Assembly (NCBI GenBank): GCA_036172245.1
Contig: JAYWIR010000115.1
Location: 1-64,000, forward strand
From: Raillietiella orientalis
Taxonomy: Eukaryota
Length of the DNA: 64,000 bases
Reading direction: 5' to 3'
A program made the translations under genes and the position numbers. Within the stretch, counting starts at the first letter, position 1. Each line of letters begins with the position of its first letter. This document shows, one piece after another, positions 1-64,000 of the stretch. The notes below the pieces were generated by a model. It saw only the letters and a list, made by a program, of their open reading frames with translations. It had not been told where the DNA came from and did not search any database.

Positions 1-55
1 AATCACTTGTAATTTTATTCTTTTGAATAAATGCCCAGGCATATCCGGGTGTAAA
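1..55 (+). mobile_element. 3' terminus of an L1/Tx1-like element (subfamily A), continues upstream of the window
   Basis: Near-identical to the 3' end at 6969-7023: AATAAA at 26-31, then TGCCCAGGCATATCCGGGTG and a short TAAA. Confidence 0.85.
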
Positions 56-67
56 CGCGGACGACCG
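56..67 (+). repeat. 12-bp target-site duplication CGCGGACGACCG (partner 7024-7035)
   Basis: Exact direct repeat, each copy directly after an element 3' end. Confidence 0.8.
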
Positions 68-1585
68 TAAAGTGAGAGGGCGTGTTTTTCGGTGCTTCCG
101 AAAACCGTGTTTTTTGCGAGTGTCGGTGTTTTTCTAGGTGCGTTCGTTCCTGGGCAGAAATGCCCGAGGACACCGCCACCACGGCGAAGGGGGGGAGCGA
201 GTTTCGTCCCCCCAATTCGTGGATGTGGGGGCCATCTTTCCCACGGATTCGTCCCCCGCCCCGGCGAGGGCTTGGAGCGCGGTGGTGGTGGCGCCTGCGC
301 CGCCCCCCGCAGAGCAACAGCGGGCTTACATGGCCGACGGGGATAACCCGGTTTTGTTATACAAGGTAGGAGGCCTGTATTCCCCCACGGTTTTGCGGTC
401 TTTCGCGGCCGAGTTTAAGAAATTAAAAGTCCCGGAGGACGAATTCCTCGGACTTTCGGTTAGGAGTGGCGGGCAGCTGGTTGAGCTGAACTGCAAGTCT
501 GCAGGGATGGCTCAGCAGCTGCTCCGCCTGCCGGTCACCGTGAAAGGGAGAAGGATCTTCCCGTTCACGGCCGACAATTCGATCGTGGTGCATTTGACCG
601 GCATAACGATGCGCATGAAAAAGAACGCCGTGCGCGAATCATTAGAGAAGTTCGGGACCGTTCACGCGATGTGGGCAAAACCTAATGTCCTTGGTTATAC
701 CAGGGCATTTAGTGGTTACGCCGCTGCGCGCGTGATGGTACGTGCCGAGGGTGGTCTACTCCACAGACTGCAAGTCGAGGAGGAGGAGATCGACCTGTGG
801 TATGTGGGGAAACTTGTATACTGCGGCTTTTGCCAGGTGTCGGGGCACCTGAAAAAGAAATGATCCAACATCGTGTGCTTGGGCTGCGGCGGAAAGGGGC
901 ACATCAGGCGGATGTGCCCCAACAGAAAAAGGTCAGTTCCTACAGGCGCGTGGAAATCAGACACGCCGAAGGAACAGTACCGGAGCCACGAAATGGCAGA
1001 AACCCACCCTGCCGACCAACCCGCTGCTCAGCCATCCTCCAGCTCTCCACCCTCTCTGGGATCGGCTTGCAACGATCCTAAACATTCGCGGAGGTGGCCC
1101 TACAGAAATTTTTAGGCGCCTCTTCTTGCATGAAGCCTTGTCCCCACCGGCCTCAGTAGCAGTTCTTTGCTGCATCAGAGGGGTCGTGGCGGCTTGGAAC
1201 GCCACAAGAACAAGGCGCCAAGTTAGCGGCAATGCTACATATTGTACCCGCCTGTTTGTGAGGAACATTTGCAGGTGGCGACACCTGGGTGAACGACGGA
1301 CGCAGCTTGTGAAGATCCTGAACAGGATCTAGAGGACCTTTCGGCGCGCAATGTGATTCCCCTCCCGCCCCCGCCCCTATCCCCCAAACATAAGTGTCCT
1401 CCCCAATTTTTACATTTTCTTTTTTGCTTTGTTTTTTATTCCCGTTCCCGCGCGCTTGAAGGACCTCGCCGGTTGAGAACCGGCAAGAAGCAGGCTGCCT
1501 TATGGTGAACCATCAGGCTCTCCACACGAAAATAACATGTATTTTTATTTTTTCAAATAAATGCCCCGGCATATCCGGGTGAAAA
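68..1585 (+). mobile_element. Internally deleted or chimeric L1/Tx1-like element (5' UTR + ORF1 N-half joined at about 1044 to ORF2 C-terminus + 3' UTR)
   Basis: 5' motif GGGCGTGTTTTT; ORF1 with RRM-like region and CGFCQVSGH/CLGCGGKGH knuckles (138-950, disrupted); ORF2 tail AVLCCIRGVVAAWNA...ILNRI (1126-1332); terminal AATAAA + hairpin 1556-1585. Confidence 0.85.
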
Positions 1586-1607
1586 CGCAGTGACGTCACC
1601 GCGGTGA

Positions 1608-3206
1608 GTGGACGTGTTTTTTCGGTGCTCCGGAAAACCGTCTTTTTTTGCTGGTGTTTGTGGGTTGGTAGGTGGGTTGTACTCGCCGGTAATGCTCCGC
1701 ACGTTCGCCGCGGAATTTAAAAAGTTGAGAGTGCCCGAAGAAGAAGTTCTCGGCCTCTCCGTGCGCAGTGGCGGTCAGCTCGTCGAGCTGAACTGCAGAA
1801 CTGCAGGAAAGGCACAGCAATTGCTGAGATGCTTGGTGACTATGAACGGGAGAAGGATTGTCCCGTTCACAGCCGACAAGTCCATCGTCGTCCACCTCAC
1901 GGGCATAACGATGAGGATGGCAAAGAACGCCGTACGAGCAGAACTCGAGAAATACGGCACCGTCCACGCTCTGTGGGCTAAGCCCAACACCCTGGGTTAT
2001 ACCAGGGCGTTCAGTGGCTATGCCGCCACGCGTGTGACGGTCCGAGAGGAAAGTGGTTTACCCCACCGACTGCAGGTCGATGATGAATACATCGACCTGT
2101 GGTACATAGGGAAACCAAAATTTTGTGGAAATTGCGAGGCCATCGGGCACCTCAAACGGAGGTGCCCTAACATCGTGTGCCTCCGATGTGGTACCAAGGG
2201 ACACGTACGAAAGGTGTGCCCTTCTCGTTTTGCGTCCACTCCTGCTGGCAACAAGAAAACCGAGTCGCCACAGGTGCAGGACAAACAGCATCCCCCATCG
2301 GGTGAAAGCTCGCAAGCCGACGAGAAACCGACGCCGGAGGAAGAAAAGGCGGAGGATGGCGAAGCTGTCGCCGAAAACAGCTGGAAGTTGATGAAGAAAA
2401 AGGAGAGCAAGGGGAAAGGTACGGCCCCCAAGAAAACGGTAAAAACGGTGGCGAAAAGCGTCCGTCGTTCCACCGTAAACATCGATCGCTTTACCGCAAA
2501 GGCTTCCTCCAGCAAGCCGTCGATCGATACCGCAGCTGCGGCATCGATCGATAGAGCGATTCCGGCCCCGTCCACCGAAATCGCTACGGTAGCGATCGAT
2601 ATCGCGGCACCTGTTGCCGCGATCAATACTATTGTTCCAGTTCCGTCCGCTGGAAGTGTTGTAGTGGCGAGTGAAAGCTCAGCCGCTGCTGTTCCGATCG
2701 ATAGCCCGCCGGTTGCGGCTATCGATTCGCCAGTGACGTCACCGGACTCGCCAACAGGCGGCGAAGTCTGCGATGACGCGGAACGCATCTCCGATGCAAC
2801 GTTCGCGCAAGCCGCGGAAGAGTTGGCTGCCTTGTTAAGGCAGCCCGTCAAGGCCGAGAAGAAGGCCGTTCGACGCCCGGCTACGGCGATGGACCCAGAA
2901 AACAGCGAGAACAACGCCGAAACCGGGAACTCGTCGACCGTAGGGTTGCCGAAAAGAAAAAATAAAAGTTCAACGGGAGCTCGTAGGCGTGCTGTCCCCA
3001 CTCAGGTAGAGGTGGAAATGGCATCCGACAGCGAGGAAGAGTCAATGTGCGTTCCAGCGTGCGACTCTGCGCCTGAGAGCATCCTATTCCAACTGTTGAC
3101 ACAGTCCTCGGCCGACGGAGCACACCAAACTCCTTTCGAATCCGTCGGCGTGGACGCGGAACACCCGTTTCCTGAAAGGGAGACGGATTCCTCCACACCA
3201 CCATAA
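1608..3206 (+). CDS. Retrotransposon ORF1 (gag-like: RRM-like + 2 CCHC zinc knuckles), N-terminus deleted
   Basis: Open 532-codon frame with CGNCEAIGHLKRRC and CLRCGTKGHVRKVC; lacks the N-terminal region seen in paralogues at 160 and 28398. Confidence 0.85.
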   Translation: MDVFFRCSGKPSFFAGVCGLVGGLYSPVMLRTFAAEFKKLRVPEEEVLGLSVRSGGQLVELNCRTAGKAQQLLRCLVTMNGRRIVPFTADKSIVVHLTGITMRMAKNAVRAELEKYGTVHALWAKPNTLGYTRAFSGYAATRVTVREESGLPHRLQVDDEYIDLWYIGKPKFCGNCEAIGHLKRRCPNIVCLRCGTKGHVRKVCPSRFASTPAGNKKTESPQVQDKQHPPSGESSQADEKPTPEEEKAEDGEAVAENSWKLMKKKESKGKGTAPKKTVKTVAKSVRRSTVNIDRFTAKASSSKPSIDTAAAASIDRAIPAPSTEIATVAIDIAAPVAAINTIVPVPSAGSVVVASESSAAAVPIDSPPVAAIDSPVTSPDSPTGGEVCDDAERISDATFAQAAEELAALLRQPVKAEKKAVRRPATAMDPENSENNAETGNSSTVGLPKRKNKSSTGARRRAVPTQVEVEMASDSEEESMCVPACDSAPESILFQLLTQSSADGAHQTPFESVGVDAEHPFPERETDSSTPP

Positions 3207-3214
3207 ATAAACCT

Positions 3215-6200
3215 ATGGGTGGGCTCGCCTGCTGCCGTCGCTTGCGAATTATTTGTTGGAACGTCAACGGGTTGAGCAGCGACGGCAAGAGGCGAGACGT
3301 AGCCGCCATACTGCGAGACTTCGACCTGGCTCTACTGCAAGAGATCCACGTGCTCACAGCAGAGGCAGGCCAAGATTTCGAGAGGATCGCAGGGGGCAGG
3401 CTACTGTGGAGGAACGGAACAGATCACTCCTGCGGAGTGGCCTTTTTGCTGAAGCCGTCCGTCGAAAACTCACTGCGTAGTGCACGGTTCGACGGGGACG
3501 GTCGAGTTGGGCAGCTTGTTCTCAAGTGGTCCGACTCGATCGACCTCGTGGTCACGAACCTGTACGCTCCGGTGGACAGCCACAGGGCCGAGGAACGCAC
3601 TGCCTTCTTCGAATCCCTGTGGCGAGACTGGTTGGCCGAAGCAGGCGTGCGAAGGGCGCACCTCATTGCGGGCGATTTCAATCTCCGCCTGCGGGCAGGT
3701 GCGCCCAACCGACGAGCACAGCTGGTCAACGAGTTGTGCGCAGCAATGAATGCGCGCAACTTGTTGGCCGGTGATGCCGGGAGAGATCGGAACATCGACC
3801 ACATGTTCCTCGACAACCACCTGTCCACGCGGGTGGGAACTAGAGGAACGCTCCCGGCAGAGCTGTCCGACCATCCACGGCTCGTGCTCGAGTTACATCC
3901 GCGCAATAAGGGCCCTCTCCTGAAAACATGGCGCCTGCCAGGGGATTGATTGCGCCTCGCAGGAGCGGCGGAACATCTACGCTGTTTCCTGCGAGGATTC
4001 CAGCTTCAGACGCTCGCGGACTGGGACGAAATGAAGTGCTCAGTCCGCGAGTTTTGCGACCAGTTTCCCCTGGAACGTCTTCCGCCGGGTTCGGCGAGGG
4101 TGTCAGGAACGAGCGGGCGTACCTTCAGGCCCGCCGTTATTCCAGGCGTCCCCACGTCCGTCGCCTGGCTGAATTCTAGGCTGAGGCGGAGAGGCAGGCC
4201 TGGCAGTCAGGCTCGGCCTGCTTGCTGGACCATCAGGGCCAAGAACGCTCTAGCCCAGCCCAGGTAAGCCGCATAGTGCGGGAGTTTTATTCCTCCTTAT
4301 ACGCGCCACTCACACCTGAGCGCCATTTCGCGCAGTGCTTACTGCCGGATGGTGCTCCTGCGCTCGGGGAGGAAGTTTGTTCCAGATTGTCAGGACCCTT
4401 TACGATCACAGAGATCATCTCCGCCATCAGTAAATTAAAAGCAAGGAAGGCACCAGGGGAGGACGGCCTGCCCGCGGAGTTTTACAAATACTTCGCGCCA
4501 GAGCTGGCCCCCCTGGTGCTCAGGTTAAGTCAGCTGATCCGCGAACACGGTAAAGTTCCCGCCTCGTTCCGGTCAGCAAAAGTATGTCTCCTGCCGAAGT
4601 CAGGAGACCTACGCAACATTGGCAACTGGCGTCCCATCACAGTAGTGAATGCGTACGCAAAGTTGTATGCCAAGTTGTGGGCTGAGCGTTTGGGGCGAGT
4701 GGCCGCTTCCGTGGTGAGTCCCGAGCAGACCTACGCTGCTCCCGGACGAACCATAGAGGCCAACCTGCTCCTCGCCAGCTCATGGTGGCAGTTGCGACAA
4801 CGCGTTGCTCAGGATGGTCAAGGAAGCCTCGCGCTCCCCTCTGACCAAGAAGATCGGATAGAGGGTGGGATGGACTCGGCGGGAGCCCTTGCCGTCGCGG
4901 TCGATTTGCACAAAGCATTCGACTGCGTCGACCAGGATCTCCTTCTGGAGCTCCTGGAACGCATGGGTTTCCCGGCCGTGCTCCAGTCTACCTTCGCTTC
5001 TGCTGGCGCAACGCGTCTATTAATATTTGTTTCAGCGGCCGGCACGTGTACGGCGTGCCAGTGCGCCGCGGCATACGGCAGGGTGACAGCCTGTGCCCCT
5101 TGCTCTTCAGCATCTACTTCGAGTTGGTGCTGAGGGCATACAGGGTAACTCTGGCAACCCTGCCGAGCTCGTGTGCCAGCACGCCTGCCGTGTCGGCCTA
5201 TGCAGAAGATCTTCTGCTGCTGCTTCCCGGGTCCACCCCGGCGAGTGCGCTCGAGGATTTCTTCGAGTTGCTGCGCCGCGGGACGGGCCTGGAGGTGAAC
5301 AGGGCGAAGTAGTCTATGATGTACGTCGGCTCGGCGTTGGCTGTACGGTCGGACTGGATCCGCTTGGGGATCCCCACGGACAGGTGCTTCAAGTACCTAG
5401 GCGTTCCGATGGGGGACTTCTGCGCAGCAGAAGCCTGGTCCGACCGTCTCCAAAAGGCAGCGTTGGCGACCGGTCCGTTCCAAGAAAGCAAGTTCTACTT
5501 GCAGGAACGGGCCGCGGTGTGGAACGCGTTAGCGGCCCCCCTTCTTCGCCCCCTACTTTTTGTGTGCCCCGCCCCTTACTTCATCCGTAAACGAGCAGCG
5601 GGCCTCCTGAGGACAGTCCTTTGGGGCAAAGGGAGGTCCCGTGTGAGGCTCAAAGACTTGTGCGCTCCACGTAAGGACGGAGGACTTGGCGTTCTTACGC
5701 TGGAGCGCATGGAAGTTCAATTGAGATTTAGGACTTTCGCCCTCGCGGCCGGATTGTGGGACACACCTTGGTGCGTTCCAGCACGCTTCCCAGCCCAACG
5801 AGCCTACGGATTCAACGGACTTTTGTCGTTTCTGCTGTCACGCGACCGCAGAGAAGCACACGGCTGCTTAATTCTGCGTCGCATGGAAGTTGCGGTACGG
5901 GAGAACGCCTGGATCTCCTGCCGTCCAGGGAACTACTCTGCATGGCTGCACGAGTCAGTCTCCACCTGGGAAAGGATCGACGTAACGGCGGGCACAAGAA
6001 ACGCTTGCCTGCAAAGGCACGCCCGCTGGAATCTGCAGGAGATCGTGCAGTCCCACGAAAAGCGCATGTGGGCTTTGATAAGCCCCCTTGCCCCAGTGCT
6101 GCCTTTCCTCATCGACGCCAGGGACAGTAGGGAGCTTTAGAAATGAAACGTGTCCTGCACCATTGGAGGCAGGACACAAACGATCATGGCGTGGACATCT

Positions 6201-6770
6201 CGGCTGCTAGCGGACGCTGCGACGCCGAGAGTCCCGCCCAACGGATTTCGACGCTGGGGCGAGCTCCTCGGTCTATCTCCGGAGGAGATGAAGTGGCCCC
6301 CGGCGTCCTGGAACAGTGGATCCCTCCCCCTGAAATGGAAGGATGTGGCGTTGCTTGTGGTCCTCTGGGGACTTCCATTCAAAGCACGCCTTCATCACAC
6401 AACCCGGGGGGCTGTGGATCCTTATTGTGACCGGTGCGGGAAAAAAGAGACCTTCCCCCACCTTCTCTTCGAGTGCAGTGCCATCCGCCCTTTATGGGAT
6501 CGCATTACGTCGATCCTGGACTTGCGCGGATGCGGCCCTAAGGACGTTTTTAGGCTCCTCTTCCGTAGTGACGCCTTGTCCCCCCCCTCTTCTGTAGCAG
6601 TCCTCTGCTGCATTCGAGGGATCGTGGCGGCTTGGAACGCCACCAGAAGAAGACGTCAGCCAACTGGCAACGCCTTACGGTTCACCCGCCTATTCGTCCG
6701 AGACGTCTGCAAGTGGCGCCACTTGGACGCAGAGAGGACTCAGCTTGTACGGATCCTAAATAGGATCTAG
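3215..6770 (+). pseudogene. Retrotransposon ORF2 (APE endonuclease, RT, zf-RVT), disrupted
   Basis: WNVNG, LQE, NLYAP, GDFN, IDH, SDH; KAPGEDG, NWRPIT, DLHKAFD, GIRQGDSL, YAED; CDRCGKKETFPHLLFEC; several stops and frameshifts. Confidence 0.93.
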
Positions 6771-7023
6771 AGGACCTATCCGCCCGCACGGTGATCCCCT
6801 CCCTGCCCTCCCATTCCCGAAACATTTGTTCCCTCCCATACTACCACTATTTGTTTGTTTTTTGTTTTTTCTTTCCCAACCCCCGCGCATGGGATGGACC
6901 TCTCCGGCATAGCGCCGGTAAATACCAAGCTGTTTTGTAGTGGTGGACCTTTGGGTTCAACACGCGACAATCACTTGAAATTTTATTCTTTTGAATAAAT
7001 GCCCCGGCATATCCGGGTGAAAA

Positions 7024-8133
7024 CGCGGACGACCGGTTTCTGCTTTTTCGGCGTCGCCTTGTTTATCTTTTTTGCCTCCTTCTTCTGGGGCTTCTTCCTT
7101 TCTACCTTTTGCCAACCTTCCTCGTTTTCGGTGCTTTCTCCAGCTGGTTGTTCGCTGGAGGATGGCTGAGCAGCGGATTAGTCGGCAGGGCGGGATGCTG
7201 CCAGTTGTTGGCTTCGGTCCTTTCCCTTCGGCGTCTCTTCCTTTCTTGCGCCTGACGGAACGGACCTTTTTCGGTTGGGGCACATCCGCCTGATGTGTTC
7301 CTTCTCCCCACAGCCCATGCACACGATGTTGGGGCATTTCTTTTTTAAATGCCCCGACACCTGGCAAAAGCCGCAGTAAACGGGTTTCCCCACATACCAC
7401 AGGTCGATCTCCTCCTCACCGACCTGCAGTCTGTGGGGTAGTCCACCCTTGGCACGGATCGTCACGCGCGCAGCAGTGTAGCCACTAAAAGCCTTGGCAT
7501 ATTTCAGGACATTGGGCTTCGCCCACAGCGCGTGGACGGTTTCTTATTGCTCCAAGCTTTCTTTTACGGCGTGCTTCGCCATCCGCATTGTTATGCTGGT
7601 TAGGTGGACAATGATCGAATTGTCCGCCGTGAACGGGAAGATTCTTGAACCGTTCACGGTCATCTGCAGGCAAAGCAGCTGTTGAGCCATCCCTGCAGAC
7701 CTGCAGTTCAGCTCAACCTGCTGCTCCCCACTTCTCACCGAGCCCGAGGACTTCGTCCTTCGGGACTTTTAACTTTTTAAGATCGGCCGCGAACGGCCGC
7801 AAAACCTCGAAGGAATACAGGCCAGCTACCTTGTATAACAAGGCTGGGTTATACCCGTCGGCCATGTATGGCTGCTGTTCTTCTAAGGGGGGCGCTGCCA
7901 CCACCGAGCTCAATGCCCTCGCAGGGGCGGGGAACGAATCCGTCGGGTAGATGGCCCCAACATCCATTGGTTGGGGGGACGAGACTTGCTCGCCCCCCTC
8001 CTCCGTCTTGGTGGCGTCCTCAGGCATTTCAAACTAGGAACATCCACGCTGAAATCACCAAAAACACCCGCGAAAACAACGGTTTTGCAGAGCTCCACAA
8101 AAACACGTCGTCTCAGCCCGGTAAAGTCATCTC
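7024..8133 (-). mobile_element. 5' part (5' UTR + ORF1 N-half) of a subfamily A element, interrupted at 7024 by antisense insertions
   Basis: Minus-strand GACGTGTTTTT near 8109; ORF fragments 7713-8027, 7544-7738 and 7178-7465 are closely paralogous to ORF1 at 160-1040. Confidence 0.88.
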
Positions 8134-8905
8134 TTCAACGCTAATATGCGGGGTTTTATTTTTCACAAACAAAAGAACAATGAATTTACTCGTGGCGAGC
8201 TCAAGGGCTCACCACTATAAGGCAGCTTGCTTGGTGCCTGTGCGGAACCAGCGAGGTCCATCCGACGCGCAGGAGTTGGGAAGATGAAACAAAAGAAACA
8301 TAGAAAACAAACAACCCGGAGAAAGCACAAATGTTTTAGGGATGAAAGGGCAGGGAAGGGATCACTGTACGCGCGGAAGGTTCTCTGGTTCCTCTTGAGG
8401 GTCCTCAAGAGCTGCGTCCAAATCTGCGTCCTATCTGCGCTGCGACGCCGACTCTCCCTTTCAACGGAATTCGGCGCTGGGGCGAGCTAGTCGGACTATC
8501 TCCGGAGGAGATGAAGTGTCCCCCAGCGTCCTGGAACAGTGGATCCCTCTCCCTGTAATGGCAGGAGGTGGCGTTGCTTGTTGTACATTGGGGTTTATCC
8601 TTCAAAGTACGCCTGAATCCTACCACACGGAGGCTGTGGATCCCCAGTGCAACCTGTGTGGGGAAAAAGTGACATTCCCCCACCTTTTGATTGAGTGCAG
8701 TGCCCTTCTCCCTCATTGGGATCGTCTTTTGGCGATGTTGGACTAGCGTGGATGCGGCCCTGAGTTCGTTTTCAGGCGCCTCTTCTGTCGTGACGCCTTG
8801 TCCTCGATCCTAGAATGCAGCAATCCTCTGCTGCTTTCTAGGGATCGTGACGGCTTGCAACGCTACTAGAAGAAGACCTCAGATAACCGGCAACGCTTTA
8901 CATTG
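8134..8905 (-). mobile_element. Old 5'-truncated element with 5' inversion (3' end on minus 8134-8440; zf-RVT segment on plus 8440-8905)
   Basis: Minus AATAAA at 8155-8160 with decayed hairpin; plus segment aligns by eye to about 6217-6685 (CNLCGEKVTFPHLLIEC). Confidence 0.75.
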
Positions 8906-8949
8906 GACTGTGTGTAATCAGTTTTTTTTTGAGAGAGCCTTCTGTTGAT

Positions 8950-11900
8950 TGATCAATATGCGCGCTACGGTTATTCTTCAGAAATATCGACTTTTGTAAG
9001 AGATTTCTTCATGCGGAACCCATATCTCTGCGGAGGTGGTTCCTTACGTCTCCTGTTCCCATCAAGATTCGGTCACTTTACAATAGGCATCCTTTGGGTG
9101 AAGACTATCGTAGACGCATTGGCAAAGTAGTGATATCTTTCCAGAAAAAGGGTTGGATTCTTTATTATTCTATCACCACTAGAATTCTCAGAGAAGCCAT
9201 TTTAAAAAATTGCTAATTGCACAAGAAAAATTAGATTGTGTTTCTTGCAAGCGAATATTTTAAAGGCTGTGATTTTGTTTGTGCTTTCTTGGTAAAATGA
9301 TGGAGTCTTCGTTAAATCGTCACATTGCACGTCGAATAATGACTCTTTTATTCATCAGCACGGTACAAGCTGCAAGTAGATATGAATCTTAGCAGTATGT
9401 TTATTTTCAGTTTATTTCTTTATTTCAAGCCAAAAAACATGAAAGCCTGTTTTCGCTACTCATGACGAGGCTTTTTTTGGAGCTGACTAGCTTTCAGAAA
9501 ATCCAAAAGACAAATGGAATCTTTTTCAAAGGTGCAATTCACACTGAATGGCGTTTTAAGTACGATGACCACTTTTCCACTCACTTCCTCGCTGAAAGAT
9601 TGTGTTTAAGAAAAACGAATATTGAGATTGCAAAGTAATTGCGCATTTTCAATGTTGCTTACATTTCTGAAGGCTCATTGGATCATTTTTGTGGTAAAGT
9701 TGCCGAGACCCTCCCATAGGTGTGCGCATTTTGAACGAAAAGCACAAGGGTTTTGACCAGAAAACTAAAAATTTCGGGACACTAAGAAAGGTAGAGCTGG
9801 GAAATTAAGTTCTTAGAAGGTTCGATCGGTTTTCGAGTTTTGATGTTGCATTTTGCAACTAGGACCTAACGTCGGAACCGAGCATATTGCTTTCATGCCT
9901 TATCAATTTGCGGCAGATGCTTGCATCCCGGCTGGCGATTATGTCGTCAAGGAAGCAGAGGAAAAAGCGGAAGTTTAAAGAATAAAAGCATGTCCAAATC
10001 AATAGAAAACACGGATGCGTTATTCGTGCGAAAGGGAAGCTGGAGATGGAATGCTTAATTAGGTAGTTGTCTTACTTGATATTAGGTTTAACTTGGCACT
10101 GACATGGTCCTCTTATGAAGTTAGCATAGACTGATACATTCAACGGAACTCCGAAAAAAGTCTAAGAAAAACGATTTAATCTTTCTGCATGTTCACTGCC
10201 TCCTTACCGTCACCAACACTGAACAAGATTGCCTATGAGGTGTAGGCAATGTATTTGTAGTCCATGCTACCTTGCACGGATTCCATGGTTCCTCAGGAGG
10301 TGGTGTCAGAAGAATGAATGAACACTTCCCTGTGGAATCCTCAAACTTGATGTCGTTAATAGTTTGTCGGAACATAAAAGCATTCTCTTCAGCGTTGTTT
10401 ATTTTAAGGCAGAGAAGTGCCATCACCATCAGCAGGCACTGAAACGTGAAATTTGTCAAAACGAAAATTTTCTACTATGTTGTGCATGGCGGGCAGAGGT
10501 CCAGATAGGAGGCTGGGAAAGTCAATCACTATTCTCGCCTCGATCTCAAATGCACATGGAAACTCTCGAAAAAAGGGAGTTGCGCTCCGAAATAGGAGAA
10601 AGCCCAATGGACAACGTGATTGCTTCAATACTTCCCGTATTTTAAATTACGCGTGTTGTATCTTCACCGTTTTTAGCATTTTCACATACAGTATGCAAGG
10701 ATAAGTTTAATTTTTCAAGCCTCGAAGTTTCGTTGTTCCCTCGGAATAACCTTGACAGTAATACATGGAAAGCAAATATTCCCGTTGCTCCCATCTCCTG
10801 CTCTTGCATACAGTCCGAGTGTGTTTTCGACGATGGTGATATAAGGTAAAACCTCGCACGCGGTCAACGTGTGCCTTACAGTAGCTCCCATTGATAAGAG
10901 GTGCAAAACTGCAGAATGAGGCGGCATTTTGCAATGCTTCTTTGCTTATAAATTCAGAAACACGAAAGTGCCATTCCCTCGCTAGCATAGGGAGGACGAA
11001 TTTTCGTAAATCGCGAAAGAGAGCGTTTCGAATGAGCGTAGGTCCTGGCGTGCCTTTTTCAGGTTGCGATATGTCGGTTTGCATTCGGTGTTTCGCGAAC
11101 ATTCATCATCAAAACTCCTTACCCGCCCAACAGTTTGTTTGCATAATCATAAGACATTTCCTTCATAGGAACTTCATTAACAATTGAGAATTTGAAAGAA
11201 TCTAACCCCATACGCACATTTGGAAGCATCATTATGCCGAAATTCCTTTGCACTTCCTCTTTAAAGCAAAAAGAAGAACGCACTCGAATATTAGAAGAAC
11301 TGAAGTTCCTTTCTTAGAATGTGGTGCGGAGTTGGTCAACTTATATTTGCTCGTGGGAGCACAACAGGCGAACCCCTTGCGTAAGTACCGCAATATGGTT
11401 GTTGTTAAAAGACAAACACATCTGCATGCATGCTAGCAGATTTCTCAGAATTTCTTTTCTTCAGGATCGAAGAGAAAACTCAAGATTCCTCTTCATGAGC
11501 TGCGTACACCTCTCATGCTTGTGAGCGCTTATGCATGTGTGGTCCGCTGCATCATTTCTCCCTCATGTTCGCGGAGAGCAGCAGCCAATTCGAAGCTGCC
11601 GCGAAAGGTAAAATAACAAATTGGAGAACTCTTTTGGGAAAGAAAAGAAAGGTTTCACTGCTGAAATGGATGTTGCGAGCATCCTTCTGTGCTCTTTGTC
11701 CAGTTTTCTTTATCTCAATTTCTTAGGCTTACTTTATTGTGAACAGAGAGAGGCATATCGGGGAAGCCGTTGATCACTACTAGTAATATTAAGATATGAA
11801 AACTTTGATTCCGGAAATACTGCGTACTAATGAAAAGTGAGGTCGAAGCAGGGTAAGGAAAAATAGGTTCAAAGGTAATTACAAGCCTAAATGTGATAAA

Positions 11901-14900
11901 TAGGAGCTTCAAGATATGGTACGTCGCTTAGCTATTTGCCCAAAAAGTTGAGCTGAGGATTATTATTGCGATGCTTCCATACCAAGAAAGTAGGAAATAG
12001 ACAAAACCATGATGTGATTCCCCCACTTGAGCAGATAGAGAAGTATAAAGATGATACTGCGTTCAAAAGTATACTTGGTTGCCTGGAGGATAAGTGCAGG
12101 GGAAGAACGAGCTTATAATTGCGTTTATACAATCAACTGGTTTGGTTGTTTACTTCCCAGCTGCTTTAGCTGATGTTGGATAAAAATCGTTGAGAACAAA
12201 AATGGTAATAAGAAAGAAAATAAGATGAAAATTGTCTATGCCACATAGAGCGAAGAAGAACCACAAATAAACCTCTGAGAAGGATATTCTGAACTTGGTG
12301 AAATTCAACATTCTTGATAATGTAGCGAGTGATCCACCTGGATTCGGCGGTGTTGTCGACGGTAAGTGAAATGGTTTTCTCGTGTTTAACCGCAGAAAGG
12401 TTCTTCACCTTGGTCGCTCACTCGATCGTTTATGCAAAATCTCATTCAGCGCAGTGGAAGGCAATCTGGGAAAAGTCCCAAGCATGAAATATTCATACCA
12501 ATATACAATTTTTCTTTACGACTCCCCAAACAAAGGAGAATCTTCGACTGAATAAACACGCTATTTAAAATCTTCAGAGCGCTTTTATCCGGTAAAACAG
12601 CCAGTAAACATCAGCTCGAAGGGAAAATAGCTCTAAACATGAAAAACAGGTGTGGCTATGGATTCCCACGGGAAATTTCTCCGTATCTTGTCAAGCGTAC
12701 TCAAAGGTCCAAGCACAGATTGAAATTGGTTTGGTTTCATTCATAGTCAGAAGAGCGGAACAACAGATCTTTTTGATCGCTAGGGCTTGCACGTTTCTCT
12801 TTCTGCTTCCAAATCGCTAAACAAATGGAAAAAGGCTAATACAAGGGGAAGAAGGTTTCATTTTAGTTTTCATAGAATGCATTCAGCCTCTCTTGAAGAA
12901 AGAATGATACACGGGGTTAATCGACATTTCCGGAATGCCGACTCTGAATTCTCTGTTTGCCATTCTGATTTATGCAGCAATACTGGATCTCAATCAAGGC
13001 GAAAGACGGGTGTATTCTCTTGTTGCACCATTGATCATTTGACTGATGTCTTTTGGAGCCCTTGCTGGACCTTTGGAGAACTTATAATTAAAGGGAACAT
13101 CCACCACCTATTGCAACCGGGGCTAATGATTATGAAATCCATTTTATGCGTCCATCATTTCTTAAGTCGGTTAAATTGTTGTCCAACTTTGTTCCAGGAT
13201 TTTGAAGTTTTGCATTGTGGAAAAAATTTGGGTCAGCTTTCCACGGTATAGCACGTAACACCTCAGAAGCTGCATTTATAAAGAAGCTAAATTTTGTCCA
13301 GGGAGCTGAAAATCCATGTCCGCTGCAAAAGATGCAATCATTTTCATGTCCATTCACAGCCTCTTGAAGAAAGGACTGCTTACCGGCAAATACGGCATAC
13401 TGGTGTTTTGAAAAAATTGGATACTCGCCAATGTGAACCTGCAACGATTCGTCAAAGGAATTCTCGTAGCGTTAGAATGTTTTGCTCTGTTTACTGGTGC
13501 GCAGTAGCTTCAAGGTGCTTCAAGAAGAGAGCTTTGATGAAAAACGTGGACGGTGGGAGAAAATATACCAATGAAAACACCAATGAAATTTCATGCGAGA
13601 CAAACTTTCTGCCGTGGACATGGTAACCAAGCAGGAGGCTTTGATCTGTGTACCTCCTGACACCTGTGAAAACAAGGCAAGTCATTCTCCCCCGTGTACA
13701 CGGCACGTTTCTGGCTCAGGAGCAACACGTGTAGGCCACGTGAGCAGGAAAGTTGCCAGAAGCAAGTCTTCACGTTTCTGAATACGAATCGAACAAACCA
13801 GGTGTGTGCGAGATTATCTGGGTAGGGTTCATAATTTATGACTCTTCGCAACTGCGCGAGTTTGCAACTATGCAAACATGGATGCAATGAAATCGAAATC
13901 ACCGTCTCTAGATGAACATGCAGCTTAGTCATGGGATTCTTCAAGAGGATTTATGTGTGCAAGAAACACATTCAATAATGCATGTGCATGCAAGAATGAG
14001 CTTAGGAATAATTGGAAAAGGATACATGAAACAGCAATGATGCTAATAAACCAAAATAGTTACGCAATGGTGTGAAGGTTGAGTATTGTCCTGGAGTGCC
14101 GGGCAAACGGTGCGCTTTCTTGCTCCTGCATTCAGATGATAAAGTCATAGAGTTCGCTGCATGCTTGGAGGCTGCTGCAAGTATGGTTTCGTATGGATAC
14201 CCTCAATCAAAATGTCTTGCTTATCAAGATAGATGAAAATATAGCTTTTAGCAAAAGCTACGGCAGCGGGACATGGACAGTACAGCGCTTAAACAGCAAA
14301 GAATATTAGGAAGTACAGCAGCTTCAGAACAGACCCTCTATCCTCAATAGAGGAAAGAACTTAAATTAGAAAGATTAGAGAAATTACAAAAGCGTTTCCT
14401 TCTCAGGATACACAGCTGCAGTTGTGCTACAATCTATGTTCTCAGTTGAAGATATGTATGGAGAATCACGAAAAATCCAAGGTGGCTTTCCTAAACAAGG
14501 CATGGAAGTAACGGATTTGTGTGGTTTCATCGAATCTGCCCAAGTTGCAAAAGCAGCATCCTGTAATTGGGATTGGGATTCAGATTTTTGCTCAGGCAGC
14601 TTGTGCTCTACTCACTACTGAAGTTCAGGTTATTCGACTTGAAGGAAGAAAACTACCCACCTGGCAGGCTTAGGGCAACACCGAAGATGAGGAAACCGAC
14701 GCAAGAAAGATGCAGTAGATCTGTGCAAACTTTGAAAAGGATGAACTAAATGTGCTTATCTTATTCCAGCAGCTATCGCCCAGGAATCGGGAACAAAGCG
14801 CTTTCTCACTGTTGCTCCCGCACTTTGGTGAGATAGAGCTTCTCTCACAGGTGTGTCACAGGAAGCTGGCATGCGCTCCTGCTCAACAGGAGTCCTCCTT

Positions 14901-16950
14901 TGGCGTAACTCGCGCATAATGATTTTACTCGCGCCACTAGCTCCATGGGGATGCCCAGACTCCAGGGAATCAGGCTGCTTCTCGGCATCCACAGTTGTGT
15001 TCTTGTCCGCATTGCTGCCGCCCGCGGACTTTCTTCTGCTATCACGAGAATGCGATGAGTGCTACTGCATTACTAAACTGCGGTTTGTTGGGCGTCTCGG
15101 AGTTGCAGCACTTCAGAAGTGTTTTCCCTGTTCGTTACTTTTAGTAAAAACTCTTCAAAGAGCAGTAAGGAGCTGCGCTAATAATTATATCGACAAAATC
15201 TTGAGGAGAAATGGTTGCATGCATGAATATCTCAGAAAACTTTGTAAGATCGTCATCAAATTATTGCACTTTCCTAGACGCCGTTTTCGATCCGATGTTT
15301 TTCCGGTCCCGTGTCTTGGCAACACTGAATTCAGTTCTTCAAATCCCCACCAGCAATACGGCATGGTCTTCGACGAATTCTTAACTGCGCGAAGTACATT
15401 TCTCTTGTACTCCGATAAAAGTATCTCTTGGTATTCTGTTCTCTGCAGCACATTCTTCGTGAGAGACTGTCTGTTTCCGGCTAAGCATCTTCCGGGATAC
15501 ATGCATTATGAAACTTAGGAGCAATTTGCTGGTAGATTGCAACCTGCAAGAGCTTGAGCGGATTCATGCTATCATGCGCGATGTCCTGGAATAATGATGT
15601 GCTTGCTGTTGCCTTGTAGATCTCTGTGCTCAACCGTGCAATGTGTTAAAGAAAAACTATTCTTTTCAATGAAGTTTAATACTTAGAAACTCCTGCGAAG
15701 ATCGGACAAGGAACGTTAATAATTAAAGGTGCAATACACTTTTAAAGATGCGACCACCTGCATACAGGATAACTCTCTTCCATGAAGCAACATTAGCAAA
15801 CTCCTCAGCTGTAGAACGGGACCCAATAACCTATCGATGGTTGACGACTTCTCAGCCATCCACCGACCCAGTCAACAACCCAGATCTGCGTATTCTCAAA
15901 TAACACGTAAACAATAACATGTTAACATGGTTAAACCATGTTAGCGTCCTCGTTTTAAACCCCTATCACAACATTATTTTTACTCCATAGTCCATCACAG
16001 TAACAAATAGACACTTGTCAATTCATAACCCTTTACAGCTTATTGCTGAAAAAGTAAAGTTCTATTTCATAGATTTCGTTGTTGATTACATTCGGTAACC
16101 GCATTACGCTAGGAATCAACCATACGTCAGAAAACATTACTCAGCTTTGCACATGTTTCGCCATTTCGCGGTCGCAAATATGAATTACGAAAATACAACT
16201 GTTTTTTCTTTTTCCATCTAAGGATAACTTCAAACATGCCTTTGTCGAAAAATCTGCACCGAATGGATCCGAAAAGTATTTTCCTTATACAGCATTAACC
16301 GACTGAGTCATGAAGATTCATTTTGTGAATATGAATTCTGCATGGACCCTACAGTGAGGAAAGTACATACTTTAGTCACTATTTTGCTCAACTTCTCACT
16401 GATTATCAATGTTATTCCCTATCACTATGAAATCATTTCATTACAAACATTCATCACCCCTAATACAATGAGCAACTCACATGGAGAACATCTGCTTTCA
16501 CCATTCGAATGTCTGCGCGTAAATTTTACTTTCGGTAGATCAAGGATGCTATAGTGACACTATAGGAACGGAAAATTAAATAACGAATGGATCCATTATT
16601 ACAATTGTTCTTCTCGAAGTACGTTGCGATCACTCCCATCTCATGGAAACTTATAGGATGGTGTATCCTCACATCGAACATTTGACATTCCATCTATTTT
16701 TCTGGAAAGTTTTTACCGTTGCCACTTAATCGCAACGCTAATATACTCTTCTGAAGTACATCAAGCAGTCTTAACTTCAAAAATAACTTGCGTTGCTTCA
16801 AGAATCTCATTTGATAACAGAAATCCTTCTTCCAGTTGCTACTAACATATGGTAGTCTTCTTCTTAAAATCCCAGTTATCGATGTTTCGTAATAGGCTGA
16901 AAAATTTCGCTTTAAAATCAACAGCTGAAACAATTAATACATCCACTAAT
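8950..16950. other. AT-richer element-free interval, possibly a spliced host gene or pseudogene of unknown product (probably minus strand)
   Basis: No retrotransposon motifs; short exon-like minus-strand frames (10193-10459, 10707-11102, 13130-13444, 14756-14992, 15185-15502) with some GTAAG / YAG boundaries; no recognisable domain and no coherent gene model. Confidence 0.3.
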
Positions 16951-16979
16951 GAAATTTAGAATTATCAGGAAATCCACAT

Positions 16980-17497
16980 TCAGCAACAGGAGGCTGTGAG
17001 CTCATCCTCATCCGCGGAAACAACCTCCAGAAGTCAGAACGTCAGTCTAAGTAGCCGAATAGATGAATTCCAGCATGCTGCGAGGCAAATGACCACTTGA
17101 GCGAAAAAGGGAAACGTGAGAAAAAATGTTACGAATCCATCACGCTCCGACGTTGCACTGTAGGGAAAGCCCAGGGACGATGGTGAGCAGGAGAGTGACT
17201 TCCCACACCTTCCATGCGACCCTGCTGATCAGTCGATTCCATGGAATAGAAAGAACAGCAACAGGAAGCACATCGTCCTCCTTGCTCTTCAAAAGATCGG
17301 GGTGCGTAAGTGGCCGTACCACTTTCCAAGGAATAATACCTGGATTCGAAAGTCACTGACACATCCGCGTGGACAATTCGAACGTCCGAAGACTGTGCGA
17401 AGACGACAAAAGACGAGACACGGCCACTACGCTGCGTGACTTTCACCAGTTGCACCTGTAGGAGATCCATGTGATCAGCACATAAACGTCCAAAAGA
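16980..17497 (+). mobile_element. Heavily decayed element fragment (ORF1 end + EN start, subfamily D)
   Basis: CCAAGGAATAATACCTGG junction matches 48092-48110; translates to RVDNSNVRRLCEDDKRRDTATTLRDF...EIHVIS (EN start). Confidence 0.7.
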
Positions 17498-20178
17498 TTT
17501 TTCACCCGTCCAAGCCGGGTCGTTTGTTCCATATAATATAAACGGGATCAATCACAATTACATAAAATAAACCAGTTGGAAACCTGGTTCCCATCCCACA
17601 ACTAAACAAGGATGAAGAGAAGATTGCTAGCACGCAGGCCAGAATAACAGTCTTGCGAACGGGGTGGGGGAACGGGATACACAAACAAACAAAAACAAAA
17701 GTAAAACAATTAATGAAGATGACGGGACGAGAGTCTTTGGGATCGTCGTGGTAGGTACCGGGATAGAAGAAACGGCACCGGGAATACAGCAGAGCCAAAA
17801 AGGATGGGGTATGTTTGGGCTACAGGACGCAGTGGTCAGCAGATTACGTTGTTCTCAAAACTATGTAAACCAACAATGGATGCCAACGATGTGTTCTTCT
17901 ACCTCGTCATCATGATGAGGCCACCTCGCAGCCATGTCCATGAATTCACCTGCAAACGGATGAGCCTCCCTTTGCTTTGCTGAGAACCACAGGGCGTAGC
18001 GGGCCTTAACGAAGGCACGAATGCAACACATGGTTGCGGCAATCGCGCCTAACAAAAGTCCATTCTTGATGGAGAAGCGCAGCAGCACATCAATTGCAGT
18101 GCCTCCTTGCGGCAGGATGCCTGAAATCAGCCTTTGCCACAGTTCATGGAGGTCAATGCAGTCCAGCAAGAGGAGCGGAAAAGACTCGATCTCTCCGCAC
18201 CTCAGACAGTTTGGCAGAGCAGCTCTGCGGAAAACGATGCAGAGCTGCCGATTATAGTGGAATGCTCAGTGTGAAGAAGAGCAGCACATCTTGTTCCCAT
18301 TTTAAAGGAAACACGGTGCTATCCAAAAAAACTGGGGGAACTTATATCTGTTATGGGCAAAACTTGAATGTTCACTCCACTTGAGCAGGCCCTTCGCCCG
18401 ATTCCGAGGAGACGCGGTTTCCATCGGCTCCTTTCTCGTCCAGCTGTCCAGGAGCTTGCTCACTTCCGCTATTCTGCAGAACACCCATTTCGCACGGATG
18501 CAACTGTCGTTGCTTTCCCTCTGGGGAAACAGCGCTGAGGCGAGTGGTATTGTGCCCAGACGATCCGACTTCTTGTCCTGCATGATATCGTCCATTGGAT
18601 GACTGAGGAGAAGTCGCAGGCGTCGAAGTTCTTCCGGACGCGCTCCTTCGGAAGCTACCCAAGATGAAAAAGATTACTGCCGCCATGCATTAATGTTCAT
18701 GGGGCGGCAGGAGATCCAACATTGGGCTTCCAGCAGTGAGGAAAGCTGCCTCAGCGGGAAACCAAACCCTATTCTGGTGTGCCGAAAGTGGGGCAGCAGC
18801 GAATGCAGGCCCTCACTTTCCGTTCATCGCCTTAGTATAAGGCGTGCGGGTAAGCACCACGGCGTAGAATACAGCTTGGCACAGAGCCGCAGCATTCGAA
18901 ACACCACCTGCAGCCCTATGCTTTTTAAGTGTAGGATGCTCAAGCTTGCATCCTGACGCAACGCCAACAAGTCTTTAATATTAACACGCGATCTTGCAGC
19001 GCGCTACAACGCTCTGCGTAGAAGGTGCTGCGCCCAGCCTTTGACTTCCTGGGGGGGTGGACAAACAGAAAACAAGGGGCGGAGGAAAGGGGCAACGAAG
19101 GTGCTGCAGCTGCTGGCCCGTTCCGGCAAGACGAACTCGCCTCCTGAGAACGGGCCAAGTGCACGCTCTGCCTTCCGAAAGCAGTCCGACCACGCTACTG
19201 CGATGCAGAAGTCGCATGTGGTGATCCCCAGGCGGATTCAGTTGGACTGCTCCTTCCACGTCGCTCCCACTGGAACAACCATGCACTTCCTCCTGTTGAC
19301 GCTCACGCCCGCATCGCGACGGATCAACTGAAAGAAATCTTCAAGCGACACCGCCGGGGAGGACATGAGCAACAGAAGAAGCAGGTCGTCGGCATAGGCT
19401 GCCACTTACGGTGTACCTGGACAGGAGCTTGGCAGGTTGGCTGGCGTCAGCCTGGAATCCTTCAGCACCAATTCAAAATAGATGCTAAAGAGCAGCGGCC
19501 TTACGCTATCTGCCTGCCTTATTGCTTGCCGTACCGGCACGCCGTACACGCGACAGCCATTAAAAACAATGGATGTAATCGCGTGGCGCAAGTAGGAGCG
19601 CAAGTACACCAACAGGGATGCCGAAAGACCCACACTTTCAAAGAGCTCCAGAAGAAGCTTTTGGTTCACGCAATCAAATGCTTTGTGCAAATCGACTGCA
19701 ACCGCCAAGGCTCCCGGGGTTTCCCTTTGCGACCCGCGCCTCCTTCGGTGAGAGATCCGAAGCGTCACTTCGGCACGACGATCCATCGCCACGCGATGCT
19801 GCAATTGCAGCCATGTGCGGATGAACAAGAGGTTCGCGTCCATGGACCGCCCAGGAACAGCGTAGGTCTGCTCCGAACTTAACAAAGACTCCGCGATCTT
19901 TCCCATCCGCGCCACCCAAAGTTTCAAGAACAACTTTACAACTATGAATTCACTAATGTGATCGGACGCCAATTTTTCTGTTGGCGCAAATCTCCGCCTT
20001 TTGGTAGGAGACACACCTTCGCTGAGCGAACCGAGGCGGATACATCGCTCGCGTCTCGTATGAGCGACGAGAGTTCACGCACCAGGGGGATGAGCTCCGT
20101 TGCAAAGCACTGAAAGAGCTCGGCGGGGAGACCATCCTCGCCTGGCGTTTTTGGTCTCTTGAGGCGCGAGAGGGCGGC
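17498..20178 (-). mobile_element. 3' half of an element (RT, zf-RVT, 3' UTR), decayed
   Basis: KTPGEDGLPAE, NWRPITLVN, DLHKAFD, YADD near 19385-19398; terminus AACAAA-CGACCCGGCTTGGACGGGTG-AAAAA at 17498-17528. Confidence 0.88.
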
Positions 20179-21803
20179 GTCCGGAACAAAAGCCAAATCC
20201 ATGCCGCGCGTAAAAACTCTCCGAGAATGTACGGTTACGCTGGAGCGCATGGACGTTCCCGCCGACACCACCGGAGGCAATACGGCTTCAATCGATTTTC
20301 CCACCGCGGCGGATACGCGCAGAAACCCAACCCCTGCCGGCGAAGAGTGTCAGCCGGGCGACAAACTCGCCGAAACTGAGGACGCACCCTTCGAGAAGGC
20401 CGCGGAGGAGCTTCCGGCAACGCTTGCCGAACGCGAGAACCCCTCGCGAGAGGGGTTGCGTAGGCCGGCAGCAGCTAAAATAGCCCCCAAAGGTGAGTCA
20501 GACCGAAAGTCCGGAAGTGCATCCTTCTCTGCGGAAGCATCATCAAGGAAAGCGGGCCGAAAATCTTAGAAACCCTGAAGGTGCATTCCGCCTCCGCGCG
20601 AGGTGGATGCAATGCACGAGAACCAGTGGACGGCAGCGTAGGAACCCAAGTCGAGCATTACCCACGTGCGGAAGCCGACGAGGAGGCGACTTCAATAAAG
20701 GAGGGTATTCAGGGGTCAGCAGCGCCCCCTGAAACCGCCGAACCTGAACCATTCGCACCAATGGATGTGGGCCAACAGGTACGAACAACACCCCCTTCGC
20801 ACGAGCAGCCGGAGACGTCAACACGTAAGAAGGATGAGGAGTTCGTGGGCAAGACGCCAACCCCGTCCAGCGACCCAGCCCAAGAGGTGACGGGAGCATC
20901 ACTGCCAGGTTTCCAGGAATAACACCTGGACTCGCCTCTCACGGTCGGATCCGTGCGGCCTGTAGGAATGTCAAGGGGCTTCGCGACGACGGAAACAGAC
21001 AAGACACAGCCGCCACCTTACGAGATTTCGACCTGGTACTTTTGCAGGAGATCCACGTGATCACCGCAAAAGACGCGCAGGAGATCGAAACGATCGCAAG
21101 GGGGCCGTTGAACTGGCGATGCGGCGCTCGCAACACCTGTGGGGTCGCGTTCTTTCTGAAGCCAGCCATCCACGCCGCCGTGAAGGGCGTGCGCTTTGGG
21201 GACGATGGACGGATCGGCCAACTGACTCAGAGATGGTCCGATTCGATCGACCTCATCGTCACCAATGTGAACGCTCCTAGCGGAAACAAGTTTACCAGCA
21301 GCGCAACGCGTTACTAAAAACCTTGAAGCACGAATGGCTGGTGGACACGTACCAGCGAAAGGCGCATCTTATAGCAAGGGATTTCAATGCCCGCCTGCTC
21401 TCAGATCAGCACGGAGCACAGGAGAACGCGATCAACGAGTTGTGCGCCGCCATGTGCGCGCACAAATTGTTCACAGAAATACAAGGGATGGTCAGCAGCG
21501 TGGACCACGTCTTCCTCGACGAAGACCTGTGTACACGGGTGGGAAAACGAGGGACACTTGAATCGACGCTGTCGGTTCATTCCCGGTTATTATTCGAGAT
21601 GCGCCCGCGCGACAAGAGACCTCAGTCCAGGGATTGGCGTATGCCAGGGGACTGAACGTACCTGTGAGCAGCGAAAGAACATCTTCGCGAATTCCTGCGA
21701 GGCGTCACCCTCCAGAGTCTCGCGGATTGGGAACTATTTAACGACTCGGTCCGGGAGTTCTGCGAGCAGTTACCTATGCAAAGTCTGCCCTGGGGATTTG
21801 GCG
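20179..21803 (+). mobile_element. Subfamily D element fragment (ORF1 C-half, EN, linker up to GFG)
   Basis: RECTVTLERM, FEKAAEEL; ORF1 stop 20920-20922; EN fragments 21042-21655; ends at GGATTTGGCG. Confidence 0.88.
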
Positions 21804-24800
21804 TTATCACCCGGGTACGCCCGGTGCGTTTATTCGCAAACTCTACATGCGTGGTACGAGGCCCCTCCACGGCCGTAAACACAGCACCTGTCAAGACACT
21901 GAGACGCAGCCCGGCGTGGCAATCCCCAACAGCGATGGGGGATGGAAAGAAGACAAAAAGAAAAATAAAAAAAGAAACAAAAAGATGTTGGAGGGCAGGC
22001 TAAGGATCACTGGTCGCTGTGGAGAGGGCCCATCCGTCGAACGAAGCCCTCGAGGTCTGTCTGAATTTTCCCTACATAAGGCCATCCGGCAGCTCTCCGC
22101 AAGAAGCGTTGGGCATACGGGATGACATCCCTCGCCTGTGGACACACTCCTTCGTTGTTGGCGTCGCTCCATGCCGCCGCGATGCCACGGACGCAGCACA
22201 AGACTGCGATGGCTGCGGCTGGCTGCAGTGCGTCCTTCACGAAGAGGGTCCGAAGAACGTCTGTGGGGGTGCTGCCCGTATGGAGCCCGAGGGTCGTCCC
22301 GAACCGTTTTTAAAGGGGTCGGAGGGCAGCACAATCCACAATAAGGTGAGGAAGCGAAACCCGCTCCCCGCACCTGGCACACGCAGGATCCACAGCTCCC
22401 CTCGCCCAGAGATAGCGGCGCGCGTTGCAGGGTAGACCCCAGGGCAACAGGAGCAACGCCGACTCTTGGCACTTGAGAAGCAGGATCCTAAATTCTTTCA
22501 TCTCCGGGGGCAATTCAGCTCATCCCTAGATATGGCGAGCAGCTCGCCCAATCTTCCTAATCCTCGCGGCTGGACGCTTGGTGTCGTGGCGTCGGCCAGT
22601 TCTCCTGTTGTCCAGCCGCTACTCAACTTCTCGCGTCCCTCGATGCAGCAGGAGACTTGCGACCTTGGCGTCCGGCTGCTGTGAAGTGCCCTTCTCAGGA
22701 AGGGCAGCGCCGTACCTAGGCAGGTCGTCTCTGCCCACGTGCATCTTGCTGGACTCTCCAGGAGATTCCGCAGTGTGCAGCGGGCGTAGGGGCTGCATCG
22801 GAAACGATTCCACGTTTCCTGGCTCCTCTGGTTAACCGCTGCCCACGTTTTAATATTCTCCTCCATCCAGGCGGAGGAGTTGGCGGGGCAGCAAACCATC
22901 CAGCTGTTCTCCTTGGCCAATGTTGCCAAGCGCCCGAGCAGTAGGCCGCATCTTCGCATCTTCCGGCCACGGCTCAGAAGAAAAGACGCGAGTCCATCGC
23001 ACCGGGACACACGGCTGGCCAGGAAGCGGGCCGGAGTGCACCAAGGGGTGCTCCACATCTTCGCTGCGGTGGCGAGGGTTCGCCACCGCAGCTGCTTCTC
23101 CACGCGCTCCAGCGTAAGGAGGCCAAGACCGCCGTCCCGACGCGGAGCGCACAAGTCCTTCAGTGGGACTCGGGGCCTCCCCTTGCCCCAAAGGGCGATA
23201 CGGAGGAGGTCCTTTGTCCTCTTCTTGGATTCCACGGTGAGGGGGCAAACAAAAAGCAAGGGGCTGAGAATAAGGGCCGCGAAGGCGTTCCAAACCGCGG
23301 CCCGTTCCGGCAAGTGAAACTTGCCTTCCAGGAACGGGCCGATCGCCTTTTCGACTTTTTGGAGGCAGCTGGACCACGGTTCCGCAGAGAAGAAGTCCCC
23401 CAACGGCACACCGAGGTACTTGATGCACCTCACCGTGGGGATACCCAGACGGACCCAGTCCTGCTGCCCTGCCCACGCCGCACCTATTGGCACAACCGAC
23501 GACTTCGCCCTGTTAACCTGCAGTCCGATCCCGCGGCTGAGCAGATCGAAGAAGTCTCCGACCACCTTTGCCGGGGTAGACATTAGCAACAACAGCAGAA
23601 GATCGTCGGCGTACGCTGCTACGGCGGGCGTGCCGGGGCACGAGCTCGGTAAGGGGGCCAAAGTCACCCTGTACGCTCTCAGCACCAACTCAAAGTATGT
23701 GCTGAAGAGCAGGGGTATGAGGCTATCTCCCTGCCTTATGCCCCGCCGCACCGGCACGCCATACACCTTGTGACCGCGGAAAGAGACGGTCATCATCGCA
23801 TTCCGACAGCAAGAGCGCAGGTAGGAAAGCAGAGAGGGTGGGAAGCCCACGCGACGCAAGAGCTCTAAGAGTAGTTCCTAGTCTACACAGTCGAACGGCA
23901 TGTGGACATGGACTGCGAGCGCGAGGGCACCCTTCCCCGCCCGGGGTTTTCTTTTCAGCCCGGATTGCGGGCCCAATGTGGGGTTGCTGACTTTCATTAT
24001 CCCTTTCTTCTCTCTTCTCTGCAGGTGCATCCATGTGCTTTCGAAGGAGAGGTTGGCATCCATACTTCTCCCGGGAACAGCATAAGTCTGCTCCGGGCTA
24101 ATTACGGATCCTGCCACCTGCCCCAGACGCGAAGCTGATAGCCCTGCTATTAACTTGACGTCTGTCTGCACGATCGTGATAAGACGCTAGTTCTTTACAT
24201 ATCTAAGGTTTCCCCCTTTCGGAAGGAGCCTGACTCTGGCTGACCGAAACGAGGCGGGAACATCGCCTTCGTCTCGGATCAGCCTGAACAACTTAAGCAA
24301 CAGGGGTTCCAGCTCTTCCGCGAAGCTCTAAAAGAACTCCGCGGGGAAGCCGTCTTCCCCTGGAGCCCTACGCCTTTTAAGCCTTTTGATACCGGTGAGA
24401 ATTTTGCCGGTGGTAAAAGGCTGGTCAAGGCTTTCCATCTCCTCCTCCACTATTGCCGGGGCACCATCCGGAAGCAAGCGCCGAAAGGCGTCTCGATCCG
24501 GAAGCTTCCTGGTGTGAAGGGAGGAATAAAAACCCCGCATGAGATGTAGTACCGACTCCGGGGACGAACATTCCCGGCCCTGGTCGCCCAGCAAGCTGGC
24601 CGACCCGGATTGCCAGGCCTGGCGTTCGGCCCCGGCGCGGTACTCGGCCAGGCGACGGACATTAGGGATTCTCTCGTACCTACGAGCCTGTAAATAAGCC
24701 CGATGCTTGCGAGGACCGTCGCCGAATCCGGAAGCAGGCGGTTTAAGGGGAACTGCTAGCAGAACTACCGGACCAAGGCCATAAAAAGGTCCCAATCCGT

Positions 24801-24815
24801 AAGACTCTGGAGCGT
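21804..24815 (-). mobile_element. 3' half of an element (linker, RT, zf-RVT, 3' end)
   Basis: ORF 22498-23859 with GIRQGDSL, YADDLLL, KYLGV; terminal AATAAA (21829-21834) + CCGGG-CGTA-CCCGG hairpin. Confidence 0.92.
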
Positions 24816-25597
24816 CGAGCGGACGTGTCTTTTCGCTGCTCCTGAGTTTCATTTCCATTGGTGCTTGCGCGTGGTGTGGGTGGAGGATTAGGCAGCAATG
24901 CCTGATACCATCACCGACGAGGATCCGGGGGCGATGACCTCATTGCCCCGGAGGAGTTGGAGGTGGGGCTTCCGCATCAGTGGAGGCTCCCGAGAGCACG
25001 GATGCGGCCCCGGCCCTACCCAGGGCTTGGAACACCGTGGCTGCGGCACCTACGTCAGCGGAAACTCTACTCCTTTTGTCGATTACGACGAGGTGCTTGG
25101 CGGCCTGAGTGCAGCGCGAGAGACGGTTCGCGAATGGTGTGAGTTTCCCCACAAACTCACCTTCAACGGTGAATCCGTTGACGTGCAGTACGTGGGGAAA
25201 CCCAAGTTATGCGGCTGCTGCAGCAGCTTTGGTCACCTTAAAATGAGGTGTCTGAGCGTGCAGTGCCAGCAATGTGAACAAGCAGGCACACCCGTCTGAT
25301 GTGCCCCCAAAACACAGTTCGCGTTATGTCCGCAAAAAACGCGAGTAAGCGCGCGGCTAAAAAAAGAAAGAAGTTGGCAGCTCGTGCTGCTGCTAAGGAA
25401 TTCACCTACGCCACCAAGGCGAAGGCCAGCCCCGACACCCCGGCGAAAAACGCCAAAAAGGTCGAGGGTGAGGGTCAAGAGCCAGGTTGGCAGAAGGTCG
25501 ACTCCAAGAAGAAGTCCTCTAAGAAGGGTAAAAACGTACAGAAACGGAACGAAACCGCTTCGCGCCGCGAAAAAACCAAAACCTGCTGCGTCGTCGT
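24816..25597 (+). mobile_element. Subfamily B element, 5' part (ORF1 with internal deletion); continues at 36965
   Basis: GAGCGGACGTG at 5' end; CGCCSSFGHLKMRC knuckle; ends in 10-bp TSD GCGTCGTCGT (25588-25597). Confidence 0.88.
25588..25597 (+). repeat. 10-bp target-site duplication GCGTCGTCGT (partner 36965-36974)
   Basis: Exact direct repeat flanking the subfamily C element; single copy in the uninterrupted paralogue near 60601-60611. Confidence 0.9.
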
Positions 25598-28307
25598 TTA
25601 TGACACGGTTGCGCCGGGACGTTTATTAAAATATCAACTAAGAACTGTGTTCCCAGGCAAGGGGAACGGAAAATGGGGAGTAGATTTCCCGGAACGCAGT
25701 ACGGGCACACTGAGAGTTCGGAACGGGAGGGGGTGGGACAATAAATAAACAAACTGGGTGGGGGGGCGCAGACAGGGGTATACCGTCTAACCGTTGCTAT
25801 TCTCAGAACCGGCGGTGAATGCCGCGGATCTCCATCCTCACTTCTGCTCCAAGATGTGGCCACCCGGCAGCCATTTGCAGGTTGCAGGCTGCGGTGTCCG
25901 GGACCGATGTTGGGACTGCTCGCCTCTGCAATACGTGACGGGCCCTGACAATGGCGCGGACGCAGCGGATAATTGCGATGACCGCTCCAAGAGAAAGTCC
26001 GCCACGCGTGTAGAAGCGGCGCATCCAATCCAGTGCGGTGCGTCCAGGGTGCAGGAGCGCTGGAGACAGCCGCTGCCACAGCTCCTGGAGGGCACCGCAC
26101 TCAAACAGCATATGCGGAAGCGATTCTACCGCTCCGCATTTGGTACAGTCCGGAGACGCAATCCCCCCGGGAATCAGTTGCGCCCGCTGGTTGCAGTACA
26201 AACCCCAATGCACCAGTAGAAAAGCGTCCTGCTTCCACCGAAGGGGGAAGTGAGTAGCGTCCAAGCACGCAGAAGGGACCACAAGTTCATCGGTGGGCAC
26301 CCCGAGGAGCTCACTCCACCGTAGAAGCCCCTTTGCAAAAATGCGAGGTGAGGCAGCGTCTGCCACTTCGCAAGTCCGCCAGCCGCCCAGCAGTCGGGTT
26401 TCGCCTGCGATTTCGCAAGTGATCTCTCACCTCGCTGGCAGGTCACTGTCATCTCGCACCATCAGTGCACACAGTACTTCGGCGAGTGGCGTAGCGGCTA
26501 GGCGTGTCCACTGGTCCTGGTCTTCCAGCACCTCCCCCACTGGACAGTACGGGGAAAGTTTCACGCAACGGAGTTCCAAACGGGACACATCCTGTTGCGC
26601 TGCCCAGGACGATAAGGCTTCCTGCCTCCAGGCGTTGAAGTTCGTCGGCCGGCAGGAGATCCACTCATGCTTTCCCAGAAGCGTGGCGAGCTGCTTCAAA
26701 GGGAAGCCGAATCCTCTCTGGGCGCGCTCCGTGCGCAGATGCAACGAACGTAGTCCGTCGCCACCCGTGCTGCGCCGCAGCAGCAGCCGCGCTAAAGCAC
26801 ACCAGGGAGTAGTCCAGAGCTGCGCACAAAGTGCCAGCATGCGGAACTGCACTAGCAGTCCGATCCACTCCAGCGTCAGGATGCCCAATCCTGCATCCCG
26901 CCGAGGAGCCGCCGAGTCCTTCAGGCGCATCCTTGACCTCGCCGGTCCCCAGAGGGCGTTACGCAACAGGCGTTGCGCCCGGCGCTTAGCCGAGTAGGGA
27001 GGGGGACAAACAAAAAAGAGGGGACGGAGGAGGGAGGCAACGAAAATGTTCCACAGAAAGGCCCGTTTCGACAGGAGAAACCTGCCGCCTTGGAACGGGC
27101 CCAGAGCAGTCTCGGCCTTGTGAAGGCAGTCCGACCACGCTTCTGCTGGACAGAAGGCGCCCAAGGAAACGCCGAGGTACTTCAAGCACCTGCCCGTGGG
27201 GATCCCCAGGTGGATCCAGTCGGACTGCCCCTCCTACGTAGAGCCAACCGGTACAACGGTTGATTTCGTCCTGTTCACGCTCAGGCCTGCTCCCCGACGA
27301 ATGTGCTCGAAGAAGTCCTCGAGCCTGGACGCCGGAGTGGACATGGGCAGCAGCAGGAGAAGGTCGTCAGCATAGGCGGCCACGGCCGGTGTTCCCGGGC
27401 AGGAGCTCGGCAGGTTGGCCAGCGTCAGCCTGTACGCCCTCAGCACCAACTCAAAGAAGATGCTGAAGAGCAGGGGGCTTAAGCCGTCTCCCGGCCTGAT
27501 ACCCCGCCGTATGGGAACACCTTACACGTGACGCCCGCCGAAAGAGATACAGCATAACGCGTGGCGCCAACAGGAGCGCAAGTAGGCGATGAGGTGCGTC
27601 GGGAGCCCTAAGCGTTTCAGAAGCTCCAGAAGGAGTTCCTGGTTTACGCTGTCGAACGCTTTACAGAGATCGACGGCGACCGCTAAGGCTCCCGGCGTTC
27701 CAACGTGCCTTGAACACCGCCGCTTTCCTTTGGTAGCGGCGATTTCGGCTGCCTGGCTCTGTTGCGCCACGCGCTGCTGCAACTCGAACCGTGTACACGC
27801 GAAGAAGAGATTCGCGTCCATGGACCGCCCAGGAACAGCATACGTCTGCTCCGGACTTACCATGGACTTTGCGATTCTCCGCAGGCGCGCGACCCATAGC
27901 CTGGAGAACAACTTGACGTCCGAATTCACTAATGTGATCGGACGCCAGTTGCTGAGGTGGCTCAAATCACCACCTCTCGGCAGGAGCCGCACCTTTGCTG
28001 AGCGGAAAGAAGCAGGAACATCTCCCGTCTCACGCATCAGCGAGAAAAGGCTTAGCACCAGGGGGACGAGCTCCGCCGCGAAGCACTGAAAGAACTCCGC
28101 TGGCAGGCCACCCTCTTCAGGCGCCTTAGGCTTCTTCAGGCCCGCTATGGCAAAAGATACTTCTTCCGCCGTGAAGGGTCAATTCAATCTGGCGCGTTTC
28201 TCCTCGTCGATAGCAGGGTTGCCCGTCGGAAAAAGCAGCTTGGAGAGACTGCGTTCCGTGGGCTCCTTTGCGTACAACGAGGAGTAGTAGCGCTTGACTA
28301 CGCGTGT
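25598..28307 (-). mobile_element. Subfamily C element, 3' half (RT, zf-RVT, 3' end); 5' half at 33876-36964
   Basis: VKRYYSSLY, NWRPITLVN, DLCKAFD, YADD, CTKCGAVESLPHMLFEC; terminus AATAAA-CGTCCCGGCGCAACCGTG-TCATAA. Confidence 0.92.
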
Positions 28308-28397
28308 ACGGCGGACGCAATTGTTGTGCGCTCCGTGGATAAGGAGTTTTTCTTTTCTGGTGTTTCGTGTGAGTTGCGCGGCCGTTGACAGGCAGAA

Positions 28398-30011
28398 ATG
28401 CCTCTGAACGCCGCAGTTTCAGGTGAGGGAGGCGGGAAGACTGCGTCTCCCAAGCCAAAGGAGGTGGGATCACGCCCCACCACTTCTTCTGAACCCGCCA
28501 CTACGGCGAGGGCCTGGAGCGCGGTGGCAGCGGCGGAAACGCCCGATGTCGCCGCCGAAATCCAATCCTACATCCAGGAGGGCTACAATCCGGCCCTCCT
28601 GTACAAGGTAGGCAATTTATATTCCCCGTTAAGGGCGAGAAAGTTCGGCAATGCCATCAAAAAGATGGACATTGCCGACCTTGAAATTCTTTGCCTCTCT
28701 ATACGGAGCGGAGGGCAGTTGGCGGAGCTCATCTGCAAGGATGCAGCTCTTACCCACAAGATGCTCTGCACGCCCGTACAATTTGAGGGCAGGAATTTAC
28801 TCCCACACACGGTGGACCACTCCATTGTGGTCCACCTAACAGGGACAACAGTGCGGATGGATGAGAACGCTATCCGCGCTGAACTGAAAAAATTCGCAAG
28901 CGTTTTCGCGATGTGGAGAAAGCCCAACACCTTCGGAGTGAACGGTGCTTTTAGTGGACGAATAGGCGCGCGCGTGACGCTTCGAGAAAGCGTACAGCTT
29001 CCCCACAAGCTCCAAATTGGCGACGAGTTCGTCGACATTTGGTTTGTGGGGAAACCTAAATTTTGTGGAAACTGTAAGTCGTTCGGGCATTTGAAAAAGC
29101 GGTGCCCGGACGCGGTTTGCCCGAAGTGCGGCGCGAAGGGCCACACCAAAGTGGTGTGCCCGATAAACGTCGCTCCAACGCCGGAACTTCCGCAAAAGAA
29201 GGAAGGGAAGGCAAAAATAGTAATAAACCCCACAAAAGGGGATCAGCCGTCGGCTCCGACAAAAGTCGCGCAGCAGGAAAGGGACTCGGTACAGGAGCTC
29301 CCGGTATAGACTGCCGACGAGGAAGGCTGGCAGCTGGTCACCCGTAAAGTAAAAATCGTTAAAAAAACCGCGCCCGCACCGGCGAAAGTGGTGAAGGGCA
29401 AGGGGAAGGTCGCGCCACGCCCAACAATCAAAGCGTGCAGCGTGGCCATCAAACGCGTGCCGGCGATCGATACTCGCTCCGCTGACGGATCGCTGCGATG
29501 TGACGTCACGCCAGCTGTTCAACACGCCGCCGCGCGAACGCCGACGCCGCGACAAAGTCGCGAGCCCAGCGTGAGCAGCGACGACCGGGACTTCAACAAG
29601 GTGGCGGAAGAGTTGGCAGCCATGCTCCAGCAGCCTCCCAAGGCCCAGAAGAAGGCCTTGAGGCGTCCGGCTGAGGCGAAAGGAACGGAGACTTCCGAGT
29701 CCGAAGCCGAAGCCGGCAACGCTCCGGCTGTCGCTCTCCCGAAGCGCAAAGCGGGCCGCAAGGTAGGCAACCCGCGGCGCTCCGCACCTCCACCGGCGGA
29801 GGAGGAAATGCGGTCGGACCACGACGACGGGGAGGCGATGTCCGCGAGGTCTCGCGACTCCTCGCCGGAGACGTCCCTCGCCAAGCAGGATCCTCCAACC
29901 ACCACCACAACCACCGACGGACCGCCTCCTTGCGAGCAGCAGCCCGTCGCAATGGATACACAACTCCCGCCTGCTGAACAGCAGGCGGAGGACGGTAAGC
30001 AAGCACAATAA
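28398..30011 (+). pseudogene. Retrotransposon ORF1 with one in-frame stop (29307-29309)
   Basis: ORFs 28398-29309 and 29388-30011 are in the same frame; CGNCKSFGHLKKRC and CPKCGAKGHTKVVC. Confidence 0.9.
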
Positions 30012-30019
30012 ACACACCA

Positions 30020-33000
30020 ACGCGTGGACTCTCCTCCTGCCGGCGACTGCGCGTAATCTGTTGGAACGTCAACGGGTTGCGCGACGACGGCAAGAGGAGA
30101 GAAGTGGCCGCCAGCCTGCCGGACTTCGACCTGGCGCTTCTGCAGGAGACGCACGTGCTCCACGCAGGGGAGGCCCAGGAAATCGAACGGATCGCAGGCG
30201 GGTGGCTCGTATACCAAAACGGGAGAGACCACACCCGCGGTGTGGCTTTCATGCTGAAGCCAGCCGTCGTTAATGCGCTGCGCGACGTGCACTTCGACGG
30301 GGAAGGTCAAATCGGGCAGCTTGTTGCCAAGTGGTCCGACGCGATCGACCTCGTCGTGACCAACGTGTACGCGCCCGGCACGAGCCACAGGCGTGGGGGA
30401 CGCACTGCGTTCTTCGAAGGCCTGCGGCGAGATTGGCTGGCCGAAGCAGACATGCGAAAGGCGCACCTCATCGCCGGGGACTTTAACGTCCGCCTGCTGG
30501 CAGGTGCGCCCGACATTCGCGCACAGCTGGTCAACGAGATGTGCGCTGCCATGCACGCGCGCAACTTGTTGGCCGGTGACGCCGGGACGGAGACAAGGAT
30601 CGACCACATGTTCCTCGACAACCACCTGTGTTCGCGGGTGGGAAATCGAGGGGCAGTGCCATCCGAACTTTCCGACCATCCCCGGCTCGCGCTAGAAATA
30701 CACCCGCGCGGTAGAGGTCCACCCTCCACAGCGTGGCGTTTGCCAGGGGACTGGTCGCGCCTCGCACGAGCAGCGCAACATCTTCGCTCGTTCCTGCAAG
30801 GCTTCCATCTGCAGTCGCTCGCGGACTGGGACGACTTGAAGTGCTCAGTCGGCGAGTTCTGCGACCAGTTTCCCCTGAACCGTCTCCCTCCAGGTTTCGG
30901 CGAAGGGCTGAGGAACGACCGGGCATACCACCACGCCCGTCTTTACTCTAGGACTCCCGACGTTCGACGCCTGGCGGAGTATAAAGCTGGGGCTGAGCGA
31001 CATACGTGGCAATCCGGGTCGCCCAGCTTGCTGGACGCCCAAGGCCAAGAATGCTCAGCTCCGGCGAGAATAAACCGCATCCTGCGGGACTATTACTCCT
31101 CCTTGTACGCGCGCAGAACAACGGAGCGCGCCGTGGCGCAGCGCTTGCTGCCGCAAGGCGCCCCCGCGCTGCAGGAGGAGCAGGCACATGAACTCGCGGA
31201 GCCTTTCTCCATGGCGGAGATCGTCTCCGCCATCGGAAAGCTCCGAAAGAGAAAAGCACCAGGGGAAGACGGTCTGCCCGCGGAGTTCTACCAAGGCTTC
31301 GTGGCGGAGCTGGCCCCCCTGGTGCATCATCTATGCATGCTGATCCGAGAACAAGGGGACGTCCCCAAATCGTTCCGGTCAGCTAGAGTACGTCTCCTGC
31401 CGAAAGGAGGAGACAATCGCAACGTAGGCAACTGGCGTCCCATCACAGTAGTGAATGCGGATGCGAAGTTGCTTGCCAAGCTTTGGGCTGAGCGACTGGG
31501 ACGGGTGGCGGAATCCGTGGTGAGTCCGGAGTAGACATGCGCTGTTCCCGGACGAAGCATGGAGGCCAACCTGTTCCTCGCCAGTACATGGTGGCAGTTG
31601 CAACAAAGCGAAGACCAGGGAGGTCAAGAGAATCCTGGATTCTCCTCTGACCAGGGAGGGGACGCCCTTCATGGAAGAGCCGCGCCCGGTGCCCTTGCGG
31701 TCGCAGTCGATCTGCGTTAAGCGTTCGATTGCGTCGACCAGGAACTGCTTCTGGAGCTCCTGGAACGCTTGGGATTCCCGGCCGTCTTCCGGGCTTACCT
31801 GCGCTCCTGCTGGCGCTTCGCTCTAATCAACATCTCTTTTAGCGGCCGGCACGTGTACGGAGTGCCGGTTCGGCGTGGCATATGGCAGGGTGACAGTCTG
31901 AGCCCCATGCTCTTCAGCATCTACTTCGAGCTGGTGCTGAGGGCATACAGGGAGACTATAGCAACCCTGCCAAGCTCGTGTCCCGGCACGCCTGCCGTGT
32001 CGGCCTACGCCGACGGCCTTCTGCTCCTGCTCCCCGGGTCCACCCCGGCGTCGGCGCTCGAAGATTTCTTTGAGTTGCTGGGCCGCGGGACGGGCCTCGA
32101 GGTGAACAGAGAGAAATCCACAATCGTTCCAACGTCACCACTACTTTCAAACAATACGGCGTGGGCCGGACGGCCGGACTGGATCCGCTTGGGGATCCCC
32201 ACGGGCAGGTGCTTCAAGTACCTTGGCGTTCCGTTGGGGGACTTCTGCGTTGCAGAAGCCTGGTCCGACCGTCTCCAAAAGGTGGAGTTGGCGATCGGCC
32301 CGTTCCGGAACGGCAAGTTTTACTTGCAGGAGCGGGCCGCGGTGTGGAACGCGTTCGCGGCCCCCTTCCTTCGCCCCTTACTTTTTGTTTGCCCCGCCCC
32401 TCCCATCATACAGAGACGGACCAAAGCCCTCTTGAGGACTGCCCTTTGGGGCACAGCGAGGTCGCGAGTCCGATTGAAAGACTTGTGCGCTCCACGCAGG
32501 GAGGGTGGCTGGGGCCTCCTTACGTTGGAGCGCATCCAACTTCAAACAACAATTCGAAAGTTAGCCCTTGCGGCTAGCTTATGGATGACACCATTGTGCG
32601 ATCCGGCACGGCTCCTCGCCAAAAGAGCGACCGGCTGCGAAGGATTGTCCTCGATCCTCGTGGCCTACCAGCGCAGCCTCCCCAACTGTGGTCCCGATTT
32701 GCGCCAGATGGTCGCCCTGATGAGGGAGAATACCTGGATCTCCTGCATCCCCGCGAACTGCACTGCCTGGTCTCAGGAGTCAGCTTCCGCGTGGGCTAAG
32801 ATCAACGGCACGAGCGAGGCGGAATACAACTGCCTACGACGAGGACCGTACGCTCGACAGCCGCTGCAGGATATTATCAACACGCCCCGGAAGTTTCTGT
32901 GGGCTTCTTTCAGCCCCCTTGCCCCCGTTCTCTCCTCCCTGAAAAACAGTAGGAGCAGCAACGAGCTGGCATCGTGGGAAGTGTCCTGCCTCATCCGAGG

Positions 33001-33622
33001 CAGGAAAAAACCTTTAAAGGCGTGGACGACTCGGGAGCTCACGGACGCTGCCACCCCGAGCGTCCCACCTCACGGACTTGCGCGCTAGGGAGAGCTGCTC
33101 GCAATACCTTCGGAGGAGGTGAAGTGGCCCCCAGCGTGTTGGGATTGCGCCACACTTCCGTTGAAGTGGCAGGAGACGGCGTTGCTATTTCTGCACTGGG
33201 GACTGTTAAGCAGAGCACGCCTGTCTCACTGGACACTGGGAAATGTGGATGCCTGCTGTGTCGAGTGCGGAGAAAGAGAAACCTTCCCGCATCTCACCCT
33301 CGAGTGTGTCGCCCTGGATGGACTCTGGAGTCGAATCGCCCCAATCCTCCATCTTCCAGTAGGCGACCCTAAGGAAATTTACCGTCGCCTCTTTCTGCGT
33401 GACGGCCTGTGCCCCGCTGCGTCTCTAGCAGTCCTCTGCTGCGTGCGCGGCATTGTGCAAAGGTGGCACGCCAGAAGAAGAGGCCCAAGATGCAGGGACG
33501 CCATCCACTGGACGACGATCTCTTTAGAGACGGCGACAAGGTGGCGTCTACCTTTCAGAGTTAAAACAGAACTTGACTGCATCCTGAACAGGATGCGGAG
33601 GACCGACCCAGGCGCCCAGTGA
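30020..33622 (+). pseudogene. Retrotransposon ORF2 (EN-RT-zf) with about 3 in-frame stops and no apparent net frameshift
   Basis: ORFs 30077, 31769 and 33119 share one frame; all EN and RT motifs present, YADG in place of YADD; ACG where the paralogue has ATG. Confidence 0.92.
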
Positions 33623-33846
33623 TCCCTTTCCTGCCCCCCCCCTCTCCCCATACAACTGTTTCCCTCCCCGTTATCTCTCTTTTTGTTTGTTTTTGTTCTA
33701 GTTTTCCCTTCCCATGCGCCTCGGGAATGGACCTAACCGGTCTATGCACCGGCAACAGACACGTCAACCAAGGTGGGAAAACCAATTGTTTCCCACGATT
33801 AACTTTCGAAAGACTTTATTATCTAATTTTTGTAGAAAATTAGAAT

Positions 33847-33875
33847 AATAAATGCCCCGGCATATCCGGGTGGCA
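33847..33875 (+). terminator. Conserved element 3' end: AATAAA + 5-6 bp GC stem-loop + TGRCA(A) (representative copy)
   Basis: Related motif at 13 termini in the window (two to four of them decayed). Confidence 0.8.
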
Positions 33876-36800
33876 AACTTTGGCTGCAACCGAGCATTCC
33901 TGGCCAGCGTCATCGAGCAGACAAGCCGCTCTAGACTGCCAAACCTGGCGCTCGGTCCTGGCCTTATACTCCGCCAGACGCCGGACGTCCGCGCATCGTG
34001 AAAAGGTACGCGCCTGCAGATAGGATCTGCTGTTCGCGACACCCTCCCCGAAGCCGCGGGGAAGCAGGTGCAAGGGGAACCGGCAGCAGAACTTGCGGAC
34101 CGATCTTTTCAGATCGTCCCAGTCCTCGAGTTCATAGATGGCGAAGCCCCGGAGGTGTTGGCGGAGATGCTCCGCCGACTCCGAATTGCTAAGCCAGTCG
34201 GCCGGCAACCTCCAGATATTCATCGGAGGCCCTTTGCCAGGCGGTTGGAGCTCGAACTCCAGTCTAGGATAATCCGAAATCCCGGACAGCAGGCGCCCTC
34301 TCCGACCTACTCGTGAGAGCAGGTGTTAATCTAGAAACGCATGGTCCGGCGATCTCTCCATCCCGGGCTCACCAGCAAGCAAGTTTTGCACGCGCACGGA
34401 CGCGCATACCTCGCTCACCAGTTGCTTCTCCCTCAAGCGGCATCTCTCCTCTGTTAGCAGGTGGACATTGAAGTCTCCTGTAAGGAGGTGCGCCACGTTA
34501 GGGCCGAAGTCAGCGAGCCAGCGGCTGCGCAGGCCACCCAGGAATGCAAGTCGATGGGCGTAATGCCGGGCGCCGCTCGGCGCGTAGATGTTCGTAACGA
34601 CCAGGTCGATCGATTCGGACCACTTGAGGACAAGTTGGCCCACACGACCTTCCTCGTCGAAACAAACGTTCCGTATCGCCTCCGCAACCCTGCCTCGGAC
34701 GAGGAACGCGACTTCGCACGTGTGCGCGTAGCCTTGCCGCCAGTGTAGCGTCCCGCCCGCGCGCTCTTCCAGATCCGATGCCTGCCGTACGGAGATGCTA
34801 TGTATCTCCTGCAGCAGCACCAAATCGAACGTGCGCAAAGCGTTGGCTACCGTCCGCCTTTTGTCAGCATCACGTAGCCCGTTGACATTCCAACAAGCCA
34901 CGCTGACGCGACGAGCAGACGCGAGTCCACGCATCACTGCTGCGGACATGACGGCGTGCTCCTCGCCCCGTCCGGCGAGAAGTCAGCTGGTAGGAGAGCG
35001 GATTGGGAAGCGGAATCGCTCCCGTTTGCCGCCACATCGCGCCCATCTGAGTCCTGGGAGCCGAGGATCATCGCCTCGGTCTCCGTGCAGGAGCCGGAAC
35101 CGCCTCCGGCAACAGGCTCGTGCTTTCGCACTTTAGCCCGGCGCGCTACCGGCTTACCTCGGGATCCTCGCTCCATTTGTTTGCACTCGGACTCCACCTC
35201 GGAGTCCGAGTGGCTGGCGCGAGACTGGCGTTCTGCCAATCTCTTATTGTTTCGGCAGGTGGAGGCATGCCCTGCCCGCGCGGGGGTCGTCGCAGTCGCC
35301 AACGCAGCTTCCGGAGCTTTGGCTTCTGCAGCCGTCCTCTCGCGCGAAGCGACGGAGACAGAGCACGCAGCCGTAGTGCGTACCTGGGTACGCACCTTCT
35401 TCGGCGTGCTTCTCTTTTGCCTCCCACCTACCTTAAGGATGGGGAATATTGAAGGGACAACCTTCTTCTTCCCCTTTGTGGGCGTCCTGGAGACTCGAGT
35501 CCAGCCCGCGTCGGGGACGCCCTCCTGGGAGGCCGACGCCTCCCTCAATTGTTTGGCCGGAGATGCCGGCTCACGTTTCGCGCTCGCGGCGAGAGACGGC
35601 TCCGTCCCCGTTACGCACTGCACCTGCTCCTTAGCCGATGCGGGCGAAACAACGGTCATTGCCGTCGTCCCGCAAGGCGCTATTGCAGCCTTCGCTGCTC
35701 GTGCCTTCGGCGTGGAAGACGTGATCTTCACCGCCGTAGGAGGAGACTGCCGTTCAGAGGTAGCTCCGAAGGTACCCGCGCACGGTTTCCCGTTTGCTCC
35801 GCTGGACGCGCAAGCGGACGCGGACGGTTCAGCAGCCTTGATTGAGTGTGTGCCCGCACTCTTAGGCTGCTTCGAAGGGGGCGATTTGCCCCCAGGGCGA
35901 CGTGGCATCTTTCCCGTCTGCGCGGTTGTCTGGGATGGTGGCTTTCCTGAAGCAACCGCGCCCTTTTTCGCAGGACCGCCACTCGAAGATGCCCCGCCCT
36001 TGGCGCCCGATTTTTCCCGTGGCACAATGGGGGATCTTTTCGGCGCGGACGGGGTTGATTGTTGGCGGCTTTTCGCCTGCCACTTTCTCTTCAGCTCTGC
36101 ACACTCTTTGATGAAGTGGCGGAGCTGTTTACAATAGCGGCAGTTGCGTGAAGGGCACGTCCACGGACGGTGGCCCTCGGCACCGCAAATGCCGCAAGCC
36201 AGTCGCTGACCGGCAAATTTAAGGTGGACGATCGCATCGCCCACCTGCAAGTGCGGAGGCATTTGCCTCCTATCCGCCATGGTGACACGCGCCATGGCAA
36301 GTTCGCTGTGGAGAGATGCAGTCCTTTTGATCGGATTTTCTGCTTTCCACAGCGCGTGCACCGTGGCGAATGCACTTAGTGCAGCGACGAGCACGCGATC
36401 GGGCGTGTCCACCTGGACGGCGGATAATCGGACCACGAACGACTGGTCCATGGCCGACGGGACGACCTCCTTCCCGCGGATATTTAGCGGGGTGCGGAGA
36501 AGGCGCTGGACTAGGGATGCCTCTTTGCAGTTCACCTTCCAGTGTCCGAGCGCGTTAACCGGCACGACGGCCAGGAGGTCGTCCTGTCGGACCCCGAAGC
36601 GCAAAAGCTCGTCCCACAAATTTTCTGCGACCCCGTCGGAGATAGAAGCACTCACCGGATCGCAGAGCGCCGGCTTGTAGCCATGGGCTGCATATGCCTG
36701 CAGCTCCGCTTCGTCGGGCGGTGCTCCGCTGGCTGCCGCCGCCTTGACGACGGAAGCGAAGCTTCTCGCCGGTGGCGAGACACAAGAATCAGAGGCGGAC

Positions 36801-36964
36801 CGGACATCTGGAGTGAAGTCTCCACTGCCAGTAGCAGCCTCCACATCCGTGTTTTGCTGCAGGTGCTCCTTGGACATCCCAGTGGACGCACTCGGGCACA
36901 CAACACACAAGAAGACGGAAAGGAATCACGCTCGAGGAGCAACACAGAACACGTCAGTGCACCG
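33876..36964 (-). mobile_element. Subfamily C element, 5' half (5' UTR, ORF1, EN, linker to ECSVAAKV)
   Basis: TGACGTGTTCTG near 36945-36956; ORF1; EN 34326-34934 (WNVNG, LQE, NIYAP, GDFN); bounded by TSD 36965-36974. Confidence 0.92.
34934..36877 (-). CDS. Uninterrupted retrotransposon ORF1 (647 aa from ATG 36877)
   Basis: SFASVVK motif, RRM-like region, CGICGAEGHRPWTC and CRYCKQLRHFIKEC knuckles; TGA overlaps the ORF2 ATG (TGATG). Confidence 0.88.
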   Translation of the reverse strand: MSKEHLQQNTDVEAATGSGDFTPDVRSASDSCVSPPARSFASVVKAAAASGAPPDEAELQAYAAHGYKPALCDPVSASISDGVAENLWDELLRFGVRQDDLLAVVPVNALGHWKVNCKEASLVQRLLRTPLNIRGKEVVPSAMDQSFVVRLSAVQVDTPDRVLVAALSAFATVHALWKAENPIKRTASLHSELAMARVTMADRRQMPPHLQVGDAIVHLKFAGQRLACGICGAEGHRPWTCPSRNCRYCKQLRHFIKECAELKRKWQAKSRQQSTPSAPKRSPIVPREKSGAKGGASSSGGPAKKGAVASGKPPSQTTAQTGKMPRRPGGKSPPSKQPKSAGTHSIKAAEPSASACASSGANGKPCAGTFGATSERQSPPTAVKITSSTPKARAAKAAIAPCGTTAMTVVSPASAKEQVQCVTGTEPSLAASAKREPASPAKQLREASASQEGVPDAGWTRVSRTPTKGKKKVVPSIFPILKVGGRQKRSTPKKVRTQVRTTAACSVSVASRERTAAEAKAPEAALATATTPARAGHASTCRNNKRLAERQSRASHSDSEVESECKQMERGSRGKPVARRAKVRKHEPVAGGGSGSCTETEAMILGSQDSDGRDVAANGSDSASQSALLPADFSPDGARSTPSCPQQ

Positions 36965-38427
36965 GCGTCGTCGTAGAGCGGATTCCTGCCATCGACGAAT
37001 ACGGCGCTAAAGAACTCGCTGCTGCCCCTGCTCAACCCTCCGTTGACAAAGTAAACAAGGAGGGGAGCGAGGCGGCAGCGTCCGTCATCGAGCCCACGCT
37101 CGATGACGTCCCCTTCGAGTGCGCCGCGGAGGAGCTGGCTGCCTCGTTGCAGCCGGTTGCCCCCAAGGCTGGCAACAAGGCCGTCAGGCGTTTGGCTTCC
37201 CCTCAGGAGTCGGCCACTTCCGACCCCGAGGTGAAGGACGGAAACACAGCATCCATCTCCTCGGCACCCTGCAAAAAGGCAGGACGAAAGTCCACAATGC
37301 CCCGGAAGATCGACTTCCCCGACGAAGGGGAAGAGATAACTTCCGGCTGCGAGGGTGCGATGAGCGTGGAAAACTCCCGGGACCCGTCGCCCGAGAGAAT
37401 CCCAAGTTCCGGCACGGACGAGATGGAGGGTGAGAAGGCCGAACAGGTGCCTTTGGTGCCTGAAGAGGCCGTCGTCCCCATGGACATCACGAACACCTGC
37501 CCCGCGGAAGGAGGTGCAGCGCCATCTTCCCTGCAATAAAGCCGGAAATCGCCTCTTGTCGTCGTCTGCTCATGGCCTGCTGAAACGTCAACGGGCTAAG
37601 ATACGACGGCAAGAGGCGTGACGTGACCGCCACCCTGGCATCCTTCGACCTGGTGCTGCTGCAGGAGATCCACGTGATCTCCGCAGATCAAGCCAGGGAG
37701 ATCGAACGGATCTCGGGTGTTCCGCTGCTGTTGCGTTGCGGTACCGCGAAATCTAACGGTGTCGCCTTGCTGCTCCGACCAGAAATCGAGGCCGCAATAA
37801 TGGACCTACGGTTTGATGATGCCGGTCGCGTCGGTCAGCTGACTCTCAGCTGGTCCGACTCAATCGACCAGGTCGTCACCAACCTGTACGCTCTTAGCGG
37901 TAAGGACGCGTCGAGGGCGAAGGCAAGAAGAGAATTCTACCTTGCCCACGGACGCGATTGGCTGATCGAAGCAAGTGTTTGCAAAGCGCACCTGATCGCA
38001 GGTGACTTCAACCTGCGCCTGCTTTCAGGTGCGCCGGATACACTGAACGACCGCGACAACGAGTTGTGCGCGCAAATGCGCACGTGGAACGTGCTGGCCG
38101 GAGATACGGACATGGAACGGAGCATCGATCACGTGTACCTTGACCAGCACCTTTGCTCTCGCGTGGGCAGGCGCGGCAAGTTACCGTCCGAGCTGTCGGA
38201 CCATGGCCGAATCGTGTTCGAAGTGCATCCGCGCGACAAATGCCCCCTCTCGTCAGCGTGGCGTCTGCCAGGGGACTGGCTGAAGTTCACGGACGCGGCA
38301 GAACATCTTCGCGCTTTCATACGGAACTTCAGGATGCGGACGCTTCAGGACTGGGACCGCTTCTAGCGGTCGGTCCAGGAGTTCTGCCACCGGTTCCCTT
38401 TGCATCGCCTACCTGCGGGATTTGGGG
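36965..38427 (+). mobile_element. Subfamily B element, continuation (ORF1 C-half, EN, linker up to GFG)
   Basis: Resumes at TSD GCGTCGTCGT; colinear with the uninterrupted paralogue at 59270-60620 (minus); EN ORF 37623-38366; ends GGATTTGGGG. Confidence 0.9.
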
Positions 38428-40249
38428 TTGTCACCCGGGTACGCCCGGAGCGTTTATTGAAAAAACTCTGCATAAACGTGGTTCTAGGCCCCACTAACGG
38501 CCACACAACGTCGGACCTACCGGGACGCCGGGACGCAGCCCGGCGTGACGCTCCTCGGCAGTGGAGGGGCATAGGGATCAAAACAAAAAGAAAAATAAAG
38601 ATATGAAAAGAAAAACAAAAAGAGTTTGGAGGGAGGGGAAGGGATCATAATCCACTGGGAGGAGGGCCCATGCTTCGCAGGATGCCCTCCAGGTCCATCT
38701 TCATGCTTCCCAGATGGGCCCATCTCGCAGCTCTCCGCATGAAGCAGACCGCATACGGGATGACATCCCTCGCGTTGGCATCCACTCCGTCGCGAATGTC
38801 GCTCCAGGCCGCCACGATGCCCCGGATGCAGCAGAGCGCTGCGAGGGCTGCGGCGGGCTGCAGGGCGTTTCGCACGAAGAGGGGCCGAAGAACGACACTG
38901 GGCGCGCTGCCCATTGGGAGCCCGAGGGTCGTCCCGAACCGTTCCTACAGGGGTCAGAGGGCAGCACAGTCTACTAACATGTGCGGAAGCGATTCCCGCT
39001 CTCCGCACCTGGCACACTCAGGCCTTACACTTCCCCGCGTTCAGTGGAAGCGACGCGCGTTGCAGGGTAGACCCCAGTGCAACAGCAGCAGCGGCGACTC
39101 TTGCCACTTCAGGGGGAGAAGCCTGGATCCGATTAATACTGGGGGCCACTTCAGGTCATCGGTCGGGATGCCCTTCAGCTCGCCCCAGCGACGAAGTCCA
39201 CGCGGGAGGGCACTCGGGGTCGTGGCATCTGCCAGTTCTCCCATGGTCCAACCGCTCATCTTCTTTTCCTTGCATGCGATTCGGCAAGAGACTTGCAACT
39301 TTTGCTTGCGTCCACTGGTTAAAGCCCGTTGTAGGAAACGCAGGGTCGAGGCTAGAGGGGTAGTCTCCGCCCACGTGCTCCTGGCGGGACACTCCAGACT
39401 AGTCCGCAGTGTGCAGCAGGCGTTCGGGCCGAATCGCAGGCGGTTCCACTCCGGGGAAGTCTGAAGGTTCAGCTTGGCCCACGTCGCAACGGATTGCTCC
39501 AGCCAGGCGGAAGAGTTGGCGGAGCTGCATACCGTCCAGCCGTTGTCTCTCACCAGGGCTTCCATGCGCCCAAGGAGAAGGCCGCATCTTCTGACCTTCC
39601 TGCCAGAGCACAGAAGGTACGACGCGAGTCCTTGCATCCTGAACACACGGCTGGCGAGGATGCGGGCGGAACGCCTTAAGGGGTGCTCCATGACTTTGCT
39701 GCGATGGCGAGGGTGCGCCATCGCAGCTATATGTCCAGGCGCTCCAGCGTCAGGAGGCCGAGACCGCCGTTCCGACGAGGAGCGCATAAGTCATCTAGAG
39801 ACACACGTGGCCTCCCGCTGCCCCAGAGTGCGATGCGTAGTAGGTCCTTGATCCTCCTTTTAATGTCACGGAGGACGGGGCAAACAAAAAGCAGGGGGCG
39901 GAGGATGGGAGCCGCGAACGCGTTCCACTCCGCGGCCCGTTCCGGCAGAAGGAACTTGCCTTCCAGGAACGGGCCGATTGCCAACTCTACCTTTTGGAGA
40001 CGACCTGACCAGGCTTCTGCGAGGCAGAAGTCCCCCAACGGGACACCCAGGTAATTCAGGTACCTGTCCGCGGGGATCCCCAAGCGGATCCAGTCAGGCC
40101 GTCCGACCCACGTCGCACCCACCGTTACGACCGACGACTTCGCCTTGTTTACCAGAAGTCCAGTCCCACGACTTAGCAGGTCGAATGAATCCTCGACTGC
40201 GGCTGCCGGGGCGGACTTGGGCAGCATGAGCAGGACTTGGGCAACATGA
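38428..40249 (-). mobile_element. 3' part of an element (from just after YADD to 3' end)
   Basis: LLMLPKSAP...YLGVPLGD; CARCGERESLPH; AATAAA + CCGGG-CGTA-CCCGG terminus at 38428-38458. Confidence 0.9.
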
Positions 40250-43200
40250 ACGTCGCCTATAGAGAAGGTAAAGTGCCAGAAGGCGGCGGCAACGTCGCCT
40301 TCAGTGGCGAAGGAGGTGGGGGCGTTCGCCCTCACAAAACCGGTCCCCGCTGCAGCGCGGGCGGGGAGCACCGTCGTGTCGGCGCCATCGCCTGCAGCCG
40401 CGGCGAAATTATCTGCCTATGTGGAAGAGGGGTATAACCCATCACTGTTCTACAAGGAAGGAAATTTGTATTCTTCTGTGAGTACGCGCGCCTTTTGAAA
40501 GGGGATGCGCGCTCTCGATGTTAAAGAAGAAGAGCTATGCGCTATGACCATTCGTAGCGGGGTGCAGTACGTAGAGGTGATCTGCACACATGCAGACCTG
40601 GCCCAACGTCTGCATAAAAGCTCCGTGGTAATAAAGACACGCAGGCTCCTTTCCGTTACGGCGGACCACAGTATGGTGGTCCACCTTTTAGGAGTTACCG
40701 CACGGATGCGGAAAGAACAGTTAAGCGCCGCGTTGGGAAAAGAAGGCACGGTCCATGCAGTATGGACCAAGTCTAGTCCATTCGAGGACTATACCACAGT
40801 TCAGTGCGGCCTCACAGCTGCCCGTGTAACCGTTTAAGAGAGCTCTACCCTTCCCCACAAACTGGTGGTCGGCGGAGAAAGCGTCGACCTCTGGTACGTG
40901 GGGAAGCCCAAATACTGTGGCTTCTGCAACACGTCGGGACACCTGTAAAGGAGGTGCCCCAACGTACAGTGCCTGGTATGCGGCACAATGGGCCACACGG
41001 AGAAAGTATGTCCACAATCCGCTGTGCGCGTGGTTTCCGAGAGGAACCTTAAAACGCGTGCGCGACTGCTACAGAAAAAACTGGCGGCGAACGCTGCCGC
41101 TCAAGCTGTGCCACCCACTCCCGTGGTCCAGGCCTCAGCCGACACCCCGACAACGAATGCCGAAAAGATCCACAAAAGCGGTCAGGTGTCGAAATGGCAA
41201 GAAGCCACAGCGAAAAAGAGAAAGTGGAAGAAAGAACGACGAAATGAAAAAAAGCTCGCCTACCAAAATAAAAAACAGCAGGTTAGCAAGAATTTGAAAG
41301 AATGCAGCGTCGTCGTAGAACGCGTCCCCGCCGAACGCCGCAATGTAGAAATCGCTGCTACCGACGAGCAACCCACTGTTGAAAATCTCAACAGCGTCGG
41401 AAGCGAACCGGCGGAAGCGTCCGCCATCGTCACCGGGATCGACGCCGCCGCCTACGAGCGTGCGGCGAAGGAGCTGGCTACATCGTTGCAGCCAGATTCC
41501 TCCAAGGCAAAAAAAAGGCAGTTAGGCGTCCGGACTCCAGCGAGAATTCGATAACTTCCGACCCCGAAGCGCAGGCCGGAAACCAAGTTTCCATTTCCGC
41601 GGCACCCCGCCGGAAAGATGGAAAGAAGTCCAGCAAACCCCGGAAAGCCCCTCTCCAGGTCGAAGGCGTGGAGATCACTTCCGACTACGAGGGTGCCATG
41701 AGCGTGGGAGAATCCCGGAAATCATCACCCGAGAGACCACAACGCACAGACACGGAGGAGATAGAGGTTGTTGAAGCCAGAAAGGTACCCAAGGAGCCTG
41801 AGAAGGCTGGAACCCTAATGGTCATCTCACCCGCCTCGGAAAAGGCGGGTTCCCCCACACTGTCATCTTTCCGGCAGTAATGCCGCGAATCTCCTCCCGC
41901 CGTCGTCTGCGCATCGCAGTTTGGAACGTGAACGGCATGACAGACGCCGGCAGGAGACGTGACATGGCCGCGATTCTAGGATCGTTCAACCTTGTGCTGC
42001 TGCAGGAGATCCATGTGATCTCTGCAGAACAAGCGCAGGAGATCGAACGCATCTACGGAGTGCGGCTGTGGTATCGGTGTGGAACATCGAGAAGCTGTGG
42101 TGTCGCCTACCTGCTTCGGTCCGCCATCGAGGCCGCCGCCCGTGGAGTTCGGTTCGACGATCACGGTCGTGTCGGCCAGCTGACTCTCAGCTGGTCCGAC
42201 TCGATCGACCTGATCGTTACGAACGTTTACGCCCCAAGCTGAGCGGACCTGACGAACAGGAGGGCCAGGAAAGAATTTTTCCTTGCCCTCCATCGCGACT
42301 GGTTGACCGAGGCAGGCGTGCGGAATGCCCATCTGGTTGCAGGCGATTTTAAGGTTCGTCTGAAACCGGATGGGCCGAATCACGAGCGTGACCTGGTCAA
42401 CGAGGTGTGCGCGGCGGTGCACACTTGTAATTTGTTGGCCAGTGTACCAGGGATGGAGGACAACATCGATTACATGTTCCTTGACGAGCACCTGTTCACT
42501 CGTGTGGGCAGGCGCTGCAAGATGCCGTGCGAGTTGTCCGACCATCGACCAATCGTGATTGAAATCCATCCGTGCGACAGGGGCCCCCCCTGTCCAGCGT
42601 GGCGTTTGCCAGGGGACTGGCTGGAGCTCCCGGACGCGACGGAACATCTCCGCACGTTTATACGGAGCTTTAGGATGCAGACACTTCAGGATTAAGATTG
42701 CTTCAAACGGTCGGTACAGGAGTTCTGCGACCAGTTCTCTCGGCACCGCCTACCTGCGGGATTTGAGAACGGAGTACGTAACGAACGAGCCTATCTGCAG
42801 GCTCGCCGTTACGCCAGGCCCCCCGACATCCGCAGGCTGGCGCAATACAAAGCGGGAGCCGACACGCAAGCCTGGCAGTCAGGATCGGCCAGCTTGCTGG
42901 ACGATCAGGGCCAGGAGCATTCGGCATCCGTTCAGATCCGCAGTCTGCTGCAGCGTTTTTACTCCTCCCTGTACGCAAGAACGCCTTCCGAGCGGGATTT
43001 CTCACGAATCCTGCTTCCGGAAGGCGCTCCTGAGATCAAGGAAGAGGAGAAAAAGTCCCTCAAAGAGTCCTTCACGATGGGCGAGATCATCTAGGCCATC
43101 GGAAAGCTGAAGAGGCGAAAGGTTCCACAGGAGGACGGCCTGTCCGCGGAGTTTTATCAAACTTTCGCGGCTGAGCTAACCCCCTAGTACATCAACCCAC

Positions 43201-43340
43201 CTTGCTGACACGGGAGACAGGTCACGTTCCCTCGTCGTTTTGTTCGGCAAAGGTGCGGCTTCTCCCTAAGGGAGGAGATCTGAGAAGCATGAACAACTGG
43301 CGTCCCATCACATTAGTGAATGCGGACGCCAAGTTGATAG
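40250..43340 (+). mobile_element. Subfamily E element, 5' half (ORF1, EN, linker, RT start to VNADAKLI)
   Basis: ORF1 fragments 40304-41880; TAATG junction 41878-41882; EN 41880-42695; NWRPITLVNADAKLI at the end. Confidence 0.9.
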
Positions 43341-46252
43341 TTGCCACCCGGTCACGCCGGGGCGTTTATTAAAAATTCTCTTTGATTCATGGTACAAGGC
43401 CCCACTACGGCCAACTCAACTGGACCTTCCGGGTCGCCGCTACGCAGACCGGCGCGACTCTCCTCGGCAGCGGAAGGGGGTGGGGGAAAAAACAAAAAGA
43501 AAAATAAAACATAAAAACAAAAAGATTTGGGAGGGTTGGGGAGGGATCACTGACCACTGAGAGGAGGGTCCATCCTTCGCAGGATGCCCTCGAGGTCCGT
43601 CCGTATAATTCCCATGTGGGGCCATCTGGTCACAATTCGCAGGTAACGGACAGCAATTACGACGGCATCCCTGTCGTGGCTCTGTCTTCCGACGTTGCTC
43701 CAGCACGTCACAATCCGCGTACGATGCAAAGTGCAGCCAGGGCAGCGGCTGGACGCAGGGCATCATGCACGAACAGAAGCCGAAAAACGTCTCTGGGCTG
43801 GCTGCCCTCCTGGATCCGTAGGGAGGCACGAAGACGTTCCCACAGGGGTCGGAGGGCAGCACAATAAACAAGTTGGTGAGGGAGGGTTTCCCGTTCCCCA
43901 CACCTGATGCAGGTAGAATCTACACGACCCCTGGTCCAGTGGTGGCGGCGTGCGTTGCAGGGTAGACCCCAAAGCAACAACAGAAGCGCCGACTCCTGCC
44001 ACTTCAGGGGGAGGATCCTAGAACCAATTAATACCGGGGGCCACTTCAGGTCATCCGGCTGGATGCCGAGTAGCTCGCCTCATCTCTGCAGTCCTCTCGG
44101 CTGGACACTAGGGGTACTGGCGTCTGCCAGTTCACCCGTGGACCAGCCGCTGATCAACTTCTCCTTGCCTGCGATGCGGCAGGAGACTTGCCACCTAGGC
44201 TTGCGGCTGCTGGAGAGCGCCCTCCTCAGGAAGGGCATCGCCGTAGCTAGGGGGGTTGTCTCTGCCCACGTGCTTCTCGCGGGACACTGGAGTATCTTCC
44301 GCAGAGTGAAGCGGGAATAGGCGCCGCGTCGCAGGCAGTTCCACATCTCTTCATTCTTTTCATTAATCTTCGCCCACGTGCCAGCTGTCTCTTCCAGCCA
44401 TGCGGAGGAGTTGGCGGGGCTGCATACCTTCCAGCCGTTTTCCTTAGCCAGAGTTGCCATGCGTCCCAGGAGAAGTCCGCATCTCTTCATCTTCCTGCCA
44501 CGGCACAGAAGATAGGATGCGAGACCCTCCGTTCCGGATACACAGCTGGCAAGGAGTCGGGCCGGAACGCACCAAGGGGTGCTCCATAACTTCGCTGCGA
44601 TGGCGAGGGTTCGCCACCGCAGCTGAAGCTCTACTCGCTCCATCGTCAAGAGGCAGAGACCGCCATCCTGACGTGGAGCACACAAGTCCTTCAACGGGAT
44701 TCGGGGCCTCCCTCTTCCTTAAAGGGCAACTCTCAGCAGGTCCTTCGTCCGTTTTTTCAACTCTCTGGGGACGGGGCAAACAAAAAGCAGGAGGCGGAGG
44801 ATAGGAGCCGCGAACGCGTTCTATACCGCGGCCCGTTCCGGAAGGAGAAACTTGTCTTCCAAGAACGGGCCGATTGCCGTTTCCAATTTTTGGAGGCAGC
44901 CAGACCACGCTTCCGCAGAAGAGTAGTCCCCCAACGGCACACCAAGGTACTTCATGCACCTCGCCGTGAGGATCCCCAAGCGGACGCAGTCCTGCTGCCC
45001 AGCCCAAGCCGCACCAACTGGAACCACCGTCGACTTCGCCCTGTTCACCGTAAGTCCGGTCTTGCGGCTAAGCAGATCGAAGAAATCCCCGACCGCCTTC
45101 GCCGGGGTGGACATCGGCAACAGAAGCAAAAGATCGTAGGCGTATGCTGCTTCGGCGGGCGTGCCGGGGCACGAGCTAGACAAGGGGGCCAAAGTCTCCC
45201 TGTACGCTCTCAGCACCAACTCAAAGTGGGTGCTAAAGAGCAGGGGACTGAGCCTGTCGCCCTGCCGTATGCCGCGCCGTACCGGCACGCCGTACGCCAT
45301 TCGACCTCTGAAAGAGATATTGATCAGCGCGCTGCGCCAGCAAGAGCGCAGGTACGTCAGTAGGGAGGGAGGGAAGCCCATGCGACCCAGGAGCTCCAGC
45401 AGGAGATCCTGGTCCACGCAGTCAAACGCTTTGTGCAGATCGACTGCGATCGCTAGGGCTTCCTTCCCCACCTGGGAGTCCTGTCCCTGCCCGGCTGACG
45501 CCCCGAAAGCGAAGCTGCCAATCCTTGCCTCTTCCTTTTCTTGACTACTCTGCACATGAAACCATGTGCTCGCGAAGAAGAGGTTGGCCTCCATACTTCG
45601 CCCGGGAACAGCGTAAGTCTGCTACGGGCTAATTATGGAATTGGCCACCTGCCCCAGACGCGAAGCCCACAGTCCGGCGATCAACTTGGCGTCCGTGTTC
45701 ACAATTGTGATCGGACGTCAGTTGCTTAGTTTCCTGAGGTCTCCTCCTTTCGGAAGGAGCCTAACTCTGGCTGACCGAAACGAGGCGGGTACATCGCCTT
45801 CATCTCGGATCAGACTCAAGCACCAGGGGTGCCAACTCTGCCGCGAAGCATTGAAAAAACTCCGCAGGCAAGCCGTTCTCCCCTGGTGCTTTCCGCCTCT
45901 TGAGCCTTTTGATACCGGCGAGAATTTCGCAGGTGGTAAAAGGCTCGTCGAAGCTTTCCTTCTCCTCCTCCCCTATTGCCGAAGCACCGTTCGGAAGCAA
46001 GCGCCGAGAGGAATCTTGGTCCGGGGGCGCCCTAGCGTAAAGGGAGGAATAATATCGCCGCACGAGGTGCCGTATTCTAGCCGGAGCCGAGTGCTCCCGG
46101 CCCTGGTCGTCCAGCAAGCTGGCCGATCCGGATTGCCAGGCTTGACGTTCGGCCCCGGCTCGGTACTCTGCCAGGCGACGGACATTGGGGGTCCCCGGGT
46201 AACGACGGGCATACAGGTACGATCGTTCGTTACGGATCCCTTCCTTAACTCC
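43341..46252 (-). mobile_element. 3' half of an element (from GFGEG linker to 3' end)
   Basis: KAPGENG, DLHKAFD, GIRQGD, CIRCGERETLPH; AATAAA + CCCGG-CGTGA-CCGGG terminus at 43341-43370. Confidence 0.92.
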
Positions 46253-46260
46253 CTCTCCTC

Positions 46261-46280
46261 GAGAGCGGACGTGTTTTTCC
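46261..46280 (+). promoter_or_regulatory. Conserved 5'-end motif GAGYGGACGTGTTTT, candidate internal Pol II promoter element (representative copy)
   Basis: Recurs near 5' ends at about 78, 1610, 8109(-), 24821, 36956(-), 46267, 57634; resembles the RGACGTG downstream element of insect LINEs. Confidence 0.55.
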
Positions 46281-46354
46281 GGCGCTCCGCGAACGAGCAG
46301 CGGAAAGCGGTTTTTTTTGGTTCAGTGTGTGCTTTTTCACATCGTTGGTGTCCG

Positions 46355-48102
46355 ATGGCATCGCTGCCAGAGGACACCACGATGGAGGTAGGCGTGAGGG
46401 AGGCTAGCCCCCCCTTACTACCTACAGAATCAGGAGCATCCGCCCCAGAATCGCCCTCGTCGAAAAAGACGAGGAGCTGGAGCGCCATGGTCGCCGCGCC
46501 GAGCGCGGAAACCTTGGCTGAGCAAGCGGCCTACAGGGCCTCCGGATATAAACCATCCCTGGTTTATAAGGTAGGAAACCTGTTCGACGGTCGCACCGCG
46601 CGTGCCTTTAGCAAGGCACTACAGGAATTCCCCGTGCGTGAGGAGGATCTTGACGGCCTCGCCGTACTCAGCGGGGGGCAACGCGTGGAGGTCGTCTGCA
46701 AAGACGTAGCCCTAGCGCAGCGCCTCATCAACACCCCGCTGAATGTGGCTGGCCGAAAGATCCTACCCGTTAGCATGGACCGCTCCGTAGTGGTCCATCT
46801 AACGGGGATCACGAACCGCATGCGCTCTGCGGTGAACGCGGAATTGAAGAAATACGGAGATGTGCACGCGCTGTGGTCAAAGCCAACCATTTTTGACGGC
46901 TATAACAGCCTCTTTGGTGGCCACGCAGCAGCGCGTGTCACTGTGAACGAGGGTGCTGGGTTACCCCACAAACTGGAGGTCGGGAAGGAGCCCTTCGACC
47001 TCTGTTACGTGGGGAAACCCCGCTATTGTGGCTACTGCGATGCAGTAGGGCATGTGCGCAGGCGGTGCCCGAATATCCAGTGCCACTTGTGCGGGGAAAA
47101 GGGAAACGTCCGTTGTGTGTGCCCTAAACGCCCCACCCCGGTGCCACCGGCTGCCAAAAAGGCACAGGCGAAAAAGATGAATAAGGTCGAAAGACCTCAT
47201 CGCGAGAATGGCCGGCCCCAGCAGCCTTCTCCTCCTCCTACAACCCAGGCGGCGGCGGAAAAAACCGCGAAAGACGCGGGCGAGGAAGAAGGATGGACGC
47301 TGGTAAAGGCCAGAAAAGAAACTAAAAAGGGTTCACAAGAGAAGGCAAGAAAAAGTCGGTCGCGAAGGCGAAAAAACCTGGTCCGCGATCTAAAACTCTC
47401 CGCGAGTGCTCGGTAGCACTGGAGCGCATCAGCGTTCCCGAGGCTGCCACCCGGGGCGACGAGCCTCCCCTCGCCGTTTCCGCCGCGCCCGAGGTTCGCG
47501 ACGGCGAACCCTCTGTTTGCACAGAGGGTGACACGCGCGACACGCTCGCCGCCGGAGAGGACGCCGCCTTCGCGAAGGCGGCGGAGGAGCTCGCGGCCAC
47601 GCTGGCTGAGCGTGAGAACCCCTCACGCAAGGCCTTGCGAAGGCCGGCTCCGCCGAAGAAGGCCCCCGCAGGTGAGTGCGACCTGGGGTCCGGAAGTGCA
47701 TCCTCCTCCTCGGAGGCACCCCCCCGGAAGACGGGACGCAAGTCCCAAAAGCCGAGGAAGCGCCTCCCCTCCACGAGCGAGGAGGAGAAGCAGGAAGTCG
47801 CCGGCAGCGTGGGAATCCCGGAGGGGGAGCTCCCACTCGCGGAAGCCGTCGAGCAGGACACCCCCATGGAGGAGGGTGAGCAGGGGGGCGAAATCCCCCC
47901 TGCCGTCGCGGACCCTGAGGAGCCCACCTCTATGGAGGAGGGCCAGCAGGTAGGCGCGACCCCACCTGAGGGTGAACCGCCCGACGCGCCGTCACCGATG
48001 GAAGAAGTTGGCCAGGTGCTAGAGGCACCTGTCCCTCCTTCTCCACCAAGCGTCCCGCCCCAACAGGTGGTGGACGCCGCACAGCCGATTTCCCAGGAAT
48101 AA
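46355..48102 (+). pseudogene. Retrotransposon ORF1, frameshifted near 47340
   Basis: ATG 46355 (MASLPEDTT), SWSAMVA, CGYCDAVGHVRRRC; tail continues in the frame of ORF 47635-48102. Confidence 0.88.
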
Positions 48103-51100
48103 CACCTGGGCTCGCCTGTCTCCGTCGAATCCGCGTGGCCAGTTGGAACGTCAACGGTTTGCGCGACGACGGCAACAGACGAGATACGGCCGACACCCTG
48201 CGCGACTTCGACCTGGCCCTGCTGCAGCAGATCCACGTGATCACCTCGGCAGACGTCCAGGAGATCGAGGCGATCGCGGGGGGTCGACTGTACTGGCGAT
48301 GCGGCGCCCGCAACACCTGCGGGGTCGCGTTCTTCGTCAAGCAGGCCATCGACGCTGCCGTGAAGGGCGTACGCTTTGATGACGACGGTCGGGTCGGTCA
48401 GCTGATTCTCAGCTGGTCCGACTCGATCGAATTGATCGTCACGAAGGTGTACGCTTTCAGCGGAAAAGGGGGATACAGCGACCCTACCAGGCTGCTGGAA
48501 ACCCTGAAGCGCGATTGGCTGGCCGACACGAATGTGCGAAAGGCACACCTGATAGCTGGAGACTTCAATCTCCGTCTGCTGTCTGGTGAGCCCGAAGCAC
48601 AAGAACGCACGGCCAACGAGTTGTGCGCTGCCATGCGCACGCGCAACTTGTTGGCAGACGCGGAGGGAATGGACCGCAGCATCGACCACTTCTTCCTGGA
48701 TGTCGACCTGTGCTCACGGGTCGGCAAACGGGGAAAAGTTGCGTCGACGCTGTCGGACCATTCCAGGATCATCGCCGAGGTTTGCCCGCGCAACAAATGA
48801 CCCCCGTCCAGGGCGTGGCGCCTGCCTGGGGACTGGACGCGGCTCTCAGGTGCGAAAGAACACCTTCGCGAATTCCTGAGAGGCGTCACCCTCCGCAGTC
48901 TCCAAGACTGGGACCTCTTCAAGGCCTCGGTCCGCGAGTTCTGCGAGGAGTTTCCCCTGCACCGCCTGCCCCCCGGATTCGGTGAGGGGGCTCGGAACCA
49001 TCGGGCTTATCTACAGGCCGGCCGGTACGAGAGGACCCCGAATGTCCGTCGCCTCGCGGAATATCGAGCCGGGGCCGAACGCCAAGCCTGGCAATCCGGG
49101 TCGGCCAGCTTGCTGGACGACCAGGGCCGGGAGCGATCCTCCCCAACCGCGATCAGGCACCTCGTGCGACGTTCTTACTCCTCCCTCTACTCTAGGGCAC
49201 CCCTAGAGCGGAACGCCTCGCGGCTGCTGCTCCCGGATGGAGCCCCGGCAATAGGGGAGGAGAAGAAGATCAGCCTCAACGAGCCTTTTTCTACCGGTGA
49301 AATTCTCGCCGGTATTGAAAGGCTCAAGAGGCGAAAGGCGCCATGGGAGGACGGCCTGCCTGCGAAATTTTTTCAATGTTTCGCGGCAGAGCTGGCACCT
49401 CTGGTGCTTCAGTTGACCGGGCTGATCCGAGACGAAGGCAACGTTCCCGCCTCGTTTCGGTCAGCCCGTGTGAGGCTCCTACCGAAGGGAGGAGACCTGA
49501 GATCGTTGGGCAATTGGCGTCCGATCACAATCGTCAATACGGACGCCAAGCTGATCGCTGGACTGTGGGCTTCGCGTCTAGGACAGGTGGCAGACTCCAT
49601 AATTAGCCCGGAGCAGACGTACGCTGTTCCCGGGCGAAGTATGGATGCCAACCTGTTCTTCGCGAGCACGTGGTTCCATGTGCAGTGCTGCCTGAAAGAC
49701 ACAGGGGGAAAGATTGGCAACCCCACTTTGGGACCGCCACTGGGCTGGGAATGGATACCCGGACTGGGAAGGGAGCCCTAGCAATCGCGGTCGATCTCCA
49801 CAAGGCGTTTGACTGCGTAGAACAGGAACTCCTCTTGGAGCTCATGGGTCGCATGGGCTTCCCACCCTCCCTGATTTCCTACCTGCGCTCATGCTGGCGC
49901 AATGCCATTGTCAACATCGTCTTTTCCAGCCAACAGGTGTACGGCGTGCCGGTGAGGCGGGGCATAGGGCAGGGCGATAGCCTCAGTCCCCTGCTCTTCA
50001 CCACCTACTTTGAGTTGGTGCTGAGAGCGTACAGGGTGACTTTGGCTGCCCTGCCCAGCTCGTGCCCCGGCACGCCCGCCGTTGCAGCATACGCCGACGA
50101 TCTTCTGCTCATGTTGCCCATGTCCGCCCCGGCAGCCACAGTCGAGGATTTCTTCGACCTGCTAAGTCGTGGGACTGGACTGCGTGTAAACAAGGCGAAG
50201 TCGTCGGTCGTACCCGTGGGTGCGACGTGGGTCGGACGGCCTGACAGGATCCGCTTGGGGATTTCCACGGCCAGGTACCTGAAGTACCTGGGTGACCCGT
50301 TGGGGGACTTCTGCCTTGCAGAAGCCTGGTCAGGTCGTCTCCAGAAGGTAGAGTTGGCAATCGGCCCGTTCCTGGAAGGCAAGTTCCTTCTGCCGTAACG
50401 GACCGCGGTGTGGAACGCCTTCGCGGCTCCCATCCTCCGCGTCCTGCTTTTTGTGTGTTCCGTCCCCCGTGACATTAAAAAGAAGACAAAAGACCTATTC
50501 CGCATCGCCCTCTGGGGCAGCGGGAGGCCACGTGTGCCTCTGCAGGACTTGTGCGCTCCGCGTCGGGACGGCGGCCTTGGCCTCCTGACGCTGAAGCGCG
50601 TGGAAATCCAGCTGCGGTGGCGAACCCTCGCCATCGCAGCGAAGATTTGGAGCACCCCTTGGTGCGTTCCGGCCCGCCACCTCGCCAGGCGTGTGTCCCG
50701 ATGCGAAGGACTCGCGTCGTTTCTTCTGTGCCCTGGCCGGAAGATCCGAAGATGCGGCCTTATGCTCGGACGCATAGCAACCTTGGCGAAGACGAATGGT
50801 TGGATGGTTTGTGGCCCCGCGAACTCCTCCGCCTGGTTGGAGGAGTCTGCTGGCACATGGGCTAAGCTGAACCGGAGGAGCGAAAACCACATGAACTGCC
50901 TGCGAATCGGCCCATACGCCAACCGCACCCTGCGGGAAATACTGGAATTTCCTCGGAGTCGCAGGTGGGCGTTGACGACCCCCCTTGCTACGGCGATGCC
51001 CTACCTCCTGAGGGCGCTTCAGGATTGCCAGAAGCCGAGGTGGCAAGTCACCTGCCAGATCGCAGGCAGGGAGAAGATGTTAAGCGGCTGGACCACAGGA

Positions 51101-51697
51101 GAACTGGCGGACGCCACGACCCCGAGCGTCCAGCCGCGTGGACTAATGAGATGGGGCGAGCTGCTCGCCATCCCTGCGGATGTGCTGAAGTGGCCCCCGG
51201 TACTGAAGGAATCCAGGATCTTGCCCCTTAAGTGGCAAGAGTCGGCGTTGCTACTGCTGCACTGGGGTTTACCCTGCAACGCACGCCGCTTCCACTGGAC
51301 AAGGGGAGCTGTGGATCCTGAGTGTGTCAGGTGTGGAGAGCGGGAATCGCTCTCCCAACTTATTGTGGACTGTGCTGCCATCCGACCCCTCTGGGAATGG
51401 TTCGGGGCGACCCTCGGGCTCCATACGGGCAGCACCCCCAGAGACATTCTTCGGCCCCTCTTCGTGAAGGACGCACTGCAGTCAGCCGCAGCCATCGCAG
51501 CCTTGTGCTGTGTCCGTGGCATCGTGGTGGCATGGAGCGCCGCCAATAACGAAGAAGTGGGTCCACACGCGAGGGATGTAATCCCATACGCCCAGCGCTT
51601 CATGCGGTGAGCTGCCGGATGGCCCCATCTGGAGAATATACATACGGACCTCGAGGGCTTCCTTCAACGGATGGGCCCTCCTCACAGCGTTTAGTGA
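48102..51697 (+). pseudogene. Retrotransposon ORF2 (EN-RT-zf), few stops and about one frameshift
   Basis: ORFs 48135-48800, 49110-49781, 49670-50398, 50408-51610; YADD intact; CVRCGERES zinc finger. Confidence 0.92.
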
Positions 51698-51909
51698 TCC
51701 CTTCCCAACCCTCCAACTTCTTTTTGTCTGTTCATTTTTTTTATTTTTCTTTTTGTTTTATCCCCATCCCCCTTCGCTGCTAAGGAACGCTACGCTTGGC
51801 TGCGTCCCGGCGTCCCGGTAGGTCCAGTGCATATGGCCGTGAGCGGGGCCTTGTACCGCGGATGTAGAGTTTTTTAAAAATAAACGCCCCGGGCGTACCC
51901 GGGTGTATA

Positions 51910-53317
51910 CCTCCAAGGCTAAGAAAAAGGCAGTTAGGCGTCCGGCCTCAAGCGAGAAGTCGATAACTTCCGACACCGAAGCGCAGGCCGGAAACCAAGT
52001 TTCCATCTCCGCGGCACCCCGCCTGAAGGCTGGAAGGAAGTCCAGCAAACCCGAAAAGCCCCTCTCCAGCCCGAAGGCATGGAGATGACCTCCGACTGCG
52101 AGGGTGCCATGAGCGTGAGAGAATCCCGGGAATCGTCATTCGAGAGACCATCACGCACAGACACGGAGGAGATGGAGTTGGTTGAAGCCGGAAAGGTACC
52201 CAAGGTGCCTGAGGAGGCCGAAACCCTAATGGCCATCTTACTCGCCTCGGAAGAGGCGGCTTCCCCCACACCGTCATCTTCCCGGCAGTCATGCCGGGAA
52301 TCTCCTCCCGCCGTCGTCGGCGCATCGCCGTTTGGAACGTGAACGGCATCACAGACGCCGGCACGAGACGAGACATGACCGCCATTCTAGGATCGTTCGA
52401 CCTTGCGCTGCTGCAGGAGATCCATGTGATCTCTGCAGAACAAGCGCAGAAGATCAAACGCATATCCAAAGGGCGGCTGTGGTATCGGAGCTGAACATAG
52501 AGAAGTTGTAATCTCGCCTACCTGCTTCGGCCCGCCATCGAGGCCGCTGCCCGTGGAGTGCGGTTCGACGATCACGGTCGTGTCGGCCAGCTTACTCTAA
52601 GTTGGTCCGACTCGATCGACCTCATCGTGACGAACGTTTACGCTTCGAGCGGAGCGGAACTGACGAGCAGGAGGGCAAGGAAAGAATTTTTGCTTGCCCT
52701 CCATCGCGACTGGTTGACCGAGGCAGGCGTGCGGAATGCCCATCTGGTTGCAAAGGATTTTAACGTTCGCCTGGAACCGGATGGGCCGAATCACGAGCGT
52801 GACCTGGTCAGCGAGGTTTGCCCGGCTGTGCACAATTGTAATTTGTTGGCCAGATTATCAGGGATGGAGGACAACATCGATCAAGTGTTACTTGACGAGC
52901 ACCTGTGCACTCGTGTGGGCAGGCGCTGCAAGTTACCGTGCGAGTTGTCCTACCATCGACCAATCGTAAGTGAAATCCAGCCGCGCGACAGGGGCCCCTC
53001 TCGTCAGCGTGGGGTTAACCAGGGGACTGGCTGAAGCTCCCGGACGCGAAGGAACATATCCGCACGTTTATGCGGAGCATCAGGATGCAGACACTCCAGG
53101 ATTGGGACCGCTTCACACGGTCGGTACAGGAGGTCTGCGACCAGTTCCCTCTGCACCGCATACCTGCGGAATTTGGGGATGGGCTATGTAACGAATGAGC
53201 CTATCTGCAGGCTCGCCGTTACGCCAGGACCCCCGCCATCCGAAGGCTGGCGGAATACAAAGCGGGAGCCGAGAGGCAAGCCTACAGTCAGGATCGGCCA
53301 CCTTGCTGGACGATCAG
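51910..53317 (+). mobile_element. Subfamily E fragment (ORF1 end, EN, linker to LLDDQ)
   Basis: Colinear, highly similar copy of about 41500-42907. Confidence 0.88.
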
Positions 53318-54754
53318 CCGCGCGAGTCGCTAAAGGAATGCCGCGTTACAATAGAACGCGTTCCGTCGATCGAGCGTGGATCGGCGAACGCGACTCCCGC
53401 AACCGTCGCAAACGCCTCGGAACAACAGCAGGAAATCTGCAGCAACCATGCGAGTAGCAGCGAGGGAAAGAATTTCGCGAAGGCGGCGGAGGAACTCTCA
53501 GCCACTTTAATGCAGCCACCTAAGGCTGCAAAGAAGGCCGTCAGACGTCCAGCGGAAGTTAAGGGCCCGGAAGCTTCAGGGTTCGAGGCGGAAGCCGGAA
53601 ACCCTCCCACCGTCGCCCTTCGGAAGAGGAAGGCGGGCCGGAAGTCGCGCAACCCTATGAGCGTCGCTCCCCCTCAGGCTGAGCAGGAGGAGATGCGCTC
53701 GGATAGCGAGGAGGCGATGTCCGCGAGGTCGCGGGATCCCTCTATCGACAGCATCCGGTCGGTCCTTCCTATCGACCTCAGTCCAGCTGCAGACGTTCCG
53801 GTCGTTGCCGAAACGCCACCACCGCAGATGGACAACGACGAGCCGCCTCTCGAACAGGAGGCGGCAATACACACGCCACCACCATCATTAGTATGATGCA
53901 TGGAATCGCCTCTTGCCGGCAGCTGCGTATAGTCTGCTGGAATGTCAACGGGCTGCGTAGCGAAAGCAAGAGGCGTAGCGTGGCCGACATTCTGCGACCT
54001 TTCGACCTGGCACTTCTCCAGGAGGTGCATGTCCTCAGAGCAGAGGACGTCCAGGAAATCGAGAGGCTCACGGGGGGGAGGCTACTTTGGCGTGGTGGAG
54101 GAGATTACTCCCGCGGAGTGACCTTCCTGCTGAAGCCGGCAGTCGCCTATGCAGTGCGCAGTGCACAGTTCGAAAAGGAAGCTCGAGTCGGACAACTTGT
54201 CCTCAAGTGTTCCGAATCCATCGACCTCCTAGTTGCGAACGTGTACGCCCCCTGTACCAGCCACAGGCGCGCAGAACGCACTGCGTTCTTCGAAGCCCTG
54301 CGGCGAGACTGGCTGACCGAAGCAAGCGTGCAGCGGGCGCATCTGATAGCGGGAGACTTCAACGTCCGCCTGCTGTCGTATACGCTCGACATAAGAGCAC
54401 AATTGGTCAACGAGTTGTGTGCGGCTATACACACACGCAACTTGTTGGCCGATGAAGCCAAGGTGAGAAGCAGAATCGACCACGTGTTCCTCGATAACCA
54501 CTTGTGTACGCGGGTGGGAACTCGAAGAGCAATTGCGTCGGAGCTGTCCGATCACCCTCGGATAGTAATCAACATCCATCCGAGCGACAGAGGTCCACCC
54601 TCCGAAGCGTGGCGCCTGCCGGGAGACTGGTTGCGACTCGCAGGAGCGCGCGAACATCTGCGCGCATTCCTGCGTAGTTGCGAATTGCAGACTCTCGCTG
54701 ACTGGGAGAAAATAAAACGCTCAGTCCGAGAGTTCTCTCTCCAGGTTTCGGCGA
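53318..54754 (+). mobile_element. Subfamily A-type fragment (ORF1 C-half, complete EN, ends at GFG)
   Basis: KECRVTIERVP, FAKAAEEL; EN ORF 53893-54831 with all catalytic motifs; ends GGTTTCGGCG(A). Confidence 0.9.
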
Positions 54755-57624
54755 TGCCACCCGGATACGCCAGGACGTTTATTGAAAACATTCCGACAGT
54801 CAATACAGAACGTGGTACAAGGTTCCACTGACAGCCACGCAATACCGGAACTGCGGGGACACCGGGACGCAGCTTGGTGTGGCTGTCCTCGGCAGTGGAG
54901 TGGGATGGGGGAGAAAACAAAAATTAAATAAAGGAGAAAAACAAACCACAAAAAAAGTTTGGTGGGCCGGGAAGGGATCACAGAATACTGCTGGGAGGGC
55001 CCATCCTTTGCAGGATGCCTTCTAGTTCCATTTTCAGTTTTCCTAGATGGGACCATCGGGTACCTCTCTGCAGGAAGCGAGAAGCATACTCGTTGACGTC
55101 CCTCACGATGCAGTCTTCATCTTCGGCATCACTCCAGGCCGCCGCGATACCACGAATGCAGCAAAGTGTTGCCAGGGCTGAGGCTGGACTGAGAACGTCC
55201 CGCACGAAGACAAGACTGAAGACACATCTAACATTGCCACCATCCGGTATCCCAAGTGCCGTTTTAAGACAATCCCAAAGAATCCGGACGCAGGGCATTG
55301 AACTCAGAGGTGGGGGAGCGAATCCAGCTCCCCACACCTGGCACACGCAGGATTTACTCTTCCCCGCGTCCAGTGGAAGCTGCGCGGGTTGCAGGGTAGA
55401 CCCCAATGCAGCCACAGAAGCGCCGATTCTTGCCACTTCAGGAGAAGAATTCTGGATTCAAGTACAACCGGGGGCCACTTCAGGTCATCCAATCGAATGC
55501 CGAGCATCTCGCCCCATCTTCTCAATCCACGCGGCTGGAGACTAGGGGTCGTTGCATCTGTCTACTCTCCCATGGTCCAGCCGCTTATCATCTTCTCTCT
55601 GCCTGCGATACGGCAGCAGACTTGCCACCTTGGCTTCCGGGTTTCGTGAAGCGCCCTTTGGAGGAAGGGCATCGCCGTAACAAGGGGTGTGCCTTCCGCC
55701 TACGTGCAACTCGGTGGAAATTCAAGAATTTCACGGAGAGTTCGGCGGGCGTAAAAGCCGACTCGCAGGCAGTTCATCCGGTCTTCGCAGCTGTGGTTCT
55801 GCTTGGACCAGGTGCCAGCAGTCTCTTCCAGCCAAGCGGAGGAGTTGGCAGGGCTACAAGCCATCCAGTCGTTCTCCTTTGCCAGGGTTGCCATGCGGCC
55901 GAGCAGTAGTCCGCATCTTCGAATCTTCCGGCCAGGGCACAGAAGAAAGGATGCGAGTCCTTCGCAGCGGGACACACGCCTGGCCAGGAGGCGGGCCGGA
56001 ATGCACCAAGCGGTGCTCCACATCTTCGGTGCGATGTTGAGGGTCCGTCATCGCAGCGAAGCATGTGGAGCCTCCCCTTGCCCCAAAGAACTATGCGGAG
56101 GAGGTCCTTCGTCCGCTTTTTAGATTCCACGGGGGCGGGGCAAACAAAAAGCAAGGGGCGGAGAATGGGGACCGCGGAGGCTTTCCAAACCGAGGCTTGT
56201 TCCGGCAAGTGTAACTTGCCTTCCAGGAACGGGCCGATTGCCCTCTCGACTTTTTGGAGGCAGCTGGACCACGCTTCCGCAGGAGAGAAGTCCCCCAACG
56301 GCACACCGAGGTACTTGATGCACCTCACCGTGAGAATCCCTATACGGACCCATTACTGCTGCCCTGCCCACGTCGCTCCAACTGGCAACACTGACGACTT
56401 CGCCCTGTTAACCTGTAATCCGGCCCCACGGCTAAGTAGGTCGAAGAAATCTCCGATCGCTTTCGCCGGGGTGGACATAGGTAAGAGGAGCAGAAGATCG
56501 TCGGCATACTCCGCTACTGCTGGCGTGCGGGGCACGAGCTCGGCAAGGGGGCCAAATTCACCCTGTACGCTCTCAGCACCAAATCAGCGTAGGTGTTTAA
56601 AAGCAGGGGGCTGAGGCTGTCGCCCTGCCTTAAGCCCCGCCGCACCGGCACGCCATACACCTTTTGTCCACTGAAAGTAATCGAGATTATCGCGTTCCGC
56701 CAGCAAGAGCGCAGCTTGCTAATCAAGGAGGGTGAGAAGCCCATACGACCCAGGAGCTCCAAGTTGAGTTCCTGGTCAACACAGTCGAATGCCTTATGGA
56801 GGTCCACAGCGATCACTAAGGCCCCCTTTCTTGCATGGGATTCCCTACCCTGTTCCACTGGCGGCCTCAAAGTGGGATTGCAAATTTTCCTGTTCCCTTC
56901 TTTCCTACTCCGCTGCGCGTGCATCCATGTGCTCGCGAAGAAGAGGTTGTCCTCCATACTTCGCCCGGGAACAGCGTAAGTCTGCTCCGGGCTAATTATG
57001 GAATTGGACAACTGCACTAATCGCGACGCCCATAGTCCGGCGATCAACTTGGCGTCCGTGTTCACAATTGTGATCGGACTCCAGTTGCTTAGTTTCCTGA
57101 GGTCCGCTCCCTTCGAAAGGAGCCTTACCCTAGCTGATTGAAACAAGGCGGGAACATCGCCCTTGTCTCGGATTTGCCTTGTCAACTCGAGCACCAGGGG
57201 GGCTTGCTCTTTCACGGAACTCTGAAAAAACTCCGCGGGCAAGCCGTACTACCCTGGCTCCTTACGCCTCTTGAGCCTTTTGATACCGGCAGGAATTCCA
57301 CCGATCGTGAAAGGCTCATCGACGCTTTCTCTTCCTTTCTCACCTATCGCCACGAAACCACTCATGAGCAATCGCCGCGAGGCGTCTCATTCGGGTGGTG
57401 TTTACGCGTAAAGGGAGGAATAAAAACACCGCACGAGATTGCGTACCGCAGACGGGGACGATCGTTCGCAACGCAGGTCATCCAGCATGCAGGCTGACCC
57501 GGATTGCCAGGCTTGTCGCTCGGCTCCGGCGCGGTATTCGGCAAGGCGACGGACATTGAGTCTCCTCTCGTGACGACGCGCGTGCAAATACGCGCGTTTG
57601 TTGCGAGCCCTTTTTCCAAATCCC
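54755..57624 (-). mobile_element. 3' half of an element (from GFG linker to 3' end)
   Basis: GFGKRARNKRAYLHARR, DLHKAFD, YADDLLL, CARCGELDSLPH; AATAAA + CCTGG-CGTAT-CCGGG terminus. Confidence 0.92.
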
Positions 57625-59269
57625 TTGGCGAGTGGACGTGTTTTTCCTGAGCTCTCGAGCGAGTCGGCAGGAAGCGGTTTTTTCTCTGTGCCTTTTTGTG
57701 TGGAATATCGTTTGTGTCTCATGGTAGCGATGCCTGAGGGCACTACGATGGAGGTAGGTTTGGGGGAGGCTTGCTCACTTCCACAGCCTACAGTATCACG
57801 GGCGTGCGCCCGGAATCACCCTCGCCGCCTGAGGCGAGGATCTGGAGCGCCATGGTGGCCGCGCCGAACGCGTAAACCATGGCCGAGATGGCAGCATACC
57901 GGGCAGCTGTGTACAAGCCCAGTCTGGTATACCAGGTAGGCAATCTCTTCGACGGGCGAACTGCACGCGCTTTTTCGAAGGCGCTGCAGAACGACAACGT
58001 ATTAGAGAAGGATGTTGACGGTCTATGCTTGCTCAGCGGGGGTCAGCGCGTCGAGGTTGTCTGCAAGGACATCACCTTGGCGCAAAGCTTGATTACTACC
58101 CCGCTGAACGTGTACGGACGCAAGATCCTTCCAGTCACGATGGACCGCTCCGTGGTTAACCATCTGACTGCCATCACCAGCCGCATGACGCGGTCTGCGC
58201 TTGGTGATCAGCTAAAAAAATATGGAGCCGTTCACGCGTTATGGCCAAAGGCCACAATCCTCGATGACTACGATAGCCTTTTCGAAGGGCAGGCCGCCGC
58301 GCGCGTGACGGTGAAGAAAGATAGTGGGCTTCCCCACAAACTAGAGGTCAATGACGAAGTCGTAGACCTCTGGTACGTGGGGAAACCACGCTTTTGTGGC
58401 TACTGCAAGGCAGTAGGACACTTGCGCAAGCGGTGCCCGAACATTGTGTGCCACTTATGCGGGGAGAAGGGCCACGTGCGCCGCGTATGCCCTAAACGCC
58501 TTACTCTGGTGCTGCCTGCCGCAAAAAAAGCGCAGGCAAAACGCGGAAAATTGGTCGAAAAATCAAAGAGAGATACTGGCCGGCAGCAGCCGCTAGCCCC
58601 CGTTCCTCCCACACAGGCGTGAGAAGAAAAACCTTCCGAAGACACGGAAGTCCAGGACAACTGGCAGCTGGTTAAGGCCAGCAAGGAGAAAAAGGTGTAC
58701 CCCGCGGAACCCGCGAATGCGGTCAAAAAGACAGCCGGCAAGGGGAAAACACCTGGGCCGCGCTCCAAGACCATGCGGGAATGTACGGTGGCACTGGAAC
58801 GCATAGCCGTTCCCGAGACTGCCACCCGGGGCGACGAGCCTTCCCTCGCCGTTTCCGCCGCGCCCGAGGTTCGCGACGGCGAACCCTCTGTTTACACAGA
58901 GGGTGAGCCGTGCGAAATAGCGACGGTCGAAGTCGAGGACGCCGCTTTCGCGTTGGCGGCGGAGGAGCTCGCGGCCACGCTGGCCGAGCGTGAGAACCCC
59001 TCGCGCAAGGCCGTGAGAAGGCCGGCTCCGGCGAAGAAGGCCCCCACAGGTGAGTTAGACCTGGGGGCCAGAAGTACATCCTCCTCCTCGGAGGCACACC
59101 CCAGGAAGTCGGGACGCAAGACCCAGAAACCCAGGAGGCGCCTCCCCTCCACCAGCGAGGAGGAGAAGGAAGGAAGCAGGAAGGTAGCGGAAGCGTGGGA
59201 ATCTTGGAAGGGAAACTCCCACGCTCGGAAGCCGTCGAGCTGGCCACCCTCATGGAGGACAATGAGCAG
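57625..59269 (+). mobile_element. Subfamily D element, 5' UTR + most of ORF1
   Basis: GAGTGGACGTGTTTTT at 57630; ORFs 57879-58622 and 58695 onward paralogous to 46355-47880. Confidence 0.9.
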
Positions 59270-61243
59270 ATGTTCCGCCGCATCCGGGAACTTCAGCCAG
59301 TCCACTGGCAGATGCCACGCTTACGAGGGGGGGCCCTTGTCGCGCGGATGCACTTCGAACACGATTCGGCCAAGGTCCGACAGCTTGGACGGTAACTTGC
59401 CGCGCCTGCCCACGCGAGAGCATAGGTGCTGGTCAAGGTACACGTGATCGATGCTCCGTTCCATGTCCGTATCTCCGGCCAGCAAGTTCCACGTGCGCAT
59501 TTGCGCGCACAACTCGTTGTCGCGGTCGTTCAGTGTATCCGGCGCACCTGAAAGCAGGCGCAGGTTGAAATCACCTGCGATCAGGTGCGCTTTGCAAACA
59601 CTTGCTTCGATCAGCCAATCGCGTCCGAGGGCAAGGTAGAATTCCCTTCTTGCCTTCGCCCTCAACGCGTCCTTACCGCTAAGAGCGTACAGGTTGGTGA
59701 CTACCAGGTCGATTGAGTCGGACCAGCTGAGAGTCAGCTGACCGACGCGACCGACGTCATCAAACCGTACGTCCATTATTGCGGACTCGATGGCTGGTCG
59801 GAGCAGGAAGGCGACACCGCTAGATTTCGCGGTACCGCAGCGCCACATCAGCGGACCACCCGAGATCCGTTCGATCTCCCGGGCTTGATCTGCGGAGATC
59901 ACGTGGATCTCCTGCAGCAGTACCAGGTCGAAGGATGCCAGGGTGGCGGCCACGTTACGCCTCTTGCCGTCGTTGCTTAGCCCGTTGACGTTCCAGCAGG
60001 CGATCAGCAGACGACGACGGGAGGCGATTCCCGGCTTTATTGCTGGGAAGGTGACGTTGCACCACCTGCCGCGGGGCAGGTGTTCGGGATGTCCATGGGG
60101 ACGGAGGCCTCTTCAGGCACCAAAGGCACCTGTTCGGCCTCCACCCCCTCCATCTCCTCCGTGTCCGCGCGTAAGATTCTCTCGGGCTACGGGTCGCGTG
60201 AGTTTCCCACGCTCATCGCACCCTCGCAGCCGGAAGTTATCTCTTCCCCTTCGTCGGGGGAGACGATCTTCCGGGGCATTGTCGACTTTCGTCCTGCCTT
60301 TTTGCAGGGTGCCGAGGAGATGGATGCTGTGTTTCCGTCCTTCACCTCGGGGTCGGAAGTGGCCGACTCCTGAGGGGGAGCCGGACGTCTGACGGCCTTC
60401 TTGCCAGCCTTGGGAGCGGCCGGCTTCAACGAGGCAGCCAGTTCCTCCGCGGCGCGCTCGAAGGCGACGTCATCGAGCGTGGGCTCGATGACAGACGCCG
60501 CCGCCTCGCTTTCCTTCTTGTTGACTTTGTCAACGGATGGTTGAGCAGGGGCAGCAGCGAGTTCTTTAGCGCCGCATTCGTCGATGGCGGGAATCCGCTC
60601 TACGACGACGCAGCAGCTTTTGGTTTTTTCGCGGCGCGGAGCGGTTTCGCTCCGTTTCGCCACGTTCTTTTCCTTCTTAGGGGAGTTTTTCTTGGGATCG
60701 ACCTTCTTCCACCCTGGCTCTTGACCCTCGCCCTCGACCTTTTCGGCGTTTTTCGCCGGGGTTTCGGGGCTGGCCTTCGCGTTGGTGTCGGAGGTGACTT
60801 CCTTAGCAGCAGCACGAGCTGCCAGCTTCTTTCTTTTTTTAGCCGCGCGCTTTCTCGCGTTTTTTGCGGACACGACGCGGACTGTGTTTTGGGGGCACAG
60901 CAGACGGGTGTGCCCCGCTTGTTCACATTTGCTGGCACTGCACGCTCCGACACCTCATTTTAAAATGACCAAAGCTGCTGCAGCAGCCGCAAAAATTGGG
61001 TTTCCCCACGTAGCACACGTCAACGGATTCACCGTTGACGGTGAGTTTGTGGGGAAACTCACATCCCTCGCGAACCGTCTCTCGCGCTGCACCCAGGCCG
61101 CCAAGCACCTAGTCGTAATCAACAAAAGAAGTAGGCTTACCCCACAGCGCGTGGACAGTTGCAAATATTTCTAATTCGTTCTGGACGGCCTCCTTCTTCA
61201 TCCGGAACGTGATACCGGTCAGGTGAATGATCACCGACCGGTC
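59270..61243 (-). mobile_element. Subfamily B fragment (ORF1 from RRM region, EN)
   Basis: EN ORF 59321-59953 nearly identical to 37623-38366; ORF1 60187-60873 matches 25299-25597 + 36965 onward. Confidence 0.9.
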
Positions 61244-63932
61244 TTCAGTAATTGGGAGAAGCCTTCGGCGTTCGGGAGGAGGAGCTCCTTGTTATCATGC
61301 CTTCGGGTAGGATGGAATACACCAAGATACTTTATAAAAACGCGACACTTGTGCAGAGTCTTCTCCTTACTCCGTTGTCCATCGGTGGCAAGGAAGTCCT
61401 GCTTTCCGTGATGGACGACTCGTTTATCGTCCAATTGTGCGACATCGAGAGGGAAATCTTCGACCGTGATGTCGTAAGTGTGCTAACGAAGTTCGCCACC
61501 GTGCACGCTCTGTGGAGGAGGCCAAATCCTTGCAAGGATTTTCCCTCTGTCCACATTGGACAAGTCCCGCGCGGATCACCGTCGCGAACAGGCGTGTTGT
61601 GCCCAAGCAGCTTCAGGTGAACAGCACGGTCGTTCACAAGTGGTTTATAGGACAAACTCACGCGTGCGAGCAGTGCGGCAAGGAGGGACACGGAATGAAG
61701 GAATGTCCCACCCCGAAATGCCGCTATAGCAAAGAAACCGGGCACGAAATAAAAAAGTGCCTGGTTCTTGCAAAGAAAACGGCAGCAGCGGTAGTCCGTC
61801 GCGTTCAGGAAACCAACGCAGGAAAGGCCGCTGCCCCCAAGAAAAAACAGTGTCCGCGGAGTCTTGGCAAAAGAGCCAAGCAATACACAGCAACACAAAA
61901 GGCGTCCCCGCCCTCAACGCCCCAAAAGGGTGAAATCGCGGCATGGAAGCCAATTAAACAGGGGCGTGCCTGCCCTCGCTGCCGTACTGGGTAACACCTC
62001 GCCAATCCAGAAACAGGGAAATATCCGAAGAACCTCGGTTGAAAAAGTAGGTGAGCAAGAAGATCGCCATAAAGCGAGGACTTCCAGCTCAAACCCGCTA
62101 TCCCTTCCCAAACCGGCAAACCATCAATATAACGTAGGGCTCTCTACGGCGGCTACGAAACCCGTAGCAAGCGGCGGCGCGCCGCGCAAAAACATGCTGC
62201 ATGCAGCCGACCCTCCACGGACTCGGCAAGAGAGGAGCAATCTCCCGACTGCCAAGAAGGTGGCTCCGCTGCCACCTTTGAAAGGCGTGGCGAAAGCGAC
62301 GCCCCTAGAGGCGGCAGCGAAAACTCCGGAGGTTTCCGAGACGAACGTCCTGGAAGCGTTCGGAAATCGTGAAGGAGAATGGAAGGTTGTGGAGAGGAGA
62401 AAAGAAAAACCTTCCAAGAAGGCTTCGCAACCTCCATCCGTTAGCTCTTTGAAGGCGCAGAACAGCCTCTTAGACAAGAAAACACGCGCGGAGGAAAAAG
62501 CCAGCGCCGTCAACGCTTACAATTCCGCCTCTCTGAGCGCCGAGAAGACGATTCCGGTGCGATCGGAAGGATTCAAGGGTACGTCGATCGTGCGAGCATC
62601 AAACTCTGTAAAGGAGTCCGATAACGACGCTGAACGACGTGTTACTTGCGCGGGAGCGAGCGTCCGCAGGGCTGAAGCCCTGAGGCATGACACACTCGCC
62701 GCGGAACGCCGAGTGCTCGAACCGGAACCCACAGTTTCTGATCCCGGGGTGGTGGACTCGATAACGCGCAGCACGGTGAAGGCCGGTAGCGACCGCTCCC
62801 TCCAGCCCGTCGTGCTGCTTACTGCCCGCTCGCCGGGTGAGCCGAGCACCACGGCCTCGCTATCCCAGCCGTGATGAGGGCAATCGCGTCTTCTCGTCGT
62901 GTTGCGGTGGCGTGCTGGAACGGCAACGGTCTCCAACACGACAAGAAGAGGCGACTAGTAGCTAACGCTCTGCGCGCCTTCGACTTGACGCTCCTGCAGG
63001 AGATTCACAGCATCTCCGAAGAGCAGGCTGCCGAAATCGAACGTCGCGCGGGCGGAAGGCTACATTATAGGTGCGGCGTCGCACGTACGTGCGGCGTCGC
63101 TTTCGTTTTACGAAGAACTTCGGCGGGAGCGGTGCCCGGTGTTTGCTTCGATACGGAAGTCCGTGTGGGACAGCTTGAACTCAAGTGGTCCGACTCGATC
63201 GACCTTGTCGTAACGAACGTGTACGCGCTTAACGGTGCTGGATGATGGGCCGAAAGAATTGAGTTCTTCGGTACCGTTCAAAGCCAGTGGCTCACTCGAT
63301 CTCACCCTACTGTGGCCCATCTCATTGCGGGAGACTTTAACGTCCACCTGCTTTCCGAGAATAGCTTCCACAAAAGGGAAAAGTTTCTAGCGGAAGAGAT
63401 GTGCGCGGCCGTGCACGCGTCCAACTTTTTCGCTAGCGACCCTGTTCTGGCGACATCACCGGACCATGTATTCCTCGATGAATACTTGCTCTCTCGAGTG
63501 GGTCCGAGATGTTCCATGCCGTCCGTGCTTTCGGACCACATCAGGCACGAATTCGAGTTGCTCCCGCCAGGCAAGGGGCCTCCAAACTGTGTTTGGAGGA
63601 AGCCAGCAGACTGACTAAGTCACCCGGAGGCGGCGGAGCATCTTCGCCTGTACCTACGCGGCTTCGCCATAAGTGAGCTCGCTGACTGGGACGATCTGAA
63701 CAGATCGGTCCGCGAGTTTTGCTGCCAGTTTCCCTTGCACCAGCTCTCGCGCCGCTTCGGAGAAGGTGGAGGGAACAGCAGAAATTTTCTGCAGGCCCGC
63801 TCCTACTCCAGGCGCGCAGACGTTGGTCGATTATACGAGTACAAAGCCAAGGCTGAGCGCCAGGTCTGGCAGTCTGGAGCTACATTTCTGATCGACGACC
63901 AGGACCGGGAATGCTCGGCACCAGCCAATGTT
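61244..63932 (+). mobile_element. Subfamily C-type element, 5' half (ORF1, EN, linker to ECSAPANV)
   Basis: CEQCGKEGHGMKEC knuckle; TGATG junction 62872-62876; EN fragments 62871-63614. Confidence 0.9.
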
Positions 63933-64000
63933 TGTCACCCGGATATGCCGGGGCATTTACTATTCTAATTTTGTACAAAAATTAGATAATAAAGTCTTTA
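63933..64000 (-). mobile_element. 3' terminus of a subfamily A element, continues beyond the window
   Basis: Reverse complement nearly identical to 33810-33875 (AGTAAA + CCCGG-CATAT-CCGGG). Confidence 0.88.

Follow-up and report, generated by a model that had tools for sequence, protein, structure and literature searches.

A non-LTR retroelement array occupies 1-9 kb and 17.3-64 kb of the 64-kb window, the whole stretch of DNA analysed here. Between its two parts lies a low-GC stretch (8.9-17.3 kb) whose 14 ORFs match no Pfam family at E<=0.001; its weak matches to ANCHR-like_BBOX (E=0.0076) and ThiJ_like (E=0.28) are both far below the cut-offs. No Rfam family and no tRNA was found in this stretch. 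It contains one 40-bp tandem repeat and one weak inverted pair.

What are the elements of the array? Pfam finds an APE domain (Exo_endo_phos, E=5e-13 and 5e-15) and, in the frames 22498-23877 and 31721-33088, an RT domain (RVT_1, E=1.6e-11 and 1.4e-8), both above cut-off. The order APE then RT is kept in the elements E1, A-ref and M. Among solved structures, human LINE-1 ORF2p is the best match to the APE and linker frame (E=1.3e-33; R2, ~5e-3); the RT fragment alone matches chains 8gh6/8ibw ('Reverse transcriptase-like protein', 2e-11) slightly ahead of L1 (4e-8). A zf-RVT-like C-terminus (25.7 bits, Pfam cut-off 27.5) and zf-CCHC matches in ORF1 (20.4 and 16.8 bits, cut-off 20.8) are below threshold, and C-x2-C-x4-H-x4-C strings are present in the A1 translation. 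Judged by domain order and by likeness to L1 ORF2p, these are L1-superfamily non-LTR retroelements, as the first-pass annotation had held.

The copies are 70-80% identical to one another and carry 0-7 in-frame stops each: 6 in 1448 aligned codons in E1, 3 in 1500 in M, and none in the 1682 codons of the five ORF pieces of A-ref, where the frame is broken between pieces. Grouping by dS gives families A (A-ref, E1, O), B (F, Ia, Ib, K, M, P, Q), C (G, R, J, N) and H (H1, T), with Z set apart. An earlier count of at least five subfamilies is reasonable; we count at least four to five. Word-indexed protein database searches returned two weak matches and then one, and the ESM Atlas gave only generic RT clusters. 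An exhaustive HMMER protein search yielded 13,768 matches at E<=1e-3, one of them (P0005) labelled 'exonuclease III', and two at E<=1e-30: a turtle gene model (P0003, 'unnamed protein product', with a fourfold internal repeat and ~30% identity) and a 619-aa metagenome protein (P0004) that is 58-70% identical to the window copies over most alignments.

Four exact positions recur in the map below. S1 lies in the APE-RT linker (GFG|E, the bar marking the junction), S2 57 codons downstream, S3 within the APE and S4 in the ORF1-ORF2 spacer.

1..51, + strand: L, element 3' end with a family-A type hairpin (terminus motif 22-51), flanked by a 12-nt S4 remnant of the host
52..1588, + strand: the 12-nt S4 remnant (52-63), then Y (tblastn map), with its terminus at 1581 and S4-like remnants on both sides
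1589..7023, + strand: 16-nt S4-like remnant, then E1, full-length (5' start motif, ORF1, APE, RT, 3' end)
7024..8115, - strand: X, host 5' part cut at S4 (ORF1-ORF2 spacer), the putative recipient of E1, Y and L in tandem
17318..17498, + strand: V, decayed APE N-terminal fragment ending at S3 (..AAGAT|; tblastn E=1e-7)
17499..20178, - strand: Z, 3' end to A3 aa 410
20179..21803, + strand: F, family-B 5' part ending at S1
21804..24812, - strand: Ia, family B, 3' end to A3 aa 271
24813..25597, + strand: G, first part, with full-length 5' start (GAGCGGACGTG), ATG at 24899 and an internal ORF1 deletion, ending at S4
25598..28313, - strand: H1, 3' part, 3' end to S2
28314..33875, + strand: A-ref, full-length family A, within H1 at S2, both host flanks present
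33876..36950, - strand: H1, 5' part, S2 to 5' start
36951..38427, + strand: G, second part, S4 to S1, opening with the 10-bp target duplication GCGTCGTCGT
38428..40236, - strand: Ib, family B, 3' end to A4 aa 100
40237..43340, + strand: J, family C, 5' region to A3 aa ~493
43341..46243, - strand: K, family B, 3' end to exactly S1 (starts at ..|AAGGG)
46244..51909, + strand: ~18-20 nt of filler, then M, a complete family-B element
51910..53300, + strand: N, family-C fragment, A2 aa 111 to A3 aa 342 (J is 89% identical)
53301..54754, + strand: O, family A, 5'-truncated, ending at S1
54755..57632, - strand: P, family B, 3' end to 12-16 nt past S1
57633..59198, + strand: Q, family B, full-length 5' start to A2 aa 177
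59216..61273, - strand: R, family C, A3 aa 278 to A1 aa 133, a G paralogue with an empty site
61282..63932, + strand: S+T, probably a single family-H element (dS to H1: T 0.87, S 1.5), A1 aa 99 to S2
63933..64000, - strand: U, 3' end of a family-A-type element, placed at S2 of T

By tblastn, Y is internally deleted: it retains its 5' UTR and ORF1 aa 12-258, then runs from A5 aa 75 to the 3' end. The fragment V (span ~17318-17498), host of the terminus at 17498, is detectable only with sensitive tblastn. The filler between K and M is not a piece of N, and F and O do not begin at S4; they start ~35-60 nt upstream of it.

The elements share a 3' terminus: AATAAA, a CCCGG..CCGGG hairpin with 5 GC base pairs, then TG and 2-4 nt, ending GGGTGNNAA. 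The AATAAA stands 24-26 nt ahead of the element end. Poly(A) is absent: the termini end in GGGTGNNAA, and A-runs do not exceed 2-5 A. A motif scan finds 12 true 3' termini in the window: the ten listed in the first pass, all real and each with this terminus, and two more at 51 and 1581. The 5' starts are also alike (G[AT]G[ACT]GGACGTGTTTTT-like sequence), and 5' extents range from full-length to truncation at A2/A3. The hairpin is conserved in sequence, with compensatory changes in none of its five pairs and hence no covariation signal; by eye, the RNA 3' end shows no pairing with its target past the terminal AA/TT. A metagenome scan for the terminus pattern gave six loci, none with a tblastn match to the element proteins, and we regard these as chance matches.

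Every one of the 12 termini adjoins an element of the same superfamily in the tblastn map, as had been claimed for the first ten. Their reported orientation also stands: nine are antisense to the host and one, 51909, is sense. At 51 and 1581 all that is left of the host is 12-16 nt of an antisense site, and the 5' end of the next element comes directly after. Counting these two, 11 of 12 termini are antisense (two-sided P ~0.006, hand binomial). L-Y-E1 is the sole same-orientation tandem stretch, with 12-16 nt left over from a single host site between its elements, and its sense head-to-tail junctions are best read as repeated antisense insertions into that site. From 17.3 to 51.9 kb, 12 segments switch strand without exception, which bears out the described alternation of a (+) 5' half with a (-) 3' half. 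Strand composition is not the source of the bias: the purine fraction is 0.48-0.54, GC skew ~0 and CpG o/e ~1.

Where in the host do the elements insert? The first-pass annotation named coding sequence in general as the target. Mutual, almost always antisense insertion holds up, but the annotation overlooked that the junctions are not spread along the coding sequence; they cluster at four exact nucleotide positions. Ten of the 12 3' junctions fall at S1-S4 with nucleotide precision on the host sense strand (S1 three times, S2 twice, S3 once and S4 four times). S1 reads GG(A/T)TT(T/C)GG(C/G)G|AAGG. The junctions at 21804, 38428 and 54755 map to positions 97, 95 and 98 of a 183-nt probe, and the K piece begins at 97; S1 also holds two full-length 5' junctions. 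At S2, both H1 and T are broken after AA(A/T)GT. At S3, V is broken at 17498, the same nucleotide as J position 42043. At S4, G is broken directly after GTCGTCGT and X after GTCGTCCGCG, positions at most 2 nt apart. One insertion, that of K at A3 aa ~493, lies outside the four sites. By the junction data, an element would offer at most about 20 usable sites over its two strands.

Sites also sort with families: B is found at S1, A at S2, and E1-type and H at S4, an apparent set of family preferences. A motif derived post hoc, RT|NRMRCGSRT, fits S2-S4 in one codon phase and occurs 24 times in the window against 7.5 expected from mononucleotide shuffles; it is also present at an RT-domain site without insertion in four copies. 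We offer it as a lead only. A weak hint comes from outside the window. One contig of the public run X1 has a K-like 3' end joined in antisense to a host resembling J, at 42043; its shorter side, 26 letters with 90% likeness, is below the caution line of the tool.

We propose that the array grew as related L1-superfamily lineages inserted into one another by target priming, in antisense and with a preference for certain sites, which produced both Russian-doll and tandem arrangements. We put the probability of this reading at roughly 0.7. The signatures of target-primed reverse transcription (TPRT) are present: uniform 3' ends, variable 5' truncation and a target duplication with its empty site. 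H1 in G is flanked by the 10-bp duplication, and the empty site is carried by the paralogue R, which is 91-93% identical to G and runs across it. H1 is in turn split by A-ref at A3 aa 357/358, with host flanks on both sides.

Could the region, not the sequence, be the target? The elements might be drawn to a centromeric or heterochromatic domain in which related copies happen to be crowded; nesting would then be incidental, with orientation and positions owed to chance or to a weak endonuclease preference. The cited sections of work on Zepp/ZeppL place L1 clusters at putative or CENH3-bound centromeres (PMC8226300, PMC3446292, 10.1101/2025.03.28.645958). In the window, moreover, no single target consensus spans all the sites, and what the nicks share is that each comes after G or GT/AT. 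Against regional targeting, four positions are reused to the nucleotide in hosts of different subfamilies. Five coincident pairs were observed; when 10 events were placed at random 200,000 times, the mean was 0.028 and no trial reached five. The antisense orientation of 11 of 12 3' junctions also speaks against it, and we consider it unlikely.

Alternatively, segmental or tandem duplication of the kind seen in centromeric higher-order repeats might have multiplied a few nested composites, so that repeated junctions are copies of one event. Junction classes do recur, and self-alignments cross junctions (21746-23553 with 38370-40189, 33809-34979 with 63999-62829, and 44735-47883 with 56099-59269). 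The pairs G-R and J-N diverge near-neutrally and could be duplicates. Their dN/dS values of 0.75 and 0.86, obtained by the same method, show that it is able to reveal near-neutral divergence. The copies that share junctions look quite different. The S1 hosts F, G and O come from three different subfamilies, with dS of 1.07-1.32 and dN/dS of 0.30-0.39; their inserts Ia, Ib and P are at dS 0.57-0.84 and dN/dS 0.32-0.35. K-P (dS 0.64-0.71, dN/dS 0.26-0.29), H1-T (0.87, 0.31) and M-Q (1.44, 0.16) behave likewise. Host and insert pairs thus both lie at dS 0.57-1.44 and dN/dS 0.16-0.39, and neutral decay of such size would have left many more stops than the 0-7 per copy. Nor is the spacing between repeated junctions constant, and insert 5' extents are unequal (A3 aa 271, A4 aa 100, A3 aa 296). 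By their divergence, then, copies that share a junction are independent insertions, not duplicated composites. Duplication of composites appears largely refuted, and we give it very little weight.

Chimeric joins between repeats in the assembly are a further, highly improbable source of false junctions. The region is highly repetitive. Yet the junctions fall exactly at element termini and not at shared homology, split hosts continue at the matching codon, copies at 70-80% identity are easily distinguished, and H1 in G shows the 10-bp target duplication, with the empty site present in R.

Finally, the junctions might have formed within single retrotransposition events (twin priming, template switching or fold-back), without a resident copy. 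In twin priming one RNA yields an inverted 5' segment and a direct 3' segment joined head-to-head, with the two 5' ends together and the 3' end still at the target. The host break of F at Ia (A3 aa 301) is close to the insert 5' end (A3 aa 271), and the ends at the R-S junction are likewise near (A1 aa 133 and 99), but this origin is scarcely credible: here the 3' end adjoins the partner, partners are often from different subfamilies (G/Ib, O/P), H1 and A-ref have both host flanks, and what follows Ia is G, a distinct full-length element that has a 5' start of its own.

How would insertion at preferred sites build the array? In our model, the endonuclease of each lineage nicks a few specific sense-strand sites in other, often full-length, elements of the superfamily. 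The new copy would lie antisense to its host because the host sense strand primes cDNA synthesis. Recurrence would mean that the machinery of the element itself recognises sequence, and lineages would differ in their preferred site. Since an insertion uses up its site, the newest copy would supply the next free one, and a deep 'Russian doll' of alternating strands would grow. If the site is restored by a target duplication, further insertions there could give a head-to-tail tandem such as L-Y-E1 in host X. The AATAAA probably fixes the RNA 3' end and reverse transcription probably begins at the hairpin-proximal ..GGGTGNNAA, so that an A-tail would not be copied.

Some features call for further events. 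Most of the nests are not closed in the window, which lacks (+) 3' halves and (-) 5' halves other than those of H1, X and R. We therefore treat the deep nest as a model; deletions or other rearrangements must have contributed as well. The junction between Q and R (59198/59216) is not a TPRT junction. The 3' end of M adjoins N in sense and its 5' end adjoins K at S1, so a second event or a deletion is needed there. In the sole public run with matches, X1, 6% of sampled words matched and 169 of 254 contigs are 90-95% alike, and no RNA run is listed with matches; these represent other copies or a relative, and do not validate the assembly. Our evidence comes from one 64-kb window, and elsewhere in the genome the same lineages may also target unique DNA.

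A bolder version of this reading is possible but doubtful. The lineages would form a guild, each having evolved an endonuclease or target-recognition specificity for blocks of conserved codons, located in the 5' half of its relatives and of itself (the ORF1-ORF2 spacer, APE and APE-RT linker), and each would favour a site of its own. Homing antisense into long, potentially active elements, they would inactivate these, spare host genes and build convergent Russian-doll arrays that may seed heterochromatin, centromere-like domains or double-stranded RNA.

Site-specific LINEs target rRNA, snRNA and tRNA genes, microsatellites, telomeres and a few DNA transposons, Tx1L in Tx1D being the classic transposon-targeting case. 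R1/R2-type site-specific LINEs can insert in tandem or repeatedly at one site. Zepp-type L1s are self-nesting, and Zepp copies carry poly(A). The sections cited here describe Zepp/ZeppL of green algae (Chlorella/Coccomyxa, Chlamydomonas) as L1-type LINEs that insert into their own copies, and the window resembles them in self-insertion and in GC-rich nested clusters within lower-GC DNA (PMC8226300, PMC3446292). Insertion into pre-existing copies to form clusters is seen at all 12 termini. Zepp arrays are described in the same source sections as tandem and mostly of 5'-truncated 3' ends (PMC8226300); in contrast to that description, the window has many full-length copies, antisense junctions, four exact positions in the 5' half and no A-tail. 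Poly(A)-tailed, same-orientation 3'-end arrays were not found among its 12 termini.

APE-type site-specific LINEs of the Tx1 and R1 clades have strict targets in multicopy DNA, transposons included, according to the part of the literature cited here (PMC4640811). The window elements resemble them, as there described, in encoding an APE, in strict targets within multicopy DNA and in the harmless 'safe haven' logic, and sequence-specific insertion is seen at ten of the 12 3' junctions. Unlike Tx1 and R1 elements, they target, in antisense, coding sequence of their own superfamily, own subfamily included, and use several sites apparently partitioned among lineages. L-Y-E1, head to tail with 12-16 nt host-site remnants, recalls R1/R2-type insertion, as if target duplication regenerated the site, but here the host site is within another LINE and not an rRNA gene. 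With human LINE-1, the closest solved structure, the elements share the order APE, linker and RT, followed by a possible C-terminal cysteine motif just under the Pfam cut-off, as well as 5' truncation and target duplications, hallmarks of TPRT. They differ in the absence of poly(A), an apparently CCHC-type ORF1 and site-specific target choice; the conservation of the 3' hairpin points to 3'-end recognition of the 'stringent' kind.

The literature searched gave no description of related LINE lineages with nucleotide-precise, one-strand targets in each other's coding sequence. The window points to an intermediate of site-specific and self-nesting LINEs, with signs that sites are divided among lineages. 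Such a self-targeting habit would spare the rest of the genome and build nested arrays. If it holds genome-wide, it would provide a sequence-level mechanism by which LINE-only arrays, centromere-type arrays included, grow without harm to genes. It would also provide a natural set of diverged APE endonucleases whose target sites differ and can be read, and an example of transposon-against-transposon interference.

The window is about 60% G+C at 1-9 kb and from about 17.3 to 64 kb, and 42% in the stretch between. Its GC-rich parts are packed with open frames encoding an APE-type endonuclease and a reverse transcriptase (RT). Our ruler was A-ref (28314-33875, + strand), the copy with the least damage, whose five open pieces served as coordinates:

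A1: ORF1 with CCHC knuckles
A2: spacer
A3: APE, linker and start of the RT
A4: RT
A5: C-terminal zf-RVT-like region

A tblastn search of A1-A5 against the window gave a map of element copies and fragments (designated by letters), with strand and position within the element. Among solved structures, A3 is closest to human LINE-1 ORF2p (E=1.3e-33); zf-RVT and CCHC matches fall narrowly below Pfam cut-offs. The ORF2p match and the APE and RT frames identify the elements, at the level of sequence, as L1-superfamily non-LTR retrotransposons. Their CpG observed/expected ratio is about 1.

Public protein sets contain almost nothing of this element family: exhaustive searching with HMMER returned only two matches below 1e-30. 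The first, a turtle gene model with internal repetition, has about 30% identity. The second is P0004, a 619-aa metagenome protein (contig of 2870 bp), which in most alignments shows 58-70% identity with the RT regions of several copies in the window. P0004 is the sole close relative among 1.84 billion representative proteins, and the family is therefore present in an environmental eukaryote otherwise unsampled in protein databases.

Where do these elements end, and in what do they end? A fuzzy motif scan found 12 true 3' termini:

+ strand: 51, 1581, 7019, 33872, 51905
(-) strand: 17503, 21808, 25602, 38432, 43345, 54758, 63936

Every terminus reads AATAAA-YG-(5-bp GC stem, 4-7 nt loop)-TG; NNAA comes next in 10 of 12, and none has an A-tail. 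AATAAA lies 24-26 nt from the element end. The hairpin sequence is conserved and compensatory changes occur in none of five pairs, so covariation is neutral on structure. AATAAA would set the 3' end of the RNA, and the hairpin-proximal tail may be the start point of reverse transcription. Full-length copies share the 5' start G[AT]G[ACT]GGACGTGTTTTT, with the ORF1 ATG about 80 nt further on.

The first-pass annotation had listed ten 3' ends, nine antisense to their hosts (the interrupted elements) and one, at 51909, sense. All ten are real and their orientations are as described; with the two further termini, 11 of 12 are antisense (two-sided P ~0.006, binomial, by hand). Its claim that 3' ends adjoin other elements holds for all 12 termini. 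The host at 17498, a decayed (+) APE N-terminal fragment, was revealed only by a sensitive search (E=1e-7). The reported strand alternation runs without exception through 12 consecutive segments from 17.3 to 51.9 kb. The antisense orientation is not accounted for by strand composition.

A point absent from that annotation is that 10 of the 12 3' junctions fall at four exact, reused sites in the host's sense strand.

Target sites, with occupancy as tallied by eye on the map and the codon tables
S1: APE-RT linker, conserved peptide P-P-G-F-G|E, sense strand GG(A/T)TT(T/C)GG(C/G)G|AAGG; 5/13 covering copies
S2: 57 codons downstream of S1, ..CCAA(A/T)GT|T; 2/9 covering copies
S3: inside APE (Q-E-I|E-R-I); 1/12 covering copies
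S4: ORF1-ORF2 spacer, C-x-V-V|V-E-R-V-P; 2 of at least 9 covering copies, one of the two struck three times

The hosts F, G and O stop at S1 at 21803, 38425-27 and 54754, which are positions 97, 95 and 98 of one probe. The (-) copy K starts exactly across S1 (probe position 97), beside the full-length 5' end of M. The (-) copy P extends 12-16 nt beyond S1, as expected of a staggered second cut, and the full-length 5' end of Q follows. A-ref in H1 and U in T are the S2 insertions. At S3, Z entered V at 17498, which corresponds exactly to nucleotide 42043 of the intact J. At S4, G is cut by H1 after GTCGTCGT and X by E1 after GTCGTCCGCG, at most 2 nt apart. Past the termini at 51 and 1581 lie 12- and 16-nt remnants of X's S4 site, and Y and E1 start (5' end) directly after them. 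L, Y and E1 thus read as one X site hit three times in succession and regenerated by target duplication; the apparent head-to-tail tandem in sense is a set of three antisense insertions into X. The exceptions to S1-S4 are K, at about A3 aa 493 of J, and M, in sense at A2 aa 111 of N.

No target consensus covers all four sites, and G or GT/AT precedes every nick. A motif built post hoc, RT|NRMRCGSRT, is common to S2-S4 in the same codon phase. The RT-region sequence (G/A)T(G/A)GAACGCGT (5519, 32344, 39928, 44824) fits it on the sense strand and is insertion-free in 4/4 copies; this could be a further potential site or a sign that the motif is insufficient. When 10 events (L, Y and E1 pooled as one) were placed at random over 5.5 kb and two strands, the observed five coincident pairs were reached in 0 of 200,000 trials. 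To match the data, an element can offer no more than about 20 usable sites.

Shared junctions could also have been copied within duplicated composites. We compared copies by Nei-Gojobori dN and dS on codon alignments taken from the tblastn map. For almost every pair dN/dS is 0.13-0.48 and dS runs from 0.45 up to saturation, so the bulk of the divergence built up in active lineages under selection. The S1 hosts belong to three different subfamilies (dS F-G 1.10, F-O 1.07, G-O 1.32; dN/dS 0.30-0.39), and the S1 inserts Ia, Ib and P differ from one another by dS 0.57-0.84 (dN/dS 0.32-0.35). Other pairs are similar:

K-P: dS 0.64-0.71, dN/dS 0.26-0.29
M-Q: dS 1.44, dN/dS 0.16
H1-T: dS 0.87, dN/dS 0.31

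Copies carry 0-7 in-frame stops, far below expectation for 20-25% neutral decay. The dN/dS values, the divergence of both hosts and inserts and the few stops argue strongly against duplicated composites, and on these sequence comparisons the junctions at the same nucleotide are independent insertions. The same method does register near-neutral divergence in two pairs where it is expected: G-R (dS 0.12, dN/dS 0.75) and J-N (dS 0.15, dN/dS 0.86). G/R (24813-25597 versus 59216-61273; 91-93% identical) and J/N (41496-42908 versus 51907-53317; 89%) are much closer than other pairs. Each pair stems either from a common master, as sister copies, or from local duplication, and they date decay at roughly 5-7% per copy.

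Two insertions are proof of transposition. H1 is a full-length (-) element (25598-28313 and 33876-36950) flanked on both sides in G by a 10-bp duplication, GCGTCGTCGT; in the paralogue R its target site is uninterrupted. A-ref interrupts H1 between A3 aa 357 and 358, with a duplication of 0-2 bp. Y (52-1588) joins a 5' UTR and ORF1 aa 12-258 to the last ~100 codons and 3' end. This suggests a copy with an internal deletion, possibly non-autonomous, that retrotransposed as a unit, given the remnants of one host site on both flanks.

Several features fit less well. Most interrupted hosts lack their distal halves in the window, and M's 3' end adjoins N in sense, not the other half of K. G's 5' junction lies 93 nt upstream of Ia's S1. 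A filler of ~18-20 nt (46244-46264, CCTTAACTCCCTCTCCTC..) between K's S1 end and M's 5' start matches neither neighbour, nor J upstream of N's homologue. At 59198-59216, Q (+, to A2 aa 177) meets R (-, from A3 aa 278) without a terminus; this join is a deletion or other rearrangement, not a retrotransposition junction. The left edge of the W fragment (8438-8909) is abrupt and has no terminus. Separating the two arrays is an 8.4-kb stretch (8900-17300; 42% G+C, CpG observed/expected 0.85) in which none of 14 ORFs of >=90 aa matches a Pfam family at E<=0.001, and which has no Rfam family, tRNA or repeat structure; it may be intergenic unique DNA, or sequence that decayed very long ago. In the sole matching public run, 6% of sampled words were present and 169 of 254 contigs were 90-95% alike to the window, giving no junction support. 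One contig from this run connects a J-like host, at the S3 position 42043, with a K-like 3' end in antisense; with a shorter side of 26 letters, this is no more than a hint.

Parts of this behavior are already in print. L1-type Zepp elements nest by self-targeting into tandem arrays of mostly 3' ends (PMC8226300), with one GC-rich nested cluster per chromosome in Coccomyxa (PMC3446292), and ZeppL marks CENH3-bound centromeres in Chlamydomonas (10.1101/2025.03.28.645958). The APE-bearing Tx1 and R1 clades typically show strict target specificity, with transposons among the targets (PMC4640811). A full-text literature search found no exact, multiple, lineage-partitioned antisense targets in same-superfamily coding sequence, although the original Zepp descriptions may overlap.

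The junctions show that the host's sense strand is nicked and primes synthesis, which is why inserts lie antisense. They also show that sites recur, with apparent preferences among lineages: of the six family-B events whose junction is informative, five fall at S1; the two family-A-type events (A-ref, U) fall at S2; and E1-type and H elements use S4. This specificity would reside in the element's endonuclease or another DNA-binding part. Since an insertion would use up its site, the newest copy would offer the next free one. Strands would then alternate from copy to copy (V, Z, F, Ia, G, (H1, A-ref), Ib, J, K, M), and tandems would form where duplication restores the site. Because all sites lie within the 5' 45% of the element, only long copies would serve as targets.

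Follow-up and report, generated by a model that had tools for sequence, protein, structure and literature searches.

Why do D-type retrotransposon insertions in this stretch of Raillietiella orientalis DNA repeatedly meet their hosts at the same few codons? The region under study within the window, by which we mean the whole 64,000-nt stretch analysed, is filled by a GC-rich nest of non-LTR retrotransposons encoding an APE-type endonuclease (EN) and a reverse transcriptase (RT). The LINE parts are 55-63% GC, relative to 41-45% at 8-18 kb, and the nest is at least seven levels deep (H1 holds I1, which holds KH2, followed inwards by I2, E4, I4 and E3). PF03372 was matched by 5 of the 19 ORFs scanned, three of these five without another listed match, and PF00078 by 5 of the 19, three of them above the Pfam cut-off. 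E2 contains both domains in one frame. Human L1 ORF2p was matched by the N-terminal half (1.3e-33). As in LINEs, the window ORFs tested place an apurinic-like endonuclease N-terminal to the reverse transcriptase in ORF2, and ORF1 of the nested elements encodes zinc knuckles. Integration by target-primed reverse transcription (TPRT) is indicated by 5'-truncated copies, a 3' terminus common to 12 copies, and a target-site duplication (TSD) around element m with an empty paralogous site. Members of the D-type clade are E3, I1 to I5 and H1. Copies are old (70-81% alike), so that mutation after insertion blurs the target. Recent duplicates also occur within the nest (KH2/m59, 90-93%; E4/F52, 89%). 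The features needed to follow the nest are these:

20176..21802, plus strand: H1, a 5'-truncated D-type host with the ORF1 3' end and EN (EN by homology to E3), cut after GGATTTGGC (21794-21802)
21803..24815, minus strand: I1, a D-type insert with its 3' terminus at 21803/21804, reaching back to model position ~2805
24816..25596, plus strand: K, the 5' part of KH2, with a full-length 5' end at 24816 and ending with the TSD copy GCGTCGTCG (25588-25596)
25597..36964, minus strand: element m (m26 + m33898), antisense in KH2, with a 9-10 bp TSD
about 28311-33878, plus strand: E2, full-length, carried within element m
36965..38426, plus strand: H2, the 3' continuation of KH2, with EN; TSD copy at 36965-73; cut after GGATTTGGG (38418-38426)
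38427..40235, minus strand: I2, a D-type insert with its 3' terminus at 38427/38428, covering model positions 5950 to 4072
43340..46252, minus strand: I4, D-type, host of E3, with its 3' end in E4 at model position 3517
46253..51910, plus strand: E3, a full-length D-type element (ORF1, EN, RT) whose 5' end meets I4 at GFG codons
53318..54752, plus strand: H3, a 5'-truncated host of the E1/E2 clade with EN, cut after GGTTTCGGC (54744-54752)
54753..57623, minus strand: I3 (I3a, 54753-56056; I3b, 56067-57623), a D-type insert in H3 with its 3' terminus at 54753/54754
57624..59274, plus strand: I5, D-type, with a full-length 5' end (CTTGGCGAGTGGACGTGTTTTTCC) joined to I3 at GFG codons
62884..63999, no strand assigned: the second recurrent site, where host p62884 (plus strand, to 63929) is joined to a minus-strand E2-type 3' end (63930-63999)

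Three antisense D-type 3' termini adjoin host ORF2 directly after GGATTTGGC, GGATTTGGG and GGTTTCGGC (21802/3, 38426/7 and 54752/3, respectively). We refer to a plus-strand host joined to the 3' terminus of a minus-strand element as a type A junction and to a minus-strand host joined to the full-length 5' end of a plus-strand element as a type B junction:

21794-21803, host on plus strand: type A junction, GGATTTGGCG
38418-38427, host on plus strand: type A junction, GGATTTGGGG
54744-54753, host on plus strand: type A junction, GGTTTCGGCG
57623 downwards (57616-57623), host on minus strand: type B junction, retained GGATTTGGAAAAAGGG
46238-46252 (motif 46244-46252), host on minus strand: type B junction, retained diverged GGAGTTAAGGAAGGG

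The preliminary description had placed five junctions at the GFGEG codons of the EN-RT linker, and all five were confirmed by exact sequence and by profile position, with all breakpoints (5/5) at positions 2934-2947 of a model profile built from three full-length copies. Junction positions and orientations are direct observations, save that the last G of the type A junctions could come from GAG in the host or from the element, as the complement to its terminal C. The retained part of I4 opens with the diverged motif GGAGTTAAG (reverse complement of 46244-46252), and that of I3, which is also the host of I5, with GGATTTGG (reverse complement of 57616-57623). Exact GGATTTGG occurs five times in the window, three of them at GFGEG junctions. 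For five 3' ends on a 5.95-kb element, ~6e-7 triple coincidences are expected within 1 nt and in the same orientation, so chance is negligible as an explanation. As the earlier text had also proposed, the insertions separate EN from RT, and the target is conserved, with GFG[ED]G intact or slightly decayed in all eight uninterrupted copies. Coding constraint on GFGEG probably keeps this target available; GGCTTCGGAGAA is an example of a synonymous variant of the site.

Several candidate sites are unoccupied. The E2 site, GGTTTCGGCG, is empty, yet identical to the occupied H3 site. I1, which is interrupted at model position ~2805 by the 5' end of KH2, has an unoccupied GFGDG site of its own (24721-24729), as does E3 (GGATTCGGTG, 48975-84). 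Two other exact copies of GGATTTGGC, at 20192-20200 and 61521-61529 (minus strand), are likewise unoccupied. The former was considered as a sixth junction and rejected: it belongs to the ORF1 of H1 itself, where Lys-Ala-Lys-Ser codons are read antisense and align colinearly with E3 and I5, and the m19|H1 boundary is ~16 nt away.

The junctions arose in separate events. In the host EN tree, H1 grouped with E3 (100/100), H3 with E1 and E2 (99/98), and H2 with m59, E4 and F52 (100/100), and forcing H1, H2 and H3 into one clade cost 337 lnL and was rejected (p-AU 8.5e-59). In the insert tree, I1, I2, I3, I4 and E3 formed one clade (100/100), and grouping I3 with E1 and E2 was rejected (p 0.002). 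The type B hosts are not sisters either, as I3b grouped with I1 (97/94). The preliminary description had argued that the hosts are too diverged for one segmental duplication and had named congruent host and insert phylogenies as one result that would overturn its claim. The trees we compared are incongruent, with hosts in three clades and inserts in one, which excludes a single duplicated composite. Three 3' and two 5' junctions at GFG codons combined with incongruent trees give the same-nucleotide pattern of sequence-specific LINEs.

The 3' ends of the elements are uniform. Each runs from AATAAA through a GC hairpin to GTG and ~5 nt, and the D-type side of the junctions is the reverse complement of this family end, with the hairpin CCCGGGCGTACCCGGG, GTG and a 5-nt tail. 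The D-type terminus has the pattern AATAAACG..CCGGG..CCCGGGTG followed by 5 nt and is complete in all five D-type copies (GGGTG plus 5 nt). No poly(A) was present at any of the 12 3' ends in the window. Of 11 aligned 3' ends, 10 have AATAAA at a distance of 26 nt from the terminus, so transcripts would be expected to stop where the element stops. When the last 41 nt were folded, stems of 5-9 bp resulted, with z-scores of only -1.65 to +0.08, and pattern scans for the family 3' end returned no matches in metagenome, viral or prokaryote-genome contigs.

These junctions suggest to us that the D-type clade integrates preferentially by TPRT at the Gly-Phe-Gly codons of GFGEG and chooses this site by sequence recognition, a reading from sequence that we consider likely. 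Resident LINEs carry these targets in their EN-RT linker, and they include members of the D-type clade itself as well as of two other clades. The host sense strand would be nicked after GG(A/T)TT(T/C)GG(C/G), i.e., after the second Gly codon of GFGEG, and the 3'-OH at this nick would serve as primer for copying the D-type RNA into cDNA from its 3' end, yielding a new copy antisense to the host. A second-strand cut ~9-10 bp upstream would then leave GGATTTGGC(G) on both sides of the insert. A sense-strand nick priming reverse transcription had been put forward earlier, and the junction geometry fits TPRT from such a nick. By analogy with Tx1L, TRAS1 and R1, the D-type endonuclease may read a target of ~10 bp.

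The TSD of about 10 bp predicted in the preliminary description held in part. Type A hosts retain sequence up to GGATTTGGC and type B hosts from GGATTTGG onwards, so that an overlap of 9 (±1) nt in the retained host sequences is directly visible, but no single D-type insertion in the window displays both flanks. A 9-10 bp TSD for D-type insertions at the GFGEG site thus remains a prediction from these overlapping half-sites. A complete insertion from another clade, element m in KH2, is flanked by the TSD GCGTCGTCG(T) of 9-10 bp, and its empty site was found in a 90-93% identical paralogue. One public sequencing run was found (0.06 share of words), and 359 of its contigs were placed on E3, indicating that the LINE family is present in it. 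One contig joint in this run consists of a D-type 3' end (tail ACAAC), CCC, AACTCC... and a D-type 5' end, and its 9-nt spacer resembles the reverse complement of the target. Among the 7 joints listed for this one run, with 6 of its 232 loose ends covered, none changed strand between 48982 and the E3 3' end. These joints and loose ends argue neither for nor against enrichment at the GFGEG site.

Site use by the D-type clade is a preference and not a rule. Three of the five D-type 3' ends are at the GFGEG site, but the other two within the window, at 43340 and 51910, lie elsewhere, whereas strictly specific elements have nearly all copies in the target. The off-site 3' end of I4 is at model position 3517 of E4. 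That of E3 is at 51910, not 51916, and adjoins the same-strand fragment F52 at model position 1566 and not the expected remainder of I4. With its 5' end on site and its 3' end off site, E3 could have arisen by simple insertion only if another insertion, or a rearrangement, came afterwards. In addition, the beginning of H1, a D-type copy truncated at its 5' end, falls within another element (model position ~3282).

The E2-type clade uses another exact nucleotide twice, also antisense, ~190 bp downstream of the D-type site. The p62884 junction is at the same nucleotide as the junction of E2 with m33898 (33878/33879), and the insert sides of the two differ at 3 of 69 positions relative to 22 of 93 for the host flanks (Fisher p 7e-4). 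This second site and the complete TSD-bearing insertion add to what had been described. In m-type hosts, the E2-type 3' flank is predicted to be TTTGGCTG.., without a TSD. E1-type elements, for their part, occur in head-to-tail arrays.

Other explanations must account for the same junctions. RNA flanks position priming in R1/R2-type elements, and a similar process could act here if the read-through 3' flank of GFGEG-resident D-type copies (antisense host EN, GCCAAAUCC...) annealed to the sense strand of a related LINE and positioned priming, with the endonuclease needing just a short motif such as TTGG. Three of the five events are in D-type hosts (H1, I3b and I4), where such complementarity would be longest, and the two off-site D-type 3' ends follow ..TTGGAG and ..TTGATA, suggesting that the nick needs little sequence. 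However, likeness to D-type elements in the EN region is only 61-67% for H2 and H3, and the AATAAA placement noted above suggests that transcripts stop at the boundary, leading us to regard RNA-guided homing as unlikely. A structural or chromatin hot spot at the GFGEG region, or retention biased by loss of insertions at other places, would dispense with sequence recognition altogether. Because the surroundings are nearly all LINE, any insertion must land in a LINE, and 8 of 12 motif-defined 3' ends adjoin antisense LINE hosts at varied positions. This explanation is very improbable given that three diverged hosts coincide to the nucleotide where ~6e-7 such cases are expected. Moreover, the E2-type clade has an exact nucleotide of its own, which argues for element-encoded specificity over a shared fragile spot.

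We give hardly any credence to the idea that a single ancestral composite of a host EN part and an inverted D-type 3' part spread by segmental duplication or by retrotransposition of a chimeric master. Alignments are colinear across the junctions (67-76%) and duplication has occurred recently in the nest (KH2/m59, 90-93%; E4/F52, 89%), but each host is nearest a different uninterrupted element, monophyly of the hosts is rejected as above, and the inserts all belong to one clade. KH2 further retains a 5' end and later received a TSD-flanked insertion itself, making it a real resident element and not a transduced flank. For the three type A junctions, the ancestral composite is refuted. Least credible of all is mis-joining of repeats in a collapsed LINE cluster during assembly. 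The region is highly repetitive, but mis-assembly joins homologues in the same orientation, whereas here, on three occasions and among copies that are just 61-75% alike, a complete 3' terminus meets a coding motif in antisense, and a TSD-flanked insertion with an empty paralogous site is a biological structure. Inversion within a single element, including twin priming, was ruled out by geometry and trees, and 3' transduction of host sequence by the three clades of hosts and by KH2 being a complete resident element.

Site-specific integration by the D-type clade may be part of a wider pattern, although we hold this extension tentatively, at somewhat below even chances. A guild of LINE subfamilies could parasitise one another, each homing antisense to its own exact nucleotide in the EN-RT linker or N-terminal RT coding region (GFG codons for D-type, ~190 bp downstream for E2-type) through its endonuclease or through pairing of RNA with the target. 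Since the target would be an essential protein motif, victims could not easily mutate away. Every insertion would split the ORF2 of a competitor and build a staircase nest that confines the family, and the nest might serve as a safe haven, possibly centromere-like.

A linker-region profile search found only seven loci, all distant (26-43% identity) and of no use for junctions; protein searches with the EN and RT ORFs gave two weak matches and one 62% relative; and the ESM Atlas returned only generic EN clusters. The chimeric ORF across the H1|I1 junction had no match, or just two spurious repeat proteins, one of which reads from its sequence as a plant NLR/LRR protein. Among the titles listed by our literature search was no description of a LINE targeting ORF2 codons of other LINEs, which is weak evidence of absence. 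The site-specific LINEs known to us insert into multicopy host genes or repeats, or into a DNA transposon in the case of Tx1L. If our preferred reading of sequence-specific D-type integration is correct, the locus would be a clear case of homing by retrotransposons on retrotransposons, with a ~10-bp ORF2 codon target in their own relatives fixed by protein constraint. It would also offer a nucleotide-level mechanism for building self-nesting LINE clusters (Zepp-like, possibly centromeric) and a small, testable EN/target pair, perhaps with a second from the E2-type clade, for how APE-type endonucleases gain specificity. Should enrichment fail genome-wide, it would be a local curiosity of one LINE nest.

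Among known systems, L1 twin priming, reportedly described by Ostertag and Kazazian in 2001 as the source of 5' inversions, likewise yields LINE segments in head-to-head inversion. There, however, a single RNA is the source of both segments and the 3' end sits on the outer flank, whereas at this locus the inner junction holds a complete 3' terminus, and host and insert come from different clades. Zepp elements carry poly(A) tails, unlike the elements here (12 3' ends), which also insert antisense and at exact nucleotide positions. Zepp and ZeppL, L1-clade centromeric LINEs of green algae, form nested clusters by insertion into existing copies, and these elements exceed their surroundings in GC (61% relative to 53% in Coccomyxa; PMC3446292, PMC8226300). 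Nested, self-targeted clusters forming GC peaks are thus common to both, a likeness of architecture; Zepp arrays are mostly 3' ends in tandem according to Craig et al., citing Higashiyama 1997. R1, TRAS1 and SART1 likewise have precise 3' junctions, together with a fixed TSD, which in R1Bm is a 14-bp region, and EN decides the site in this R1 clade (PMC1919474). Their targets, however, are host multicopy sequences (rDNA or telomeric repeats) and not retrotransposons, and specificity here is a preference (3/5 3' ends). A likeness in targeting is seen in Tx1L of Xenopus laevis, an APE-type element that inserts into the Tx1D transposon and so also has a specific target sequence inside another mobile element; its EN reportedly reads ~10 bp around the nick (PMC1919474). 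The target here differs in being an ORF2 protein-coding motif in sibling LINEs, including the element's own clade, and the insertion is antisense and breaks the EN-RT reading frame of the host. Sequence-specific and self-targeting LINE behaviour is already known from Tx1L and Zepp, and the GFGEG case differs as a form of it.

Mapping every fragment onto a nucleotide profile built from three full-length copies revealed that the three plus-strand hosts of antisense D-type LINE inserts (H1, H2, and H3, carrying I1, I2, and I3) all stop at model positions 2943-2947, at the codons for the GFGEG motif in the EN-RT linker of ORF2. At each of these type A junctions, a complete D-type 3' terminus, in reverse complement, directly adjoins the host end, with the final G being ambiguous between the host GAG codon and the terminal C of the element. 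At two type B junctions, a minus-strand D-type host meets a full-length D-type 5' end. All five same-site junctions claimed in the preliminary description, three 3' ends and two 5' ends, were borne out.

Junctions at the GFG codons and full-length copies in the profile
21794-21803, + host: type A junction of H1, last bases GGATTTGGC(G)
38418-38427, + host: type A junction of H2, last bases GGATTTGGG(G)
54744-54753, + host: type A junction of H3, last bases GGTTTCGGC(G)
57624: type B junction, full-length D-type 5' end of I5; minus-strand D-type host retained from 57623, starting GGATTTGGAAAAAGGG
46253: type B junction, full-length D-type 5' end of E3; minus-strand D-type host retained from 46252, starting with a diverged GGAGTTAAGGAAGGG
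1591-7024: full-length copy E1
~28311-33878, +: full-length copy E2
46253-51910: full-length copy E3

Thirteen copies cover the target position; five are occupied, and the eight intact ones encode G-F-G-[E/D]-G, some slightly decayed. Exact GGATTTGG occurs five times in the window, with three of the five sitting at the junctions described here. By chance, ~6e-7 triple coincidences would be expected when five 3' ends fall on an element of 5.95 kb and must agree in orientation and to within one nucleotide.

GC content is 55-63% across the window except for a low-GC stretch at ~8.9-17.2 kb, outside which nearly all of the window is made up of fragments from a single non-LTR retrotransposon superfamily. 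A Pfam scan of 19 long ORFs found PF03372 (APE-type endonuclease domain) in five, PF00078 (reverse transcriptase) in another five, three of which pass the Pfam cut-off, and weak zinc-knuckle matches in ORF1 in two. The N-terminal half of ORF2 matched human LINE-1 ORF2p (1.3e-33), and in E2 the EN and RT share one frame of 1067 codons with three stops. CpG observed/expected is ~1.0 in the LINEs and so is not depleted. The low-GC stretch (8900-17200; GC 41-45%, CpG observed/expected 0.85) lies inside the LINE cluster and holds no LINE homology and no convincing ORFs.

All subfamilies share a 3' end composed of AATAAA, a short GC hairpin, GTG, and ~5 nt mostly ending in AAC (for example, 51880-51910). 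Twelve such ends occur in the window, five of them D-type (E3, I1, I2, I3, and I4), and none of the 12 carries poly(A). The hairpin, CCCGG-loop-CCGGG, is kept in every subfamily, and this conserved region probably serves the RT as an RNA recognition element; when folded, the last 41 nt gave energies no different from those of shuffles. A GAGTGGACGTGTTTTTCC-like motif marks the full-length 5' ends.

A single composite that was later duplicated could place identical junctions at several loci. H1, H2, and H3 are pairwise only 61-62% alike, and in the EN-region tree H1 groups with E3 (100/100), H3 with E1 and E2 (99/98), and H2 with m59, E4, and F52 (100/100). A tree constrained to join H1, H2, and H3 was 337 log-likelihood units worse (p-AU 8.5e-59). 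The five D-type copies, 70-81% alike, form one clade in the tree of the 3' region (100/100), a region less conserved between clades than EN; placement of I3 with the clade of its host was rejected there (p 0.002). The type B hosts are not sisters, as I3b groups with I1 (97/94), and the inserted 5' termini differ between the two type B junctions. Since each type A host is nearest a different uninterrupted element, host and insert trees exclude a single duplicated composite for the three type A junctions, and these comparisons make it unlikely for the two type B junctions. The preliminary description had argued from the diverged hosts against one segmental duplication, and the incongruent trees uphold that argument.

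As read from the sequence, the junction geometry is that of canonical target-primed reverse transcription (TPRT). The host coding-sense strand, ending ...GGATTTGGC-3', runs on into the first-strand cDNA of the insert, which is why the insert is antisense to its host. The motif is retained on the EN side at type A and on the RT side at type B junctions, with an overlap of retained host sequence of 9 (±1) nt, as a staggered second nick with a 9-10 bp target-site duplication (TSD) would give. No single D insertion in the window shows a TSD on both flanks because the right-hand nest halves lie outside the window or are rearranged. Element m (25597-36964, minus; ~11.4 kb including E2), which splits the host KH2, is flanked by a TSD, GCGTCGTCG(T), at 25588-25597 and 36965-36973, and near 60602-60611 the site is uninterrupted and empty in m59, an opposite-strand paralogue of KH2 with 90-93% identity. 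Together, these show elements of this group generating TSDs of 9-10 bp, here too with the insert antisense. A public sequencing run holds 359 contigs with 80% or more similarity to E3, and one joint among them (depth 2, summary level) leads from a D 3' end (tail ACAAC) through CCC and AACTCC... into a D 5' end, giving two tandem elements with a 9-nt spacer resembling the reverse complement of the target. The TSD of m, this joint, and the exact motifs at the junctions support a TSD for D insertions indirectly.

The main rival account of how the site is chosen is guidance by RNA, in which the 3' flank of a read-through transcript pairs with the target, as attributed to R1/R2. In 10 of the 11 3' ends that were aligned, AATAAA lies 26 nt short of the terminus; this placement suggests transcript termination at the element boundary and is weak evidence against read-through. 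We favor endonuclease specificity as the feature that would select the site; the APE-type endonucleases of Tx1L, TRAS1, and R1, as outlined in PMC1919474, read ~8-10 bp and set the insertion site.

The preference is not absolute, as two of the five D-type 3' ends lie away from the GFG site. That of I4 is in the RT of E4, after ...GCCAAGTTGATA, and that of E3 adjoins the same-strand fragment F52, after ...CCTTGGAG; in both, TTG precedes the nick by 2-4 nt. F52, 89% identical to E4, starts at model position ~1566 and lies where the rest of I4, the host of E3, would be expected (51906-51925 versus 41490-41510). Since E3 has its 5' end at the GFG site and its 3' end elsewhere, a later event is needed, and the E3/F52 boundary may reflect a rearrangement or a further insertion that re-used the nick. 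H1, itself a 5'-truncated D-type copy, begins within another element at model position ~3282, and the unoccupied site in E2 is identical to the occupied site in H3. Among the seven joints listed for the public run, in a summary giving 6 of the 232 loose ends, none changes strand at the GFG site. The five junctions are best explained by independent TPRT events with a preference for the GFG site, a reading we regard as likely.

A second exact site lies ~190 bp downstream of GFGEG and is also used antisense. E2 lies inside m with its junction at 33878/33879, and a second m-type host, p62884, joins another E2-type 3' end at the same host nucleotide (63929/63930). The hosts end ...GCAGCCAAA and ...CCAGCCAAT, and the E2-type tails are GCAAAC and ACAAAC, respectively. 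The insert sides differ at 3/69 positions (96% alike) and the host flanks at 22/93 (76%; Fisher p 7e-4), which marks these as independent arrivals of close relatives. The m protein is colinear across E2 (...ECSVAAK / RTRVVKRYY), so this insertion made little or no TSD.

Nesting reaches seven levels or more (H1 <- I1 <- KH2 <- I2 <- E4 <- I4 <- E3). Antisense LINE hosts adjoin 8 of the 12 motif-defined 3' ends, and two run head-to-tail straight into a same-strand element at its 5' end; after the E1 end come ~11 nt resembling a 5' end and an antisense fragment, in that order, and after the E3 end a same-strand fragment. E1-type head-to-tail arrays (51-76, 1581-1603, 8111-8144 [minus], and 7019-7035) place a 3' terminus ~15-30 nt ahead of the following copy's 5' end motif, with GCGGACGACCG opening two 3' flanks, and possibly arose from a re-used duplicated target or template jumping. 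The junction at 59256-59274 is no TPRT product, since the two elements that join there, I5 (+) and m59 (-), are broken at model ~1844 and ~2837, respectively, and not at natural termini. The 5' truncations of H1 and H3 fall within ~10 codons of each other, near the end of ORF1 (20176-20210 and 53318-53350; ...KTLREC... / ...LKECRVTIER...), which could be coincidence or a preferred reverse transcription stop.

Literature listings gave no account of a LINE targeting ORF2 codons in other LINEs. The nearest functional case is Tx1L, a LINE described in PMC1919474 as inserting into the Tx1D transposon, with a mobile-element target as here. The closest match in genome architecture comes from green algae, whose Zepp/ZeppL clusters are described in PMC8226300 and PMC3446292 as GC peaks that grow by nested insertion into copies already present. 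The LINEs in the window differ from these known cases in lacking poly(A), in lying antisense, in using clade-specific sites, and in having an exact target defined by ORF2 codons of sibling LINEs.
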